Shown here one piece after another: positions 1-64,000 of a DNA stretch of 64,000 bases. The position numbers and the translations under genes are program-made. The notes beneath the pieces were generated by a model, which worked only from the letters and a program-made list of their open reading frames with translations, did not search any database and was not told the origin of the DNA. This stretch comes from Promethearchaeota archaeon (GTDB lineage: Archaea > Asgardarchaeota > Heimdallarchaeia > Hodarchaeales > Hodarchaeaceae). The stretch spans positions 160,001 through 224,000 of the forward strand of contig JBHLMN010000008.1 of assembly GCA_048938105.1 (NCBI GenBank), read 5' to 3'. Within the stretch, counting starts at the first letter, position 1, and the number at the start of each line of letters is the position of its first letter.

Positions 1-2
1 CT

Positions 3-3000
3 GTTGCTTACATAAATAAGACATTACATTCAACTCCAAGTATGGAAGTCTTCTTCCATTATTTTCCAGTAACAGTTCCAATTGATAAAGGATCATGGTT
101 AGCTATTTTCGATTCAGATAATACTCTTATTAGAAACATTACAGTATATGCCTTGGAACCAAACGGCGTTAATCCATGTAGTTCGAACATAATTACCAAT
201 AGCCTTTTTTACATTAAAAATGGAAAAGTTGAGTTTTATCCTGATACAAATATTCAGGGAGGGTTTATCGCAATGGATTTCGATTCTGATGTTCGATGGA
301 AGACTGCAATGAGTTTTGGAGCCAGTGCTATTATCTTTATCGAACCAGAAATCAACATGACTAAAGGAATGGCTTTGGGAAAATCCACACCGACTCCTTT
401 GAATGTTCCCAGGGTTATGATTAAACAAAGCGACTGGAATCTCCTTCAACCACTTTTATCTAATCATAAATACCAATTAAAAGTGAACATGAATTGGGAA
501 AAGCGCCAAGGGATAAATATTCTTGGTTTTCTCAATGCAACGAAAAACATAGCTCCAGATGATACTACCACTATCGAAGATAGCAGAAAAGGGCTATTTC
601 TTATGAGTCATTTTGATACTTATTCGATTATTCCCTCGCTTGCGCCAGGTGTGAGTGATTTGGGAGGTATAGCAACTATGCTAGAAATGGCTCGGAAATA
701 TGGAGTAAAAGCATCACAAGGGGATTTAAAGCGTAATATCTTCTTTTTAGCATTATCAGGCCACTATCAGTCTTTAGCTGGTTCCCGCTATTTTGTTGAG
801 GATTATATGTTTTCTAACGATGATTTCGACGATGACAGGGTATCAAATCCACAGGATGAGGGATTCAGAAATCCTCTAGCGGAACAAATGTGGTTCGGAA
901 TAAATTTAGATTTAACTGGTGACTATAACCTTGCTTCTCCTTTTGCTTATGGTTATTATTACTCTCAATTCTTACCCTATTTGACAGCTGCCAATAGGCG
1001 ACCAGCAGACATGGTACAACGCTATTGGTCCGACTTTGTTGGGAACTGGAGCTCCTACGTTCAAGATGGTCTTCCACCTGAAGAATATACCTTTTTTTCA
1101 ACAGAATTACTTAGTTCTGAACGAGGAACCTTAGATTTTGATCATTTTCAGGATTATATCACAAATCTATATTGGCTCGATTCTGAACCATTTTGGGTTT
1201 CAGGGACAACCAGCATTTCATTAATGACGATCTTTTCATCCAAACAATACAGTAATACCCCTTCTGACACAATTAATTCCTATGGTGGATTAACAGAATT
1301 CGTCGATAATTTAGTTCCTCAAATTGCGATTACTATATACTTAACTGATGAAACAATTAACGATTTCTTTGTCACAAGTGGTGAAACAGATCCAAATCTT
1401 GTTCATGAAGTAAGAAGACAAGGCGCTAGTTGGGCCGAATTTTGTAAATTGTATGGGCGAATAGTCGTTTTTCCACAAGCCAAAGAAGATACGATTAATA
1501 TCAACGCTTCTTGGGTGAGTACTAACATATCGAAAGATGAGGCGGATTTATATGAGCGATCAATCAACCAATCAATTGATGGGCATTTTCTCGTCCAAAT
1601 AACCCATCGAAGCGGTGTTACATATGGGGTTTCAGAGATTATTATGGCTGATGATGATACAGGATTCTTTAATGTAACAGGTCTTCATAACAGAAATATG
1701 GGAGGATTAGCCTCGGGTGGATCTTTTAGAATTGAAATTTTTTATTTAACAGATAAAGGTCAAATCTTGTATGTCACTGATAGAGGTAATTTTGGTACCC
1801 CATCAACACTTGTAGTGAACCGTCCGATACTAGGTGACCCTAGATTTCGTGAAGGCGTTCACCGTCAGCTTGGTCAAGAAAGAATTGACTATGCAGTATT
1901 TGAATGTGGTAGCTTGGCGATTTACAACGTTTTAAATCCCCGAAATTTACTTGATCCACAAAGTGAATCAACAGTTAACCGTCAAGCTGATAGAATTACA
2001 GTTACAGAAGTATTCAATTATAACGTGATCGAAGTTGGAACAGGCTCTCAACCCCAACGATTTTTTGCCTCATTCGATCCTTATGGTAACGCAATGGTTT
2101 TTGCGAAAGGAGACGAACCTATTCGAATACGAGTTTTTGGAGGTGAAGAGTATCCAATTGCTGTGTTAACAAACTCAACCAATCAGGATATTCAAGGTCT
2201 AGGTTTGAGAACACAGATAGGTACAATCACACCTATATATCATGCGATTTATAAATCCACAAAAGATTTCTGGGTAATTACTGAAGACCGAATAACTCGG
2301 ATGAAAGCATTTAATGTTCATAATCCATCAGCAGAAGAAACACATCAACGAGCAACGGAATTACTACTCGTTGCTGAAGATGCTCTTTTTGCTTCTGATC
2401 CAGATTATTACACATATTATATTAATATAATAAATGCTTATTCCCTTGAAAGAGAAGCTTATGCTTCAACAAGGTCCGCCATGCTAAATGTAATTCAAAG
2501 TACAGTCTTCTTTTTCGTACTATTGTTACCATTTGCATTTATATTTGAAAGGTTAGTATTCAATTATAGTGGTTTAAAACGAATTATTTCTCTTGTCGGG
2601 ATATTTATTTTCTTCAATTTATTAATATTTTTCTTTCAACCAGGGTATCATTTAGCCAGTAATGTCTTTATGGTAGGTATTGGTTTTATTATGATAGTAT
2701 TGAGTATTCCTGTCTTAGTAATTCTAGGGAATGATGCCTATAATTATCTACAAGAAGTCAGAAAGAAAGTTATTGGGGAACATTTTGCGGAATTTGGCAG
2801 AATCGAAGCTGGTCTTGTGTCTTTTGGGGTAGCTATTAGTAATCTTCGCAAACGACGATTTTCAACGGCATTAACAGTTATATCTATCACATTGATTACT
2901 TTTAGCCTAGTGAGTTTCGTTTCTGTTTCCTCTGCTGCAGAGGTAAGAGCTACTCCTTTAAAAGCTGATTATATTGGATATAATGGCCTTTTAATACAGA

Positions 3001-4592
3001 GAATTGGTGTAGGACGACAAAAACTATCGTATGACTTGCTTGATTATCTTGAGGCTTATAATATACCTGGAAATAATGTTTCAGTCGTCCCAAGGATTTG
3101 GTCAGATCCATTACAAGGTTCAAATTGGTATATTATATCAGAATATGAAGGAAAATTCTCAAAAGGGAATATTGGTGCAATATTAGGACTTAAACCTCAG
3201 GAGATAGATTTTCTAGACTACAAGTCTATCCTCATCGGTGAATGGTTTTCAAATGAGTCATATAATGAGGTTATTCTACCAACAAAACTAGCTAACATAC
3301 TATTTACTCAAGGGGTAAATGAAACAATTGGACAAGAGATCCACGTTCGTGGAGTGGATTTAAAGGTTGTTGGCTTGATAAACACTTCTAAACTGATACA
3401 ACCCCTTAATGAGACTTTTGATAACCTAGCAAGAACATTAGACCAAGAGGATATAACTCCAATCAGTGATAAAGGTAATCATTTTAGTCTTGATGAAACT
3501 ATCATCATTCCTTTCAATTTAGCAGCAGATAATCCTTGGAACTCTTATAAAAAAGGGATATACCTTAGTCTGGCTCAAATTGCACTTAAATTTGAATCAG
3601 ATATTACTTGGGATGAACTCCAAGATATTACCATAAATCTTCGAAAATCATTGCCTCTATTAGACATCTATATTGGTTTACAACAACCAACCGACAAAAA
3701 TCCATTTGCAGGTATTTATGCAGAATATAGGAAAGGTCAATCGTTCCAATTAATTGGTATTGAGACATTGATTATTCCTGTCATTATTGCTGTCTCTGTT
3801 GTTGCAGGTACGGTTCTCTCGGCGGTTCAACAACAATTGAAGGAGATTGAAGTTTATAATGCTCTTGGACTTTCACCAGAGAACGTTGGATTTATGTATT
3901 TTGCTCAGTCCTTAGTCTATGGCTTATTGGGAGGAGTATTTGGTTATTCCATCGGTATGGTTATTTTGGCATTTCTGGAACAATTTTCTCTTCTACCAGC
4001 CACTTTTGTCCCAAATTATACAGGTTTCTCAGTAATCTTAGCGATTGGCCTTAGTATTGCTTCAGTCATTGTTGCAAGTATCATTCCTATTCGAAAAGCG
4101 GTGTTATTATCTCTTCCTAGTTTACAACGTAAATGGCAGATTGCTACAAAGCCAGAAGAAGATACTTGGTTGGTTCCTTTTCCCTTCTCTACTGCTTCCT
4201 TAGATGAAGCTCAAGGCGTGATCCACTTCTTATGGGAATACTTTGAATCCCATCGTAGTGAAGGAATTGGTTCGTTCGCGGTTCTTGAAAGCCATATAAA
4301 GGTTATAAGTAAAAAACGGATTGAATTCATTGGTCAAACACGTTTAGCACCTTGGAACTGGGGAATCGTTCAAGACTTCAATATAGTTACAGAATATAAC
4401 GAGGAAGAAGAGAAATATCTTTTTGAAAACACTATTAACCGAATTTCTGGTGAACGAGGAAAATGGGAAAAGGTTAACGAAAAGCGATTCTTCAGAGACA
4501 TAAGAAAACAATTGCTACTTTGGAGAGGTATTGATCTAAAGAAAAGAGAATATCATATTGAAGAAGGTAAAAAATTGATTGGAGAAATCTAA
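3..4592 (+). CDS. Giant membrane protein: PA/M28-peptidase-like extracytoplasmic domain fused to MacB/FtsX-like ABC permease domains (probably 5'-truncated by the window edge)
   Basis: The frame is open from nt 3 to the ORF-track ATG at 42. M28-like motifs SHFD, APGVSDLGGIATMLE, LSGHYQSLAGS and INLDL are present. There are two TM bundles with FtsX-like 'NLRKRRFSTALTVISITL' and 'KEIEVYNALGLSP...YFAQSLVYGLLGG'. Confidence 0.75.
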   Translation, partial: VAYINKTLHSTPSMEVFFHYFPVTVPIDKGSWLAIFDSDNTLIRNITVYALEPNGVNPCSSNIITNSLFYIKNGKVEFYPDTNIQGGFIAMDFDSDVRWKTAMSFGASAIIFIEPEINMTKGMALGKSTPTPLNVPRVMIKQSDWNLLQPLLSNHKYQLKVNMNWEKRQGINILGFLNATKNIAPDDTTTIEDSRKGLFLMSHFDTYSIIPSLAPGVSDLGGIATMLEMARKYGVKASQGDLKRNIFFLALSGHYQSLAGSRYFVEDYMFSNDDFDDDRVSNPQDEGFRNPLAEQMWFGINLDLTGDYNLASPFAYGYYYSQFLPYLTAANRRPADMVQRYWSDFVGNWSSYVQDGLPPEEYTFFSTELLSSERGTLDFDHFQDYITNLYWLDSEPFWVSGTTSISLMTIFSSKQYSNTPSDTINSYGGLTEFVDNLVPQIAITIYLTDETINDFFVTSGETDPNLVHEVRRQGASWAEFCKLYGRIVVFPQAKEDTININASWVSTNISKDEADLYERSINQSIDGHFLVQITHRSGVTYGVSEIIMADDDTGFFNVTGLHNRNMGGLASGGSFRIEIFYLTDKGQILYVTDRGNFGTPSTLVVNRPILGDPRFREGVHRQLGQERIDYAVFECGSLAIYNVLNPRNLLDPQSESTVNRQADRITVTEVFNYNVIEVGTGSQPQRFFASFDPYGNAMVFAKGDEPIRIRVFGGEEYPIAVLTNSTNQDIQGLGLRTQIGTITPIYHAIYKSTKDFWVITEDRITRMKAFNVHNPSAEETHQRATELLLVAEDALFASDPDYYTYYINIINAYSLEREAYASTRSAMLNVIQSTVFFFVLLLPFAFIFERLVFNYSGLKRIISLVGIFIFFNLLIFFFQPGYHLASNVFMVGIGFIMIVLSIPVLVILGNDAYNYLQEVRKKVIGEHFAEFGRIEAGLVSFGVAISNLRKRRFSTALTVISITLITFSLVSFVSVSSAAEVRATPLKADYIGYNGLLIQRIGVGRQKLSYDLLDYLEAYNIPGNNVSVVPRIWSDPLQGSNWYIISEYEGKFSKGNIGAILGLKPQEIDFLDYKSILIGEWFSNESYNEVILPTKLANILFTQGVNETIGQEIHVRGVDLKVVGLINTSKLIQPLNETFDNLARTLDQEDITPISDKGNHFSLDETIIIPFNLAADNPWNSYKKGIYLSLAQIALKFESDITWDELQDITINLRKSLPLLDIYIGLQQPTDKNPFAGIYAEYRKGQSFQLIGIETLIIPVIIAVSVVAGTVLSAVQQQLKEIEVYNALGLSPENVGFMYFAQSLVYGLLGGVFGYSIGMVILAFLEQFSLLPATFVPNYTGFSVILAIGLSIASVIVASIIPIRKAVLLSLPSLQRKWQIATKPEEDTWLVPFPFSTASLDEAQGVIHFLWEYFESHRSEGIGSFAVLESHIKVISKKRIEFIGQTRLAPWNWGIVQDFNIVTEYNEEEEKYLFENTINRISGERGKWEKVNEKRFFRDIRKQLLLWRGIDLKKREYHIEEGKKLIGEI

Positions 4593-4598
4593 TGTAAG

Positions 4599-5327
4599 AT
4601 GAATGTGTTTGTGGATAAAGTGACCTCTACTGAAAGTGTTCCATTGAAGCAAGCTCCATTATTTGTCAAAAAGCTTGATGGGCTTGGATATCTAGGAAAT
4701 TGGCATCAAGTCCGCGGAACGATCTATATCACATTGCAAAACTTACCAGGAGCAATTTTAAGGTCCTTGACTATTTCAAAAAAACGGATAGGGGTAGCAG
4801 AAAATATCTGGGTATTTTCATCTCATCTTCCCATCATAAATCCAAAAATAATGATTGAAAAGCGGGAATATTTTAGGAATTTGTTTCAACGTTTAAAAGG
4901 GGAAGAATGTATGTTAGAGTGGGAGGGTATTATATCGAGAAAAATGCAATGGCGAAAAAATCCTCAACTATCAAAGTTTTTTTCTAAAATGGATAAAAAA
5001 CCATCGAATTTACTAATGAACACTCTCATTGCTGAAAGCAGGATTTCAGATTTAACAAAGAAATTAAAACCTGATAGAATCATAATATCTGTTTCAGGGG
5101 GTGTTATTCCTCCTCCAATTGAGGGAGCAAAATTTGAGTATTATTCTAAAAGACAGTCCGATCTCTTCAATAATCCGATTGAATGTACTTGGTATACACA
5201 AATTAAGAAACAGTTCTATCTAACTAGAAGGATATCAAAAGCTCTTGAATATATTTTGTTATTATTAGACAAAATCATGGAACAACAGTTAAGAGTTACA
5301 CGAAAAATTTCCGAGGAGTTGATATGA
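4599..5327 (+). CDS. Hypothetical soluble basic protein (242 aa) within the membrane operon
   Basis: Long ORF packed 6 nt after the upstream stop and 0 nt before the next start; no recognisable motif. Confidence 0.6.
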   Translation: MNVFVDKVTSTESVPLKQAPLFVKKLDGLGYLGNWHQVRGTIYITLQNLPGAILRSLTISKKRIGVAENIWVFSSHLPIINPKIMIEKREYFRNLFQRLKGEECMLEWEGIISRKMQWRKNPQLSKFFSKMDKKPSNLLMNTLIAESRISDLTKKLKPDRIIISVSGGVIPPPIEGAKFEYYSKRQSDLFNNPIECTWYTQIKKQFYLTRRISKALEYILLLLDKIMEQQLRVTRKISEELI

Positions 5328-8150
5328 GTGTCTACAGATCCAATAATAGAAACCTTGGAGCAAATAATTAACAATAGTTTTCCTTTAACCTTCGATACAT
5401 CGTTTCTGATCTGGTCTTCATGTTTTATAGTGATCATAACTTATGGAATTACTCAAATTGTGAACAAATATCTCAAGCATTCAGCTGTTGCTAGAATTAG
5501 TGAATTACAGTTTAAGGGTATAACGATTGTTATTCTCTCCTCTTTCCTGATGACTATCCTCGTTTCATTAGGATTCCCCCTTGGCGCTCCATATGCAGAC
5601 CATCCCCTCTCCATTTTAGATATGCTTACCACAAGCCCGTTAATCATTTTTAATCTCGGTCTTCTTGGCCTTGGTGTGATTTTAGGTTTTATGGTAGGAT
5701 TATTACCGTTCTATTGGATACATAAAAGGGAAAATATAGAAATTATCAAAGAAACTAAATCTGGATCAATCGAAAGAGAACCACAAAAACCTGGAACGGT
5801 TCCGATTATCCCTTTCATTGTCCTTCTAATCTTAATTACAGCAATTATATTTTTTATAGCTGATTTATGGAATACTCATCGTGTAACAGTTCAAGCTTTT
5901 GAAATAGCTTTTTTTATCTATCTTTTTTGTCTTTTTATTGTTGTATCTTATCCTATTGCTAGAATAATATTACTAGCAATTCCTACAAAAAGATTGACTG
6001 AAGCTGGAATCTCCGAAGGTGCTACGTTAATAGCTATAATCGGAGCAATGATTGGTCCTTTCATTGCAGTGTTTGTATTGAATATTACAGCATTTGTAGT
6101 TCCATTCGTTGGTTTAACAACACCTGATATTTCAGTTTGGACATATAATGGAGAATTTACCCATATTATAGGGCCATTGATTCTAGTGGGTGTACTTATG
6201 ATTCTTCATCGTGTCCTTCATTGGGGGGGTTCAAAAAGGGGACTAAATTTTGCTGAGATAGGAATCATATATACTACTCTATCAATCTCGAGTATCTTTG
6301 CTATTATGCCAATGTGGATTATTCGCTTTCTAGTATTTGAGTTCTTCAAAGGTGCTGGCGCAGTTGGAGGGGCAACAGGTTCTTTTATTCCTTCTGTATG
6401 GATTCCATCATGGCCAACAGCTATTGATAATATGGTGTTAGGAGGTGAACCAACTTGGGGATATTGGGTTATTCCAATTCTCTTTTGGTCTTTATATTTT
6501 ATTACTTGGGGAATAGTCCAATTTTCAAGTGCTGTCTTAAACAGACAACAATGGATAGAAGTTGAAAGGCTTAATTTTCCAGTGGCTCAAGCAATAGTAG
6601 AATCCTTCAAAGCGGGGGAGATTGAGGGGCTTGAAGAAAAGAGTAGAGTTTTTGGAATCTCCCCATTTTGGTTAGGAGGTATTTTAGCATTCCTTCTCTA
6701 TATTCCTCGGCTATTGAGTGCACTTTCCGTAAGAGAAATCATTCCTTTTGACTTTTCTGTTCCAGAATTCATGAATTGGTTATACTATGATAACATTGAT
6801 GAACTGGGAATACAAGTAGCACAGACAATTTTCGGTGGAAGTGCAAATCGTGTTACTCTAAATATTAATTTCGCTCCAATATGGATTGCTTTTGCTTTTC
6901 TCGTACCTATCGATATTCTTTTAGGAGCCATTATATGGTATTTTACTTTTTATATTGTTTTACCACCAATCCAAGTTAGTTTGGGTTTATACGACAATCC
7001 CCCAAACCAGGATGTCGGTACAAATTACATATTTGTCGGCCATCGTGCAGGTGCTGTGGGTACGATTTGGGAATTCCCCATACCCATATTTGGAGAAACT
7101 TTGAGTATTGGTGGTCTTTTCCCTCACTTCATTTCCAGAGGAATGTGGATTGGTTTTCCTCTTGCGCTAATCTGGTTTAATAGGCGGTATTTTGGACAAA
7201 CGATTAGAAAAGCATTTGGAAGAGTCCAAACTTCTGATAATGAAGATGATTATCGCTTTGCATATTTAGGTATCATTATTGGAATGCTCATATTAGTTAT
7301 TCTTAACTTGATGTCTGGAATGGGCGAGTTAGCTTTTGTATTTCCCCTATTTTTCTTATTGATTTATTGGACATGGACAAGAGTTCGTGCAGAATCGGGA
7401 TTCATGTCATTTTTCATGATGTTTGGCCCCTGGTACCATGAAATGGAAGCTCTGCCCTATATTTATTGGCACATGACTCCAGAAAGAAATTTTAGTGGTT
7501 TGCCTATTTCAGTAGCAGACACTAATAGTCAACAAATGTCTACATCAGGTATAATGTTCATTTACCTTTCTACAGACAGAGCACTAGGAGCAGCACCTCA
7601 ACCAGCTAGTATGGAAAGCTTCAAATTAGCAGATATGGCTGGTGTTTCTAGTAGGTCTATTTACCCTCTTCAAATTTTAGCTATCATTTTTGGAGTAATA
7701 ATTGTCTTTCCATTGGTAATATGGGGGACTCACTATTTTGGATGGACTAATTTCAAAGAATTTAGCGAATTTGACTTTGGGTTATGGGAAGGAGCTGTTG
7801 GTTCTAATGTCACAGGTGATAAAATCACAGGTCTTCCTCCAGAGTGGCAAGGTTGGATACTTCAGTTCTTATTAGGTATTCCACTGGCATTTTTAATCGA
7901 ATGGGCCCGTAATATGTTCTTGTGGTTCCCTATTTCAGTCCCAGCAATCATATATGGCGATGCTGCAATGACTGGTATGGGTCTCTTTATTCCGAATATT
8001 ATTGCTTATATCTTAAAAGTATTGATTTTCAGATATGGTGGAACCAGGATCTATGAAAAAGTAGCTTTTCCGTTAGCTGCTGGTTTCTTTATTTTTGGTC
8101 TTTCCGCTTTCTGGCTTTCAGAAGGAATTGGACAACACGCAGGTCTATAA
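5328..8150 (+). CDS. Polytopic membrane protein, OPT-superfamily-like (DUF6785/DUF6784-like), with an extra N-terminal TM region
   Basis: Many hydrophobic helices; 'QWIEVERLNFPVAQ', 'RVRAESG' and 'FRYGG..YEK..P.A.G' motifs; SD-like GAGGAG upstream of the GTG start. Confidence 0.65.
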   Translation: MSTDPIIETLEQIINNSFPLTFDTSFLIWSSCFIVIITYGITQIVNKYLKHSAVARISELQFKGITIVILSSFLMTILVSLGFPLGAPYADHPLSILDMLTTSPLIIFNLGLLGLGVILGFMVGLLPFYWIHKRENIEIIKETKSGSIEREPQKPGTVPIIPFIVLLILITAIIFFIADLWNTHRVTVQAFEIAFFIYLFCLFIVVSYPIARIILLAIPTKRLTEAGISEGATLIAIIGAMIGPFIAVFVLNITAFVVPFVGLTTPDISVWTYNGEFTHIIGPLILVGVLMILHRVLHWGGSKRGLNFAEIGIIYTTLSISSIFAIMPMWIIRFLVFEFFKGAGAVGGATGSFIPSVWIPSWPTAIDNMVLGGEPTWGYWVIPILFWSLYFITWGIVQFSSAVLNRQQWIEVERLNFPVAQAIVESFKAGEIEGLEEKSRVFGISPFWLGGILAFLLYIPRLLSALSVREIIPFDFSVPEFMNWLYYDNIDELGIQVAQTIFGGSANRVTLNINFAPIWIAFAFLVPIDILLGAIIWYFTFYIVLPPIQVSLGLYDNPPNQDVGTNYIFVGHRAGAVGTIWEFPIPIFGETLSIGGLFPHFISRGMWIGFPLALIWFNRRYFGQTIRKAFGRVQTSDNEDDYRFAYLGIIIGMLILVILNLMSGMGELAFVFPLFFLLIYWTWTRVRAESGFMSFFMMFGPWYHEMEALPYIYWHMTPERNFSGLPISVADTNSQQMSTSGIMFIYLSTDRALGAAPQPASMESFKLADMAGVSSRSIYPLQILAIIFGVIIVFPLVIWGTHYFGWTNFKEFSEFDFGLWEGAVGSNVTGDKITGLPPEWQGWILQFLLGIPLAFLIEWARNMFLWFPISVPAIIYGDAAMTGMGLFIPNIIAYILKVLIFRYGGTRIYEKVAFPLAAGFFIFGLSAFWLSEGIGQHAGL

Positions 8151-8168
8151 TGATGAGTTGATGATTTT

Positions 8169-10199
8169 ATGGCAGAAATTGATACGTCTCCTGAGAACAA
8201 TGAAACAATTGAAGAACAGGAAGGATCAGAAGAAGAATTACTTCCAACATTTAGGGAGGATCCCAAATGGAAGAGTGGTGCGAGTTGGAGGGTTGGATTA
8301 GCAATTATTTATGGGACTATTGTTCTTCAACCAGCTTCAATTTGGCTGAGTTGGACCGTAGGTTTACAACCTTGGCAACTTATAAGTAGTTTTGAGTATA
8401 GTGCAATCCTTCTGTTTGCAACTCTTGCAGCAAGATCGGGCAAAGACCTTAGTCGTCAGGAAGCATTTGTTCTATTTTCAAATGTAGGAACTACAATCGT
8501 TGAAGCTCTTGCCGCAAATTTAATCTTCTTTTACTATTTCACAAGAAAATCTCCTGCAGCTCTTCAATGGGGATTCAGTTTTGAAGGTGCAAATCCTGCT
8601 CCAGACTGGTTTGCTCCTATAGTTGATATCGGACGAACTTTTCTAGATATAGCTTGGATACCCTCCATATTATTATGGATCATTATCTTCGGGATTTTAG
8701 TAAAATTAGTTGATTTATCAGTTGGATTCTTAGCGTATCAACTCTTCGTTGTTGAGGAGCGACTTCCATTTCCTGGAGCTCAAGTATGGGCTAATGCTTG
8801 CATCACAATAACGGAAAAAGCCAAAATGCCTCGTAAAGGACGAGTTTTAGTCTTTTCATCAATGATCGGGATTGCGTTTTCTTTAATCTTTCATGCAACT
8901 TGGATTCTCACAGGATCACCGCTTTTAATAAATCCCTGGATGGATATGACTGGAGTCTTAGAATCAGTAGGAATGGAAGGTGCAAGTTTCGGCTTGTTAC
9001 TTGATCTAATTTTGTTCGCAGGAGGCTTCGTCATGCCGTTTAAAATGGCTTTTTCAATTTTTATTGGTGGTTTCATTGGATACTTTGTGACAGGAATCCT
9101 AATTAGGCAAAATTTTGCTAATTTAGGTTATCTTTATCCTTGGCGATCTGGTGGATATTTTGATGCTAGTAGGATTTTTGAGTTTTTATTATTACGAATT
9201 TGGTTATCACCTATCTTAGGATTGGCAATAGGTGCCGGGATGGTACCCATTATCAGAAATCGAAAGAAAATTATTGATGGATTAAAGAAATTACGAGATA
9301 TTAAGGATATTCGGGAGCGGACAGACATGATACCCCTTTGGTTAATAATTACGATGTTTTTAATGGGGACAGGTGGTTCAATTCTCATTACTCTGATTTT
9401 GGTTCCTGAATTACTTTATCTCATCTGGTTATTAATTCTCTTATCCGTAGTATGGACATTCTTTTATAATATTGTAAACGCAAGAATCATTGGGGAATCT
9501 TGGGTTGGCTTAAATATACCCTATCTGACTCAAGGAGCATATTATGCTGTGAATTATTCTGGATACAAAGCATTTTTCGCACCGCTATTAGTAGGAGGTG
9601 GTGGGGGTGCTGGACAAGGTGGGATTGCACCTGCAGGGTATGGTTGGGCGAGTGTCTTTAAAGCATGCAGGATGACTGAAACTGACATTAAATCATATCT
9701 AAAGATCTATTTCTTCACCTTTCCTTTAACAATGCTTGTTTCATTTCTGTGGGTTCAAGTTTTTTGGCAATTTTCCGATATTCCATCCCAATTATTCTCA
9801 TACACAGCTGATTATTGGCCAGTTTGGGCACGAACTACTTTAATTTGGCCTTACTTAGCTCTAAATCCTGCTCAACAGGAGTTTCAATTAATACACCTAG
9901 ACTGGTTAGGCTTAGCTTTTATTCTTGGATTCACATTGACCTGGGTGATATCTGTATTTGCACTTCCGTTTGAGATGGTAGGGCTTACTATTGGTCTCGC
10001 ACAACCTATTCTTTTCAGTAGTATTACATTCCTAGGAGCACTCTTTGGTAAACTGATGGAAAGGATTAAAGGAAAAGAATGGTGGGGTGAAAACAAGAAT
10101 GTCATAGCCGCAGGATTTGGATTGGGAGAGGGACTCACAATAGCAATATTTGCAGCTATTGCTCTAATTTTCAAGGCAATGTGGATCTGGCCTATTTAA
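8169..10199 (+). CDS. OPT-like (oligopeptide transporter superfamily) membrane protein
   Basis: Highly hydrophobic; 'VEERLPFPGAQV' motif typical of OPT-like proteins; C-terminal 'AAGFGLGEGL'. Confidence 0.65.
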   Translation: MAEIDTSPENNETIEEQEGSEEELLPTFREDPKWKSGASWRVGLAIIYGTIVLQPASIWLSWTVGLQPWQLISSFEYSAILLFATLAARSGKDLSRQEAFVLFSNVGTTIVEALAANLIFFYYFTRKSPAALQWGFSFEGANPAPDWFAPIVDIGRTFLDIAWIPSILLWIIIFGILVKLVDLSVGFLAYQLFVVEERLPFPGAQVWANACITITEKAKMPRKGRVLVFSSMIGIAFSLIFHATWILTGSPLLINPWMDMTGVLESVGMEGASFGLLLDLILFAGGFVMPFKMAFSIFIGGFIGYFVTGILIRQNFANLGYLYPWRSGGYFDASRIFEFLLLRIWLSPILGLAIGAGMVPIIRNRKKIIDGLKKLRDIKDIRERTDMIPLWLIITMFLMGTGGSILITLILVPELLYLIWLLILLSVVWTFFYNIVNARIIGESWVGLNIPYLTQGAYYAVNYSGYKAFFAPLLVGGGGGAGQGGIAPAGYGWASVFKACRMTETDIKSYLKIYFFTFPLTMLVSFLWVQVFWQFSDIPSQLFSYTADYWPVWARTTLIWPYLALNPAQQEFQLIHLDWLGLAFILGFTLTWVISVFALPFEMVGLTIGLAQPILFSSITFLGALFGKLMERIKGKEWWGENKNVIAAGFGLGEGLTIAIFAAIALIFKAMWIWPI

Positions 10200-10205
10200 G
10201 TTACC

Positions 10206-12350
10206 TTACAGAGTATTATTTGCAAATTCAACATCAATATAAGCATCAATTAATTGATTAGCTATAGCAGTTGATTGTTGATCAGTGGAATTAAAAAAAG
10301 CACAATCATAAAAATCACTATCGGATTCTCCATCAATCCCCCCGCCTCCATTCCACTCTGTTGGGTCAAGATCTATCTCTCGGGTGGAATCAAATTCTTC
10401 CAATCCAATCAGTAAATAGAATCTCATTATTGGACTATATATCTTATTTCTAGGAACGCGGAATTCCAACCAATTATCTGTAGTTGATAATTGATAATCG
10501 TTTTCATTAGCATCAAATATGAGTTGCCAGTTAAATATATCTTCCGTATTAAAGCATTCAATGTTACGACCGATCTTAAGTAACCGTTCACAGGATGAAT
10601 TCAAGGTTGTCTCTGCTTCCGTAATTTCCAAGAGACCATTGTCATCATTATGTACTTGGTCAGTATCAATTCCTAGATAAATCATCGCTAAATCTTGTCC
10701 GATTGGACTTTGCCACCCAACTTGTGTAAAATTAACTACTTGAAGCAAAAAGTAAAAATAGTTACTATTTATAATTATACGTAACTCTAACAAGTCACAA
10801 TAATTCTTTGTAGCAAAAATTCTATTTGGACTGGGATATGAGTAATCTCCATCTCCTATATCATCATTCAAAGCATCTTTCCAAATAATTTCACCCTCAA
10901 TAAATACTTGTGAATTTACTGAAAGATTTTCAGGGAGTTTTTGCCAATCAGCAATCGAAAAATCATTGAGATCTCGGATAGAACCAGTAATATAGCTTTC
11001 GTTTTGATTTTCTAGAAATTGAAAACTACCTAAATAAAGGATAGGTATTATAATCATTGGGATCAGACAAATCACGATTGAAAATGGTAGATTTTGCCAA
11101 GGAATTTTCGCAAGATCTTTAAAATATCGTTTAAAAGAATCTGTTAGATGAGTTAATCCTTTTAAGGATTCTATTTCCCCATATATTGCATATTTGAATA
11201 AATTTTCGATGAATATTCCACAACATATTGTTATTGGTATTTCAAAAAGAGTAAGATATTGAGGCCATCTTGTAGTCCAAAAGATCAAAAAAATAACGTT
11301 TGCACTATAAAAAAGTATGATTGTCCAGTATTTTCTTGATGAACTACTTTCTTGGGAGTTAAAAGCTAATAAAAATAGCAAAAAAATCCCAAAGATGGAT
11401 CCTACAAAGATTATTCCATCAAGATATATTATTGGAAAATTCTGATGCCATATCGTTGGATTTGAGTCCCCTAATAACCATTCAAATTGACGAAGGAGAT
11501 TTGGATCCTTTACACCCTCTGATTGAGAGTAATCATAATGATAGCTAAATGAACTAACGAAGGCCAATGGATTATTTAGAATCCTTGGATTAAAAATGCA
11601 AAAAGCAATCAGAAATATTAGTAGCCAAATAATCGGTTTATGAAATATTTTTGTACAAATAAATACTAAACTTTTGAATTTGGACATCTTAAGAGTAATT
11701 AGATTTTTAATCTTGCTTTCCTCATTCAACAGACAGATTCCTAAGAAAATAATTCCAACAGTGATCATTGCATGATATTTTGAAGCAAATGCTGCCGCAA
11801 CTAAGATTGCACTTGATTTCCACCAGAAATTATTAGTATCTTTTATTTTAATAAAAGCAATTATCGCTAAAATACTAAAGAAGCAAAGACTCGCTTCTAA
11901 ATAGGCTTGTGATGTATACTTAATTGAAAACGAAGAAACTGACCAAAGAAGTGCAGAAGTGAAACCAAATTCTTTCCATAAAATTATTGCAACCCCTGTT
12001 GCTAGTAAAATAGATATTAACCTACATGCAATAAAATTATCCATCTTGAAAAGGGATCCTTCCCCTACAAAGATAATACCTATTGCAAATAGAATTTTCG
12101 CTAATAATGGGTGTTCTGGATTGTCTTCGGAAGTAATGATCTCCCCCCAGTTCCAGTTTAGAAGAGATTTTGCATACATCTCTGCTATTGGAACATATAC
12201 AAACTCATCAAAATCCCCCTCCCCAGTCTCATACATCGTAGTTGCAGCTTGGAGACGTAATCCAATTGAACAAATGATTATAATACTAAGAGATAGAATC
12301 TGTATTATTAACTTGGGTGAGAATTCTTTAAAATTATTGTATGGTTTCAT
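10206..12350 (-). CDS. GT-C fold (GT39/PMT-like) membrane glycosyltransferase fused to a C-terminal glucodextranase DOMON-like carbohydrate-binding domain
   Basis: 'DFDEFVY' acidic loop after TM1, 'EHPLLAK', about 10 TM helices and 'ASKY'; C-terminal 'DDIGDGDYSYP...DLLELRI...IDT...EWNGGGG' resembles Glucodextran_C/DOMON. Confidence 0.7.
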   Translation of the reverse strand: MKPYNNFKEFSPKLIIQILSLSIIIICSIGLRLQAATTMYETGEGDFDEFVYVPIAEMYAKSLLNWNWGEIITSEDNPEHPLLAKILFAIGIIFVGEGSLFKMDNFIACRLISILLATGVAIILWKEFGFTSALLWSVSSFSIKYTSQAYLEASLCFFSILAIIAFIKIKDTNNFWWKSSAILVAAAFASKYHAMITVGIIFLGICLLNEESKIKNLITLKMSKFKSLVFICTKIFHKPIIWLLIFLIAFCIFNPRILNNPLAFVSSFSYHYDYSQSEGVKDPNLLRQFEWLLGDSNPTIWHQNFPIIYLDGIIFVGSIFGIFLLFLLAFNSQESSSSRKYWTIILFYSANVIFLIFWTTRWPQYLTLFEIPITICCGIFIENLFKYAIYGEIESLKGLTHLTDSFKRYFKDLAKIPWQNLPFSIVICLIPMIIIPILYLGSFQFLENQNESYITGSIRDLNDFSIADWQKLPENLSVNSQVFIEGEIIWKDALNDDIGDGDYSYPSPNRIFATKNYCDLLELRIIINSNYFYFLLQVVNFTQVGWQSPIGQDLAMIYLGIDTDQVHNDDNGLLEITEAETTLNSSCERLLKIGRNIECFNTEDIFNWQLIFDANENDYQLSTTDNWLEFRVPRNKIYSPIMRFYLLIGLEEFDSTREIDLDPTEWNGGGGIDGESDSDFYDCAFFNSTDQQSTAIANQLIDAYIDVEFANNTL

Positions 12351-12548
12351 TTTGAATTATTTTCCAAAAAATGTATTTTATTTATTTATGTCTTTTTAAG
12401 TTTCTAATTCTATTTTCATTCTTCACTTTCAAATAAACTCTAGGGTTTAAGGCTTTAACATAACAGTTTCCTCTGTAAAAAAGCCAGTTTGATATTTTAT
12501 TTAAACCAATAATAATCTACTTCAATCAAATCAAAAGGTGAGAAAAAA

Positions 12549-12686
12549 ATGATTGGAATAAAGAAAAACAAAAAAATAGAAAAAGTAAATGCAAAGGAAA
12601 AATCAAAATTCTTTCATAAGAATAAGCAAAACATTACCCATCCATTATATGGCAAAATGTCTACTGGTCTTTTCTCCTACCCTTAA
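12549..12686 (+). CDS. Putative small Lys-rich protein (45 aa), below the ORF-track cut-off
   Basis: ATG at 12549 to TAA at 12686 gives MIGIKKNKKIEKVNAKEKSKFFHKNKQNITHPLYGKMSTGLFSYP. AGGTGA lies just upstream, an AT-rich TTTATTTAAA lies ~45-50 nt upstream, and a T-tract follows. Confidence 0.45.
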   Translation: MIGIKKNKKIEKVNAKEKSKFFHKNKQNITHPLYGKMSTGLFSYP

Positions 12687-12690
12687 CATA

Positions 12691-12707
12691 TTTTCTTTTT
12701 TTTATTT
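12691..12707 (+). terminator. Archaeal-type oligo-T terminator candidate
   Basis: TTTTCTTTTTTTTATTT directly after the stop codon of the small ORF. Confidence 0.35.
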
Positions 12708-12769
12708 ATATCTCAAGGCTCAGATTATACTTTTTGGGAAGAATCAATAGCATTATTTGGGAGTAACTA

Positions 12770-15700
12770 TCATTTTCTGTTCTGTTTTCTCCAATGGTAA
12801 ATAATAGTCAGGGAGAATAATAATACAACGCTTGGCCATACTTCCCAAGTGGATTTTGCCGTAGTTGTTGTAGTAAAGGTTGAGCTTAATGTTGTAGTCG
12901 TTAGAATATCTTTCACTCTTATTTTAATAACAGAAGTTTGAGCTTTATTACCGAATTCATCCGTTGCACTCACAAAAATTGTAACCTTTGGAATATTAAA
13001 TGGTCCTATAATGGCAGCATAGTAATTTAAATTAATTTTAGTCATAAATTTCTGTGTAAAAGTTGTTCCATCATCTAAACTGACATGCAATATAACTGAA
13101 GTGACAGCTGAGTGATCGCTGATATTTACAGTTATAGTTATTAGTTGGTCTCGGAATATTTCTGATGGAGCATTAATTGCTAAGTTAGGAGGTGTTGAAT
13201 CACTAATTATTGTATTAATCGTTTTTATTATTAAAACATCGTCATTAAATGAAAATAAAAATCTTATAGTTGTTTTTCCTCCAGCTATTCCTTTGAAAAG
13301 GACATTTATTGAATTATTACCAGGATTAAGTAAAATATAACTGTACCAAGGGAAAATTTTACTTCCAGTAATATTTAGAAGACCATAGATACTAAAAAGT
13401 TCATGATTTTCAAGTTTAATTGGCAGGTTAATTTCCTCTTCAACGTTAATCCTAGACAAATCAATATAATGGATTGTTGGTACTATACTAGGAGGAGCAG
13501 TAGTAAAAGGTTTCATAAATTGAGTTGGTTCTTTTAATTCAGCTGCTACTAAGATAAATGTTAAATTTTTAGTGGAGATAAAGCCTGTTACATCTACTGA
13601 GAAAGTAACCAGGACTGAAGAATGAGAATTAATATTGCCTACTGTAACGTAGGTCGTTTCAGAAACAAGTCCAGGAAGGAGAACAATACTAAGATTCACA
13701 GATGTTGCAGGAACATTTGCAACATTAGTCAAATATATTCTTATTGTAGTGGATGTACCTGGTTGTAAGTTAGATTGATACAGAAGTGAACCTGTTAAGA
13801 ATCGTGGGATTTCAATAGTAAGTTTCAGTTTTCGTTCATGATGTAATTTACCGTTAATTAAGATTTGGATTGTACAATAATATTCCATACTAGTAGCATT
13901 CTCTTTTCCTCTTATGACCCAGGTGACCTGTTTTGCTGTTAATGGAGCCATATCTCCTAATTCTTGGAGAGGTGAGCCTTGATAGAGTTCTAAATCCTCA
14001 GGTAATATCAATTCGACTACTACTGAATCTGCTGTAATTCCTCCCCGAGATTCAACAGCAAATGTTACCTCTTTGGTTTCCAAATTTGAGAACGAACCAA
14101 AATCAATAGTTCGATCATTAACAAGATCAATATTAACCAAATTCAACAATGATTTATCTTGTGAGTTTCCTTCCACAAATTGCTGCCAAGAGTAACGTGG
14201 TTCATTAATTGTCACCATAGGATAATTGAATGATGTTGTTATCGCATCAATGTACTGAATCATCCGTCTACAGAATTGCCAGTCGTCACCAATTTGCTGA
14301 TCAGATCCTAACCACCAGAAAGCATCACTCCCTTCAGCAATTGTAATATATCGCCATAATGTTTCGTTCTCAGTATCCGTTAATTCTTCCTGATGATTAA
14401 CTAGGAAGTCTCGTCCTTCCATTATATAATTCCAAAGTAGATTTTCGTCTGGTTCACCGTACCAAGTTGAAGTAGTCCCATCGACCCAAGATCCACCACC
14501 ATAGGGAGGTGGATAATTTTTTGTATAGCTAAGCTCAGATGAAGTTAGTATTTTTGTTGGAGGAATACTTTGTATAGCTTCCTCTAATGTCGCAGTTTGT
14601 ATCCACCCGAGTATTTGTGATTCCTCTAAAGCAGTATATACATATTCCAATAAATATCGTGCTGATGGGGCTCCCCAGATCATCCAATTTTCGCCATCAG
14701 CAGCTATTGTTAATACTCTATCTGAATCGCTTTCTACAACTTGTTCTTTATAGATTGAGATGAATTGTCCCATTAAATCTCGAGCAGCATCTTCTGCTGA
14801 TGGATAATTATTATAAGTAAAACCTATATAATTAGAAATAGTTGTATGTCGGAAAAAAACAACCATTTTCTCCCCTGTGATAGAATCAACAACCCAATAA
14901 GGTTCATAAGGTCGATTCCCACCACCTAGGTTCACATCTGACCAGATAGTGTGGTTTATTCCATTTTTAATCCAATATGGAATGATTGGAGTATTGAAAC
15001 TCATTTCTGGTTGCCATGCTCCGTGTGGATTATAATCAAAAAGATTTGAAGTTACATCTTTCCCGAGAGACATTTGACGATTAATATCATCCCACCATCC
15101 CCAGTTGGCTAGAAGTGCAAAAATTGGATGATTATAACCAGAAGTCAGTATTTCTAGTTTTCCATTTCTGCTTTGATTATGCAGAATGTCGTAATGGAGC
15201 TCAATTGTTTTATTAATGTTTTCGACCCAATCATATGTCCAGGTTCCACTATTATTCCATCCGTTTCTGGAAGCTAACCACTGTACTAGGAGGGAGGGTT
15301 GTAAATTGATGGTCACTGAAATATTGGGATGACGATAGAGATCTTCCACATGCCATAAGTAAGGTCCTTCTGTGTGGGCTTGAGCCCATGGCGCAAGAAA
15401 GTTGGGGGGATCTGTAAATGGTTCTGTATAGAATGGTTGATGTTGGTGCCAGACAAAAGATACGTACAATTTCTTCGTTGTCAAAGTTGTATCAACAATA
15501 TTGAGGTTAATTGTTTTCTCAAAAACGATATTACTTCCCTCTAACACCTCTACATCTAAATTATATGAACCCATGTCCTTACTATGATTGAATATATGAA
15601 CCAACGTTAAATTGCTACTGCCTGGGAATGGAAGATTCGTCCATTGGTAAATAAGTATCCTATCCAGATGTAGGTTCACTGTTACTTCTTTTTGATTCTT

Positions 15701-16798
15701 AGCTACATTCTCAAGAAAAATAGTTGCATTTATGTCCTGATCAGTGGTGTAAACAAACCTATCCAGACTTAGAGAACCAATAATTCCAAGCTTTTCTAAG
15801 AAGCCAGTGATCCCTGCTTCCTCCATCTCTGAAGTTAAAGGCCCTCCATATAGACTTAAACTATAAGTCACTGATTCCCCTGGAGAAAGAATCTTTTCAG
15901 AATAACACACTCGTGTTTCAATCCCCCATGAAGATGACTCCAGTCGAAAATATTTTGTTGTATTGTGATATATCATTCCACCAAATGCTCCTTCCGACAG
16001 ATCATAAATCCCTGACCATTCCAAGTCGTTCCATTGAAAGAAATTCCATGAAAGAGTCTGACCAATAGTTGATTGTCCTCCATGACTATAAGCTTGGTAG
16101 TCACTACTGTGGTCTGGCCCAATTTTACTGCCCCATCCTAAGGTATAACCCATTGGATTTCCCGTATCTTGGCCCTCTAAACCAATTGAGGATGCTGTTG
16201 GATTAGTAAAGTTGATAGTTAAATTACCCCAATGTTTATTTTCAGCTATCTGGAATGTTATGGTAACATTAAGGCCAGCTAAATCCGAAGCAGTTCCCTC
16301 ATATGTACTATTAAAAACATAGAATCCCTGAATTGTTGCTATCCCCCCCACTTCCTGTGTCACCAGATCAAATGGTGCGTCCCATAATTCTCCTGTCCAA
16401 GGTTGGTTTGTAACCCAACTCCATAATGGATACCGATTTGTGATTAAATCTCCACCTGCACTTGACACTCCAGAGTTTGCTGCTAGTTCCGTATTCGAGG
16501 TATTATCATACCATTTTACTAACCGAAACCCATAACGAGTTATCCCAATTGTGACTACTCCAGTATTAATGATATATTCATTCCCTGGAATGTCAGGATT
16601 CAGGTCAATTTCTCTTATCATACTTTGTTGTATCTTTTTATTAAATCCAGAATTAACCTCTTTTTCCGAAAAAGAATGAAAAAGCTTTGTAGAAGACGTA
16701 ATTTCATTAGAAGACGACATAAACGTCATTTCTATTACAATCATGGGAGTTATTAATATTAAAACAACCAATATTCTGCTAAAGTCATTCTTTTTCAT
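12770..16798 (-). CDS. Secreted, C-terminally anchored GH57 glycoside hydrolase (amylopullulanase-like)
   Basis: Signal-like N-terminus; GH57 conserved regions HQHQP, WQPEM (nucleophile Glu), AADGENW (acid/base Asp) and AEGSDAFWW; Ig/CARDB-like C-terminal region; Thr-rich linker, TM helix and RKQNRK tail. Confidence 0.85.
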   Translation of the reverse strand: MKKNDFSRILVVLILITPMIVIEMTFMSSSNEITSSTKLFHSFSEKEVNSGFNKKIQQSMIREIDLNPDIPGNEYIINTGVVTIGITRYGFRLVKWYDNTSNTELAANSGVSSAGGDLITNRYPLWSWVTNQPWTGELWDAPFDLVTQEVGGIATIQGFYVFNSTYEGTASDLAGLNVTITFQIAENKHWGNLTINFTNPTASSIGLEGQDTGNPMGYTLGWGSKIGPDHSSDYQAYSHGGQSTIGQTLSWNFFQWNDLEWSGIYDLSEGAFGGMIYHNTTKYFRLESSSWGIETRVCYSEKILSPGESVTYSLSLYGGPLTSEMEEAGITGFLEKLGIIGSLSLDRFVYTTDQDINATIFLENVAKNQKEVTVNLHLDRILIYQWTNLPFPGSSNLTLVHIFNHSKDMGSYNLDVEVLEGSNIVFEKTINLNIVDTTLTTKKLYVSFVWHQHQPFYTEPFTDPPNFLAPWAQAHTEGPYLWHVEDLYRHPNISVTINLQPSLLVQWLASRNGWNNSGTWTYDWVENINKTIELHYDILHNQSRNGKLEILTSGYNHPIFALLANWGWWDDINRQMSLGKDVTSNLFDYNPHGAWQPEMSFNTPIIPYWIKNGINHTIWSDVNLGGGNRPYEPYWVVDSITGEKMVVFFRHTTISNYIGFTYNNYPSAEDAARDLMGQFISIYKEQVVESDSDRVLTIAADGENWMIWGAPSARYLLEYVYTALEESQILGWIQTATLEEAIQSIPPTKILTSSELSYTKNYPPPYGGGSWVDGTTSTWYGEPDENLLWNYIMEGRDFLVNHQEELTDTENETLWRYITIAEGSDAFWWLGSDQQIGDDWQFCRRMIQYIDAITTSFNYPMVTINEPRYSWQQFVEGNSQDKSLLNLVNIDLVNDRTIDFGSFSNLETKEVTFAVESRGGITADSVVVELILPEDLELYQGSPLQELGDMAPLTAKQVTWVIRGKENATSMEYYCTIQILINGKLHHERKLKLTIEIPRFLTGSLLYQSNLQPGTSTTIRIYLTNVANVPATSVNLSIVLLPGLVSETTYVTVGNINSHSSVLVTFSVDVTGFISTKNLTFILVAAELKEPTQFMKPFTTAPPSIVPTIHYIDLSRINVEEEINLPIKLENHELFSIYGLLNITGSKIFPWYSYILLNPGNNSINVLFKGIAGGKTTIRFLFSFNDDVLIIKTINTIISDSTPPNLAINAPSEIFRDQLITITVNISDHSAVTSVILHVSLDDGTTFTQKFMTKINLNYYAAIIGPFNIPKVTIFVSATDEFGNKAQTSVIKIRVKDILTTTTLSSTFTTTTTAKSTWEVWPSVVLLFSLTIIYHWRKQNRK

Positions 16799-16967
16799 AT
16801 TTATCCCTAAAGTCCTTTATTCTTGTTATTACGATTTTTAAAGGCTAGTGTTAAGCTTATGAATAAAAAAACAATGTTCAAAAATAGAAAACCTAGAGCT
16901 TCACTTATCGACGACTTTGAAGTTGAAAGAAAGGTGACCATCTACCAATATTGTCCTACTCTTGGAT

Positions 16968-19900
16968 TCATATAAACTTAGAGCGTTTACGGATGATTTT
17001 AACTAGAAGTAACAATAGAAATAATGATAATGTCACTTCGAGAGCTAGAAAACCTGGAGCCCTACCTTCTGATGATGTAGTGGTCATACTAGAGGTAGTA
17101 GTTGTTGATGTTTCTATTTCAATCTTAAATTCAATCTGTAATTCCTTTGTTTGGACATTCCCAAGTGAATCTGTGGCTTCAATTTTAAGGTAAAGTGTTT
17201 CAGCATCTTGAAATGGCCCTATAATAGCTGACCAGTCATTCTCTCCTGTTTTTATCATACTTTTACTTGTCCAATCCTTAGTAAGATCAGTCTTATATTT
17301 TAACACAACAATTTGGATTCCTGATGGATCAATCACAGTTACTGTGAATGTTATCCGATCAGTTGCTTCTGGTTCTTCTGGTGACCATCGTGCATCTTTA
17401 ATACTAGGGGGAACTTCATCATTAATGAAAATATCACTCGTGAATTCCTTTATAACGCTATCATGGAAATAACAGATGATTTTAACAATTTTTTCTCCTC
17501 CAATCAATCCTTGAACCTCAAAGTTTATAGTTGATGTCTCTAAGGCTTGAAATTGAACAGTTTTGTTAACTGGTACAATTGCTGAACCGTTAATTAATAT
17601 AAGAATGGTTACAGGATAAGAAAGTGTATTTGAAAGGTTAATTCGGATAATTTTTGGTTCAGTGATATCTAAAGTTCCAACTAATTTGTTGAAAATCAAG
17701 ATATCTGAACTTGGTATGGCTGTTCTAATTTGGTGAATACTGATTACTACATCTTCTGCATTTTCAATTTCTATTGTGACCTTAAGTTCTCCAAACGTGT
17801 AAGCATTTACTTCAATAACCCATTCAAATGTAGTCAATTGACCAATATCTATTTCATTAATTGTTTTATTATTATCTCCTTGCAACCCTTGTGGCAAATC
17901 TAAAAAGACAGTAACGTTAACCGCTTTAACAATTCCTATATTTTTCACATTTATACCTAAGATTCCGCTTTTTCCTGGGGAAGCATTTTTAATTCCTAGA
18001 TCATTGATAGATATTACACTTAATTCTGGTTCAGCTGCGTGGATAGTGAATGTATGAACTACATCATCTATGTTATCTGCAGAGATTGTTACTGTAAACT
18101 GATAAGAACCAACATCAGAGCTCACATCAAAGATCCAGTTCGCAATGTACATGTCAATAATTCCATATGCCAAGTCTTCTTGGAAAGTTATTTTATCTAA
18201 AGTTCCAATGTTGATCGTTGAAGAGTTCAACAAAGTTAATCCTGGATCTGTACTTATTACTACTCTCACATTCTGAACTGCTTCTCCTCCTCTACTTTGG
18301 ATAGCGAGAGGAATGGCGAGAGATGACCCTGCTTCGATACCATATTCTCTTGGGAGTTCTAAAGTAGCTGCATAGCCAGGATAAACAGTATCCATTGTTT
18401 GAAAATTAAAAACAGGTTTTTTAAGCCCACTTTCTGTTGTATAATACAGTTGAGGGAGTTTTTCAAATCCAAAGACAGGATCAGATAGGAAAGGCCAGAG
18501 TAAAGTCCAATCTAGTGATACGAAAGCCTTCTCAAAATAACCAGTGATATGATCCGCCCAGTGACGAACTTTAATGAATTGACCTAAATCAGCACCAAAC
18601 CCTCCAGCCCATGTTGCTTCTTCATCACGACCAGCGTAAAAAGCCCAATCAGAACTTTCAGCGTTCATAAGCCACCTCCATAGTTTTAATTCTTCTTCAA
18701 CACTCAAAGATTCTCGCTCTTTATAGAAGAAATCTCTTGCTTCACTCATGTATTTCCACATATCGTTCTCAACGATTTCCCCCCGCCAATTACTGAAGGA
18801 AAATCCTTCCTTATCAGCCCAGGAACCTGATGGAACATTTGAAAGGATTGGTGCTTCAATAGTACCATTTTTGATAAACTTCTCTAATTCTGATAATTTT
18901 AGCGATTTAATCCATCCTCGTGGTTGTTGTTCTTCCAAAGCAGAGTAGAAATTGAATAAAAGCTCATGCGCGTTTGGAGAACCCCCCATAATCATCCAAT
19001 TTTCACCATCTAACGCAATAGGTAAAATTTTATTTTCTTTACCAAAATCTAACCGCTTACCTAAATAGATATCGATCATATCTCCTAATAGTCTCCTAGC
19101 ATTCTCTTTCATGTCTCCCTTATTATATCCGAATGCTATACGATCTCCAATTGGATCTTCTGCCAGTAAAATGATTTCTTTTCCGGTTTCATGTCTAACT
19201 CTATATGGAAGGAGGGGATCATTCATCCCCGAGGCTCTCAGCATAATTTCTTTATTAACAACTGTGTAAGCTATCCCTGTATCATTCAAAATTGGAATAC
19301 AGTCCATAGAAAATGACATTTCAGGAAGCCAAGTACCTCTGACTGTTGTACTTAAGATACTTTCTGTAAAATTCTTCCCCATTTCCATTTGACGGTAAGC
19401 ATCTTCACTAAAACCAGCTTCTATCAATAGTGGCAAAATTGGGTGGGAATAAGGAGTTGTTGTCACTTCTAGCGGGCCATCAGGCTGGGAAAGCTCACTA
19501 TATTTCTGAATAGCAAGTTTTAAATCATCTGTCGCACGATCAGTCCAAGTTCCTGAATCGTTCCATCCATTTTGGGCTATGTACCATTGGTAGAGTAAAA
19601 TTGGTACAATGTTAATAGATACATGTGCTCCTGGATGAGCTTCTAGAGCCTCCCAATGTCTTCTATACGCTCCTTGAGTGTGCAAAAGAGGCCACGGGGA
19701 TGTAAATGTACCACGCCAGTCATAGTTTGCAGGATTGTGTAAATGCCATAAAAATACTGGATATAGTGTTCCTCCCTTGAAATCAACAATATTTAAGGTA
19801 ACACTCCTAGGGATTTCTGCAATTCCCATTGTAGCCTTTAGTTTAAGTTCAGATCTGCCTTCAACCTTCAATACAGAAGAACTAAAAGTGTGCCACTCAT

Positions 19901-21116
19901 TATAAGTTTCTCCTGGATTAATAGTTATATCTTGTTTAGTATAGATAACACCATCAGACTCGTTAAGTAATTCAATCTTATCTACCGTTGTGGCTATTGT
20001 AGCAAAATTCGTGATAGTATAGCTCGCATTTATTGGATCATTAGAACCATAAGCAAATTTATCAATATCTAAAGTGACCCCTACTCCAACACTATCCATA
20101 AAATCATTAAAACCCGCATTTTCAATGAGAGTATTATTCATTTTTCCTGCATAGAATGTTAATGGATAAGAAATAGATCCATTTGAGGGGATATTTTCTA
20201 TTTGGAATTCCATTCGGAGCTCATTGCCAAAATCTTCTGGCCATTCGTCCCAAGATACTGTACTGTTGTGATTTTTAAATCCAGAAGCCAAACCAACTAC
20301 AGGGTCATAAGTCAATAACCATTCTACATCACCAAAATGACGATTATCTTGGTACAAGAGTGTATACCAGGCAAAAGGATCATTACCTCTTTTTTTGTAA
20401 GCATAAAAGTCATCATTCGAATCTGGTCCAATCCACCCACACCAATTAGTTGTAAATCCTATTGTGTTACCTCCGGCATCATATCCATCAAGGTTGATTG
20501 AATGGTTTGTTGGATTGATAATAAGGATTTTAACATCAAAATAAGCCTCATCAGCATAAAAAGTATAGATTTGGGTAATATTTAATCCTTCATAATAGTA
20601 ATCAGGGATCCCACTCGCTGGATCATAATTTATTCCTTCCATAATATAGCTATAAGCGAATTCAACGTTTCCTGTATAAGTACCTATTGGATGAGTTCCA
20701 AGAATGGGTATAAAAGGCGCCTTAGCTAGCTCACCTGGCCAGGGTTGTTTCGTCAACCAGTTCCAAAGAGGATACCGATAGTAATTCAATGAGAATCCTG
20801 CATCAAAAACACTATGTCCATCTGCAGTAATTGCGTTAACAACACGGAGACCCTCAGTTGTTAAAGCAAAGGTCACTTCCCCTGTATCAATGACCAATTC
20901 ATCTCCAGCGACCTTGTCGACTACATTCGACATAGTAATGTTAATTGTATTTGTCTGAGAGATAGATGTAATTTTCTGTGTCCCGTCTAGTTTAATAGCT
21001 GATTGAGTTTCATTTGTTTCTTCTATAGTATTGTTCAATGTAAAATGTGATAAATTGAATAAGATTAAGATTAATAAAACAAATCCGGTAGATCTAATAC
21101 ATTTCATAATAATCAC
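16968..21116 (-). CDS. Secreted, C-terminally anchored GH57 glycoside hydrolase (paralog of 12770-16798)
   Basis: HLHNP, WLPEM, ALDGENW and AESSDWAFY; same architecture as its neighbour; ends TTTSSEGRAPGF-TM-RKR (PGF-type sorting signal). Confidence 0.85.
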   Translation of the reverse strand: MIIMKCIRSTGFVLLILILFNLSHFTLNNTIEETNETQSAIKLDGTQKITSISQTNTINITMSNVVDKVAGDELVIDTGEVTFALTTEGLRVVNAITADGHSVFDAGFSLNYYRYPLWNWLTKQPWPGELAKAPFIPILGTHPIGTYTGNVEFAYSYIMEGINYDPASGIPDYYYEGLNITQIYTFYADEAYFDVKILIINPTNHSINLDGYDAGGNTIGFTTNWCGWIGPDSNDDFYAYKKRGNDPFAWYTLLYQDNRHFGDVEWLLTYDPVVGLASGFKNHNSTVSWDEWPEDFGNELRMEFQIENIPSNGSISYPLTFYAGKMNNTLIENAGFNDFMDSVGVGVTLDIDKFAYGSNDPINASYTITNFATIATTVDKIELLNESDGVIYTKQDITINPGETYNEWHTFSSSVLKVEGRSELKLKATMGIAEIPRSVTLNIVDFKGGTLYPVFLWHLHNPANYDWRGTFTSPWPLLHTQGAYRRHWEALEAHPGAHVSINIVPILLYQWYIAQNGWNDSGTWTDRATDDLKLAIQKYSELSQPDGPLEVTTTPYSHPILPLLIEAGFSEDAYRQMEMGKNFTESILSTTVRGTWLPEMSFSMDCIPILNDTGIAYTVVNKEIMLRASGMNDPLLPYRVRHETGKEIILLAEDPIGDRIAFGYNKGDMKENARRLLGDMIDIYLGKRLDFGKENKILPIALDGENWMIMGGSPNAHELLFNFYSALEEQQPRGWIKSLKLSELEKFIKNGTIEAPILSNVPSGSWADKEGFSFSNWRGEIVENDMWKYMSEARDFFYKERESLSVEEELKLWRWLMNAESSDWAFYAGRDEEATWAGGFGADLGQFIKVRHWADHITGYFEKAFVSLDWTLLWPFLSDPVFGFEKLPQLYYTTESGLKKPVFNFQTMDTVYPGYAATLELPREYGIEAGSSLAIPLAIQSRGGEAVQNVRVVISTDPGLTLLNSSTINIGTLDKITFQEDLAYGIIDMYIANWIFDVSSDVGSYQFTVTISADNIDDVVHTFTIHAAEPELSVISINDLGIKNASPGKSGILGINVKNIGIVKAVNVTVFLDLPQGLQGDNNKTINEIDIGQLTTFEWVIEVNAYTFGELKVTIEIENAEDVVISIHQIRTAIPSSDILIFNKLVGTLDITEPKIIRINLSNTLSYPVTILILINGSAIVPVNKTVQFQALETSTINFEVQGLIGGEKIVKIICYFHDSVIKEFTSDIFINDEVPPSIKDARWSPEEPEATDRITFTVTVIDPSGIQIVVLKYKTDLTKDWTSKSMIKTGENDWSAIIGPFQDAETLYLKIEATDSLGNVQTKELQIEFKIEIETSTTTTSSMTTTSSEGRAPGFLALEVTLSLFLLLLLVKIIRKRSKFI

Positions 21117-21190
21117 ATGGATTGCGGCCTTTTTTGTGAATCCTTCTAGGAAATCTAAGTATTTTGTTAAACAAAATAAATCTTTAAAAA

Positions 21191-23338
21191 TCAGCTTTTA
21201 CAGCTTTTCTTCCTGTTCTTTTTCATTTTTACTAATATATAAAATATGGTAACAGGAAAAAGGATCTGAATTGTCCAACTAGGGGTTGTAGTGGAGGTAT
21301 GGCTGATAGCTGACCTTGATGATGTCATTGGGAGAGAAACTCCACCTGTGATAGTAAAAAAGCCATCAGATATATCTTCTGTTATCAATCCTTCAGAACA
21401 TGTCGCATTAACCTTGATTAGACAGTTTTCACTATTAATCGCAGTAGAAACATCCCACAAGAATAGGGTTCCTGTAAGATTATCTGCTAAAAGGATCCAT
21501 GAATTCCCCCTGTTATATGAATAGTATAAGGAATAGAATACTGAATGATTCAACGTGTCTATTGATTGAGACCAAGTAATTCGAGTAGGAGATCGAAGAG
21601 TTTCTCCTCCGTTGGGAAATCGAACAGTTAGAGGGGAAAGGAGATGATTTCGGATAGTAAATGGAGTATCAGATGTATCTTCTGCAGTTAACCCCTCGAT
21701 ACAGGTTACATTTACTTTAATTAGGTACATTGCTCCATTACTAACTGAGGTTGTATCCCATAAGGTTGTAGATACGGTGAGGTTGATTGCAATAGGTAAC
21801 CAAAATTCCCCAATATTAGGGGAGTAATAAACTGAATAATAAAGTGTGTGATTTAAAGAATCCTTAGAAGCAGTCCAAGTGATTGTAATTGATTCGTTAA
21901 GAAGGTCTCCCCCATTAGGGAACAGAATTATTGGAGAAGTTAGTAAGTGGTTATAAATTGTGAAACTTCCGTTGGTGGTATCTTCAGCAACTTGACCATC
22001 AGAACTATGCACCACCACTTTAATTATATACCCTGATTTACTTGGTATAATCTTTGTATCCCAGAGATATCCTGTATTTGTAAGATTTATTTCGATTTGC
22101 TTCCAATGAATTCCCCCATCTGACGAATAATAAAGAGAATAAGTGAAATTATGTTCATATGAATCAGATCTGACTGTCCAAATAATGATAGATTGACCTG
22201 AGAGGATTTCACCTCCATTTGGAATTAAAATATTGCCTTTAAATCCTCCAGCTGACTTATATGGCTCTGCTATTCTTCTGAGTTTAGTTATTACCCCATG
22301 GTGATCAGAAACCTCTCCAATAACCTCTGGGCTGAAAATGATTTGAGAGGCGTTAACAATATATGAGTCATTTTTTTTCATGAAAACATAATCAATTCTG
22401 CCAGGAAATGATCCTTTTACAGTATCATATTTTGACTCTTCCTCTGAGGGCTTTTTCTGATTGGCTTCAGGATAGATTTCATAAAATGTGTCGATATAAG
22501 TATTATTCTCCATCATGGTTTTGTAGCCATCACTCCACGGATCATCACTTGTTGGATTAACATTAAAATCACCACATACAATTGAAAGTACAGGTTCACT
22601 AGTTTCTACTTCTTTTTCTGCAACAAACGCCTTGAGACTTCTTATTTGAGTGTTTTGTTCCTCATCAGTTTCAGTGGTACGCCAAGATAGATGGGTAGAA
22701 AAGATGTTTACTTTCCCGATCAAAGGAACGTCAACATTAGCGTGAATGGCCATTCGTGAGGCTAATGGATTACCTTTATCGGTAGAAGTAGATACATAAC
22801 GACTTTCCCAGTCCAAAATCGGATACTTGCTTAAAACCGCTACTCCTTCTTCGTAGACACCAAACCCAATATGAGCCCAATCCCAAACAAAATAATAATC
22901 CTTTTGATAGTTTTCCTTCAATCGTTGACAAATAATGTAAGCCATATTATCAATACGGAGAGTGCTGTTTTCAGTTAATTTTGGTTTATTCCAGCGTTGA
23001 GCACATTCTTGTAAGGCAATAAAATCCATGTTTAATTCAGCAATGGTATCCACAATCATATCAAATTTTATTTCTTGATTTTCTTCCTGATAGGTATGCA
23101 TATTCAAAGTCATGACGAGAAGTTCGTTATTTCTGCATTTGTATATGGTAGAATTAAGACCAGAAATAGGTTCATTTTTAACAATCCTTCTTACCATATT
23201 ATTTCCATCCGATGTCAAGTTTGAAAATGGCAAGTATTCGTTATCAGATAGACTAAAAAATAATAAATCTTGAAAACCTAGTAATATTAGATTAAATGCT
23301 AATAATCCCAAAATTAATTGATAGAGTATGTTTTTCAT
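21191..23338 (-). CDS. Secreted/anchored EEP-family phosphatase resembling maltose-6'-phosphate phosphatase (MapP), with three Ig-like PNGG repeats
   Basis: TLNMHTYQEE, IALQE, WAHIGFGVYEEGVAVLS, GDFN, RIDYVF and SDHHGV motifs; signal-like N-terminus; ends TTTPSWT-TM-KKNRKK. Confidence 0.75.
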   Translation of the reverse strand: MKNILYQLILGLLAFNLILLGFQDLLFFSLSDNEYLPFSNLTSDGNNMVRRIVKNEPISGLNSTIYKCRNNELLVMTLNMHTYQEENQEIKFDMIVDTIAELNMDFIALQECAQRWNKPKLTENSTLRIDNMAYIICQRLKENYQKDYYFVWDWAHIGFGVYEEGVAVLSKYPILDWESRYVSTSTDKGNPLASRMAIHANVDVPLIGKVNIFSTHLSWRTTETDEEQNTQIRSLKAFVAEKEVETSEPVLSIVCGDFNVNPTSDDPWSDGYKTMMENNTYIDTFYEIYPEANQKKPSEEESKYDTVKGSFPGRIDYVFMKKNDSYIVNASQIIFSPEVIGEVSDHHGVITKLRRIAEPYKSAGGFKGNILIPNGGEILSGQSIIIWTVRSDSYEHNFTYSLYYSSDGGIHWKQIEINLTNTGYLWDTKIIPSKSGYIIKVVVHSSDGQVAEDTTNGSFTIYNHLLTSPIILFPNGGDLLNESITITWTASKDSLNHTLYYSVYYSPNIGEFWLPIAINLTVSTTLWDTTSVSNGAMYLIKVNVTCIEGLTAEDTSDTPFTIRNHLLSPLTVRFPNGGETLRSPTRITWSQSIDTLNHSVFYSLYYSYNRGNSWILLADNLTGTLFLWDVSTAINSENCLIKVNATCSEGLITEDISDGFFTITGGVSLPMTSSRSAISHTSTTTPSWTIQILFPVTIFYILVKMKKNRKKSCKS
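21350..22230 (-). repeat. Three tandem ~100-aa coding repeats (PNGG[E/D]...ITW...YS.YYS...G..W...NLT...LWD...IKV...ED.....FTI)
   Basis: Visible in the translation of 21191-23338; boundaries approximate. Confidence 0.75.
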
Positions 23339-23461
23339 ATTTTTATCCTACCTAGGATAGGTGAAAAGTGATATTCATTAATACTAATAAGGGTCTCCCT
23401 GAGATTCTCACAAGAAATCAAATAATATCAGAAAATTCTGTATCTTTTGAGGAATAATACC

Positions 23462-24103
23462 ATGGCCAATCACCTCCCTCCAAAATTGACTCCTAAAATT
23501 ATTTTGGAAGGAACCCGTTTAACTCAAAAAACTAGAATCGCTTTTAAACTAAATGAACATCCAAAGATTGTTGGGCCAAGAAAATATCGTTATCATTCTC
23601 CTGTTATTTCAGCAGAATGGTGTGGTTTTACTAACTTTCCCTGGGGAAGAGGCCTCATTAATTTTGAACCTTTCGAAGAAAAGAAGGCACTAGAAACTTA
23701 TCGTACTTGGATTAAACTCCTTGAATTACTCAAATATTATTCATGGATTGTTGATCGGTTCCATGTGAGTACTATCGTATACCAAGCTCGTCTGGGTCGT
23801 CATTATAACTTTAATTGGCTTGAGAAAAGACTAAAATCACTCGGTTTCTGTATAATATTATGCACAAGATCCCCTGAGAGCTTCAAAAGAGCCAGAGACG
23901 AAAGAATTAAGATTTCTGGTAATCCTAAACAATATGATGATCTTACAGTTTTCATTAATGAACAGGATGAGTTTAGAAGTGCCATTTCTGAATCGATTCT
24001 ACCACATCATGAAATTGATGTTTCTGATGATGATCTTGATAGAGTTTGTGATGAAATAGCTGACTGGTTAGCGAAAAATTACCTTTTAGGTCTCTATGAA
24101 TGA
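23462..24103 (+). CDS. Nucleoside-monophosphate-kinase-like P-loop protein with a non-canonical Walker A
   Basis: 'IILEGTRLTQKT' and 'WIVDRFHVST' mirror the thymidylate-kinase EGxxxxGKT and DR motifs. The ATG at 23462 is preferred over the TTG at 23447. Confidence 0.55.
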   Translation: MANHLPPKLTPKIILEGTRLTQKTRIAFKLNEHPKIVGPRKYRYHSPVISAEWCGFTNFPWGRGLINFEPFEEKKALETYRTWIKLLELLKYYSWIVDRFHVSTIVYQARLGRHYNFNWLEKRLKSLGFCIILCTRSPESFKRARDERIKISGNPKQYDDLTVFINEQDEFRSAISESILPHHEIDVSDDDLDRVCDEIADWLAKNYLLGLYE

Positions 24104-24175
24104 GTTTGTTTTATCTATGAATTATATCTTCCAATATATCAGTTTAAGTAAAAGCCTGGATCCAGTATCTTCATG

Positions 24176-26224
24176 TTAAGGTGGTAATTTTAACATGTTT
24201 GGCAACATTTCTAACCACCATTGAAAATATATTCTTAATAATTCTGCAAGACTCCATGCTTGACTTATGGTTCCTCTCGAATGGCCTAATGAATCGTTAT
24301 CTGACCCGTCTAAAATCTCACCAAGAGTTCCCAATGCGCCCCGCGTTAAGACTCTTTTAATAAGAACTTCTGTTAAACTTCGTGCTTCCTCAAGTTTCCC
24401 AAAACGGATAGCAGCTTCAATAACTGGTCCTGATAACCATAACCATACATCACCATTGTGATAACTGAAATCATGGTGTTCTTCTCCTTTTCTCGAACCA
24501 TAGTCGTGAAGTGGATGATAATTTGGATCATCTTTGGATAAAGATCTTATCCCATGATCTGCTAAACAATTGGTAAGCACATCTTCAATAACGCACTCAG
24601 CTTGATGTGTAGTGATAAGAGGATTATCTAGTAACGGAACAGTTATAGCAAAAATAATATTAGGACGTTTTTGAAGATTTGGTATGCCATCTTTATCCAA
24701 GTGATCATACAGGGTCTTATTTGAAGAATCCCAGAATTTATCATTGAATACTTTTTTCAACTTGTCCATTATTTTCTTCAATTCTTTAGCAAGAGCAATT
24801 TCCCCCATAAATCTAGCGATTCTTTGTGCAATATCCAATTCAGTAAAAAATAGAGCTTGAATTTCTACAGCACGATTACCCCTGGGAGTAGCAATAACTC
24901 CATTCGTTTGGGCATCCATCCATGTTTCACGATCTCCATGTGTGAGAAATCCTAATTCGTCTGTTCTGGACAGTTCTCCCTTTATAGCAATTTTTATAGC
25001 AGGCCAAATTTCAGATAAAAATTTCTTTTCAAGACTTGTATATTCAAATAAATCCCAGATCGAGCGAATGAACCATCCTGTTGCATCTGCTGTTTCATAA
25101 TTTGGATTCGGAACATTAACTTGTAGGATATTTGGAACTCTCCCATAGGTTGGACTACTTGAATCTGTATCTTGACTATTAATCATTGTACGAATCCATT
25201 CTTCTGCCATCTTGAATTGTCCTGTAACAAGTAACGCCCCTCGAAAGGAAATGAAACTATCCCGACCCCAATATTCAGGAAACCAGTGTAATCCAGCATA
25301 AATTCCTTTCCCCCTTATATTCATTGTAAGGCTATCTAAGCTTAACACTACCCAATTAAGAGCCTGATCCCAATCATTGTTATCAGATGCAATATATGTA
25401 TTATTCAATATGTCAATAAGTGGATCAGATGTCTTCTGCCAAAAATTCTGATAGTTATTCATCCCTTCAACTAAAAGCTTTGTAACCTCATCTATAGTGT
25501 TCTCTATCACAATTATAATAAAGACTGGTTCGTTAGGATCAATTTCAAAGACTAAGTTTCCAGGTTCATAAACTCCTCTTTCCGGGCTGTCGTCTCCTCT
25601 AAACTTATCTTTTCGATATATTCTTTTAATTATTTTCTCACGTTCAATGAATTTTACTAATTTTGAAACTTTTATTCCAATGAATTTTGGTCCAGAGTAA
25701 TCTGTGCTTGATGTGGAAATTAGAAGAAGATTAGTAGATGGATCGAATTTTAAGCTATAATTGCTTCCAATAGCAGCCCAATCATGCCTCATACCAAATT
25801 GAGGCCTAAACCCAACTTCACCAGTGAATTTTGATTGATATTGAATGATCAAAATATTCTCATTTCGGACAAGAAAGAATAGTTCAGTAAAATCACCAAT
25901 TTTTGTCGAGTGTTCGATTTTCACACAATGGGGGTATACTGTTGTAGAAATTACATGTTTAGGATTAGTCTTTTCAAAATACGTATCTAACCAGAAGTTT
26001 GTGAGTGTTGTCCATCGGTCTTTAACTAATCCCTGCCACTTCCTAGTTTCTTCTTTATTCGTTTCACCAGACCAATGACATCGTTGTCTGTTTGTCATCA
26101 CATACTCATATTGCTTGGGAGAAGAAACAGTCAATCCTAGCTTTTTTAGTTGAGGAATTACTTTTAATGGACTCATTGATCCGTTGTGAATATTTCCTAG
26201 ATGTGAATCCTTTTTGTTTGTCAT
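24176..26224 (-). CDS. Amylo-alpha-1,6-glucosidase (glycogen debranching enzyme, GDE_C-type)
   Basis: GIYAGLHWFPEYWGRDSFIS, ADAT.WF, TWMDA, PRGNRAVEIQAL, YHNGDVWLW and QAWSLAE motifs. Confidence 0.88.
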   Translation of the reverse strand: MTNKKDSHLGNIHNGSMSPLKVIPQLKKLGLTVSSPKQYEYVMTNRQRCHWSGETNKEETRKWQGLVKDRWTTLTNFWLDTYFEKTNPKHVISTTVYPHCVKIEHSTKIGDFTELFFLVRNENILIIQYQSKFTGEVGFRPQFGMRHDWAAIGSNYSLKFDPSTNLLLISTSSTDYSGPKFIGIKVSKLVKFIEREKIIKRIYRKDKFRGDDSPERGVYEPGNLVFEIDPNEPVFIIIVIENTIDEVTKLLVEGMNNYQNFWQKTSDPLIDILNNTYIASDNNDWDQALNWVVLSLDSLTMNIRGKGIYAGLHWFPEYWGRDSFISFRGALLVTGQFKMAEEWIRTMINSQDTDSSSPTYGRVPNILQVNVPNPNYETADATGWFIRSIWDLFEYTSLEKKFLSEIWPAIKIAIKGELSRTDELGFLTHGDRETWMDAQTNGVIATPRGNRAVEIQALFFTELDIAQRIARFMGEIALAKELKKIMDKLKKVFNDKFWDSSNKTLYDHLDKDGIPNLQKRPNIIFAITVPLLDNPLITTHQAECVIEDVLTNCLADHGIRSLSKDDPNYHPLHDYGSRKGEEHHDFSYHNGDVWLWLSGPVIEAAIRFGKLEEARSLTEVLIKRVLTRGALGTLGEILDGSDNDSLGHSRGTISQAWSLAELLRIYFQWWLEMLPNMLKLPP

Positions 26225-26351
26225 ATGAACACTATCTTGAAAATTTACAAATAGAAAATAATATTGTTGTTTTAGAAGAAATAACTATCAGTAATAATTA
26301 ATTAAATCGAATTAAGTTAAATTATGAACTAGATATGTTAGGTTATTATTT

Positions 26352-27488
26352 ATGAACAGTATTAATCCTAAAGCAGGAAAAAAAGTACATTCTTTTCAAA
26401 ATTTTCTCTCACAGCTAAACAGAATTGATGATACGGAAAAAGAAGGATACATTCAAGCTTATTTGAAGGATCAACTCCTCCAAGATAACATTCCTATCAT
26501 TGATGAGAGAAGTTGTACATTCATCTATTATGGTTCCAATAATAAGGTAGCAATAGAAGGAGACTTTACAGGTTGGGACTCAGAAGAAATGACTAAGGTA
26601 CAAAACACAGACCTGTGGTTTTTTACGAAAACTTTTCCAAATGATGCGAGACTTGATTATCTCATTACTATTGATGGGATTTCAACACTTGATTTTGGGA
26701 ATAGACGTTTAGTTCCAAGCGGTTTTGGTTATAGAAGTTATATTGAAATGCCACAATATAAACCTAGTAAATCAATTGAATTTAATGACCATATTCCTCA
26801 TGGAACTGTTGAAACAATTGAAAATTTTAGTAGCGCTATTTTTAATAATACAAGAGAAATCAAGATTTATCTTCCTCCAAATTACAATCCGTCTATAGCT
26901 TATCCTTGCCTTTTTATCACAGATGGATTAGAATATCTCCAATTTGCACAGTTTAATAATGTGTTAGATAACCTTCTTTATAACAAAAAAATACGAGAAC
27001 TACTTGCAATTTTCATTCCTCCTATTAATCGTAATATGGAATATTTCATTGAGAAAGAAAAATTCTGTAATTTTTTATTAAAGGAGGTAAAACCGTTTAT
27101 TGATAAGAAATATGCAATAATAAACAATCCTTCGGAATGTGGCTTAATGGGAGCTTCACTTGGAGGTTTAATTTCTGTTTTCACTAGTATAAATAACGAA
27201 GATACTCTAGGGTTAATTGCTTCGCAATCTGGTTATTTTCCAGAAGATTTTATGGGAATTTTCAGTAAAAAAGTTCCTAATGTAAAATTTTACTTTGATG
27301 TGGGTGTTTTTGAAACCTCTATTGGCTCCAATTCTAATTTTTTACAAATGAATCGTGAAATGAAAAAAATAGTTGATGCAAAAGGATTTAATTATTACTA
27401 TCAGGAAGTGAATGAAGGACATTCTTGGGGGAGTTGGCGAGCCCGATTAAAGGATATATTAATGTACCTCTTTCCAATGGAAGAATAA
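26352..27488 (+). CDS. Cytoplasmic alpha/beta-hydrolase esterase (Fes-like) with an N-terminal E-set/CBM48-like domain
   Basis: 'IEGDFTGW...ARLDY' E-set motif; IYLPPNY; nucleophile GASLGG; EGHSWGSW. Confidence 0.8.
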   Translation: MNSINPKAGKKVHSFQNFLSQLNRIDDTEKEGYIQAYLKDQLLQDNIPIIDERSCTFIYYGSNNKVAIEGDFTGWDSEEMTKVQNTDLWFFTKTFPNDARLDYLITIDGISTLDFGNRRLVPSGFGYRSYIEMPQYKPSKSIEFNDHIPHGTVETIENFSSAIFNNTREIKIYLPPNYNPSIAYPCLFITDGLEYLQFAQFNNVLDNLLYNKKIRELLAIFIPPINRNMEYFIEKEKFCNFLLKEVKPFIDKKYAIINNPSECGLMGASLGGLISVFTSINNEDTLGLIASQSGYFPEDFMGIFSKKVPNVKFYFDVGVFETSIGSNSNFLQMNREMKKIVDAKGFNYYYQEVNEGHSWGSWRARLKDILMYLFPMEE

Positions 27489-27645
27489 AATTAATATAGT
27501 ATTATTTATTGGTTAACATCTCCAAAATAGATGGAAATTTTCAATAATGTACTAGTTTTTATGCTAGAAATAACGCTATCTTCAATTCCAGAATTTAAAT
27601 TTGAATATACTTCACTGCAATAAAATAAAACATAATTTCTAAGAA

Positions 27646-29136
27646 ATGGTCGTGATTAATATTAGGATAGTGACAGGAAAAACGATTATACTGGTTTTAT
27701 TATGCACTATAATTTCTTTTTCCAATTTTGTCAATGTTTCTTTAGAAGAACAATTCACATCTTTTCAAGATTTTTTATTACAGGTCAATTTGGCAAATAA
27801 AACGGAGAAAATTCAATTAATTCAATCCTACCTAAATGATCAGCGTTCAAAAAACAATATCCCTGTGATTGAGGAACGAAATTGCACTTTCCTATTTATC
27901 GGGAACCACACTACCGTTTTAGTTGCAGGAGATTTCAATGGATGGACTGGTGAACCTTTGTTAAGAATCAATGATACAGAATTATGGTACTTAACAAAGT
28001 CTTTTCCTCTTGATGCTAGATTAGATTACAAGTTTGTGATTGATGGAACATGGACATTAGATCCAGAGAATGACCAATTAATAATGGGTGGTTATGGTAA
28101 TAATAATGAAATCGTAATGCCAAATTACCACCCTGATCCTGCAATAAACCATTATGATAATATCACACACGGGACAATTAAACTAATTAGAAACTTCTAT
28201 AGTTCAGCTTTTGAGAATTATAGAAACATTCAGGTTTATTTACCACCAAATTATAATCCAAACAGTTCTAAAACATATCCTTCTTTATATGTTACAGATG
28301 GTTTTGAATACGTTGATCTAGCTAAATTTGCTAATGTGTTTGATTATCTACTCTTTCATGATTTAGTACGGGAAGCAATAATCATTTTCATTCCCCCTTA
28401 TCCAGGTGAAAGAAATAATGAGTATTTTTATGATAAAAATACCTTCCTAGATTTTTTGACTCTTGAAGTTTTACCATATATCGATAAAAACTATCGTACT
28501 AGCCAAAATCGTTCTGAAAGAGGAATGATGGGAGCATCTTTGGGTGGTTACATATCTTTTTTCGTTGGTTTTAATCGAGAGAATCTGTTTGGATTAATTG
28601 CCTCTCAATCTGGTTATTTTCCGTATGATCTAATATTTACGTTAGGGAGCCGAGTTCCTGATACAAAATTCTATTTTGATATCGGTACGTTTGAAAAATC
28701 AATTGCTGGAGGAACGGATCTTTATACTCTCAATAAAGAAATGAATAAAACGATGACAGAAAAAAAATATTCTTTTCTCTATCAAGAAATCAATGAGGGC
28801 CACTCTTGGGGCAACTGGCGAGCGCACTTAGATGATATTCTAATATATCTTTTACCCCATGTAGACACTCCTCAAAATACATCCTTGTCATCAAATACCA
28901 ATGATTTAACCTCAGTTACCAGTAGTATCATCTCAACTCCTTCATCTGGAAGTACTGAGAACAATATAACTTCTCATGAAACATCTAGGATAACTTCTTA
29001 TGACACTTTTAATAAAAAAACTAATACTGTTTCCTCTACTCAACCGACAAACCAATCAACAGTATTTCCATTTTTCCTTGGAATTTTAGCAATCTTCGTC
29101 TTCTATTTATTTAGAAGAAAGAGATTTAATATTTGA
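27646..29136 (+). CDS. Secreted, C-terminally anchored paralog of the E-set/alpha-beta-hydrolase esterase
   Basis: Same motifs (VAGDFNGW, ARLDY, GASLGG, EGHSWGNW) plus an N-terminal hydrophobic signal, a Ser/Thr-rich linker, a TM helix and an RRKR tail. Confidence 0.8.
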   Translation: MVVINIRIVTGKTIILVLLCTIISFSNFVNVSLEEQFTSFQDFLLQVNLANKTEKIQLIQSYLNDQRSKNNIPVIEERNCTFLFIGNHTTVLVAGDFNGWTGEPLLRINDTELWYLTKSFPLDARLDYKFVIDGTWTLDPENDQLIMGGYGNNNEIVMPNYHPDPAINHYDNITHGTIKLIRNFYSSAFENYRNIQVYLPPNYNPNSSKTYPSLYVTDGFEYVDLAKFANVFDYLLFHDLVREAIIIFIPPYPGERNNEYFYDKNTFLDFLTLEVLPYIDKNYRTSQNRSERGMMGASLGGYISFFVGFNRENLFGLIASQSGYFPYDLIFTLGSRVPDTKFYFDIGTFEKSIAGGTDLYTLNKEMNKTMTEKKYSFLYQEINEGHSWGNWRAHLDDILIYLLPHVDTPQNTSLSSNTNDLTSVTSSIISTPSSGSTENNITSHETSRITSYDTFNKKTNTVSSTQPTNQSTVFPFFLGILAIFVFYLFRRKRFNI

Positions 29137-30996
29137 AAAGAGGGTTGAACCATATGGTTTTATTTCAAAAATCAACGCTCCATTCTCAACGATAAATTCA
29201 TTGTCAGTTATCAAGTCATATACTAAACCATTAACAAGACCAATTTTCCATACTGGAATTTTAACCTCTTTAGCTCTATTGGAGTTATTAAATACTGCAA
29301 TAATAATTTCATCTTCAATAAATCTAGAATAACAGTATATCTTCTGATCACAATAAAGAGTTTTGATGGATCCTTCTTGTAAAGCTTTTGAGTTTCTCCT
29401 GATCTTAATAAGGCGTTTATAATTCACCAAGATATCTTTATTCCACTTATCATTATCCCAAATCATACATCTTCTGCAATCAGGATCTTGTTCTCCCTCT
29501 AGTCCTACTTCATCTCCATAATATATCGATGGGACACCAATATAAGAAAATAGGAAAGTTATTCCTAATTTAACCTTATTTATATTCATATCTACTAGTG
29601 TAATAAATCTTGGTAAATCATGACAGTTTAATAAGTTATAGTTAAGCAGTTGAATTTGAAACGGTAGAAGTGAACGGAAATCTGCCATTTGTTGATCCAT
29701 ATCAATGGTGGAATAATTGAATTGGATAGATTTTCGATAGTATCTAGGGGGATCATAAATACTAACAATATCCTTCTTTAGAATCCATTTAAGGAATGGT
29801 TGGTAAAAACCACGGTAATTCATAACACCATCTAATCTCGTTCCATTTAACAGGTCAGTTGGATCAAAGAAATGCTCCCCCATGAGATAGCAATCTTTTT
29901 TAACATTTTTTACGTTATATCGAAACTCCTCCCAAATCTTCTTATACTCTTGGAAATCCTGTTGCCTTCCAAGCATGTTTGCTACATCAATTCTCCAGCC
30001 ATCAATGTTAAAAGGTTCACTAAGCCAGTATTGAGCAATAGAATCTTTTTCACGAAAAATATCATCTCTTACTTTTTTTGATTTATAGTTAAGTTTTGGT
30101 AAGGATTTATGGCCTAACCAGCATAAATAATCATCAGGATGGGTATGAAAAATAAAATATTCATAATATGGACTATTTTTATCGCTCTGTGCACTTTTGA
30201 ACCATGGATGATTAACCCCAGTATGATTAAAAACGCCATCAAGGATTATTTTAATACCATTTTGGTGTAATTCATTAACAAGATTAACAAACTCTATATT
30301 AGTGCCTAAATGCTCATCTACATTTTTATAATCGATTGTATCATATTTGTGGTTTGACAAAGACTTGAAAATTGGATTTAAGTAAAGAGCATTAATACCA
30401 ATCATTTTAAAATAAGGTATTTTTTTTCTTATCCCTTCAAGGTCACCCCCATAAAAATCGATGTGAAAACTTCCTGTTTTATAAGACTCAGGCGGTTCCC
30501 CCCACTTCTTTAATATAGGTGATCTTCCTCGATACATATACTCATTATTTTTCACGTTCCTTTTTGGATTTCCATCAAAAAATCTATCTGGGAAAATCTG
30601 ATAAAATATTGATCGTTTAATCCAACTAGGATCTTCAAAATCAGAAATTATTTTGAAGTCTCTTATATCAGATGGCATATGAGAGGTTAAACCATGTGCA
30701 TTGAACCAATATTGGTCTTTTTCTGAAATAAGCATGAATCTATAATTGAAGGATTTTGTAATTATTTTTGTTTCTGCTTCATAATAAGAAAAAAATTCTT
30801 CTTCACTTGACTTTTTCATAAGAATATTGAATTCTTCGCCTTCTGGTGCACAGCAAATAAAAATCTCTTTGATAGGATTCTTTCTATATAACCTGATCTT
30901 AATTTTGATTTTGTCCCCTAAGTCTGGATTGGATGGAGTTAGGAAATCTTTTGATCCATCAGAGTGAATTGTTTCTTTCCATTTAATATGACTCAT
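29107..30996 (-). CDS. GH13 maltodextrin glucosidase/neopullulanase-like enzyme (cytoplasmic)
   Basis: FYQIFPDRF, YGGDLEG, DGVFNH, GWRIDVA, GEHF, NCHD and PSIYYGDE motifs. The start is placed at ATG 30996; the ORF track extends it to 31071. Confidence 0.9.
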   Translation of the reverse strand: MSHIKWKETIHSDGSKDFLTPSNPDLGDKIKIKIRLYRKNPIKEIFICCAPEGEEFNILMKKSSEEEFFSYYEAETKIITKSFNYRFMLISEKDQYWFNAHGLTSHMPSDIRDFKIISDFEDPSWIKRSIFYQIFPDRFFDGNPKRNVKNNEYMYRGRSPILKKWGEPPESYKTGSFHIDFYGGDLEGIRKKIPYFKMIGINALYLNPIFKSLSNHKYDTIDYKNVDEHLGTNIEFVNLVNELHQNGIKIILDGVFNHTGVNHPWFKSAQSDKNSPYYEYFIFHTHPDDYLCWLGHKSLPKLNYKSKKVRDDIFREKDSIAQYWLSEPFNIDGWRIDVANMLGRQQDFQEYKKIWEEFRYNVKNVKKDCYLMGEHFFDPTDLLNGTRLDGVMNYRGFYQPFLKWILKKDIVSIYDPPRYYRKSIQFNYSTIDMDQQMADFRSLLPFQIQLLNYNLLNCHDLPRFITLVDMNINKVKLGITFLFSYIGVPSIYYGDEVGLEGEQDPDCRRCMIWDNDKWNKDILVNYKRLIKIRRNSKALQEGSIKTLYCDQKIYCYSRFIEDEIIIAVFNNSNRAKEVKIPVWKIGLVNGLVYDLITDNEFIVENGALIFEIKPYGSTLFSNIKSLSSK

Positions 30997-31112
30997 TGAT
31001 AATTCTCTCTTCAAAAAAATAATGGGGGGAGAATTTAGCTTATTGGGAATATTTAGATTCCTGATAGGCAATTATTTGATCTTTTTGACTTGCGGATTCG
31101 ATTAAGATCACT

Positions 31113-32516
31113 CTAAGCTTCCTCTATAATCAATTTATCTGGGAATCTTGTGAAGATTAACAGTGCTATTAACATGGGGATGAACGCAAAAACACCCATT
31201 AATAAGATTGGACCTAATGGGTCATAAATATAATAGTAAATTCCTAATTCTTCAGGATAATCAGGATGGAGGATTTTTTCGCTTACAAATGCTCCCAAAA
31301 TAACACCTTCAAGAAAAACAGCAACAGCAATAGCCAACTTTTCAGTGAATTCTTGGAAAGCATAGTACATCGACTCTCTTCGTAATCCCAATCGTCGTTC
31401 TTCATCATCAACTATATCACCAACAATAGTAGGAGGAAAAATCCATAAACCACCCATTCCAAAACCAATAAGGCAAATCATTAGGAATGCTATGAATAAG
31501 TTTCCTGGTGATATAAGAAATAGGAAATTTAGAAGGAGAGGGAATGTAAATATTACCATCGATAAAATGAATGCCCTTTTCTTTCCAAGAAACCGTGGTT
31601 GTGCTAATACTCCCCAAATTGGAAAGCTGATAATGGCAACTATGATCCAAGGCGCTGTTACGATCATTAGCTCATCGAGTTCAAGAAAAAGTACACTGAC
31701 TGCAAAGAAGGGCATTACTGCATTTAATATTCGGAATGAAAATTGCATTCCAATCTGATTTACTAGATAAATCTGATAAGAATCGTTTTGTAGGCTAATG
31801 CGTAATGATTCCATGAGTGGCACTCGTGGTTGTTTCTGGATGTCATCAGTAGGCATTTCCTCGATTGGTAGAACAGCAACTATAGTTACGAGGACAATGA
31901 CTCCTAATACGATACTTGTCATTGAGAATCCAATGCGGTCATATAGAATAGGTGCAATCACTACACCGACAATATTCGCGAGAATAGCAAATATGTTTCC
32001 CCATACTGCCAATGTTATGCGTTCTTTCGATGTTGGGGCAATTTCAGGTAAAAGAGCATAAATTGGTACAAAAACAAAAGTGAATAATGCATCAAAAATG
32101 GATATAATAACAAAGAGAAAACCAATAAGTAGGATTTCTCCCAATCCATTAGGAAAGAGAGTTAACACGAAAAGTGGAGGATTAAACAAAAGAATGAAAC
32201 TAATAGTCATTGGAACGATTCCAACCAGTACGAATGGTCGGCGCCGTCCCCATTTTTTCCACCTTGTGTTATCAGACAACCAACCAACTATTGGATTTAC
32301 AAATGCATCTACTACTCTCCCAACCATTAATGCTGTTCCTACTAATGCTCCTATGACTAAAGGTTCGAGACTAACACCTGTCATTCCCTCTGTCAGGTAG
32401 AAGTATAATACAAATCCCAAAATAGATGCATTGATAATCGATATACCGAAATTTCCAGTGGAGTAGAGAAAGATCTCCTTACGTGAGAGTTTTCGTTGTT
32501 GAATTATGTTCATCAT
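31113..32516 (-). CDS. MFS transporter, glycoside-pentoside-hexuronide (GPH/MelB-like) family
   Basis: GRVVDAFVNPIVGWLSD, WGRRRPF, LGKKRA and DIVDDEE...RRES motifs; 12-TM pattern. The start is placed at the MM codons (32516) to avoid overlap. Confidence 0.85.
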   Translation of the reverse strand: MMNIIQQRKLSRKEIFLYSTGNFGISIINASILGFVLYFYLTEGMTGVSLEPLVIGALVGTALMVGRVVDAFVNPIVGWLSDNTRWKKWGRRRPFVLVGIVPMTISFILLFNPPLFVLTLFPNGLGEILLIGFLFVIISIFDALFTFVFVPIYALLPEIAPTSKERITLAVWGNIFAILANIVGVVIAPILYDRIGFSMTSIVLGVIVLVTIVAVLPIEEMPTDDIQKQPRVPLMESLRISLQNDSYQIYLVNQIGMQFSFRILNAVMPFFAVSVLFLELDELMIVTAPWIIVAIISFPIWGVLAQPRFLGKKRAFILSMVIFTFPLLLNFLFLISPGNLFIAFLMICLIGFGMGGLWIFPPTIVGDIVDDEERRLGLRRESMYYAFQEFTEKLAIAVAVFLEGVILGAFVSEKILHPDYPEELGIYYYIYDPLGPILLMGVFAFIPMLIALLIFTRFPDKLIIEEA

Positions 32517-32580
32517 TAAATCATCTTCGTGAAATAAGCAATGAAAGTATTTCAACTGGAAGAAATAAGGATACGCTTGT

Positions 32581-33261
32581 TTAGTCTCTACTTCCACCAA
32601 AAAGGTAGATGAAAATCATTAAAAGCTCTTTGAGTAAGTAAATTATATCATAGAATAACCATAATGCCATGAGAGCTGGTGAAGAGAACATTCTGTTTTC
32701 TAAACGTGCAAAATCAATGAACATGTAAATACTGAAAATAGCTGCTCCTAATAAGCTGATTAGTAGGTAAAATAGAGGATCTGCACTGAAAAAAAAGAAT
32801 CCAAATAAGGCAAGAATGAAAAAACAAATAACCAAAATGATTACCAATTTCGTTATTTGACCGATCCTTTTGTATGTATGTCCTGAAAATAGATATGCCG
32901 CTAGAATGACGATTGTGGTTGTACCAACAGCTCCAACAACTAAGGCAACATCTAGAGCAAGAGCTATATAAACTAGTAAAGAAAGTGTTATGGAGCTACA
33001 GACAGCAAAAGTATATAATAAGATAGTAGCAGTAGATTCACTGAATTGCCAACGGAATAACGCTGAAAACAACAATATCATGATGATAATGAATTCCCCC
33101 GCGCTTCCTACCCAATAGAAAATAATTGGGACATCAAGCCATAACATTATACCAACAGTGATGGTAGCTAGCATTAACGCAATACCTAGATGCCGATAGG
33201 CATCGACTTTAATGTCATAACCAGTAAATTGTCTTGTTTTGGCTTCATAATAATAAGACAT
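32581..33261 (-). CDS. Bax inhibitor-1/YccA (TMBIM) family membrane protein
   Basis: Seven hydrophobic helices; 'IFSIYMFIDF' and 'ALWLFYDIIYL' C-terminal di-Asp signature. Confidence 0.75.
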   Translation of the reverse strand: MSYYYEAKTRQFTGYDIKVDAYRHLGIALMLATITVGIMLWLDVPIIFYWVGSAGEFIIIMILLFSALFRWQFSESTATILLYTFAVCSSITLSLLVYIALALDVALVVGAVGTTTIVILAAYLFSGHTYKRIGQITKLVIILVICFFILALFGFFFFSADPLFYLLISLLGAAIFSIYMFIDFARLENRMFSSPALMALWLFYDIIYLLKELLMIFIYLFGGSRD

Positions 33262-33345
33262 GTTTCACACCTTAAATGATCGTGTTGAGACAAAAATAAT
33301 TTTGTCTATTAATGCTTGTTATTAAATAATATAATTTTATAGAGA

Positions 33346-35256
33346 TTACTTTTTACTTATGTCTTTCATTAGTTCAATAGCTGCAGCTACTTCCATGATG
33401 CTTGTATCATCTTCGATTGTGCTTAAATCTCCTAATTTTTTCCCTTCATACACTCCTTTCATAATTCTACGCATAATCTTACCGCTGCGAGTTTTGGGTA
33501 ACATCTTAACAATTTCGACTCCTTTTGGCGCAGCAATGGGGCCTATGTCATTCCTTACAATTTGAATTATTTCTTTTTTCAGTTCTTCTGATGGTTCAAT
33601 ACCTTCTTTCAGAACAACAAAAGCAATAACAACGGTACCCTTTATTTTATCTTCTACACCAATACAGGAAGTCTCAGCTACAGCATCATGTGATGAAACT
33701 GCTTCCTCAATTTCACGAGTACCTAGTCTATGACCTGCAATCTTTATTACCTCATCTGCACGACCTAGTACTTTAAAATAACCTTCACTATCTTTAATTG
33801 CATAATCACCCGTGTAATAGTATTGCTTATCAGGAAATACTTCCCAATAAGTTCTTTTATATCTCTCATCATCACCATAGATAGTCATTAAAGTACCTGG
33901 TGGTAATGGTGCTCGTGAAACTAGTGTTCCCTTCTCTCCAAAAGGCATTTCATTGCCTTGCTCATCAACAACTAAGAGATCATAACCCATTGCTGAAACA
34001 CCAGCCGCTCCAGGTTTTATTGGTAGATCTTCTATGCATCGTCCAGTTAAAATACTCCAACCAGATTCAGTTTGCCAGTAATGATCTACAATTTTTGTAC
34101 CAAGGATCTCTTTAGCCCAGTAATAAGTAGGTTCATCTAGAGGTTCCCCAGCTAAGAAAAAATACCGTAAAGATGATAGATCGTGATCCTTAATCCATTT
34201 TAATGGAAATTTCTTGAGGATGCGAAGAGCTGTTGGCGCAGAAAAAACACAAGTAACCCCATATTTTTCCATTACTTTCCACCAAGAATCTGGATTAGGA
34301 TAAACTGGTGTTCCTTCAAATAGAATCGTTGGAATTCCCAGAAGAAGAGGTCCATATACGATGTATGAATGTCCAACGACCCATCCAATATCGCTAGTAG
34401 AGAAGTATACGTCTCTATCAGGTTCACAGTCGTAAATTTGTTTCATTGATGCGTATAATGAAACCATATAGCCACCTGTGTCCCGTACAACTCCCTTTGG
34501 TTTCCCAGTTGTTCCTGATGTATAGAGGATGTAACTTGGATCAGTAGAATCTAATTTTTCTGGTTCTACATAGGACATACTTATTGTTTCTAAGAGTTCT
34601 TGCCAATCTAGATCTCTTCCTTCCTGCTTAGGACAATCGGGGTTTAGATTGCGGTTGTAGACTAGTACCCGACTTGATTTTTCTTCTGCAATTTCTATTG
34701 CATCATCAACAATCTCTTTTAATTTGACAACCTTTCCATTCCTGCTCCCTGCATCACATGTTAGAATTAATTTTGGTTTTGCATCGTCTATTCTACCAGC
34801 AAGAGATTCTCGGCTAAAACCTGCAAATACTACAGAGTGAATAGCCCCAATTCGTACACAAGCTAGCATTGCAATTATTGCTTCAGGAATCATTGGCATA
34901 TAAATGATGATACGATCTCCTTTCTTAACATCAAGATTTTTAAGTACTCCTGCAAACTTGTTAACTTCTCTAAATAGGTGATAAAATGTGTAGACACGAG
35001 ATTGATTTGTTTCTGGAGATTCCCAGATTAATGCGGCTGTTCCTCTTTTAGATCCTAGAGCGTGTCTATCTACCGCATTATAACATAGATTTGTTTTCCC
35101 TCCAACAAACCATTTGAAAAAAGGATAATTTGAATCATCTAAGACTTTATCCCATTTCTTATACCAGTGTAGTTTTTCACCTTCTTGTGCCCAAAATTTC
35201 TGAGGATCTTCGAGAGATAGATTATGAGCTTCTTTATACGAGGAATATTGTTTCAT
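33346..35256 (-). CDS. prpE: Propionate--CoA ligase (acetate/propionate-CoA synthetase)
   Basis: YILYTSGTTGKPKG, SDIGWVVGHSY, DHYWQTESG and LPKTRSGKIMRR motifs; last gene of the prp operon. Confidence 0.85.
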   Translation of the reverse strand: MKQYSSYKEAHNLSLEDPQKFWAQEGEKLHWYKKWDKVLDDSNYPFFKWFVGGKTNLCYNAVDRHALGSKRGTAALIWESPETNQSRVYTFYHLFREVNKFAGVLKNLDVKKGDRIIIYMPMIPEAIIAMLACVRIGAIHSVVFAGFSRESLAGRIDDAKPKLILTCDAGSRNGKVVKLKEIVDDAIEIAEEKSSRVLVYNRNLNPDCPKQEGRDLDWQELLETISMSYVEPEKLDSTDPSYILYTSGTTGKPKGVVRDTGGYMVSLYASMKQIYDCEPDRDVYFSTSDIGWVVGHSYIVYGPLLLGIPTILFEGTPVYPNPDSWWKVMEKYGVTCVFSAPTALRILKKFPLKWIKDHDLSSLRYFFLAGEPLDEPTYYWAKEILGTKIVDHYWQTESGWSILTGRCIEDLPIKPGAAGVSAMGYDLLVVDEQGNEMPFGEKGTLVSRAPLPPGTLMTIYGDDERYKRTYWEVFPDKQYYYTGDYAIKDSEGYFKVLGRADEVIKIAGHRLGTREIEEAVSSHDAVAETSCIGVEDKIKGTVVIAFVVLKEGIEPSEELKKEIIQIVRNDIGPIAAPKGVEIVKMLPKTRSGKIMRRIMKGVYEGKKLGDLSTIEDDTSIMEVAAAIELMKDISKK

Positions 35257-35425
35257 TGATCTATACCGCCCTGTTTATATAATGAGAGTTGAGAATTGAT
35301 TACGAGTCGGTCGTCTCTGGGATTTATAAAGAATTTTTCTCCTTTAAACTCATAAAACAAAATTCTTTACCATTTTTATTTTGATTCTGATATAAAGAAA
35401 AAAGAGGTATGGAAGTTTTATGATC

Positions 35426-36847
35426 TTAAGCTTGAAGAAACTCCATAAATAGATGAACAGGCATCTGTTCTAATCTTTTCTGATCTTTAAACAATGCTAT
35501 GAGATCTTCTACCTTTTTTACTGGATAACGAGCTGAGATGTTATTATTGAACTTCTCTTCTAATAACGGAATTGCTTCTTTTCTCCTTCTTCTGTGACCT
35601 AATGGATATTCAATCATAATTCTATCTGTATTAGTTCCGTCTTTGAAGAAAACTTGAACTGAGTTTGTTATAGATCGTTTTTCAGGATCATGGTAATCCT
35701 TCGTATATTGGAGTTCTTCTTTAACATCCATTTTTTCCCTTAACATATCGATATGTGGATTAGAAGCAAATTCATCTTCATAATCTTCGTAAACTACATT
35801 CCCTTTCAATAATGCAATAGCAACCATATATTGAAGACAATGGTCTCGATCTGCAGGATTGTGTAAAGGCCCTTTTTTATCTATGATACGAATTGCTGCT
35901 TCATGTGTAATAATTTCTATTTTCTCTATCTCTTCTAGGCGATTAATAACATTTGGATGAAGCTGAATTGCAGCTTCAACCGCAGATTGACCGTGGAATT
36001 CCGCAGGATAACCAACTTTGAATAGAACATTCTCGATTACATAAGTTCCATAAGGGAGTTGAAATTTAAACCGACCTCCATCCCATAAACGATCATAAAA
36101 GCCCCACTTAGGTGCACTAAGGCAAGTCTTGTAACCCATTTCTCCTCGTAATGACTGCATAGCGAGAAAGACACCTCGGCTTGTTGCATCCCCTGCTGCC
36201 CAGCTCTTTCTACTACCAGTATTTGGAGCATGACGATATGTCCTTAAAGGCCCTATATCGCACCAAACCTGAGATATAGCATTGATAGTTTGCATCTCAT
36301 TACAACCAAGCATACCAGCTGCTATAGCAGCACTAGCCAGTTTAACCAGGATTACATGATCAATACCACGTTGATTAAAACTGTTCTCCAGAGCCATCAC
36401 CCCTTGAATTTCATAAGCTTTAATCGTCCAGGTGAAAACATCCCGTATATTAAGCGGCTCCAATCCATTAGCAATATTTTTACGGGATATATGGTCGGCC
36501 AGACTTAAAATCGCTCCCAAATTATCGCTTGGGTGCCCCCATTCTGCTGCTAACCAAGTATCATTGTAGTCTAACCAGCGAATCAAAATCCCGATATTAA
36601 ATGCAGCAGTGAGAGGGTCGAGCTCATACTTTGTACCAGGAACACGAGAGCCGTGGGGGACAATGGTTCCTGGGACGACAGGTCCCAACATTTTGGTACA
36701 TTCAGGGAATCGTAATGCTAGAACTGCACCACCAATGCTATCCATTAAACAAAGACGTGCTGTATTATATGCTTCATCAGAATCAGGAGTATATTCCAGA
36801 ACATATTTTGCCATATCGACCATTTCTTTATCTATTTTGTTTGACAT
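35426..36847 (-). CDS. prpD: 2-methylcitrate dehydratase
   Basis: RWLDYNDTWLAAEWGHPSDN, YRHAPNTGSRKSWAAGDA, ADRDHC and EYPLGHRRRR motifs. Confidence 0.95.
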   Translation of the reverse strand: MSNKIDKEMVDMAKYVLEYTPDSDEAYNTARLCLMDSIGGAVLALRFPECTKMLGPVVPGTIVPHGSRVPGTKYELDPLTAAFNIGILIRWLDYNDTWLAAEWGHPSDNLGAILSLADHISRKNIANGLEPLNIRDVFTWTIKAYEIQGVMALENSFNQRGIDHVILVKLASAAIAAGMLGCNEMQTINAISQVWCDIGPLRTYRHAPNTGSRKSWAAGDATSRGVFLAMQSLRGEMGYKTCLSAPKWGFYDRLWDGGRFKFQLPYGTYVIENVLFKVGYPAEFHGQSAVEAAIQLHPNVINRLEEIEKIEIITHEAAIRIIDKKGPLHNPADRDHCLQYMVAIALLKGNVVYEDYEDEFASNPHIDMLREKMDVKEELQYTKDYHDPEKRSITNSVQVFFKDGTNTDRIMIEYPLGHRRRRKEAIPLLEEKFNNNISARYPVKKVEDLIALFKDQKRLEQMPVHLFMEFLQA

Positions 36848-36910
36848 CTTTCAACTACCTTTTTTCTATATTTAAGTTAAATCTCTCAAAGAAATCAGTA
36901 AGGGAGCATG

Positions 36911-38053
36911 TTATGCTCTTTCGGAAAGAGGAAGAACCTCTCGCTCTTTTGGGCCTATATATTTCGCTGTAGGGCGAATTAACTTATTATTTTCACGTTG
37001 TTCCAAAATATGAGCAGCCCATCCGCTTGACCTGCTTACAACAAATATTGGTGTAAAGAGGGGAGGATCAATACCTAATATATGGTATACTATTGCAGTA
37101 TAGAAGTCTAAGTTTGGAAAGAGATTTTTTTCCCACATTACTCTTTCAACAGCTTCAGCTATTTCAAAAAGTGTTTTAAACTGGGTTTTTCCTTTAATTA
37201 ATTCACGAGCTCGTTCTTTAACTACTAATGACCGAGGATCATGATCTGCATAGACTGCATGACCGAAACCCATTATTAATTCCTTTTCTCGGAACATACG
37301 GCGTACCTCTGTTTCAGCATGGTCAACGTCTTTAAGACTTAATAATAATTTGATGGCTGCCTCATTTGCTCCTCCATTGAGAGGACCTGAAAGCGTTCCA
37401 ATTGCTGTTGCTATACATGAATAATAATCAGCTAGTGTTGAGGCACAAACGCGAGCAGCATATGTAGATGCTGCATATTCGTGTTCTGCATAAAGTATCA
37501 GTGACATATCCAATGTTTGCTTTTCAAGAGCGGTTGGTATCTCCCCTTTAATCATGTGGAAAAGATATCCAGCCATCGTTTCTTCTGAGGAATCAAGAGG
37601 AACTTCTTTGTCATAAGAACTTTGTTTCTTCTCCCAATAACCGATGATACTTGGTAGAATACCTAGGATCCGAAGTGCTTGAGGTTTTCCTTTTAATCCT
37701 TCCTCAGGTTCAATTGTTCCTAGAGTGGATATAGCTGTCCGCAGTAGAGCCATTGGATGAGTATCTTTTGGTAAATCATTAAGTACATTTTTCAAAGGTT
37801 CTGGTAAAAAACGATTGTTATTAAGTTGCGACGTCCATTCTGACAACTGGTCTTTATTCGGAAGATCACCGTGGATGAGAAGGTAGGATACTTCTTCATA
37901 TGTGCAATTTCTTGCTAAATCCTCAATCAAATAACCTCGATAAGATAAATGTATCCCTTCTTCGCCTACAGGACAAATTGAAGTTGTGCCAACATCGACA
38001 CCACGCAATCCAGGATCTATTTTGTAAGTCACTTCCAGTTTTCTTTTAGGCAT
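36911..38053 (-). CDS. prpC: 2-methylcitrate synthase (citrate synthase family) with an atypical active site
   Basis: LSYRGY, YAEHE, GFGHAVY, FPNLDFY and LIRP motifs; GPLNGGANE in place of GPLHGGANE. Confidence 0.85.
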
Positions 38054-38939
38054 TTTTCTTCTCTCCTAACCTATCAAGTATGTTTTCCCAACGGTAATAG
38101 TCTAGTAATTCATACAGTTCCGCACGTGTTTGCATTCTATCAATTAAAGATTTTTGCGTCCCTTGGCTTCGGAGAATCGAATAGACGTGTTCTGCTGCTT
38201 TATTCATTGCACGAAAAGCGGTAAGGGGATATAGAACCATGGATACTCCTGCTCCCCTTAATTCTTCTACAGTAAATAGAGGTGTCTTTCCAAATTCTGT
38301 AATATTAGCTATAACTGGTACGGATATGGCTTCAGTGATGGTTTTATATTCTTCCAGTGATGTGAAAGCTTCAGGGAAAACTGCGGTTGCACCAGCGTCA
38401 ATATATTGGTGGATCCTATCAATAGCCCCTTGAAGCCCTTCATTAGCTAAGGCATCTGTTCGAGCCATTACCATAAAGTCAGGATCCCTACGAGCATCAA
38501 CAGCTGCCTTAATTCGATCACACATCTCTTCTGTTGACACTATCTTTTTTCTGGGACGATGACCACATCGTTTTTGGGCTTCCTGATCCTCTATATGGAC
38601 TCCTGCAACTCCTACTTTTTCTAATGTATTGATTGTTCGAGCAATAGAAAAGGCAGTCGCTCCAAAACCAGTGTCAATGTCAACCAATAAAGGAAGATCT
38701 ACAACATCAGTAATACGTCGAGCATCTTCCGCGACATTATCAAGGGTAGTTATACCCAAATCGGGTAATCCATAGGATGCATTTGCTACACCTGCACCAG
38801 ATAGATAGAGTGTACGGAAACCAGCACGTTTTGCCATCATAGCCATGAGGGCATTGATCGTTCCCACAATTTGTAAGGGTTTCTCTTGACCAAGAGCTTC
38901 TTTAAGTCTTGTTCCTGGGGATTTTGAAGAAACTTTCAT
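38046..38939 (-). CDS. prpB: 2-methylisocitrate lyase
   Basis: LYLSG, GLPDLG, DIDTGFG, KRCGHR and [10 protein letters not shown] motifs. Confidence 0.95.
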
Positions 38940-39361
38940 TATTAGATGTTCCTTTTTAAAAATTAAATTGATTCGTTACATATTTGAATCAAATTTCTTT
39001 ACACTTTAAAATAAAATGCATCTTAATTATTTTTTGTTGATAGAATTTTCTCTTTCTTCATAGAATATTTCTGAGATTAAACGAATTGTCTTACAAGTAA
39101 AAGCAACGAATGTTGTGATAAAGCAGTATGTCATCAGAATTTCACGATAAACTGTATTCCATGAGCTTTTATCTCAATAATGATGTTTTATTTATTTGTT
39201 CAATTCGATTTTAACTTGCTTTATAGAAAAAATTATTGAACTATGGAAAACTACACAAAATTTTTTCTATTACAATAGGAATTGAAAGTAAAAACTATTA
39301 CAAAATAATATTTTCCCAGAAGTATTGCTCTGTTGTTTTAGGTTTTCGAGAGGTTAGCTAA

Positions 39362-40366
39362 TTGAAGATTAAACTTATTGCCATATCTGATCTTCACCAA
39401 GGCAATCCAGTCTCTCTTCCTAGCAATATTAGAGTGGTTCAACAGGAAAAATTATTGCAAAATCTTATTCAACGTAAACCAGATGCTATTCTAATTGCTG
39501 GTGATCTTCAAGACTACTTTTGGAATCTAGGAATGGATACGCACCATATTAATCAAATTAAAGACCAATTGAGGAATGACCCAGTATTTAATGCTTTGAA
39601 CAAAGGAAAAGTTCCAGTTTATTTCATTTGGGGAAATACGGATGTTATGGATTTTGAAAAAGGAAAACCTTACCATGAAACTCCCGTGACTGATGAGTTA
39701 CGTGAGTGGTTTTGTAATACATTTCCTAACCTTCAAGATTGTCATAATAAAGTCAAATATATCAAAGGGATTCCGGTATTGGGATATGCTGATGCGAATA
39801 AAACCACAGATGATCATTCTGGAAAATGCTGGGATGAACCTGCAATCCTCAAAGACTTTCAACATATGATCCAAGGTTTACGTCCAGAGGAAATCCAACA
39901 AACCATCTTTTTCACTCATACCCCCCCTCGGGGTCTCCTCGACTTTTCTAGTCTGGGAGGGCGTCACATTGGGTCATATTATTTGCGAGAGCTTATTGAA
40001 GAATTTCAACCACTTCTTTCAATCTTTGGCCACGTCCATTATTGTGGAGGATATTCAGAATATATAAATAAAACCCAATGTATCAACGTTTCGTCCTTTG
40101 GACTAGTAGTTTCACACGAAATACTTTTTGGGCAAAGTGCTTTTGAGCTCCAAATTAATCCAGATAAAGAGGTTACTTCTACAACAATGATTGTTTCACA
40201 CTATTGGGAAGGAAACCAGAAAAAAGCATTTGTTGAATATCGTCATTGCCAAATTTGTGGAAGACACACTCCATTTGCTCGAAAACAGTTCAAAACCTGT
40301 CGCGTTTGTCTAGGCGCACGAAGGATAGAGGATAGTCAAAAGGAAATCACCAGAAATGATTGGTGA
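39362..40366 (+). CDS. Calcineurin-like metallophosphoesterase with a C-terminal Cys4 zinc ribbon
   Basis: SDLH, AGDL, GNTD, THTPP and FGHVH motifs; C-terminal CQIC...CRVC. Confidence 0.8.
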   Translation: MKIKLIAISDLHQGNPVSLPSNIRVVQQEKLLQNLIQRKPDAILIAGDLQDYFWNLGMDTHHINQIKDQLRNDPVFNALNKGKVPVYFIWGNTDVMDFEKGKPYHETPVTDELREWFCNTFPNLQDCHNKVKYIKGIPVLGYADANKTTDDHSGKCWDEPAILKDFQHMIQGLRPEEIQQTIFFTHTPPRGLLDFSSLGGRHIGSYYLRELIEEFQPLLSIFGHVHYCGGYSEYINKTQCINVSSFGLVVSHEILFGQSAFELQINPDKEVTSTTMIVSHYWEGNQKKAFVEYRHCQICGRHTPFARKQFKTCRVCLGARRIEDSQKEITRNDW

Positions 40367-40378
40367 TTACAAGCATGA

Positions 40379-41476
40379 TTATTGGAAATTGTATTCATCT
40401 AATCTTAGTTCTTTTTGCATTATAAGCATATCTTGAAGAATTGACGAGTTAATAGGAATACCTGTTTTATGACGATCAATCTCCATTTCATATTCCTTTT
40501 CACCAGCAGTATATATCCTAGTTTGACCTGGAGCCTTTGTAGAGTTTCTTAATCCTCTCACAATATCTCCTGCGATCTTTTGGAAAGTATTGAGCGGAAG
40601 GAAGCTCTCGATGTTTATGGCTAGGAAGAAATGACCCAGTTTATACCCCTTCTCAAGAGTTAAATCTTTCATAAAGGGGCCTCCTGTTAAGGCAGCAGAT
40701 AATATTTCAACAGCAGTTCCATATCCATATCCTTTATGTCCACCAAGGATTTCACCAACCCCTCCTAAAGGAAGTAATGCTGCTGTTCCTTTGATCAAGT
40801 CATTTAGTATGGTAACTGTATCTGTAGATGTTTCACCATTTTCTTTTATCACCCAACCTGATGGAGTTGGTGTTTCTGTCCTTGCTAGGACTTCTATCTT
40901 ACCTCGTTGAGTTATTGAGGTAGCACAATCAATAAGAAAAGGAAAAGGTTCATCTGTTGGGCAACCGATAGTGAGAGGATTAGTACCAAGCATAGGTTCC
41001 ACTCCAAAAGTAGGAGCAATAGACGGACGAGCATTTGTTATTGTTATCCCGATCATTCCTTCATTAATTGCCATAAGTGCATAATAACCAGCTATACCAA
41101 AATGAGTTGAATTTCTAACTGCAACAGCTCCTGTTCCATACTGCTGAGCTTTTTTTATTGCTAATTCCATCGCACGAAAAGCTGCAACATGTCCCATCCC
41201 ATGACCTGCATCTATCAATGCAGTGGTTTCTGTTTCCTTAACTATCTCCAATTTTGTCTGGGGGTTTTGAATATTGGCAATAATACGATCATAATACATT
41301 TTTAGTCTTTGAACACCATGAGATTCTATTCCTCGAAGATCTGAACTTATGAGGATATCAGCACAAATTTTTGCTTCTTCTTTTGGCACTTTAAGACCAA
41401 TGAAAACATCTTGCATAAAACTATGTAAAGTTTTAACATCTATGAATATAATATTTTCAGTCATTAGGTTCCACAC
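40379..41476 (-). CDS. Ldh_2 family oxidoreductase (malate/L-lactate/ureidoglycolate dehydrogenase type)
   Basis: DLRGIESHG, NSTHFG, GTNP and GGHKGYG motifs. Confidence 0.88.
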   Translation of the reverse strand: MWNLMTENIIFIDVKTLHSFMQDVFIGLKVPKEEAKICADILISSDLRGIESHGVQRLKMYYDRIIANIQNPQTKLEIVKETETTALIDAGHGMGHVAAFRAMELAIKKAQQYGTGAVAVRNSTHFGIAGYYALMAINEGMIGITITNARPSIAPTFGVEPMLGTNPLTIGCPTDEPFPFLIDCATSITQRGKIEVLARTETPTPSGWVIKENGETSTDTVTILNDLIKGTAALLPLGGVGEILGGHKGYGYGTAVEILSAALTGGPFMKDLTLEKGYKLGHFFLAINIESFLPLNTFQKIAGDIVRGLRNSTKAPGQTRIYTAGEKEYEMEIDRHKTGIPINSSILQDMLIMQKELRLDEYNFQ

Positions 41477-41626
41477 TCATAAAAATTAAAATATTAATGA
41501 AGAATTAGTAGTTCAATCAGAATGCTTTAAAGCTTCATTGCATTTATCAATTTTTACAGAACAAACATAAAGATTCATATGAACTAATACTGAAAACATA
41601 ATTATCATTGAACGGGTTGGATTTTC

Positions 41627-42163
41627 ATGAATAACTTAGCTTTAGTGGTCATTGATATGCAAGTAGGAAATTTTACTGGACTAAATCCTATTTATAAGGG
41701 GAAAGAATTACTCTCAAATGTCCTTTCGTTGATAACTCGAATTCGATCTCTTGATGCCCCAATTATTTATGTGCAAAATAACGGTAAAAAGGGTGACCCT
41801 GATGAACCAAGTACTCCAGGATGGGATATTCATCCTATTATTGCCCCCATTGAAGGGGATATTGTAATTCAGAAGTCGACACCTGATGCTTTCAATCAAA
41901 CCTCTCTAAAATCCGAACTAGAAAAGATGAAAATTGATAATTTAATTATTGTTGGCCTTCAATCTGAGTACTGTATTGATACTACGTGTCGGAGGGCTTT
42001 TAGTCTTGGTTATGAAGTAGTCTTGGTTGAAGATGCCCATAGCACATGGGATTCCCAGCTTCTTACAGCACAACAAATTATCAAACATCATAATAATACA
42101 TTAAGTGGATTCTTTGTCACCCTAAGAAAGACTAATGACATAATCAAAGATAACAAACTATAA
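41627..42163 (+). CDS. Cysteine hydrolase (isochorismatase family)
   Basis: LVVIDMQ, K...DAF, GLQSEYCIDTT and DAHST motifs. Confidence 0.88.
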   Translation: MNNLALVVIDMQVGNFTGLNPIYKGKELLSNVLSLITRIRSLDAPIIYVQNNGKKGDPDEPSTPGWDIHPIIAPIEGDIVIQKSTPDAFNQTSLKSELEKMKIDNLIIVGLQSEYCIDTTCRRAFSLGYEVVLVEDAHSTWDSQLLTAQQIIKHHNNTLSGFFVTLRKTNDIIKDNKL

Positions 42164-42188
42164 AATGTAATCAATAGTCTATCCAGAT

Positions 42189-43631
42189 TTAATTTAGATT
42201 GTTTTTAGCTATTTTATCTAAGTCTCGTTTCAATTGGTCGTCTATTGGTTGTATGTTAGGACGTTTACTTAATTTCATTGCTATTTCTTTCGCTCTTTTC
42301 CGTGCTGATGTTTCACCACTTGCTTTCCATGAATCACGAGTTTCTCTGTTTATTACCTGGAAACCATCAATTAGAAATGGAATATAAAGTTCTTTTCTAA
42401 ATAGCTGCAGTGTTGTGGGGTGTGATAAAAGTGAAACGCTAGGATCATAATCCATGAGGACTTCCTGAGCGAAAGGTTCACCATGATCTGTAATTCCTTG
42501 AATAAGTCTCTTTACCATACCTGCAATCTCATTATCAATGACTACCTTCTCAAAACTCTGGGTCGACTCAAAATCTAACATCCCAGGCCCAGATATCATA
42601 TTGATTCCTGCAAGTCCTGCTAGAAGAGCTCCCATACCTCCCTCGAACCCAGCTTGGGCATCTGGGACTTTGGAATCAGATAAAGTCATATAAGCATGTG
42701 TTGGGAGTTTTAAGAACTTCCCCATTTGAGCATCTGCAATATTTATCATCATTGTTTCAATAGCACCCATTGGAGTTGTACCAAATTTCATATCAAATAC
42801 AGCTGGGGATCCCCCCCATATAATCGGTGCCTTTCGTTTTGCAAGTTGAGCAATTACAAGGCCCGCTAAACTCTCTGCTGTATGTTGAGTAACACAGCCA
42901 ATTAATGAAATAGGGGCGGTTGATCCAGCAAGAGGCATACTTACGAATTCGGATGGAATTCCACTTTTTGCTGCATCAATTACGGATTGTGTGGTAAGAT
43001 CTGACCACATGAGAGGAGGACTTGGACAAGCATCAAAGATAGCAAGTGGTTTTTCCTCTAACTTTCTATCAGAAGTTCTCATTACTTCTAATAGATCACG
43101 CATAATCGTAAAGCTTTCTTTTCGAAAAGTCCCTGTAATAACAGGTTTAGAGCAGTTTAATAAAGCGAGATATAATCGGTGCCAATCTTGGGCCTCTGGT
43201 GGGACATCTGAATATACAATAGCTGTTGATTGAGCATCAAGATAAGTTAAATGCTCAACAACTCTTGAAAACATAATAAAGTCGGATGATAAGGCCTCTC
43301 GGATATTTCTTGTTTTTAAATCTTGGATATATATTGCTGCGGACCCAGGATCAAAATGAATATTGTCTGTGGATAAATGAATCTTTTCTTTCCCATTTCG
43401 GTCGAATAAAGTTATTTCAGAAGGAACATGAGCTCGTAATTTATCGATTAAATCCTCAGGAATGAAGTAGCTCAATCCTTCATGGTTAACGCCCTCTTCT
43501 TCTAATAATCTCTGTGCTTCAGAGTTTTCAATCACTACCCCTTGAGTATGAAGGATAGATTTCGCTTCTTGAAAGATCTTTTTTATGTATTCATCTGTTA
43601 ATAATTCGATTTTTGGTCTTAAGATAGTCAA
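42189..43631 (-). CDS. MttB-superfamily (trimethylamine/quaternary-amine:corrinoid) methyltransferase, pyrrolysine-free
   Basis: SPPL.W, PLAGSTAP, DSKVPDAQAGFE and S.EK.VIDNEI motifs; no in-frame amber codon. Confidence 0.85.
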   Translation of the reverse strand: MTILRPKIELLTDEYIKKIFQEAKSILHTQGVVIENSEAQRLLEEEGVNHEGLSYFIPEDLIDKLRAHVPSEITLFDRNGKEKIHLSTDNIHFDPGSAAIYIQDLKTRNIREALSSDFIMFSRVVEHLTYLDAQSTAIVYSDVPPEAQDWHRLYLALLNCSKPVITGTFRKESFTIMRDLLEVMRTSDRKLEEKPLAIFDACPSPPLMWSDLTTQSVIDAAKSGIPSEFVSMPLAGSTAPISLIGCVTQHTAESLAGLVIAQLAKRKAPIIWGGSPAVFDMKFGTTPMGAIETMMINIADAQMGKFLKLPTHAYMTLSDSKVPDAQAGFEGGMGALLAGLAGINMISGPGMLDFESTQSFEKVVIDNEIAGMVKRLIQGITDHGEPFAQEVLMDYDPSVSLLSHPTTLQLFRKELYIPFLIDGFQVINRETRDSWKASGETSARKRAKEIAMKLSKRPNIQPIDDQLKRDLDKIAKNNLN

Positions 43632-43634
43632 AGA

Positions 43635-44522
43635 TTATCCTCCTGTGAGTTTATCTATAATAATACGAAGCAATTGTATGTGGGTTGGTCCAGTACCACA
43701 ACATCCTCCAACAATCTGCCCATCGTGTTTGAGGATTTGTTCAAGGTCATTAACAAACTCCTGAGGAGTTTGTTTATATACTGATTTTCCATTTTCCAGT
43801 TGTGGATTTCCCGCGTTTGGTTTAATTGAGAGAGGATATTTTGGTGCTACAGTTCTCATGACTTGTATCAGTTCTCCGAAATCGTTACTACTTAGAGTAC
43901 AATTCGATCCAATAACTGCTACTCCAGTCTCGATCAGTTCAGAAACACAGTCAACTAAAGAATTCCCCATAACTGTAAAGTATCCTTTAGGAGTCTTTTT
44001 ATAAGTCATACTAGCAATGATAGGCTTATTTGATTCAATTTGAACAGCTAGAATTGCTGCTTTCATTTCTTGTATATCAGAGAAAGTTTCAATGTGCCAA
44101 GCGTCAATGAAGGGTGAAAGAGCACGTGCTTGCTTTTGAAAGCCCTGTTTTAAATCATTAATAGATGCCTTACCTACAGGTGGGAGGAATTCTCCACTAG
44201 GTCCAATATCACCTATCACGCATTTATTTGGAGGGCATACACTCCTTAATATTTCCCCAGAGCTCTTGTTAATATCTTCAAGAAGGTTCTGAATACCATA
44301 CTTTTCAAGAGCAACACCATTTGCTCTGAAAGTGGCAGTTTGAACTAAATCACTCCCAGCGTTGTAATATCGTTCAAAAACCTCCCTGATGACCTCAGGA
44401 CGATCTATGTTCCATTTATCAGGAGCTTCCCCAGGTTTTAAACCCCTACTCATTAGTTCAGTCCCCATTGCCCCATCAAATAATAAAATCTTCTTTTCCT
44501 TTAAGAGAGAGAGTAAGTCCAT
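43635..44522 (-). CDS. Homocysteine S-methyltransferase domain protein (stand-alone MetH N-terminal module)
   Basis: DGAMGT, IETFSD, GSNC, KPNAG and GGCCGTGP (Zn ligands) motifs. Confidence 0.9.
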   Translation of the reverse strand: MDLLSLLKEKKILLFDGAMGTELMSRGLKPGEAPDKWNIDRPEVIREVFERYYNAGSDLVQTATFRANGVALEKYGIQNLLEDINKSSGEILRSVCPPNKCVIGDIGPSGEFLPPVGKASINDLKQGFQKQARALSPFIDAWHIETFSDIQEMKAAILAVQIESNKPIIASMTYKKTPKGYFTVMGNSLVDCVSELIETGVAVIGSNCTLSSNDFGELIQVMRTVAPKYPLSIKPNAGNPQLENGKSVYKQTPQEFVNDLEQILKHDGQIVGGCCGTGPTHIQLLRIIIDKLTGG

Positions 44523-44550
44523 AAAACCTCATCCATTTATTTTCGTCGAT

Positions 44551-45207
44551 TTAAGAAAGACCAAGAAGTTGTTTCGCTTTAGTTACTGCAGCAACAGCAT
44601 TTTCTGCAAAACCATCTGCTTTACATTCTTCTACCCATTTTGAAGTAACAGGGGCGCCGCCAAGCATAACTTTGAATTTGTTTCTTATTCCCTTTTGTTC
44701 GAGTAATTCTATAACTTTCTTTTGACCTATCATGGTTGTTGTTAATAGAGCGGAAACTCCAATGAGATCAGCTTGATGTTTTTCTGCTTCAGTGATGATA
44801 ACTTCAGCTTTGACGTCCGCACCCAAATCGATAACTTCAAATCCATTGGCTTTCAACATAGTAGCTACTATAGTTTTCCCTATAGTGTGGATGTCACCCT
44901 CGATAGTCGCCATCACAACCTTACCTTTTGTTTCTCTCGCTTCAGAATCTTCAAGATGAGGTGTTATAATGTCCACTGCTTCTTGCATTACTTGAGCTCC
45001 TCTCATGAGCTCAGGAAGAAAGAATTCACCTGCATCCCATAAGTCCCCAACCCTTTTAATCCCTACACCAAAACCCTTTTCGATTGCTTCGAGTAAAGGG
45101 AGTTGTTCATCTAAAGCTTTTTGAGCGAGGCTTTTTGCTTTCTCCATATCGAGTTCAACAACACTTGCTGCCATTTCTTCGTAGATTGAGTCCATAATAA
45201 GCACCAT
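44551..45207 (-). CDS. Corrinoid (B12-binding) methyl-carrier protein, MttC/MtbC-like
   Basis: FLPEL cap, EGDIHTIGK (DxHxxG), SALLTTT and GGAP motifs. Confidence 0.9.
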   Translation of the reverse strand: MVLIMDSIYEEMAASVVELDMEKAKSLAQKALDEQLPLLEAIEKGFGVGIKRVGDLWDAGEFFLPELMRGAQVMQEAVDIITPHLEDSEARETKGKVVMATIEGDIHTIGKTIVATMLKANGFEVIDLGADVKAEVIITEAEKHQADLIGVSALLTTTMIGQKKVIELLEQKGIRNKFKVMLGGAPVTSKWVEECKADGFAENAVAAVTKAKQLLGLS

Positions 45208-45357
45208 TTAACTCAGTGATCAGAAATATCATTGATTTTTAAATTTAGTAGCAAAAGAATCGTTAATATTAGTTATCTATTTAAGTTTTCAAAATCTTTC
45301 TTTGGAGTAAAAAATGTGGAAAATCAGGTTTAGCGAACAAAATTAAATACTGATTAT

Positions 45358-46776
45358 TTATTGTAATCCTTTCTTGAATTCTTCCATTTGGATGACTCTA
45401 TTAGTTATTCGCGCTTCTTCTGCCACAAACGCCATTAAATGACTTTCTAGTGAAGCTTTGGCGCTCGTTAGGGGTTTTTCATGACCAAGGCGTAAAGAAT
45501 CAAGAAACGCTTTTATCAATCCAGGATCTCCACCACCATGCCCGCTTTCAGTATCAAATCGCATTTTTTGATCAATAATGATTTCTTCAGTCTCTTTAAA
45601 ATGATCATAAAAAACTAATTTTTCTCCTGTGGAAAGAAACTCTCCGATTAGAGAGCCTTTTGTACCATCAATGCGAATTGTGCGGCCTTCTATATGTGAA
45701 TGTCCATGCATTGTAAAAGTAGCAGTTGTGTTGTTTTCAAATTCAATAATAGTTACTTGATGATCTACAACGTCGTTATTAGCAAAATAAACACATTTCC
45801 CATAAGGACCTGTTCGCAAAGCTTCCCATTTTCCCTCTAAAGATAAATTTTCTGTAATGGTAGAAACTGGCCATCCTCGATATTCATAAACTTGTCGAAA
45901 GCGAGGAGCGTTCTTTAATTTTGTAAAGAGATGGGGATAGTTCAGGGCTATGTTTCCTATAAACTTTGGGAGGCCTGAACCTCCGATTTGTACAATACGA
46001 AGTAGAGGAATAATATCAATATATATCCGTGGGGCATAATATTTACAGGAGTCAGCTATTGGACACCCATCTAAACATCGTTTCGTTGCCCCTTCAGGGG
46101 CTTTTTCTGGTTTAAAATGTGTTAGGCTGCCAAATGAGCTTATAGATCGTGGTGGGTAACTTACAAGCCAATAAAGAATGTCTAAATCATGACATGATTT
46201 TGCTAGAATCATTGGACTCGAAATACTTTCTTTAGCCCAGTTTCCCCTAACAAAAGAATGGGCCATATGCCAGTAAGAGACGTTTTCTCTGAGATCAATT
46301 GTTATAATATCCCCTAATCGGCCTGATCGAATGGTTTCATGGATTTTAGTAAAAAAAGGAGTATACCGTAACACCTGAGCGATTATTAATTGTTGTCCTG
46401 TCTCCTCAGCCTTTTTCACTAAGAGGATGCATTCGGTAATAGTGGTGGCCATTGGTTTTTCTAGTAACACATGATAACCAAGGTTTAATGATTGTAATGC
46501 AGGTTTAGTATGCATCTGGTCTTGTGTACAGATAAAAGCTGCATCAGCTAGTTTGGAATCACTTAATAAATCCTCCCAAGTTTTAAATTGATATGAAGAA
46601 GGAATTTTATGGGCTTGAGCAAATTGTTTTCGTCGGATTGGGTGGGGTTCTGCGACTGCAACAATCTGGAGTTCTTCAGGATGATTTAACGCATATTGCC
46701 CATAAACTGATGTACCACGATTCCCAGCACCTACTATCACGGCATTTATGCACTCTTTTTCATGCAACACTTTCAC
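45358..46776 (-). CDS. Gfo/Idh/MocA family oxidoreductase
   Basis: GAGNRG, LLEKPM, HSFVRGNW, KSCHDLD and GHGGGD motifs. Confidence 0.88.
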   Translation of the reverse strand: MKVLHEKECINAVIVGAGNRGTSVYGQYALNHPEELQIVAVAEPHPIRRKQFAQAHKIPSSYQFKTWEDLLSDSKLADAAFICTQDQMHTKPALQSLNLGYHVLLEKPMATTITECILLVKKAEETGQQLIIAQVLRYTPFFTKIHETIRSGRLGDIITIDLRENVSYWHMAHSFVRGNWAKESISSPMILAKSCHDLDILYWLVSYPPRSISSFGSLTHFKPEKAPEGATKRCLDGCPIADSCKYYAPRIYIDIIPLLRIVQIGGSGLPKFIGNIALNYPHLFTKLKNAPRFRQVYEYRGWPVSTITENLSLEGKWEALRTGPYGKCVYFANNDVVDHQVTIIEFENNTTATFTMHGHSHIEGRTIRIDGTKGSLIGEFLSTGEKLVFYDHFKETEEIIIDQKMRFDTESGHGGGDPGLIKAFLDSLRLGHEKPLTSAKASLESHLMAFVAEEARITNRVIQMEEFKKGLQ

Positions 46777-46888
46777 AATCTTTTATAATGCTAGAGAGTC
46801 AATACTCTCCCCTTTCTTAGAACTTTATTTAGATTATCCTCAAGATTATAATTGTACTATTGGTATATGATTAGAAATAGAAGTGAAA

Positions 46889-47779
46889 TCAAGGAATTCT
46901 TCTTAAATAAGTTCTAACAATTATTAGGAGGATAAATCCGAAAAATATCATGAACAAATCAAAGCCAGGGGTAGTTTTACCTAGAATTTTATCTAAATCA
47001 GTTCTTTCCAACTCTAGATTTAAAGCAAACTCTGCATTATGAGATTGTTTGTAACTTCCTTCCATAGATGTAATTATTTCATATGTGAGAAGTACTCCTG
47101 TGTCTTTCTCCCAACGAAAACTTGCACTAAAGTCAAATTGAAGACTAATTTCCTCTTCTATATTTGTCATGTTCCCTTCATAACGGATCCACATGTGATA
47201 ATCGTGCTCATTATCTGCGTCATCTAGTTTTAGAATTGTTTCCATTCCTTCTAATGCTCCTGGGAGAGTAGATTGGTTCCAGATTTGTAAAGGAGAAGAC
47301 AATAATTTGTCTACAGGTACTAGAAAAACCCAATCACCGATAGTGACTCCTGAATTACTGAGTAAGAATTCATATCCAGTGCCTAGGACTCCACGACCTA
47401 ATGATTCTTGGATTCCATATTCAAATAGTGTTTCTGAACTATTAGCTATCACTGAAGTATTCCCCCAGCTGAGCTGGTAGGTTGTTATTTCCAGATTTGT
47501 TTTATTAGTAGAAAGAACTGTCATAATTATTTTTTCTTTTTCAGGAACTAAGTCATCCCCTAAGCGATAACCTTCTGTCGAAGATATAACATCAAATAAT
47601 CCAGTAGAATATTTGAAATATCGAGATGCTTTTTTTACGATGAAAGTCCAAGAATCGTCTGGTTTAACTCCAAATGAATGATTGGAGGCGCTAGAATAAA
47701 TGAATACCGTACTTAGTAAAATCAAGGAAAAGAGAATGCTAGAGACAACCCAATAAAAACGTTTAGATTTCGATCTCAC
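46889..47779 (-). CDS. Secreted surface protein with a C-terminal PGF-type anchor (possibly choice-of-anchor S-like)
   Basis: Signal-like N-terminus; 'WEKDTGVLLTY'; ends TTPGF-TM-RR. Confidence 0.6.
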   Translation of the reverse strand: MRSKSKRFYWVVSSILFSLILLSTVFIYSSASNHSFGVKPDDSWTFIVKKASRYFKYSTGLFDVISSTEGYRLGDDLVPEKEKIIMTVLSTNKTNLEITTYQLSWGNTSVIANSSETLFEYGIQESLGRGVLGTGYEFLLSNSGVTIGDWVFLVPVDKLLSSPLQIWNQSTLPGALEGMETILKLDDADNEHDYHMWIRYEGNMTNIEEEISLQFDFSASFRWEKDTGVLLTYEIITSMEGSYKQSHNAEFALNLELERTDLDKILGKTTPGFDLFMIFFGFILLIIVRTYLRRIP

Positions 47780-48013
47780 CTTAATCGAGATACATCCTGA
47801 TTGGCCTAACTTATATAATTTTAGAAGAAGGAAGTAGTTTTATCTTCCATAAATCAATTTATATTTCTTCTGATTGTAGAAGACAAAGAATTCAACATAA
47901 TTAAGGGAAATGATGGTGAATCCTATTTATTATTATTTATTGTCATATTTTGCTCCGAATACTGTGATTTAAAGATAAAATGTTTAAATCTTATATTATT
48001 AGCTTTTTTTATA

Positions 48014-48469
48014 CTAAGAAGCAGGTTCTATCTTGATTTCATAATTAACCGCTGGTTTTATATGTTTTCCAATAATACAATACTTTGGAATCAAATCACA
48101 AACCCTTTGCAGAAGAAATACATCTCCACTAATATTGATCTTACATTTGATTGTAGAAAATTCATAGTCATTTTTTGATGTATTAAACAGAATTTCGGCT
48201 GAGGTGGTGACCTTGAGGGTTTCAGGTTCAGTACGGAGGCTATCACATAATTGGAGTATTGTACTCAACGTACACGTAGCAACAGCAGCTAGAAACAAAT
48301 CCTCAGGTGAGGGATGATTGGTACCTCCAAAAACTGGAGGGCAGCTGAAAGGTAAAGGCTCTTTCCATTCTGTTGTGATAAAAGATCCCTTTCTCTTCTC
48401 CTCCCAGGTAGCAACGGTCTTTATGACAAAACTCTTAGCTTCAGGTTTAATCATGGTTAAAATTTCCAT
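48014..48469 (-). CDS. OsmC/Ohr family protein
   Basis: PPVFGG, SPEDLFLAAVATC and a second Cys in KYC. Confidence 0.8.
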   Translation of the reverse strand: MEILTMIKPEAKSFVIKTVATWEEKRKGSFITTEWKEPLPFSCPPVFGGTNHPSPEDLFLAAVATCTLSTILQLCDSLRTEPETLKVTTSAEILFNTSKNDYEFSTIKCKINISGDVFLLQRVCDLIPKYCIIGKHIKPAVNYEIKIEPAS

Positions 48470-48605
48470 TTAATTTCTGATTAATTGCCTTGAGGGTTAT
48501 TGACACATTTATCTTAGGATTTATGTTTTTAGAGTGTTTTGTTAATTTACTACCTCAAGATTAAAAAGATAGTTAAATAATAGAAAAAAAATGGAATGAG
48601 TTAAT

Positions 48606-49421
48606 ATGGAAGAAATGCCAATTAATTCAATCATAAACGAAGATTGTCTGATATTCATACCAAAATACATACCTGATGAATCCATTGATATTATTATTAC
48701 AGATCCTCCGTATGGTATATCATCTGGCAATAAGCTGTCAATGAAAAATATCAAGAAGCAACAGGGCTTTGGCGGGGATTGGAATATAATGAATGAAGAC
48801 TGGGATACGTTTTCGTTTCGTGATTATTCTATCTTAATTGAGAAAATGTTGAAAGAAAGCTATAGGGTTCTAAAACCAACAGGAACAATATTTGTGTGTG
48901 GGACCTATCACAATATTGGAATAATTAATTACTATGCTCTTCAAACTAATTTTAATATCATAAACGAGATTATCTGGTTTAAACGAAATGCTTTTCCTAA
49001 TTTGTCACAGAAATGCCTTACAGCCTCTCATGAGAATATTTTGTGGTTAGGTAAATCCGATTCTTGGAATTATAATTATGAGACCATAAAACAGACAAGT
49101 TACCCTTTTGATAAATTAAAAGAACCAAAGAAACAGATGAGATCTGTTTGGGATATTCCTAATAATAAAGAGAAGGACGAATTAGCTTATCGGAAAGCGT
49201 TTCCTGACAAATCATATTGGATAATGTCTCAAAAACCTCTTCGACTTGTTGATCGATGCCTTGAAATCACTGCTAAACCAGGAGATATTGTGGCTGATTG
49301 GTTTAGTGGTGCAGGAACCACCTTACTGTCTACTTTGAATCATTCGTTATCATTTATTGGTTGTGAAATCAACCCAAATTATGTTGAAGTGATTCGTTGG
49401 CGTCTAGACCAGTTAAAGTAA
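48606..49421 (+). CDS. Beta-class amino DNA methyltransferase (probably m6A; DpnA/CcrM-like), orphan
   Basis: Catalytic TDPPY precedes SAM-binding DWFSGAGTT; RVLKPTG, YHNI, PNLS, KQMRSVW and QKP motifs. Confidence 0.85.
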   Translation: MEEMPINSIINEDCLIFIPKYIPDESIDIIITDPPYGISSGNKLSMKNIKKQQGFGGDWNIMNEDWDTFSFRDYSILIEKMLKESYRVLKPTGTIFVCGTYHNIGIINYYALQTNFNIINEIIWFKRNAFPNLSQKCLTASHENILWLGKSDSWNYNYETIKQTSYPFDKLKEPKKQMRSVWDIPNNKEKDELAYRKAFPDKSYWIMSQKPLRLVDRCLEITAKPGDIVADWFSGAGTTLLSTLNHSLSFIGCEINPNYVEVIRWRLDQLK

Positions 49422-50504
49422 ATCAGAGGGATCTACTTGCCTAGATATGGCTTTCTGAGTCATCCAATCTCTGATATTTTCTGGTGGTTCTGGTTCTAGT
49501 GGATCCCGTCTAACCAGATTCAGAGCTTCTTCTGGGCATGAAATGGCACAAACACCACAACCAACACACCTTTGGAGATCAACTTCACAAATCTCTTCTG
49601 GTACATTTAAAGCATTAAATTGACATCTATCAACACAAGTACCACACCCTGTACACAACTCCTCATCCACATTCATTATAAAATTTGATTTGATAAATGC
49701 TCTAGGTCGATTTAATTCTGTTAACCCTCTTAGGACTCCACAACAACATGTACAGCAATTACAAATATAATAATGCTCAGTTTGAACATTCATAGAGCAG
49801 TGAACAAGTCCAGCTTCCTCTGCTTCACTTAAGAGTTCTATTGCACGCTCTTTTGTAACAGGCTTAGAGAGTGATTCTTCAGTATAGGCGTTTTCTCTGC
49901 TTGAGAAAGTTAAACATACTGTTGTAGGATATTTACATGGTTCACCAAGTAATGCTTTCTGTTTTTTGCATATACATTCTCTGATTCCCCAACTTTTAGC
50001 TTTATTGATTATTTCCTCAGCCTTTTCATAAGGAAAGATTGTTAGTTCAGGTTTAATTACTCGATCCACTGGAATCACTCGAAATATTGGGGGTCCTTTA
50101 TCAAATACCTCATTCATTTCTGTTGTTTGGTAATATTCTTCAAAGATTTGAGCAAGTTCCTTATCCATTCTGTTTAATTGCTCTTCATAAATCCCTACAA
50201 TAAAAGGCATTAGAGCGAATTTTTTTTCCCCTACTTTCGTGTCTATAACACGTACCTGTCCCTTTTTTGCCATTGATTCAAGCTTGTCAGCTAAACTTTT
50301 TATGGGAAGATTTAATCGTGAAGAAAGATCCTCAACAGTCGCTCCTGTTAATTTCATCTTACTAACGAGATCAGCTTCGTCTTCAGTAAAAATCCACTTG
50401 AGGAGTTTAATATGTACACCTTTATCATTTGAAGGAAAACCATTTGGTATAGTGTTCAGAGTTTCTGCGAGTTTTTCGTATGGATTTAATGTCGTGTTCG
50501 TCAT
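49413..50504 (-). CDS. 4Fe-4S dicluster protein with a Cys-rich central domain
   Basis: CICK, ICNCCTCCCG, CTGCGTCVDRC and CVGCGVCAISCP motifs. Confidence 0.85.
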   Translation of the reverse strand: MTNTTLNPYEKLAETLNTIPNGFPSNDKGVHIKLLKWIFTEDEADLVSKMKLTGATVEDLSSRLNLPIKSLADKLESMAKKGQVRVIDTKVGEKKFALMPFIVGIYEEQLNRMDKELAQIFEEYYQTTEMNEVFDKGPPIFRVIPVDRVIKPELTIFPYEKAEEIINKAKSWGIRECICKKQKALLGEPCKYPTTVCLTFSSRENAYTEESLSKPVTKERAIELLSEAEEAGLVHCSMNVQTEHYYICNCCTCCCGVLRGLTELNRPRAFIKSNFIMNVDEELCTGCGTCVDRCQFNALNVPEEICEVDLQRCVGCGVCAISCPEEALNLVRRDPLEPEPPENIRDWMTQKAISRQVDPSDLL

Positions 50505-50609
50505 TCTTGGCCCTCTATATCGTTAGTCACCATGATAAACTCTTAATTATAATTCTTTTTGCATTAAGATTAAAAGAAAAATAAAATAAATGAAAAAAGT
50601 AAGGAATAT

Positions 50610-51194
50610 TCATTTTTCACAAGGAAATAAGGCCGCATTTTCTTCTAGCCAAGTCTCTATGTCATAATCTAATAAAATTTCTTCGTTATCAGGATTATTA
50701 AGAAAGGCTTGAACAGAGAGGAGTTCCTCATAATATTCGCTTGTCTTACGGATAATTTCGTCCAGATATTGTCTTTTTAGTTTTTTATTTGGAATATATA
50801 TTGCTCTAGTCAAAAAAAATCTAAAAAAATTCAATATTTCTATTCCTACTCTGAATTGTGTTGTTCGGTTCATCTTAGAGACTAAAGCAATAGGTTGATT
50901 ATATGTCTGCTGCCACTTCCTAATTGCACGCCAAAGAAATCCTCTGATGACAAAGTCACTGAGCGGCATCATACTAGCAACTTCCTTCGCAATTTCATCA
51001 GCTATCTCTCTTTGATCAGGAGTAAGATAGATGATATTGAGGTTCTCTTTCGCAAGGGATATCCTTTCTTCGAATGAAACAGGAGGCATTTGAAATTGTG
51101 AGAAAATATGCTTAATCTTTCTTGATGCAAGGAAGAGTTCTAGTGATTTCGTTTGAATTTTCCTAACTTCTTGCTGATATTTCTTCATACCCAA
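50610..51194 (-). CDS. Hypothetical protein
   Basis: 194-aa ORF filling the gap; no motif recognised. Confidence 0.55.
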   Translation of the reverse strand: MGMKKYQQEVRKIQTKSLELFLASRKIKHIFSQFQMPPVSFEERISLAKENLNIIYLTPDQREIADEIAKEVASMMPLSDFVIRGFLWRAIRKWQQTYNQPIALVSKMNRTTQFRVGIEILNFFRFFLTRAIYIPNKKLKRQYLDEIIRKTSEYYEELLSVQAFLNNPDNEEILLDYDIETWLEENAALFPCEK

Positions 51195-51599
51195 GTGTAT
51201 TGCCTCTCTAAAAGAATCTCTAATTTATCTAAATTTGAATCTGTCCTATGATTAAGAGAAGTATCCCAGCATTATAATCTACAATTGTGGATGATTGTTA
51301 AAAGGTTATCTGTTATCATTTCTCCTCCTAAGGAGCTTTCTAATAAAATATTACTTTCATATTATATTAATGTCATTTTCTACTTAGTTTTTTACCATTC
51401 TTTTTATTCCTTCAGCGATATGATCTTAAAGTATATCTCAAATCTCAACTTTTACATATTTCCAAGGAGTAACTTGACATTTTCATCTTTATGAAATCAA
51501 ATGATTTTTAAGTACCCCTAAGATGTGCTTAAAGAGTCGATAGAGGCTCAAATCTCTCTTTTAACCTAAGAGTTATCCTTCATGAAAATCATAATAATC

Positions 51600-51959
51600 C
51601 TATTGAACGCTCTCCATTCCCAGATTAAAGATAATTTCACGCATAAGAAAGGGAAGTAATCCACTTAAAAGATATACAAAGGTGAGAGGGACGTAGAGAA
51701 GTATGATAAAGGTTTTCCAATCTAAAAATGGCCAAGATATCGAAATAAAGGCCAGAGTAAGGAAAAAAACCAATTCAATTATCACACAAAAAAAAAGAAA
51801 TCATCAATAAATTCTTGGGCCAGTTATAAATCATCATCTTCTTTGAACTACTGATTTTCATTTATTGATTAGTTTGAAATTTATTAGCAAGGAATGCAAA
51901 AACAAAATAATAAATCAATTCAAAGTGACCATCTAAAGTTCCGATGATTTTCGGTTCCA
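51600..51959 (-). pseudogene. Decayed duplicate of the 3' ~360 bp of the metal-dependent hydrolase gene at 53702-54496
   Basis: Aligns to 53702-54060, with identical blocks 51635-51678 = 53737-53780 (44 bp) and 51919-51953 = 54020-54054 (35 bp). Indels occur, including around the A-run near 51790, and there is no 5' half. Confidence 0.88.
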
Positions 51960-52034
51960 GTTTATTATTCTCTAATTCTGCTAATAACGATTTAAATCTT
52001 GTTAACACCAGGTTGCTTCCTCTAGAGGAAATTT

Positions 52035-53330
52035 CTAATCATAACAACCAACAGTATGACCAACAAGAATAGTTAAAATTGAGTTATTAACTGGAAGGTA
52101 GGCAATGATTTGAAAAAATTGCATATCAGAGCCAACAGTATTATCCATAGAAACGCTCTCTTGTACTAGATAAATCCTGTCTTCAACCCAACTCAATTCT
52201 GTTATTAGACCCATGTGTTCGTCTTCAAGTACATGAAGGCTATTGTTCCAATAACCATACTCGTACTGAAATTCATATTGAACAAGCTGAAGGATTTCGT
52301 CCCCTGAAAGGCCATTTTTTTTATAAGCGGTAATTTTAATGGAAGTTTCTGCTTTGTAGTCCGAGGATAAAATACTATTTATATAGGAGATCCTTTCTGA
52401 TGCTCCAAGAAAATTGGGAGCTAGTTGGAATGATCCAAATCCAGAACATGTATCAATGATAATGCCTTGGATACCAGTGAAATATTTACTTATTTCAAGG
52501 TCAAGATAAGAATCAATTACTTCTTGGGGACCTTCATACTTGTATTGGATACTATTATTCATTAATCGTGGAGTAAGGAAAGCGAAAATAATAAGGAATG
52601 TGAAACAGCCTGTAAAGATAATCTCTGGATTTATTCTAATTGTACCAATAATATTCTGAATTTTATTCAACATGGCAGTTCCCATTTTATGAGTTGTTTC
52701 ATTTATGACAAGTAAAAAGGATAACCAGAAAGATACAGCTACAATGAAGAATCCAGTGATAATGGTTGATTCTGTATAGAAACTGAAAATCATTACCATA
52801 ACCATTAGAGATAGGAGAGGGCTCATTATCGGAAGCGCAGCTAGTATTCCAATTACAATGACTAATCTACGGAAAAGTCTATCTGGAGAAATTCTTTTTG
52901 TGATATCCAGGTTAAGAGAATCAATATAATTGATGATCTGCTCATGAAAGAACTTCCAGGATATGATTATGACAAGTAAAATGATGACTAGCAATATTGA
53001 AAATATCAAAAAGAAGTTTCTCAAATCAGATCTAGCAATCAGGCCATAAAGAATAGACATAGAGGCAACAAGTATCCAAGGAACCAAAAACCAACATATC
53101 AAAATAAAAAAGATGGGATTTTTAGTGTCTTTTCTAAAGTAGAGGAAACAAATGAAAATTCCTGAAAGTAATAGGGCGAAAAGATCCCAAATGGTTATTA
53201 ATGAGATTAATGCCCAATTCTGAACAGGAAATATGAAGCTACTACGAAGAGCAAAGATTAAACCGATGAAAATGACATTAAATGGAATTTTTCGGATTTT
53301 AATTTTGGAATTTTCACTTATTGAAGACAC
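52035..53330 (-). CDS. Hypothetical polytopic membrane protein with a C-terminal soluble domain
   Basis: About 7 hydrophobic helices followed by a ~170-aa hydrophilic domain; GTG start with AGGTGAGGAG upstream. Confidence 0.65.
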   Translation of the reverse strand: MSSISENSKIKIRKIPFNVIFIGLIFALRSSFIFPVQNWALISLITIWDLFALLLSGIFICFLYFRKDTKNPIFFILICWFLVPWILVASMSILYGLIARSDLRNFFLIFSILLVIILLVIIISWKFFHEQIINYIDSLNLDITKRISPDRLFRRLVIVIGILAALPIMSPLLSLMVMVMIFSFYTESTIITGFFIVAVSFWLSFLLVINETTHKMGTAMLNKIQNIIGTIRINPEIIFTGCFTFLIIFAFLTPRLMNNSIQYKYEGPQEVIDSYLDLEISKYFTGIQGIIIDTCSGFGSFQLAPNFLGASERISYINSILSSDYKAETSIKITAYKKNGLSGDEILQLVQYEFQYEYGYWNNSLHVLEDEHMGLITELSWVEDRIYLVQESVSMDNTVGSDMQFFQIIAYLPVNNSILTILVGHTVGCYD

Positions 53331-53701
53331 TACTCCTCACCTGTCTTCTACTCATTGTGAGAATATTAATAATTAGGGAGTATTTCCTGTTTATTAATTT
53401 ACCATATGTGGTGGAAATGGAAGCTTTATGTAGAACCTTTCGGTCTGTTGACGCAAATCTTATAGCTCTCTTTATTTCACACAGCTTGTAAAACTCAAAC
53501 CTATCGAGGACGGTCTATTTTTCTATGTATTAATAATATATGGTTAAAGAGCCACTAAAAGCTCTAACCCTTCGTTCAAAGTATTAGTATTAGAATCCAA
53601 AAGTATTAATCATTTGTAATTGATTATTTGTTGGAAGAGAAGAGATGGGGGAAATAATTTTTCTCTCTTTTAGAATAGAAGTTATATTTCAAGAAATAGC
53701 G

Positions 53702-54496
53702 TTATGAATAACTCTCCTTTCCTAGGTGTGCGATGGTTTCACGCATAAGAAAGGGAAGTAATCCACTTAAAAGATATACAGGAGTAAGTGGGACATAGAG
53801 AAGAATGATAAAGTTATCACGATCTAAGAAAGGCCAAAAAATTGAAATAAAAGCCAGACCAAGGAAAAAAACTGTTTCAATCATCAAGAAAAATGAAATC
53901 ACCTTTAATTTCTTTGGCCAATCATGGATAATCATATTCCTTGAACTATAACCAATGTTCAATTCTTGATTGGTCTGATATTTGTTAGCTAGATAAACAA
54001 AAGCAAGATAATAAATCAGTTCAAAGTGACCATCTAAAGTTCCGATGATTTTCGCTTCCAATGAATTGTAAGCTGGAGAGAGATCCTCGTAGGTAAATGG
54101 AATAAGCTTCGTTCTTTCTCCAATCGGTTGAAAGGGCCAAAAAAGGGTAACTCCGTCAAAGTAAAACATATCTAATGAGATGTGAATCACCATTCCCGCT
54201 ATTAGACCAATAATAAATGAAAAATAGGTTGTGTGAGCACTTTCAAACCGTAAATTAGCAATATAGCCAATCACAAACACCATGAAAATAACCAGAAGAC
54301 TGTGAGTCACTGAACGATGAAACCCAATAGATAACTCTTTATCTCTAGTAAGCAAGAAAATTAGAACACTTCCAAGGAGGTCTAGATCTGGTATCACAGA
54401 GCCAGCAGCTACTCCGATTCTGATATATTTGTGCTTTGGATCCAGCTTACTAGCAAGCCATAATCCTAATAACCCATGAAATCCAGTAGGAGCCAT
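53702..54496 (-). CDS. Membrane-bound metal-dependent hydrolase (YdjM-like)
   Basis: GFHG, PDLD, FHRSVTHS, HISLD and LFWP motifs. The start is placed at ATG 54496; the ORF track gives TTG 54508. Confidence 0.8.
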   Translation of the reverse strand: MAPTGFHGLLGLWLASKLDPKHKYIRIGVAAGSVIPDLDLLGSVLIFLLTRDKELSIGFHRSVTHSLLVIFMVFVIGYIANLRFESAHTTYFSFIIGLIAGMVIHISLDMFYFDGVTLFWPFQPIGERTKLIPFTYEDLSPAYNSLEAKIIGTLDGHFELIYYLAFVYLANKYQTNQELNIGYSSRNMIIHDWPKKLKVISFFLMIETVFFLGLAFISIFWPFLDRDNFIILLYVPLTPVYLLSGLLPFLMRETIAHLGKESYS

Positions 54497-54660
54497 AATA
54501 AGGTTCAATCCAACATTTTTTCACAAGAAAATTGGTTTATGTATCCATCGGAGAATTTTACTAGTAACCTTAATTAAAAACGTGATATCTATCTCAATCA
54601 ACCTATAGATTGATAAATTCCTATTAAGTCCTTATCTTAAAAATCTACGGAGAATTCTAA

Positions 54661-55413
54661 ATGACCATTAGAGCAACAGGTCGCGTAACCCGAGTCCTAA
54701 AGCAAGCAATTCCACATGGTTTTAGGGGAGTTTATAAAATTAATATTGTAGGATCCACTGGTGCTGGAAAAACTGAATTCCTCCGATGTTTGTTAGGTGA
54801 TCTTTTTGAACCTTCCACAGATACTCGACGCCGTTCTAAAACTGAAAACCTAGTAGATGCAACACATACCTGGTTCCGCATCGGAAAAGAAAGAGAGGAA
54901 TCAACAACTACTATCTCTCTAAATTCAGTTGGGATTTTACTTGTACGTACTCTATTTAACTCTATAGAATTTCATCCTATCAAAAAAGTTGATGAGTTAC
55001 TGTTACGTGACGACATTGAGGAAATTTTGCAGTTTGTGTTTTTTGATAACGCTGGACAAGAGCGATTCGATTTTATGCCCCAAATTACAATGCGGGGGGC
55101 TGATGCTGTCATCGTTCTTGCAGATGGTACGAATATGGCAAGTATAGAAAAAATTTCTTATTTCTTAGAATTAACTCGAGAAGAAGAATATCGTGCGAGT
55201 GATGGAGTAAATCAAATTCCAGTGCTCATTCTTCTTAATAAAAAGGATCTAATTGAGCGTGGTTGCTACATTGGTTTAGAAAGTGTTCGTCATATGATAG
55301 GTTCCGCAGAAGACTATGTTTTTTATGAAACCTCAATGAAAACTGGTGAAGGAGTAGACGATACTATTCGATCTTTGATATCACGACTGTACGAAAAAAA
55401 TCTTGAAAAGTAA
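54661..55413 (+). CDS. Ras-superfamily small GTPase (Rab/Arf-like; eukaryotic signature protein class)
   Basis: G1 GSTGAGKT, G3 DNAGQERF, G4 NKKD and G5 ETSMKTGEGV. Confidence 0.88.
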   Translation: MTIRATGRVTRVLKQAIPHGFRGVYKINIVGSTGAGKTEFLRCLLGDLFEPSTDTRRRSKTENLVDATHTWFRIGKEREESTTTISLNSVGILLVRTLFNSIEFHPIKKVDELLLRDDIEEILQFVFFDNAGQERFDFMPQITMRGADAVIVLADGTNMASIEKISYFLELTREEEYRASDGVNQIPVLILLNKKDLIERGCYIGLESVRHMIGSAEDYVFYETSMKTGEGVDDTIRSLISRLYEKNLEK

Positions 55414-55439
55414 TAAGATAATTCTTATTTATTAATATT

Positions 55440-56645
55440 CTACTCTTTTCTCAATGCCTCTACTGGATCCAATTCAGCTGCTCGCCATGCAGGGTAGAAA
55501 CCTGCTACCATTGAGAGTACGACTGATAGAACCCAAGTGAATACAAAGATATGTGGTTCAAAAATGGGAACCATCCCCCATCCTCCACCACCTGATACAA
55601 GTTCATTCATAATATGTCCTAGTATTACCCCAAGACCAAGCCCAATGGTTCCACCAATCACACCAATAATGAGAGCTTCATTCAGGAATAACACCAGAAT
55701 TTGACGTTCTGTGTATCCTAATGCTTTCAAAGTTCCTATTTCTTTTGTCCTTTCCATCATACTTGTATAAAGTGTGGTAATGATACCAACAGCTGCAACC
55801 CCTAACGACACAACTGCAATATTATTAACGAAATCTGCGACAGCAGTACTTATTTGGTTTACAATATCTGTTAATGTTTTAGGATTGAGGATTGAAACAT
55901 CGTATCTATCATTTATTTGATCTCGAACTTGTCTATTTAGACTTTCATCCTCGGTAATTACATATAAGCCATCATATACTCCCCCACGATCAAAGAACGC
56001 GTTTGCTTCCCGTAAGGAAATAAAACACATATCATCAACAGGAACCAACATACCAGAAGAACCAATATAATCCATCACTCCCCGAACATAAAATGACTTC
56101 TTAACCACTGTTGTTTTTCGTCCCTCACTCTTCTGGTATTGAAGCTTGACTACATCCCCTACATTTGCGTAAGAATTTGGAGATTCTGGACGAACCAGTT
56201 CATTTCCAAGAATAACCCCGAAACTATCAGTTTCAGGAACAATTCCTCCCTCATAAAGAGCAAAAGTTGGAAAAATTAAAGGTAATTTGTTATTGTCAAT
56301 TCCAACAACAATACTAGTCAAATCTTCTTGACCAGAGGCAGAAATTAAAATTCCACTTTGGATGAAAGGTATTACTTGAGAAATCCCACTAATTCGAGAA
56401 ATATCTTCCACTTCAAAATTGGTGAGCTCCAAATCGCTTGATCGCGGGGATACAACAAGAATATTTGGATTTAATATTGCTAATTGCTTGTCAATATAGA
56501 CTACTGTCCCCTTACTCATTCCATTCACTGCAATGATAAGTGCACTCCCTATTAACACCATTATTATAGTCAAAGATGACCTCAATTTCCTATCGGTCAA
56601 AGCTTGCCAGCTCATTTGAAAGAATGAAGTCATTTTCCTCGTCAC
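55440..56645 (-). CDS. ABC transporter permease, MacB/FtsX family
   Basis: RKLRSSLT, ERTKEIGTLKALG and YPAWRAAELDPVEALR motifs. Confidence 0.92.
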   Translation of the reverse strand: MTRKMTSFFQMSWQALTDRKLRSSLTIIMVLIGSALIIAVNGMSKGTVVYIDKQLAILNPNILVVSPRSSDLELTNFEVEDISRISGISQVIPFIQSGILISASGQEDLTSIVVGIDNNKLPLIFPTFALYEGGIVPETDSFGVILGNELVRPESPNSYANVGDVVKLQYQKSEGRKTTVVKKSFYVRGVMDYIGSSGMLVPVDDMCFISLREANAFFDRGGVYDGLYVITEDESLNRQVRDQINDRYDVSILNPKTLTDIVNQISTAVADFVNNIAVVSLGVAAVGIITTLYTSMMERTKEIGTLKALGYTERQILVLFLNEALIIGVIGGTIGLGLGVILGHIMNELVSGGGGWGMVPIFEPHIFVFTWVLSVVLSMVAGFYPAWRAAELDPVEALRKE

Positions 56646-58201
56646 TTTACTGATTTTCGGCGGAATAATATAAAACCAATCGCTAGGAGGGTACCTCCAC
56701 CCAATAATAGTGTGAATCCTGACCCAATGATTAGAGAATACAAATCGATACCAACAGAGGTACTTGTCGTCTGAGAAAGACTTTCAATAGTAATTGTGAA
56801 GGATATTAGTAATTTAAAGACGTTTAATAGGTCATTCTGGTAATAAACAACACAGTTTATCTGATGCTCTCCAAGTGGAGCGGAAGAATTAATGATTCCA
56901 CTCACGGAAAATGGGAGAGGGCTATTTGGTTCTAACTCTCCAAGATAATTTTTACTAGTTGCTGTTTCAAGAAGAATATTATTCTTGGATTGCAGGGAAG
57001 CATTAACAAATAAGGCATTTGTGTTACCTGTATTAAGGAGAGTAGCTGAAATTACCACATTTCCGCCCTGATTAACTGATGTTACAGAAATATCAGAAGA
57101 GAAGACCGATACTTTGACTAAGCCATGAATGATAACTCCTTTTGCTATTGTTTCATAATAGATTGTTCCATGTTTATCAGTAAATTGTATTGTGAATAAT
57201 ACAGACCCTGTATTCCCTATTGCGACTTGAGGGGTGAAAATTTTCGTAGAAAGAACTATTGAATCATCTTCTGTGACATTAAGAAAGCTCCAGCTTGAAT
57301 TACCTTGAATTATTAACGGGGATGGAATCTGTAGACCGACTCCAACTCTTCCCTTCCATAAGTTGTTCGTAATCGTTGCATTGAATTCAGAAGTTATACC
57401 AGCTTTTAAATATTGGCTACTAATATCAATCGAGGTTTCACTTGGAACTTCAGTTTCAATTAACCAAGACCGTGAAATTGTAGTGTTTTCATCGGAAATA
57501 AAGACTACTACATCTTGAACACCGACATTTTCTTGAGACATGAACAAAAAAGAAGGTTCTGTGATGTTAGCTGGGATATTATCAACCTCCCATGAGTATT
57601 CTAATGAATCATTATCTCTATCGCTACATAATATAGAAAAATTGATTTCTTCCCTGGGTTCAACAACAATGGTGTCTGCAGTAGGTCTTAACCAATCTAT
57701 TTCAGGTGGAGTATTTGGAATTTTCAATTCCACGGGTAGTGTAGCGTATGAAATTGAGGAGAGGTCACCACCCGATTTGGTGAAGTAAGACAGTTCTAAA
57801 TCAGCAAAATAAGATCCTTTTGCTGCCCCATCCGCTATATCTAACGCGAAAGATAGTAGAAACGGTTCCCCAGATAAAACTACGAATTGACTTAAGTTAA
57901 AATAATAGCTTAATGATTCTCCATAAGCAGTGGCATTTTTGTCTCCATCTATTGCATCAGTAAATGGATATGAGAGCATTAAAACACCTAGAATTGCTGT
58001 TATGGTCTTATTATGGAGATTAGTTACTTGAAGCTGCACTTCTGCAGATGTCCCAGGAGCCCTTGAACCAATCCAATCAACTAAATCTAAGCGAAATTTA
58101 GCTTCAGGTTGTGCTTGAACTTGAATGAAGTTCTTAGAAACCATTAAATTGGTTATTAAAACGATAATAACTATTATAATAATGACTTTAGCGTTCTTCA
58201 T
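56642..58201 (-). CDS. Secreted Ig-like/S-layer-domain (COG1361-like) accessory protein of the ABC system
   Basis: Signal-like N-terminus, beta-rich repeats (LLNTGN..A, YLGELEP), C-terminal TM helix and RRK tail; 4-nt overlap with the permease gene. Confidence 0.7.
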   Translation of the reverse strand: MKNAKVIIIIVIIVLITNLMVSKNFIQVQAQPEAKFRLDLVDWIGSRAPGTSAEVQLQVTNLHNKTITAILGVLMLSYPFTDAIDGDKNATAYGESLSYYFNLSQFVVLSGEPFLLSFALDIADGAAKGSYFADLELSYFTKSGGDLSSISYATLPVELKIPNTPPEIDWLRPTADTIVVEPREEINFSILCSDRDNDSLEYSWEVDNIPANITEPSFLFMSQENVGVQDVVVFISDENTTISRSWLIETEVPSETSIDISSQYLKAGITSEFNATITNNLWKGRVGVGLQIPSPLIIQGNSSWSFLNVTEDDSIVLSTKIFTPQVAIGNTGSVLFTIQFTDKHGTIYYETIAKGVIIHGLVKVSVFSSDISVTSVNQGGNVVISATLLNTGNTNALFVNASLQSKNNILLETATSKNYLGELEPNSPLPFSVSGIINSSAPLGEHQINCVVYYQNDLLNVFKLLISFTITIESLSQTTSTSVGIDLYSLIIGSGFTLLLGGGTLLAIGFILFRRKSVK

Positions 58202-58212
58202 CAGTATGCCTC

Positions 58213-59346
58213 CTAAATACTCACATTTTCTTTAATACCAACATTCTTACCATCTTTTAGAAAATAAATGCGATTGGTTAGGTTCGCCACTTCAGGATCA
58301 TGAGTAACAACAACAATTGTAACTCCTAGATCCTGATTGAGTTTCTGAAGAATTTCCATGACCACAGCTCCTGATTTACTATCAAGATTTCCTGTGGGCT
58401 CATCAGCTAATAGGATAGTTGGATCATTCATTAATGCTCGTGCAATAGCAACACGTTGTTGTTCTCCTCCGCTCAGTGTTCTAGGATACCGATTATATTT
58501 ATCACCTAAACCCACACTTTCAAGCAGTCTCTTTGCTTTCTCTTTTCTTTTTTTTGCTCCAAGTGAAGTGACTAAAGCTGGTACTTCAACATTCTGACCA
58601 ACAAAAGAACGTGAAATAAGATTATAAGATTGAAATATGAACCCAATCTTTCGATTTCGTAACCAGGCAAGGCCTTCATTATCCAATTGAGAAATATCAA
58701 CCCCATCAATGAAAATTTTCCCCTCAGTTGGACGATCCAATGCTCCTAAACAATTTAGTAAGGTACTTTTTCCTGATCCTGAGGGACCCATGATTGCTAC
58801 AAAATCACCCCTTTTTATTTTTAAATGAACTCCTTGTAAAGCATTTACTTTCACTCCCTCACCTAAATCAAAAATCTTCTTTAATTCCCGAATTTCAATC
58901 GCAAGGTGGTTTTCCTTTTGAGAAGGTGTAATAAAAAAGTCTTCTCGAGTTTGTTGTGGTAGGAGAAGAGTCATCCCGCCAACAACTAGAACAGCTACCA
59001 ATAGAATTTGCATTGTTATAGTAGGTAAAAGCAAAGGAACAATAGGATTGATCAACAAAGAAACACTTAGTAAGCCTAACTCCGTTAGTGTAGCAAATAA
59101 AGCGAACATAATATTGGTTCTTGAAGCAGTTAAGACCCCTAAAAGTCCTAGAATACCGAAAAAGACCATTATTATAGGAATAATCATTGAAAAGGGGTAA
59201 TCTAATGTGATAAGAGCAGAGGTGAACATCCCAAACATTTCTGCAAATGAGAAAAGAGTCATACTTATGAATAGGACAATAGAAATGTCCTCATGGATAG
59301 AAATAGATTGGGAATTCACTTCTTGTTCCATTTTCAGGTTTGACAT
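58213..59346 (-). CDS. ABC transporter ATP-binding protein (LolD/MacB-type) with N-terminal TM helices
   Basis: [28 protein letters not shown] and VTHD motifs; the first ~130 aa are hydrophobic. Confidence 0.9.
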
Positions 59347-59396
59347 ATCTTTTACCGTTTAAACTCATAACTCTTTGTTAAGTTTAAGACTAAAGA

Positions 59397-60380
59397 TTAT
59401 TTCGGTTCCTTATAATAGGGATGTTCAGCTTCAAAGATGATTCTTCCTATTGTTTTTCGCAAATGGTAGTTCTCAGGATATATTTTAGCATTTTTTGACA
59501 GAGTAGGTTTTTGTCCAACTTGTCTTGAGAAAGTAAATTTTGTTATTTCCTCTCCTGATCTATCAACGTGTTGTCTTAGAGTTTTAAGATTAGGAAAGTT
59601 GTTATTCTCATCAGGAACTCCCTTTAATCGATGATTCGCAATGTCAACATATTTCTTAACGATTTCACAACCAATAAATCTTCGATTGAAATCTCTAGCT
59701 ACAATTGCAGTGGTTCCTGAGCCAATGAACGGGTCCAGTACAATATCATTTGGATCCGTCGTTGAAAGAATAATTCGAGCAACAAAATCTTCAGGAAATT
59801 GACAAGGATGTTCAGTTTGTTCTTCATGGTTGTGTTTGACATTTCTAAACGCCCAAACATCTCCAGGGTTCTTACCTCTTGGATCACTTGTAAACTTTCC
59901 ATAATCTTTACATTTACGATAATTCTTTTTCTTGGGATATATTTGAGGAACACGAATTTCATCCAAATGGAATTTGTAGGTTTCAGCCTTAGTAAACCAA
60001 AGAACAGTTTCATGACGATTAGAGAACTTATACTTAGCATGAGTCCCGTGTTGGCGAATCCAAACAATCCTATTTCTTGGAATAAAGCCTAAGTCAATAA
60101 AAATTGGAAAAAGCATAATGTCCCAAGGATAATGAGCACCTTTATTACCAACATACGTTCCAACTTGATAAAAAATGGATCCTGTGTTTTTTAGTATCCT
60201 TTTACATTCATTCAATACATATTTTGACCATTTCAGGTAATCATCCAAAGGATATCTTTTTTCGTATTCCTTACCAATGTTGTAAGGTGGAGAAGTGATT
60301 ATCAGATCAACATATTTCTCTGGGATCTTTTTGGAAAATTTAAGAAAATCCTCATTATAGATTTTGTTAAAAATGACCAT
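59397..60380 (-). CDS. Beta-class N4-cytosine DNA methyltransferase, M.BglII-like, orphan
   Basis: TSPPY and DPFIGSGTT motifs. GKNPGDVWAFRNV.HNHEE and PDENNNFPNLKTLRQ match my recollection of M.BglII (not verified by search). Confidence 0.85.
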   Translation of the reverse strand: MVIFNKIYNEDFLKFSKKIPEKYVDLIITSPPYNIGKEYEKRYPLDDYLKWSKYVLNECKRILKNTGSIFYQVGTYVGNKGAHYPWDIMLFPIFIDLGFIPRNRIVWIRQHGTHAKYKFSNRHETVLWFTKAETYKFHLDEIRVPQIYPKKKNYRKCKDYGKFTSDPRGKNPGDVWAFRNVKHNHEEQTEHPCQFPEDFVARIILSTTDPNDIVLDPFIGSGTTAIVARDFNRRFIGCEIVKKYVDIANHRLKGVPDENNNFPNLKTLRQHVDRSGEEITKFTFSRQVGQKPTLSKNAKIYPENYHLRKTIGRIIFEAEHPYYKEPK

Positions 60381-60397
60381 GAGAAAATAATACCTCT

Positions 60398-62143
60398 TTA
60401 TGGTTCTTCAGTCAAGTTGATTTCAATCCAATTACTAGTTATTTTTTCTATTCTTCCGAATCCTATTCTCTCAAGTTGGATTAAGTCAGCTTCATTAAAT
60501 TCTAAAACGGATTTTTCTATATATCCGCTTCTTTGAACTAATGAATGGGGATTAATGTCTTTCCCAATATATAAGGGACCAGGAATATTAATATCCATTT
60601 CAATACAATAATTAACTGGCACCCACTGGATTTTAGGAAAATTAAGTGACGGATTAGCATCATATCGTGCTTCTATAACATATTGGCCGCCTTTTAAATC
60701 CTTAATTTCATCAATGTGAATATTAACAAGATCTTTAAGTCTAATTATTTCTCCTAGAGATAAGATTTCTAGATCTCCTTGACTTATGTAAAAATTACCA
60801 TCATAAGGAATTGTACGACTCCCAAGTTCATTTGATTTCGGGTGAAAATCAAGTTGTACTTCATTTTCATTTAATCCTGAAACTCTTAGGGTTATTGGAT
60901 CTAAAACTGCAAAACATCTTTTAGCAATATTATCAACCATTTTCCTATTTAAAGCAAGAAGTATTGACAAGTCTACCTCTGACTGTCCTGTACTTAATTG
61001 CATTTCAAAGGCTAATTGACGAATAGTTTCAGGAATAATACCACGACGATGCATCCCAGAAAGAGTACTCAATCTGATATCGTTCCACTCTGATATAATC
61101 CCTTTCTCTATCAATTCTCTTATTTTTCTTTTTTGTACAGGTATATCTGATATCCTAAGCCTTGAAAAATGAATGAATTTTGGTGATCTAAGCTTAAGGA
61201 GGTCTCTGATGTGATTTTGCAATGGTACTTTTTGAACAAATTCTTCTGACCTTAAAACATGCGTAATCCCAAGTAATGAATCCTCTATTGAGACCGCGAA
61301 ATCATATAAAGGCCAAACGCGATATTTATCACCTTGTAAGCAATGGGGTGATTCTATCACACGCATTATAGAAGGATCACGCATTGCTGCATTTATATGA
61401 GACATATCGATCTTCAGTCGAAGTGCTAAAACCCCTTCTGGACTATCTTCTAACATTCTTTCCCATAATTCCATGTTCTCAAAAGTTGATAGATCTCGAT
61501 GATTACATTCTAATTTTTTGGCCCTACATTCCCGAACTATTTTTACAGGGCAGCTGCATACATAAGCATTCCCTTCTTTAATTAATTGTTGGGCATATTT
61601 ATAATAAATAGGTATCCTATCGGATTCATTAACTTCTTCATCCCATTGGATTCCCATATGACGATAATCATCACGAATTCTGTCATAATACTTCAGTTTA
61701 ACCTTACGAGGATTAGTATCTTCAAATCGCAGAATTAATTTTCCGTTATAACGTTTTGCATAATAATAATTGATGAAACCTGCATATCCATGTCCAATAT
61801 GCAAATATCCACTTGGCTCTGGTGGTAATCTTGTACACACTTTTCCTTCAATTGCTCCTTCGAGAGGAGGTAGTTCAGTCTTTTTTAATTTAATTTTTTT
61901 TTCTTTCTCAAAAATTTCTGGATATTTATCACGACAGGTTTGTTTTATTGTGTTAGCATCAAGTTTGTTAATTAAAGTAACTTTAGAAGCAACTAGCTTT
62001 GCCACTTCTTTCACTTGTCCCTTCAACTCTGGATATGCAGCAATAAGTGCTCCCATGACCGATCCCGTCTTCGCTTTGCCGTGAGTTAAGGCATTTTCGA
62101 ATACAAATCTATCAATGATCTTTTCAAGATTCAAAATTTCCAT
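60398..62143 (-). CDS. gltX: Glutamate--tRNA ligase, archaeal type
   Basis: RLPPEPSGYLHIGH, LRFEDTNP, YVCSC, RVWPLYDF, ITHVLR and RRGI.PE motifs; archaeal N-terminal extension. Confidence 0.93.
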   Translation of the reverse strand: MEILNLEKIIDRFVFENALTHGKAKTGSVMGALIAAYPELKGQVKEVAKLVASKVTLINKLDANTIKQTCRDKYPEIFEKEKKIKLKKTELPPLEGAIEGKVCTRLPPEPSGYLHIGHGYAGFINYYYAKRYNGKLILRFEDTNPRKVKLKYYDRIRDDYRHMGIQWDEEVNESDRIPIYYKYAQQLIKEGNAYVCSCPVKIVRECRAKKLECNHRDLSTFENMELWERMLEDSPEGVLALRLKIDMSHINAAMRDPSIMRVIESPHCLQGDKYRVWPLYDFAVSIEDSLLGITHVLRSEEFVQKVPLQNHIRDLLKLRSPKFIHFSRLRISDIPVQKRKIRELIEKGIISEWNDIRLSTLSGMHRRGIIPETIRQLAFEMQLSTGQSEVDLSILLALNRKMVDNIAKRCFAVLDPITLRVSGLNENEVQLDFHPKSNELGSRTIPYDGNFYISQGDLEILSLGEIIRLKDLVNIHIDEIKDLKGGQYVIEARYDANPSLNFPKIQWVPVNYCIEMDINIPGPLYIGKDINPHSLVQRSGYIEKSVLEFNEADLIQLERIGFGRIEKITSNWIEINLTEEP

Positions 62144-62343
62144 ACCTCTTCACTAGATGGTGAGAATTCTAGTTCTCATAAAGTGTACTAAGAATTTAGC
62201 AGCTTCAATAAATTCATTGGAAGTATCAAGCTCTAAATAAAGCTTATCAGAACGAATATGTAAATAGGGCGGTATTATAAATTTTATTAATTGCTAAGGA
62301 TTTTTCCCCGAAATAGAGTGAATTTAGAGTTAGGGTTTGTAAT

Positions 62344-63048
62344 ATGCAGAAATTATCCCTTGAAGATATAATAAACGAAGATCTGGAAGAATTTAAGAAT
62401 TGTCCAAAGTTTCATAATTGTGAGGATTGTGAAAAGCCAACCTGTGTCATGATAGTGGCAATTGCTGATTTTCCAACTAAAAATGGACATTTCAAAATTG
62501 TAGGATTTGTTAATAATAAAGATCGTGAAGAACACATTGCAATAATTAAGGGTGATATTTTAAATAAAGAAGGTATATTAACACGTGTTCACTCTGCATG
62601 TTTGACTGGAGATGCCTTAGGGTCTTTAAGGTGCGATTGTGGCCCCCAATTAATTCACTCTCTTAGTATGATTGAAAAAGAAAAGCTTGGAGTGGTACTC
62701 TATATGCAGCAAGAGGGGAGAGGGATAGGATTATTGAATAAGCTTCGGGCATATGCATTACAAGATAATGGTTTCGATACATACGATGCAAATGTTGTCC
62801 TAGGCTTTGGACCTGACCAACGAGATTATGAGGTTGCTGGGGAGATGCTTTCTAAATTAGGGGTAAAAAGCATCAAGTTATTAACGAATAATCCAGAAAA
62901 AATCAAACAACTAGAGGCTTACATAGAAATCCTGGAAAGAATCCCAATTGAATTACCTCTAACCAAGTATAATCTTAATTATATGGAAACAAAAAAATTA
63001 CGATTTGGTCACTATCTATCAGAACATATGAGAAAAAAATCTCCATGA
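62344..63048 (+). CDS. ribA: GTP cyclohydrolase II
   Basis: RVHSACLTGDALGSLRCDCG, QEGRGIGL.NK..AY.LQD and LLTNNPEK motifs. Confidence 0.93.
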   Translation: MQKLSLEDIINEDLEEFKNCPKFHNCEDCEKPTCVMIVAIADFPTKNGHFKIVGFVNNKDREEHIAIIKGDILNKEGILTRVHSACLTGDALGSLRCDCGPQLIHSLSMIEKEKLGVVLYMQQEGRGIGLLNKLRAYALQDNGFDTYDANVVLGFGPDQRDYEVAGEMLSKLGVKSIKLLTNNPEKIKQLEAYIEILERIPIELPLTKYNLNYMETKKLRFGHYLSEHMRKKSP

Positions 63049-63084
63049 AAAAAGCAATTTGATTTAACAAGGAAAGGGGTTTCA

Positions 63085-64000
63085 TTGAGTCAAGCAAAAC
63101 TACCAAAAGAAATTCAATTAGATATTATAAGAGAAAAACATCGTCAATTACCATCAATAATGAAAGAAAGCGGAATTGACTGCTGGTTAATTTTTATTCG
63201 AGAAACTGAGGCCAATCCAGATCCAATCATGGATTTAATTATTGGAGGAGATGTTGTGTGGGAATCAGCATTTATATTCAGTAATAATCATAATGGTTTT
63301 TCTAAGGTTGCTATTGTAGGAAATTTTGATGCACCAGCAGAGAGGAGAAAAGAGATCTGGGATAATGTCATAGCTTACAAGGAAGGGATCACAGAATCTC
63401 TAAGAGATTATATAAATGATATTAATCCTCAAAAAATAGCCCTTAATTATTCTGAAGATGATGTGGTTTCCGATGGTCTTTCCCATGGCATGTTTTTAAA
63501 AATCTCAAGCATTTTGACGAATAAAAAGGAGCAATTTATTACTGCAGCACCGATTATTCAGGCGGTCAGAGGAAGAAAAACTAAGACCGAAATAAAATTA
63601 ATTACAGAGGCCTGTAAATTAACTGAGAAGATTAATCACAGTATAACTTCGTTGTTAGAGCCTGGCATGTCTGAAACAGAGATTCAGAGACTATACCATG
63701 AGGAAATGGATCGGTTAGGAGTTACTGAAGCATGGCAAAGGATCTCCTGTCCTGCTATTGATGCAGGACCAGATAAAGAAATAGGGCATGTTGGTCCTTC
63801 CCCTGAACATTTTATAAAAAGAGGACACACTTTACACAATGATTTCGGTATTAAATTACAAGGATACTGCTCTGATCTACAAAGAATGTGGTTTTTTGGT
63901 ACAGAGATACCGATTGAGTTGAACCATGCTTTTGAAACTGTGCGTGATGCTATCCTCAAAGCTGCTGATTTTATTAAGCCTGGTGTCACGGGGTATTCTG
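63085..64000 (+). CDS. M24 family Xaa-Pro peptidase, truncated by the window end (absent from the ORF track)
   Basis: TTG at 63085 after GGAAAGGGG; reads (M)SQAKLPKEIQLDIIREK...GIDCWLIFIRET...RGRKTKTEI...GH.GP...HNDFGIKLQGYCSDLQRMWF and stays open to the window edge. Confidence 0.85.
   Translation, partial: MSQAKLPKEIQLDIIREKHRQLPSIMKESGIDCWLIFIRETEANPDPIMDLIIGGDVVWESAFIFSNNHNGFSKVAIVGNFDAPAERRKEIWDNVIAYKEGITESLRDYINDINPQKIALNYSEDDVVSDGLSHGMFLKISSILTNKKEQFITAAPIIQAVRGRKTKTEIKLITEACKLTEKINHSITSLLEPGMSETEIQRLYHEEMDRLGVTEAWQRISCPAIDAGPDKEIGHVGPSPEHFIKRGHTLHNDFGIKLQGYCSDLQRMWFFGTEIPIELNHAFETVRDAILKAADFIKPGVTGYS

Follow-up and report, generated by a model that had tools for sequence, protein, structure and literature searches.

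A membrane gene module combining an M28-like/FtsX giant with a pair of OPT-like proteins in Hodarchaeales and other prokaryotes

The first four genes of the window (the whole 64,000-nucleotide stretch of Hodarchaeales DNA which was analysed) belong to a larger gene module, a putative membrane machine for which no description was found in the literature. The core of this module comprises a giant protein with a pseudo-M28 part and an FtsX permease part, two paralogues of the OPT superfamily, an ABC ATPase, the PqqD-like protein B and the tandem PsbP-like protein H. We tentatively propose, with somewhat less than even confidence, that the machine captures extracellular glycan fragments with the assistance of ATP and imports them via its OPT-like pair. 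The module joins two transporter superfamilies which are not known as partners, the type VII ABC mechanotransducers and the OPT-fold permeases, and it re-uses a dead aminopeptidase and the RRE/PqqD fold outside their usual settings. As the initial annotation had stated, no characterised system is known to combine these parts: no known system or publication matched, and nothing relevant was found in the literature on the combination of FtsX, OPT and M28 or on nicastrin in Asgard archaea.

Gene layout of the module

The four co-directional ORFs are located on the plus strand at positions 3-10199 of the window, and the tight packing described earlier is borne out by their coordinates, with intergenic gaps of 6, 0 and 18 nt. 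Gene I, the first of them (1..4592, ORF from 3), is open at its 5' end and represents the 3' 4.6 kb of the gene for the giant. Its true ATG was found 363 nt 5' of the window (genome G000, contig C49, position 159637), which gives a full protein of 1651 aa. Gene I is followed on the same strand by gene J (4599..5327), which encodes the cytoplasmic 242-aa protein J242, gene K (5328..8150), which encodes a polytopic membrane protein of 940 aa with DUF6785, and gene L (8169..10199), which encodes a divergent polytopic membrane protein of the OPT family with 676 aa. The GC content is unremarkable (0.33-0.39).

Genes I, J, K and L are the downstream half of a module of 11-12 genes. The upstream half on contig C49 encodes a DUF2116 Zn-ribbon/TM protein (A81), a PqqD-like protein (B153), a 991-aa FtsX protein (C991), two intact LolD/MacB-type ATPases (D248 and E261; C49:155785-157347, minus strand), a minimal FtsX protein of 202 aa without outer domain, which adjoins the two ATPases (F202), a Zn-ribbon protein (G116), and a tandem PsbP/Mog1-like protein (H318). 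The absence of an ATPase, as reported in the initial annotation, is thus true for the window itself; it only reflects where the window was cut, as D248 and E261 are encoded only 2.3-3.9 kb upstream, and a reading of the system without ATPase is thereby ruled out. The upstream contig also revealed, together with the true start of gene I, an N-terminal membrane anchor of the giant.

A second copy of the module could be identified in the same genome (C14:284778-308387). It contains homologues of B, I (two), H, G, F, E, D, K, L and J in a different gene order and with 23-69% identity to their counterparts on C49. There is no third copy in the genome.

Domains of the giant and its partner proteins

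All three Pfam families expected for gene I were matched, namely Peptidase_M28 (5.8e-9), MacB_PCD (5e-9; 37.2 bits in comparison to a threshold of 27) and FtsX (1e-11). All parts are encoded on the plus strand of the window. The N-terminal part of the giant is predicted to consist of a TM anchor followed by an external PA/M28-like pseudo-peptidase, whose Pfam-matched M28-like core is encoded at 585..974, and a beta-rich and helical region. The C-terminal part would comprise three extra TMs, a MacB-type FtsX module, and a conserved cytoplasmic domain of about 160 aa. Within the FtsX module the MacB-like periplasmic core domain (PCD; 2865..3518) lies between TM1 and TM2 and is followed by TM2-TM4 (3774..4103), which were assigned by Pfam FtsX, matches to LolC/LolF and profile comparison. 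In a profile comparison MacB (5lil) was matched over TM and PCD (E 1.2e-17). The predicted topology is self-consistent and places both M28 and PCD on the outside. MacB_PCD is present neither in F202 nor in the B-type paralogues, and the giant from Poribacteria also has a LysM match. The family-specific C-terminal domain (4110..4589), which carries an IRKQLLxWR motif, is shared with C991. It was found in 1391 cluster representatives (50% identity) at E<=1e-10, and its position was C-terminal in 150 of 150 among the matches listed.

Judged by its sequence, the ectodomain of the giant is a pseudo-peptidase in every lineage. An active M28 enzyme needs a general-base Glu together with the co-catalytic Zn ligands (H, D, E, D, H), a set which the giant family does not possess. 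In the alignment with 5gne a His-Tyr pair occupies the catalytic Glu-Glu site, and Glu-Glu is replaced by His-Tyr/Asn in all lineages of the family. The first His ligand is Y or F in most of 16 sequences from 7 lineages, and the last His ligand is missing in 15 of them.

Compared as a profile with the PDB, the ectodomain matched 2ek8 over PA and M28 (1e-27), followed by nicalin (2e-9) and TfR (7.5e-9); the match to nicastrin (0.09) was not significant. The Pfam Nicastrin scores of the giants (15-19 bits) stay below the threshold of 25, and profile comparison did not place the ectodomain closer to the pseudo-peptidases of eukaryotes than to M28 enzymes of bacteria. A highly improbable reading takes the nicalin-like ectodomain and J242, whose best structural neighbours are apparently cytosolic domains of CCDC47, as prokaryotic relatives of BOS and PAT, two complexes which assist the multipass translocon of eukaryotes. 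The module would then be a machine for biogenesis or quality control of membrane or surface proteins, kept in that order of archaea which is most closely related to eukaryotes. J242 is predicted to adopt an alpha/beta fold which ends in a long helix; Foldseek of this model against the PDB gave no hit at E<=1e-3, and Pfam gave no match for nine J homologues. The protein had been called an orphan, which is right as far as Pfam families are concerned, but it is specific for the modules of Hodarchaeales, where alone J was found, and stands outside the universal core. An ORF of about 210 aa which follows L in Desulfobacteraceae was rejected as the counterpart of J: its hydrophobic N-terminus resembles a signal peptide, so that an unrelated, exported protein is probable.

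D248 and E261 retain complete Walker A, Walker B, signature and H-loop motifs. Their best NCBIfam models are LolD/MacB, with scores below the equivalog cut-off (LolD, 225-227 bits in comparison to 308). F202 (61.5 bits, cut-off 362) and the giant itself (lolCE, 12.6 bits, cut-off 362) likewise stay below the equivalog level. B153 and its bacterial counterparts score above the Pfam PqqD threshold. A complex prediction for H318 and B153 reached a score of 0.28, with the mark being 0.32.

The assignments of K and L made in the initial annotation were confirmed by Pfam searches. K matches DUF6785 (1.1e-37) and is a paralogue within the OPT superfamily which carries a block of about 6 additional TMs at its N-terminus; L matches OPT (9.7e-9) with 34.9 bits, above the cut-off of 25.8, over model positions 105-621 of 623. 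The two families are full-length homologues (hhalign probability 99.4%, E 2e-21), and in Desulfobacteraceae K has the typical DUF6785+DUF6784 composition (E 1e-162). Only five proteins were found by a word-based search for K homologues, further relatives being revealed by profile and genome scans. No solved chain was matched when K and L were compared with the PDB sequences by phmmer, and no publication mentioning DUF6785 or DUF6784 was found.

Occurrence and gene surroundings

The core of the module recurs in Hodarchaeales, Bathyarchaeia, Thermoprotei, Desulfobacteraceae, Poribacteria, Armatimonadota and Planctomycetota. Full-length relatives of the giant with the same neighbours are found in about 6-7 phylum-level groups outside Asgard; as these include bacteria and non-Asgard archaea, an Asgard-specific invention is ruled out. 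In a set of 399 Asgard genomes only a single genus has the giant, except for two strong partial matches in other families (G380 and G106). The gene set is kept in 12 genomes of that genus, and DUF6785 is there always encoded directly upstream of the PCD-type giant. The order of the genes is K-I-L in Bathyarchaeia and Thermoprotei, F-E-I-K-L-H-B in Desulfobacteraceae and I-L-L-H-B-E in Poribacteria. Between a protein of about 800 aa from the type-1 clusters and a 778-aa neighbour in Bathyarchaeia no homology was detected. The genes are co-conserved as one module, being duplicated within one genome and recurring in at least seven phylum-level groups; the lack of co-conservation which the initial annotation had named as a refutation is thus not observed.

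An OPT-like neighbour is present at 37 of the 38 loci with a PCD-bearing giant, and the junctions are often overlapping or shorter than 20 nt. This K-I-L adjacency across domains argues for a stoichiometric co-assembly and therefore against a controller similar to FtsEX or BceAB, in which the ABC motor would switch an extracellular activity or sense flux, and the OPT-like genes would be co-regulated and independent. Such a controller has a precedent in FtsEX-EnvC, whose type VII ABC motor drives a domain without catalytic activity, and the giant ectodomain is apparently a pseudoenzyme as well. Neither a hydrolase partner nor a kinase is conserved with the module, and we regard this reading as clearly improbable.

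The convergence of the locus on alpha-glucan genes, which had been observed in the initial annotation, is real, with GH57 alpha-glucan genes lying opposite, and the glycan context turned out to be a conserved lead for the cargo. In both species with a type-2 module (G000 and G004), GH57 genes lie directly beside it. The type-1 module is located among GH130, GH4 and DUF4861 genes (G000 and G011). In five of the seven genomes with long contigs the giant has a GH130 gene within 15 kb. Metagenomic relatives elsewhere adjoin GH116/CBM9 or GH95/AXE1 genes. We favour glycan capture and import because the paralogous modules of Hodarchaeales sit in different glycan loci (GH57; GH130/GH4).

CAZymes are common in the carrier organisms, and synteny inside one genus does not represent independent evidence. 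Clustering of the flanking genes across phyla revealed no common enzyme, and the flanks in Poribacteria and Thermoprotei contain no CAZymes.

The loci of Desulfobacteraceae harbour glycosyltransferases, not hydrolases: GT28_C was found in five flanking proteins, a GT28_C glycosyltransferase-like gene precedes the modules on the same strand, and GT1 genes are near. Next to L, a convergent PMT_2-like GT-C gene is conserved between G000 and G004, and one relative adjoins two GT2 genes and a Wzy_C gene. Such neighbours would suit export or envelope biogenesis, a somewhat unlikely alternative, where the ABC motor would extract or expel a membrane-associated glycolipid, lipid-linked glycan or peptide-derived product. 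In such a machine the OPT-fold proteins would be flippases or conduits, the dead ectodomain would receive or position the product on the surface, and the substrate would be brought by the PqqD-like, PsbP-like and chaperone-like proteins of the cytoplasm; three cytoplasmic proteins with peptide- or protein-chaperone-type folds are consistent with this role. To our knowledge every characterised type VII ABC system, including MacB, LolCDE, DevCBA, HrtBA and FtsEX, acts outward or outside the membrane, which counts against import. On the other hand, the OPT family members characterised so far are, as far as we know, all importers. In addition no biosynthetic enzyme or precursor gene is common across phyla, and the archaeal surroundings are catabolic (GH57/GH130/GH4). 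A reading of the PqqD gene as part of a RiPP cluster was rejected, as the flanks of 47 loci (ORFs >=60 aa) contain no common maturation enzyme.

Three independent peptide-associated folds, M28/PA, OPT and PqqD, point to scavenging of peptides or glycopeptides, in which the pseudo-aminopeptidase/PA part would bind peptide N-termini, the OPT-like pair would import oligopeptides and the PqqD-like protein would bind them inside. One type-1 locus (G009) is flanked by an S8 subtilase of 1104 aa, and the carriers are heterotrophs of sediments and sponges. However, no protease is conserved with the module, the M28 site appears dead in every lineage, and in Hodarchaeales the module has conserved glycosidase rather than peptidase neighbours; we consider this scavenging unlikely. 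With respect to the cargo itself, the M28, OPT and PqqD folds fit a peptide equally well, which speaks against a glycan, and the known cargo of OPT proteins are peptides and metal chelates, not sugars.

Proposed function and comparison with known systems

In the favoured glycan capture and import, the single FtsX module of the giant would pair with the minimal F202, or with itself where F is missing. This FtsX pair and a dimer of the D/E ATPases would form a type VII ABC mechanotransducer, with the PCD and the doubly tethered pseudo-peptidase ectodomain facing outward. K and L would be a pair of channels with secondary-transporter fold beside the ABC motor, and H, B, J and G may serve as cytoplasmic adaptors. 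The dead ectodomain would be a binding module which catches fragments of extracellular polymers, in the Hodarchaeales archaeon presumably oligosaccharides or glycoconjugates freed by neighbouring surface glycosidases. ATP hydrolysis would power a cycle of capture and hand-off outside the membrane, as in type VII ABC systems, and the OPT-like pair would then take the cargo inside. The machine would thus be the uptake unit of PUL-like loci. The capture-and-import (or export) complex suggested in the initial annotation is in this way supported in part, by the co-conservation of the module and by the glycan context as a lead, while cargo and direction are what we infer.

If the machine is indeed such an uptake unit, it would represent a new route for the import of polymer fragments at the cytoplasmic membrane and would assign functions to DUF6785/DUF6784. 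The module spans both prokaryotic domains, with about 1,400 representatives of the C-terminal domain of the giant, and its carriers (Hodarchaeales, Bathyarchaeia, Poribacteria, PVC bacteria and sulfate reducers, all in sediments and sponges) are relevant to carbon turnover. The uptake hypothesis is directly testable because some of the bacterial carriers belong to cultivable groups.

Among the known systems, the type VII ABC systems (MacB of MacAB-TolC, LolCDE, FtsEX, BceAB, HrtBA) share with the module the four-TM FtsX architecture with a MacB-type PCD between TM1 and TM2 and the separate LolD/MacB-type ATPases. The proposed pairing of the giant with a minimal FtsX protein resembles that of the unlike permeases LolC and LolE. 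In contrast to these systems, the giant has about 950 extra N-terminal extracellular residues, which are doubly anchored, three extra TMs and a family-specific cytoplasmic C-terminal domain. The module differs furthermore in the partner FtsX without outer domain, in having no adaptor or outer-membrane partner, in its OPT-fold, PqqD-like and PsbP-like neighbours, and in missing all NCBIfam equivalog cut-offs widely.

The ectodomain matches the PA-domain M28 aminopeptidases (2ek8; YwaD, 6hc6) across PA and M28, and the loss of catalytic and metal residues known from nicalin, nicastrin and TfR is also seen in the giant; unlike all of these, its ectodomain is fused to an ABC permease. The OPT/YSL family (TC 2.A.67; PF03169) includes L by the Pfam threshold, and K is homologous to L. 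However, the two paralogues are very divergent, stand beside a type VII ABC giant, and have glycan instead of peptide surroundings. The B153 family passes Pfam PqqD as do the discrete RRE/PqqD proteins of RiPP systems, but it adjoins an ABC ATPase and a PsbP-like protein, and the module has no conserved radical-SAM enzyme, protease, cyclase or precursor. A functional analogy only is seen with the SusC/SusD units of PULs, which combine surface capture with an energised channel within glycan-degrading loci. There is no homology to these units, and the module would work at the cytoplasmic membrane with ATP and presumably a proton gradient instead of TonB; as in PULs, its paralogous copies adjoin different sets of CAZymes.

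Four packed genes and their upstream partners

The initial annotation described four tightly packed co-directional genes, and this array is confirmed. Gene 1 (3..4592, 5'-open; the giant), gene 2 (J, 4599..5327), gene 3 (K, 5328..8150) and gene 4 (L, 8169..10199) are separated by 6, 0 and 18 nt between their ORFs, and the base composition is uniform across the window. Pfam agrees with the domains previously assigned to genes 1 (Peptidase_M28, MacB_PCD, FtsX), 3 (DUF6785, 1.1e-37) and 4 (OPT, 34.9 bits against a threshold of 25.8); no family matches gene 2. In genome coordinates the window spans G000:C49:160001-224000, and reading the upstream contig places the ATG of gene 1 363 nt before its start. 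The complete product comprises 1651 aa; at its N-terminus a basic stretch is followed by a hydrophobic anchor.

Upstream of the window, at G000:C49:152013-155736 (L002:10013-13736), the plus strand encodes A81 (DUF2116 Zn-ribbon/TM protein), B153 (PqqD family, 30.6 bits vs 23.4) and the FtsX permease C991. The minus strand carries the ABC ATPases D248 and E261, the four-TM FtsX protein F202, whose outer loop is almost absent, and the Zn-ribbon protein G116. H318 (plus strand, no Pfam family) lies immediately 5' of gene 1. Both ATPases are of the LolD/MacB type with intact Walker A, Walker B, signature and H-loop motifs. That the initial annotation saw no ATPase is an effect of the window edge. 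As listed, the F202 and E261 ORFs overlap by 52 nt (G000:C49:157296-157347). Because E261 orthologues measure 240 aa, its true start is most likely Met24, which leaves about 238 aa and a tight F-E junction. C991 lacks an M28 domain and shares the cytoplasmic C-terminal domain of the giant; it occupies the position of a 1252-aa giant without PCD (the outer domain between FtsX TM1 and TM2) in the paralogous module.

The giant and the OPT-like pair

According to hydropathy the giant opens with one N-terminal TM and about 930 residues on the outside; three TMs and a short cytoplasmic linker lead to FtsX TM1, beyond which come the PCD, some 280 aa long and also outside, TM2-4 and about 160 aa of cytoplasmic tail. 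This predicted topology is self-consistent, with the M28 domain and the PCD both outside. A profile built from 16 sequences matches best to PA-domain aminopeptidases (2ek8, 1e-27) and, over TM plus PCD, to MacB (1.2e-17); nicalin (2e-9) and transferrin receptor (7.5e-9) follow more weakly, and nicastrin is not significantly matched (0.09). The catalytic Glu-Glu of the active enzyme aligns with His-Tyr in the giant and with His-Asn in its paralogues. In the seven lineages compared, Tyr or Phe mostly replaces the first His ligand, and 15 of the 16 sequences lack the last His. Judged from these residues the M28 domain is an ancient pseudo-peptidase, so it is probably a binding module. Peptide uptake, a reading to be set beside both the aminopeptidase match and the replaced catalytic residues, is unlikely. 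Since every giant examined contains a single FtsX module, it must dimerise, either with the minimal FtsX protein F202 or with itself.

K and L are homologous over their full length (hhalign probability 99.4%, E 2e-21); sequence search finds no solved chain matching either of them. H318 is predicted to fold into two PsbP/Mog1/DcrB/Eag-type domains (mean pLDDT 85); its family is distributed over the same taxa as the giant. J is restricted to Hodarchaeales modules.

Conservation within the genus and beyond

When the twelve products were compared by blastp with every ORF of the genome, one paralogous module emerged, on contig C14 (C14:284778-308387), with homologues of B, H, G, F, E, D, K, I (the giant), L and J, the second giant of 1252 aa, 23-69% identity and a different gene order. 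By family HMMs, each specific component is present exactly twice in the genome. The order at C14 (type 1: B, H, G-F-E-D, an unknown protein of about 800 aa, K-I-L, J) is kept in eight species examined; the order of the window (type 2) occurs in only one other species of the genus, whose giant is 68% identical. Among 399 Asgard genomes DUF6785 is found in 12 genomes of the genus, there always directly upstream of a PCD-bearing giant, and elsewhere only as two marginal partial matches (G042 and G353). The closest homologues with a name carry the label Hodarchaeales/Kariarchaeaceae. Strong partial giant matches on short contigs of other Asgard families (G380:C428:177-1400, G106:C60:2182-3495) represent either rare carriers or mis-binned contigs.

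A pattern scan with one genome per species yielded 47 loci, with full-length giants in Bathyarchaeia, Thermoprotei, Armatimonadota, Planctomycetota, Desulfobacteraceae/Thermodesulfobacteriota and many Poribacteria (about 2500 aa in the latter). Outside Asgard, neighbours were detected with HMMs built on the genus families. The arrangement is K-I-L in Bathyarchaeia and Thermoprotei, F-E-I-K-L-H-B in Desulfobacteraceae, whose K has the canonical DUF6785+DUF6784 architecture (E 1e-162), and I-L-L-H-B-E in Poribacteria. When the flanks were clustered all against all, only these module families turned out to be shared between phyla. PCD-type giants have an OPT-like neighbour at 37 of their 38 loci, the junctions frequently overlapping or spanning less than 20 nt; none of the seven loci whose giants lack the PCD has one. 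Set beside this pairing, a pure controller role of the module is improbable. The C-terminal domain of the giant retrieved 1391 cluster representatives (E<=1e-10) and is C-terminal in all 150 matches listed, of which the full-length ones mostly measure 1430-1900 aa; the representatives therefore indicate a large, uncharacterised family.

Desulfobacteraceae modules also contain, between the L-like and H-like genes, a conserved protein of about 210 aa whose N-terminus resembles a signal peptide (L061:18874-19500, L069:18590-19225, L081:18597-19247, L094:12104-12712), and a 616-aa GT28_C-domain protein upstream of the minimal FtsX. The Poribacteria giants (L071:8882-16381) show a LysM match near the N-terminus and, within the M28-like domain, a charged insertion of about 350 aa, probably a coiled-coil.

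Gene neighbourhoods, cargo and known systems

In both type-2 species GH57 genes adjoin the module, and the convergent neighbour of L is a PMT_2-like GT-C gene. In the window (10206-12350, minus strand) its product is a membrane protein of 714 aa in which a region weakly matching PMT_2 is fused to a Glucodextran_C binding module; its counterpart (L095:13577-14812) encodes 411 aa. Among the seven genomes whose contigs are sufficiently long, five have a GH130 gene no more than 15 kb from the giant. Type-1 surroundings in G000, the source genome, and G011 contain GH130, GH4 and DUF4861 genes, two large unknown paralogues and a RING-like protein, and unrelated metagenomic relatives adjoin either GH116/CBM9/GT2/Wzy or GH95/AXE1 genes.

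The C14 module (L036, L037) is interleaved with GH4, GH130 and zinc-type alcohol dehydrogenase genes, and two additional GH130 genes are within 20 kb. Every type-1 module has the protein of about 800 aa between the ATPase genes and K (L037:1457-3853 and L016:14622-17093, both minus strand, and orthologues), with a paralogue of about 620 aa nearby; it exhibits only a faint C5-epimerase/(alpha/alpha)6-type match and is possibly a glycoside hydrolase or lyase that has yet to be classified. Beside the type-1 modules of two species, proteins of 871-1029 aa are conserved (L036:6658-9747, plus strand; L021:15316-17931, minus strand) whose C-termini weakly match zf-RING_2, possibly a RING-type domain in an Asgard archaeon.

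Against glycan import count the glycosyltransferases at the Desulfobacteraceae loci and the Poribacteria and Thermoprotei loci, where no CAZymes were found. Export or envelope biogenesis, to be considered beside these same loci, is a less probable reading. Weighed against them, the glycan-gene contexts nevertheless favour glycan import: the module would capture glycan fragments with the assistance of ATP and then import them through the OPT-like pair, a reading we prefer only tentatively. The interpretation in the initial annotation is supported in part: the membrane machine is real and conserved as a module, by the second copy in the same genome, its retention across the genus and the same neighbours in other phyla, while cargo and direction are a proposal. 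No description of the module was found in the literature searched. It is a variant of the type VII ABC systems, and its conserved partnership with OPT-fold permeases is unprecedented.

Follow-up and report, generated by a model that had tools for sequence, protein, structure and literature searches.

A putative composite system for external alpha-glucan catabolism with surface-tethered enzymes in a Hodarchaeales-type Asgard archaeon

Gene content and layout of the locus

The window, the whole 64,000-nucleotide stretch of DNA that was analysed, holds an alpha-glucan locus of ten genes. Their coordinates and domains were all found as claimed, based on open reading frames and Pfam/NCBIfam profile searches, which bears out the gene inventory of the original prediction (GH57s, phosphatase, esterases, GDE, GH13 and GPH). 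A multi-TM GT-C protein (10206-12350, minus strand) with a weak PMT_2 match and a Glucodextran_C match is followed by GH57A (1342 aa; 12770-16798, minus; PF03065, E 3e-39), GH57B (1382 aa; 16968-21116, minus; PF03065, E 3.5e-24) and an EEP phosphatase (715 aa; 21191-23338, minus; Exo_endo_phos PF03372, E 8e-15). EEP, GH57B and GH57A are co-directional in that order, with gaps of 74 and 169 bp. Further along lie a GDE_C protein, a GH133-type amylo-alpha-1,6-glucosidase (24176-26224, minus; PF06202, E 1.6e-67), and two plus-strand esterases, Est1 (CBM48-like and PF00756, E 2.7e-26; 26352-27488) and the CE1-like Est2 (PF00756 and AMPK1_CBM/CBM48 matches; 27646-29136). The last two genes encode a MalZ-type GH13 maltodextrin glucosidase (29107-31071, minus; PF00128, E 5e-67), which scores 586 bits against the MalZ equivalog NF008051 (cut-off 568), and a GPH-family (MFS_2) sugar:cation symporter (31113-32600, minus; PF13347, E 1.9e-56; TIGR00792). 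By domain annotation, the locus neighbours acetyl-CoA synthetase and central carbon genes.

The locus also contains a gene missing from the earlier list, encoding a 218-aa P-loop kinase-like protein (23447-24103, plus) with a weak Thymidylate_kin match. Its relatives in the atlas belong to hypothetical or putative dTMP-kinase clusters. The gene is not present in the sister locus of 'Candidatus Hodarchaeota archaeon YT2_004' (G004), where 116 bp separate GDE from EEP, and it is probably an unrelated insertion.

Directly upstream, four plus-strand genes (42-10199) encode an M28/MacB_PCD/FtsX giant, a 242-aa protein, a DUF6785 protein and an OPT-like permease, as assigned by Pfam. All four have syntenic counterparts in G004 (49-79% identity), and this FtsX/OPT machine is a candidate alternative uptake route. 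The earlier statement that no ABC system is visible holds for a binding-protein-dependent ABC importer, but it overlooked this adjacent membrane machine.

Four enzymes predicted to be tethered at the cell surface

Export and anchoring features, as inferred from hydropathy, are confined to exactly four enzymes of the locus: GH57A, GH57B, the EEP phosphatase and Est2. Each has an N-terminal hydrophobic leader, a Ser/Thr-rich stalk (S+T fraction 0.29-0.41), a C-terminal hydrophobic segment of 15-19 aa (KD 2.0-2.8) and a basic tail with 4-7 Lys/Arg. The hydropathy scan found no hydrophobic segment in GDE, Est1 or GH13, and no leader in Est1. These features predict that the four enzymes are exported and membrane-tethered, as had been proposed for the GH57s, the phosphatase and one esterase, and that GDE, GH13 and Est1 are without export signals.

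GH57A is composed of a leader, a mutarotase-like supersandwich with an Ig domain, the GH57 catalytic domain, a beta-sandwich stalk, a Thr-rich linker, a TM segment and the basic tail. Its N-domain is predicted with a mutarotase-like fold (pLDDT 89.8), and in each GH57 a galactose-mutarotase-like supersandwich domain precedes the catalytic barrel. The closest solved relatives of GH57A are the amylopullulanases 7E1Y (E 4.5e-33) and AaApu 8ZYI, and its five CSR motifs, read against PMC12106739, are present, including the Glu in WQPEMS and the Asp in DGENWM. GH57B is a paralogue of about 30% identity with the same architecture and a PGF motif ahead of its TM segment; the catalytic Glu/Asp columns are invariant in GH57 alignment A3, GH57B included. 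Judged from sequence, both are exported, tethered enzymes of the amylopullulanase type.

The EEP phosphatase consists of a leader, the catalytic domain, three beta-sandwich repeats of ~100 aa, a Ser/Thr linker, a TM segment and a basic tail. It matches PDB 3TEB (E 4.5e-24), and its catalytic motifs QE, GDFN and SDH are invariant (alignment A1). The protein is 50-54% identical to ~410-aa bacterial lipoproteins with PKD and EEP domains, labelled maltose 6'-phosphate phosphatase by JGI, and 35% identical to the EEP of a MapP-type LacI-PTS EIICB-EEP operon. It groups with the PKD-EEP lipoproteins in a separate, well-supported clade apart from the PTS-linked form. Orthology to cytoplasmic MapP was consequently rejected: the "MapP-like" phosphatase of the original prediction is MapP-related and anchored, but it falls in an exported clade that shows no alpha-glucan context among its bacterial members. 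The gene neighbourhoods of the closest relatives, compared at 49 bacterial loci, are not conserved, a GH13 lies within 10 kb in only four, and the nearest Spirochaete/Brevinematales loci have unrelated neighbour genes. Because these relatives have no conserved alpha-glucan neighbourhood, the exported clade need not act on glucans, and action of the locus enzyme on phospho-glucans or phospho-dextrins is a possibility that we put somewhat below even odds.

The esterases provide the strongest new result, a predicted link to alpha-glucans that draws on gene neighbourhood in two families, domain fusions and the CBM48 site. As a whole protein, Est2 is closest among solved structures to CBM48-CE1 feruloyl esterases (E 1.5e-16), and its characterised relatives are feruloyl/acetyl-xylan esterases and a capsule deacetylase. 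Its CBM alone is closest to the glycogen-binding modules of AMPK beta1, with aligned FNGW and YKF.DG.W motifs. The Trp/Lys/Trp residues are kept in all alpha-glucan-linked Est2 orthologues and fusions, which predicts an intact glycogen-binding site of the AMPK type. Orthologues adjoin alpha-glucan genes in three genomes of two Heimdallarchaeial families (G004, G015 and G076). In G076, of the other family, the orthologue lies in a run of genes on one strand that also encodes a GH57 4-alpha-glucanotransferase and two proteins with Glucodextran_C, one of which carries a GH57 domain as well. Metagenomic relatives include a Glucodextran_N+GH15 (glucoamylase)+CBM48+esterase fusion and a bacterial, exported fusion arranged as signal+CBM48-esterase+GDE_C+Glucodextran_C. 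For the more distant esterase paralogues in Asgard genomes, no alpha-glucan gene was found closer than about 10 kb. To our knowledge, no abundant natural O-acylated starch or glycogen exists, and we give an even chance that the esterase acts on a substituent borne by alpha-glucan. Est1 is 50% identical to Est2 and keeps the catalytic Ser/His; its CBM48 site is degenerate, the Lys and second Trp being replaced, and it was not found in the G004 or G015 loci.

The GT-C protein has 10 TM segments predicted from hydropathy. Its TM domain is homologous (E 2e-22) to that of P0146, which exceeds the PMT_2 cut-off; its own PMT_2 match (E 4.7e-4) falls under the cut-off, an observation that counts against the main reading given below. 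The proposed "GT-C/DOMON fusion" stands as a GT-C with a C-terminal domain, but DOMON was rejected, the profile match being Glucodextran_C (PF09985, E 2.2e-9). This is the sole Glucodextran_C in the genome, and the G004 orthologue is without the C-terminal domain. Related GT-Cs elsewhere bear the same supersandwich domain as the GH57 N-termini.

Conservation of two modules

The original prediction would have been weakened had the accessory genes not been co-conserved with the glycosidases. Syntenic counterparts of GT-C, both GH57s, EEP, GDE and the anchored esterase are present in G004 at 52-65% identity (GH57B 65%, GDE 52%), and GDE-EEP-GH57B-GH57A are co-directional there, with gaps of 116, 117 and 14 bp. 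Relatives carry the names Hodarchaeales/Kariarchaeaceae. GT-C, the giant GH57 and EEP share one rare phyletic pattern, being present only in the window genome (G000) and G004; the searches covered 40 relatives for the giant GH57, 399 phylum genomes for EEP (two with strong matches) and 82 class genomes for the GT-C subfamily (two positive).

The divergent GDE-esterase pair is kept in G000, G004 and G015, and in G015 a GPH gene (74% identical) comes after the esterase, with neither GT-C nor GH57. The locus is made of two modules: GT-C, giant GH57s and phosphatase, restricted to this genome and YT2_004, and GDE with esterase (and GPH), which recurs in a third species. GH13 and GPH were rejected as parts of the conserved core, GH13 being missing from the G004 and G015 loci and GPH from that of G004. 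The complete set is known from no more than two or three closely related species, all of one genus; the synteny evidence is accordingly shallow, and the conserved order may reflect recent common descent.

The window GDE is cytosolic by its hydropathy, and the genome encodes no second strong GDE_C. The G015 orthologue of this GDE (62% identity; 1171 aa) combines a hydrophobic leader with Ig-like repeats and a Glucodextran_C tail, an architecture that points to export. Glycogen synthase is encoded elsewhere in the genome, and further GH57/GH13 genes lie on another contig.

Proposed function and comparison with known systems

The domains, the anchors and the sister locus in YT2_004 uphold the original prediction of an Asgard alpha-glucan locus with surface-anchored enzymes, and alpha-glucan catabolism with depolymerisation at the surface is very likely. 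At a probability of roughly 0.55, we read the whole as a composite system with which a Hodarchaeales-type Asgard archaeon breaks down external alpha-1,4/alpha-1,6 glucans (starch or glycogen). At the surface, the GH57 pair would cleave the polymer to dextrins, both linear and branched, while the CBM48 Trp/Lys/Trp platform would dock Est2 on the glucan, where the esterase may remove O-acyl groups that block hydrolases. The phosphatase may remove phosphate monoesters from phospho-dextrins left by amylolysis of phosphorylated starch or glycogen, the kind of substrate that MapP handles in the cytoplasm. The GPH symporter, the adjacent membrane machine or both would take up neutral oligosaccharides; inside, GDE would remove branch stubs, the MalZ-type GH13 would release glucose, and Est1, without the polymer-binding residues, could handle residual acyl-oligosaccharides. 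The most likely task for the PMT-like GT-C would be O-glycosylation of the Ser/Thr-rich stalks of the tethered enzymes, an assignment that is itself doubtful. The stripping of phosphate and acyl groups from substituted alpha-glucans, as first proposed, is a putative activity, and the substrates of esterase and phosphatase are inferred.

It is also conceivable, although rather unlikely, that the alpha-glucan system is limited to the glycosidases. In that case the phosphatase would be a general surface phosphatase or phosphodiesterase, used for phosphate scavenging or on other sugar phosphates or nucleic acids, the esterases would have unrelated substrates, and both would have come by accident to their place in a young, laterally assembled island. 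The non-conserved bacterial neighbourhoods of the exported EEP clade, its rarity in Asgard genomes, the distant esterase paralogues away from alpha-glucan genes and the action of characterised CBM48-CE1 enzymes on xylan or capsule fit this explanation. It accounts less well for the position of the EEP gene, which is flanked by GDE and GH57B in an operon-like arrangement in G004 and lies immediately upstream of GH57B in the window, for the identical rare phyletic pattern of EEP, GT-C and giant GH57, and for the fusions, two-family neighbourhood and intact glycogen-type site of the esterase.

Two further explanations are improbable. The anchored module (GT-C, GH57s, phosphatase and esterase) could build or remodel a surface alpha-glucan or glycoprotein layer instead of feeding the cell, with the GT-C using a lipid-phosphate sugar donor, the GH57s transglycosylating or trimming, and phosphatase and esterase editing the product. 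The strict co-occurrence of GT-C with giant GH57s, the supersandwich domain that related GT-Cs elsewhere share with the GH57s, the permanent tethering of all module enzymes and the glucanotransferases and branching enzymes within GH57 (PMC6037648) speak for such a role. However, the closest solved GH57 relatives are hydrolytic amylopullulanases, the locus holds a sugar symporter along with two glucosidases, one debranching and one cytosolic of the MalZ type, its flanks carry central carbon genes, and GDE-esterase-GPH stand in G015 without GT-C or GH57. Alternatively, the cytosolic half (GDE, GH13 and Est1) could serve mainly in the turnover of endogenous glycogen, with only a loose link to the surface enzymes, since the window GDE is the sole strong GDE_C and the same genome encodes glycogen synthase; the additional GH57/GH13 genes on another contig are consistent with this. 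The tight, co-directional spacing of GDE with EEP and GH57s in G004, the putatively exported G015 orthologue and the exported bacterial esterase-GDE fusion argue against it.

The preferred reading, catabolism of external alpha-glucans, places the locus beside several known systems. MapP of Enterococcus faecalis shares the EEP fold and conserved catalytic motifs, and automated pipelines extend its name to the exported clade; MapP is cytoplasmic and PTS-linked, whereas the locus enzyme is predicted to be exported and tethered, measures 715 aa, has three beta-sandwich repeats and is accompanied by no PTS. The CBM48-CE1 esterases of Bacteroidota xylan PULs (wtsFae1A/B, DmCE1A/B, Bacint_01033/01039) and KpACE of Klebsiella are likewise exported enzymes that take ester decorations off a polysaccharide; they have the same two-domain architecture and Ser-His triad and are the best solved-structure matches to Est2. 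The similarity is distant (E about 1e-16), and their context is xylan or capsule, in contrast to the alpha-glucan context of Est2. Xylan-PUL CBM48s are reported not to bind starch (PMC8040265), whereas that of Est2 keeps the AMPK-type platform. Unlike xylan-PUL esterases, relatives of Est2 are fused to GH15 or GDE_C.

As in Bacteroidota Sus/PUL systems, glycosidases of the cell surface are encoded together with accessory enzymes, a transporter and enzymes that finish the breakdown inside the cell, all serving one class of polysaccharide, but there is no SusC/SusD pair, no outer membrane and no regulator evident within the locus, and the enzymes are held by C-terminal TM anchors. In the extracellular starch system of Thermococcales, a GH57 amylopullulanase anchored in the membrane is paired with an ABC transporter for maltodextrins (Mal-II/mdx). 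Both systems have an archaeal amylopullulanase-type GH57, exported by prediction in the present locus, that stays attached to the surface through a Thr-rich linker and a C-terminal TM segment; they also share import of oligosaccharides finished by cytosolic glucosidases, and a Glucodextran_C domain. The present locus differs in placing Glucodextran_C on the GT-C instead of a GH57, in having a GPH symporter and the FtsX/OPT machine instead of a binding-protein-dependent ABC importer, in the presence of two GH57 paralogues, each with a mutarotase-like supersandwich added at the N-terminus, and in adding a tethered phosphatase, esterases and a GDE_C enzyme.

Gene content and predicted surface anchoring of the locus

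ORF listing together with Pfam and NCBIfam scans confirmed every gene that the original prediction had named between positions 10,206 and 32,600. The minus strand carries a 714-aa polytopic membrane protein, the putative glycosyltransferase GT-C (10206..12350), which combines a weak PMT_2 match with a Glucodextran_C domain; two giant paralogues assigned to GH57 by Pfam, GH57A (12770..16798; 1342 aa) and GH57B (16968..21116; 1382 aa); an Exo_endo_phos phosphatase, EEP (21191..23338; 715 aa); a GDE_C debranching enzyme, GDE (24176..26224; 682 aa); a GH13 (29107..31071) whose score exceeds the threshold set for the MalZ maltodextrin-glucosidase equivalog; and a GPH/MFS_2 symporter (31113..32600). 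Two PF00756 esterases, Est1 (26352..27488; 378 aa) and Est2 (27646..29136; 496 aa), lie on the plus strand. A P-loop, dTMP-kinase-like protein of 218 aa (23447-24103, +) is encoded between EEP and GDE on the strand opposite to them; its gene is missing at the corresponding locus of the sister species G004, and its Atlas neighbours are bacterial hypothetical proteins. The source MAG (5.85 Mb) is 99% complete, the window being its contig C49. The assignment of the locus as Asgard-like was borne out, as the closest EEP and GH57 homologues bear the names Hodarchaeales or Kariarchaeaceae, both of them Asgard (Promethearchaeati) lineages.

Translations and hydropathy profiles revealed one common design in GH57A, GH57B, EEP and Est2, which begin with an N-terminal hydrophobic leader and end with a Ser/Thr-rich stretch, a hydrophobic segment of 15-19 residues and a Lys/Arg-rich tail. 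On the basis of these features, the four proteins are predicted to be exported and tethered. At its C-terminus (16968-17060), GH57B reads ...APGFLALEV... ahead of a hydrophobic stretch and a basic tail, an arrangement similar to the PGF-CTERM signal of archaeosortases; the other three tethered proteins have no PGF motif. Simple hydropathy identified no hydrophobic segment in GDE, Est1 or GH13.

GH57A and GH57B score 135.5 and 86.1 bits with PF03065, whose curated cut-off is 21.2, and all five conserved sequence regions of the family could be read (HQHQP, GKLEI, WQPEMS, DGENWM and AEGSDAFWW). In an alignment of six paralogues, the columns of the CSR-3 Glu (nucleophile) and the CSR-4 Asp (acid/base) do not vary, and the motifs agree with those listed for the Aquifex amylopullulanase AaApu, including its Glu nucleophile and Asp acid/base (PMC12106739). 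The best solved relative of the catalytic domains is the Staphylothermus marinus amylopullulanase 7E1Y (E 4.5e-33), followed by the AaApu entries. Judged by these relatives, both enzymes appear nearer to amylopullulanases than to branching enzymes or glucanotransferases.

GH57A, GH57B and three sister-genome paralogues also share an N-terminal domain of ~390 residues that Pfam does not recognise. Among 1.84 billion representatives, a profile search retrieved only 38 relatives of this domain. The majority are ~950-aa GH57s from other archaea, Palaeococcus ferrophilus and a Nitrososphaeria MAG among them, and a few are PMT_2-type GT-Cs with the domain at the C-terminus. An AlphaFold model built from 20 sequences, 15 of them supplied by the profile search, was confident (pLDDT 89.8). 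By Foldseek, the model resembles galactose-mutarotase-like beta-supersandwiches (GalM, the YidC periplasmic domain and GH38 accessory domains), with an Ig-like domain after the supersandwich; the predicted fold is a typical glycoside-hydrolase accessory fold. Other GH57s of ~1190 aa, encoded by four relatives (G017, G025, G029 and G033), have the catalytic domain alone in common with the giant pair, and none of the accessory genes of the locus was found near them.

The same supersandwich occurs in relatives of GT-C. The PMT_2 score of GT-C itself (20.8 bits) falls under the cut-off of 26.1, the protein has 10 hydrophobic segments, and a sequence search against the PDB returned no match. The membrane domain of GT-C shares homology (E 2e-22) with P0146, a PMT_2-positive protein (34.8 bits) whose C-terminal domain is the supersandwich found at the N-terminus of the giant GH57s. 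P0146, P0152 and P0159 are metagenomic PMT_2-type GT-Cs of ~690 aa with this homologue at residues ~410-640, a puzzling evolutionary tie of this GT-C subfamily to GH57 enzymes. Since all four tethered enzymes bear long Ser/Thr stalks, protein O-glycosylation would be the simplest role for a PMT-like GT-C. The Glucodextran_C of the window GT-C is the sole copy in the genome, and the G004 GT-C lacks an appended domain. The domain is carried instead by GDE in the third related species, G015, and by a GH57 in G076, from another Heimdallarchaeial family; across these loci, it has moved from one protein to another.

CBM48-esterases and a predicted exported phosphatase

Both esterases match PF00756 with 88-93 bits, and the Ser of GASLGG and the His of EGHSWG do not vary across 20 homologues. 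As a whole protein, Est2 is a distant relative of CBM48-CE1 feruloyl/acetyl-xylan esterases (E about 1e-16). The CBM48 of Est2 matches AMPK1_CBM at the cut-off and, searched by itself, aligns with the glycogen-binding modules of AMPK beta1 (E 7e-7), with the FNGW and YKF.DG.W motifs in register. Its Trp/Lys/Trp residues, which in AMPK make up the sugar-binding platform, are retained in all alpha-glucan-linked orthologues and fusions and lost in the cytosolic Est1 and in distant Asgard paralogues without alpha-glucan neighbours. The CBM48s of esterases from xylan PULs have been reported as unable to bind starch (PMC8040265).

Genomic context is consistent with this pattern. Pfam scans found no xylanase families in the window, the esterase neighbours being GH57, GDE_C and GH13, and all orthologues that are at least 41% identical and lie on contigs long enough to judge (G004, G015 and G076) adjoin alpha-glucan genes. 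In G076 (L114, G076:C62, 9448-19977, -), a same-strand run encodes a GH57 protein with Glucodextran_C, a GH57 4-alpha-glucanotransferase, an APH-like kinase that is possibly maltokinase-like, an 877-aa Glucodextran_C protein, the CBM48-esterase and GAPDH. The esterase-bearing proteins longer than 869 aa include two fusion clusters, one of Glucodextran_N, GH15, CBM48 and esterase, the other of a signal, CBM48-esterase, GDE_C and Glucodextran_C; none of the 26 listed is a xylanase fusion. The AMPK-like CBM48, the alpha-glucan neighbours, the GH15 and GDE fusions and the distribution of Trp/Lys/Trp together tie the esterase to alpha-glucans rather than xylan, and a role as feruloyl/acetyl-xylan esterases of a xylan locus appears unlikely. 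We also considered siderophore (enterochelin) esterases; similarity to NCBIfam models and Enterochelin_N is only weak, and both context and fusions speak against this assignment.

The phosphatase is assigned to the EEP fold by its PF03372 match and by the match of its catalytic domain to PDB 3TEB, and its QE, GDFN and SDH catalytic columns are invariant in the alignment. It shares 50-54% identity with hundreds of Bacteroidota and Spirochaetota proteins of ~410 aa with a lipoprotein leader and a PKD domain, which JGI labels 'maltose 6'-phosphate phosphatase'. A genuinely MapP-like arrangement of LacI, PTS EIICB and EEP occurs in a Fusobacteriaceae locus (L083), whose EEP is 35% identical to that of the window. 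MapP is a cytoplasmic, single-domain enzyme whose gene accompanies that of a maltose PTS permease, whereas the window EEP combines three repeats with a leader and a TM anchor, and Pfam scans found no PTS genes in the window. A maximum-likelihood tree sets the exported clade apart with 99/99 support, its 24 rows comprising Hodarchaeales, one Kariarchaeaceae sequence, Brevinematales/Spirochaetes and Bacteroidota, relative to a comparison group of five short bacterial forms without leader or PKD domain, in which the L083 sequence represents the PTS-linked type; the window EEP thus does not appear to be an orthologue of the PTS-linked MapP-type sequences. Transfer from Bacteroidota was considered and set aside, as the archaeal sequences do not branch from within Bacteroidota in the tree; we claim no direction. 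The bacterial relatives have no conserved neighbours, the largest common neighbour family occurring in 6 of 49 loci, so that a putative activity on phospho-glucans is suggested solely by family resemblance and by the operon-like position of the gene in the window and in G004. The metagenome contigs scanned with the EEP protein gave one match, an irrelevant repeat.

Two modules with different histories

Comparison across genomes indicates that the locus consists of two modules with different histories. The first comprises four membrane-related genes directly upstream (42..10199, +; the FtsX/OPT machine), GT-C, the giant GH57s and EEP, and is common only to the window genome (G000) and G004, at 49-79% identity. 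Of 40 relatives searched, 2 encode giant GH57s; strong EEP matches came from 2 of 399 Asgard genomes, and the GT-C subfamily occurs in 2 of 82 genomes of the class. GDE, EEP, GH57B and GH57A run in the same direction in G004 with gaps of 116, 117 and 14 bp; the EEP-GH57B-GH57A gaps in the window are 74 and 169 bp. The end of the G004 locus (L018, G004:C104, 12765-14107, +) adjoins a heliorhodopsin gene and a Staygreen-family gene. A further Hodarchaeales contig of 76,606 bp bears both P0003 and P0122.

The second module is the divergent pair of GDE and esterase, found in G000, G004 and G015. In G015 the pair is followed by GPH, Bax1-I and acetyl-CoA synthetase, as in the window, and no GH57, EEP or GH13 is present at that locus. 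The G015 GDE orthologue (L113, G015:C1, 6027-9542, -), whose ORF extends into masked bases, has 1171 aa with a hydrophobic N-terminal leader, Ig-like repeats and a Glucodextran_C tail; GDE may therefore be exported in that species, though cytosolic in the window. GH13, Est1 and the P-loop gene are confined to the G000 version, and no more than two or three closely related species are known to have the complete set of genes.

Other parts of the window encode further functions. Downstream of the locus lies a methylcitrate-cycle set (35426-38939, -) of PrpD, citrate synthase and a PEP-mutase/ICL-like protein, followed by an MTTB-like methyltransferase, a homocysteine S-methyltransferase-like protein and a corrinoid (B12-binding) protein (42189-45207, -). 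A second FtsX/MacB_PCD permease is encoded with an ABC ATPase and a 519-aa protein without Pfam match (55440-59346, -), and there are two N6/N4 DNA methylase genes (48606-49421 and 59397-60380).

A proposed surface system for alpha-glucans

The best-supported reading of the locus is a catabolic system. The two amylopullulanase-type GH57s would depolymerise the glucan at the cell surface while the tethered accessory enzymes strip its ester and phosphate substituents; products would be taken up by the GPH symporter and/or the neighbouring membrane machine, and GDE, the MalZ-type GH13 and Est1 would finish them in the cytosol.

Three other explanations compete with this one. The accessory enzymes could be unrelated passengers, which is most plausible for the phosphatase, given the absence of conserved neighbours among its bacterial relatives, and less so for the esterases, with their alpha-glucan neighbours and fusions. 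The tethered module might build or remodel a surface glycan, an account we consider less well supported than a catabolic one, the nearest solved relatives of the GH57 pair being amylopullulanases. The cytosolic enzymes, finally, might mainly serve endogenous glycogen; in favour of this, a glycogen synthase is encoded elsewhere in the genome and the window GDE is its only strong GDE_C. The synthase (Glyco_transf_5) lies on contig C14 (93895-120755 and 265980) with a 702-aa GH57 and a further GH13, which suggests a separate endogenous glycogen pathway there.

Beyond the catabolic reading, the locus may encode two undescribed activities that would together form the first 'de-decorating' alpha-glucan system, a proposal to which we give a chance of roughly one in four. 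Widespread glycogen-binding CBM48-esterases of Asgard archaea and bacteria, sometimes fused to GH15 or GDE, would deacylate alpha-glucans, and an exported MapP-like EEP clade would dephosphorylate phospho-glucans or phospho-dextrins outside the cell. If so, natural acylated or phosphorylated alpha-glucans would be a significant substrate in sediments. The esterase family is the most interesting transferable lead from the locus: its fusions to GH15 and GDE and its conserved glycogen-type site are signs that bacteria and archaea harbour an alpha-glucan-associated family not recognised so far, whose activity, if real, would be new for CE1-like esterases and would suggest that ester-substituted alpha-glucans occur in nature. 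Action of EEP on phospho-dextrins, in turn, would explain how microbes cope with phosphate esters in the starch of plants and algae. Asgard archaea are the closest prokaryotic relatives of eukaryotes, and their use of extracellular polysaccharides is known almost only from gene counts; the locus offers a concrete, testable surface system for it.

We know of no starch or glycogen utilisation system with a dedicated esterase or extracellular phosphatase, and the literature searched yielded none; nor did the literature on Asgard archaea or Heimdallarchaeia with amylopullulanase or starch yield a description of this locus. Unlike a Bacteroidota-type PUL, the locus resides in an archaeon, and Pfam found no SusC/SusD families among the scanned major ORFs in and around it. 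Its core resembles the anchored-amylopullulanase system of Thermococcales and other archaeal starch clusters. It differs from these in lacking a binding-protein ABC importer, in that its GH57s form a pair of paralogues headed by a rare supersandwich, and in also encoding a tethered EEP phosphatase, glycogen-binding esterases and GT-C.
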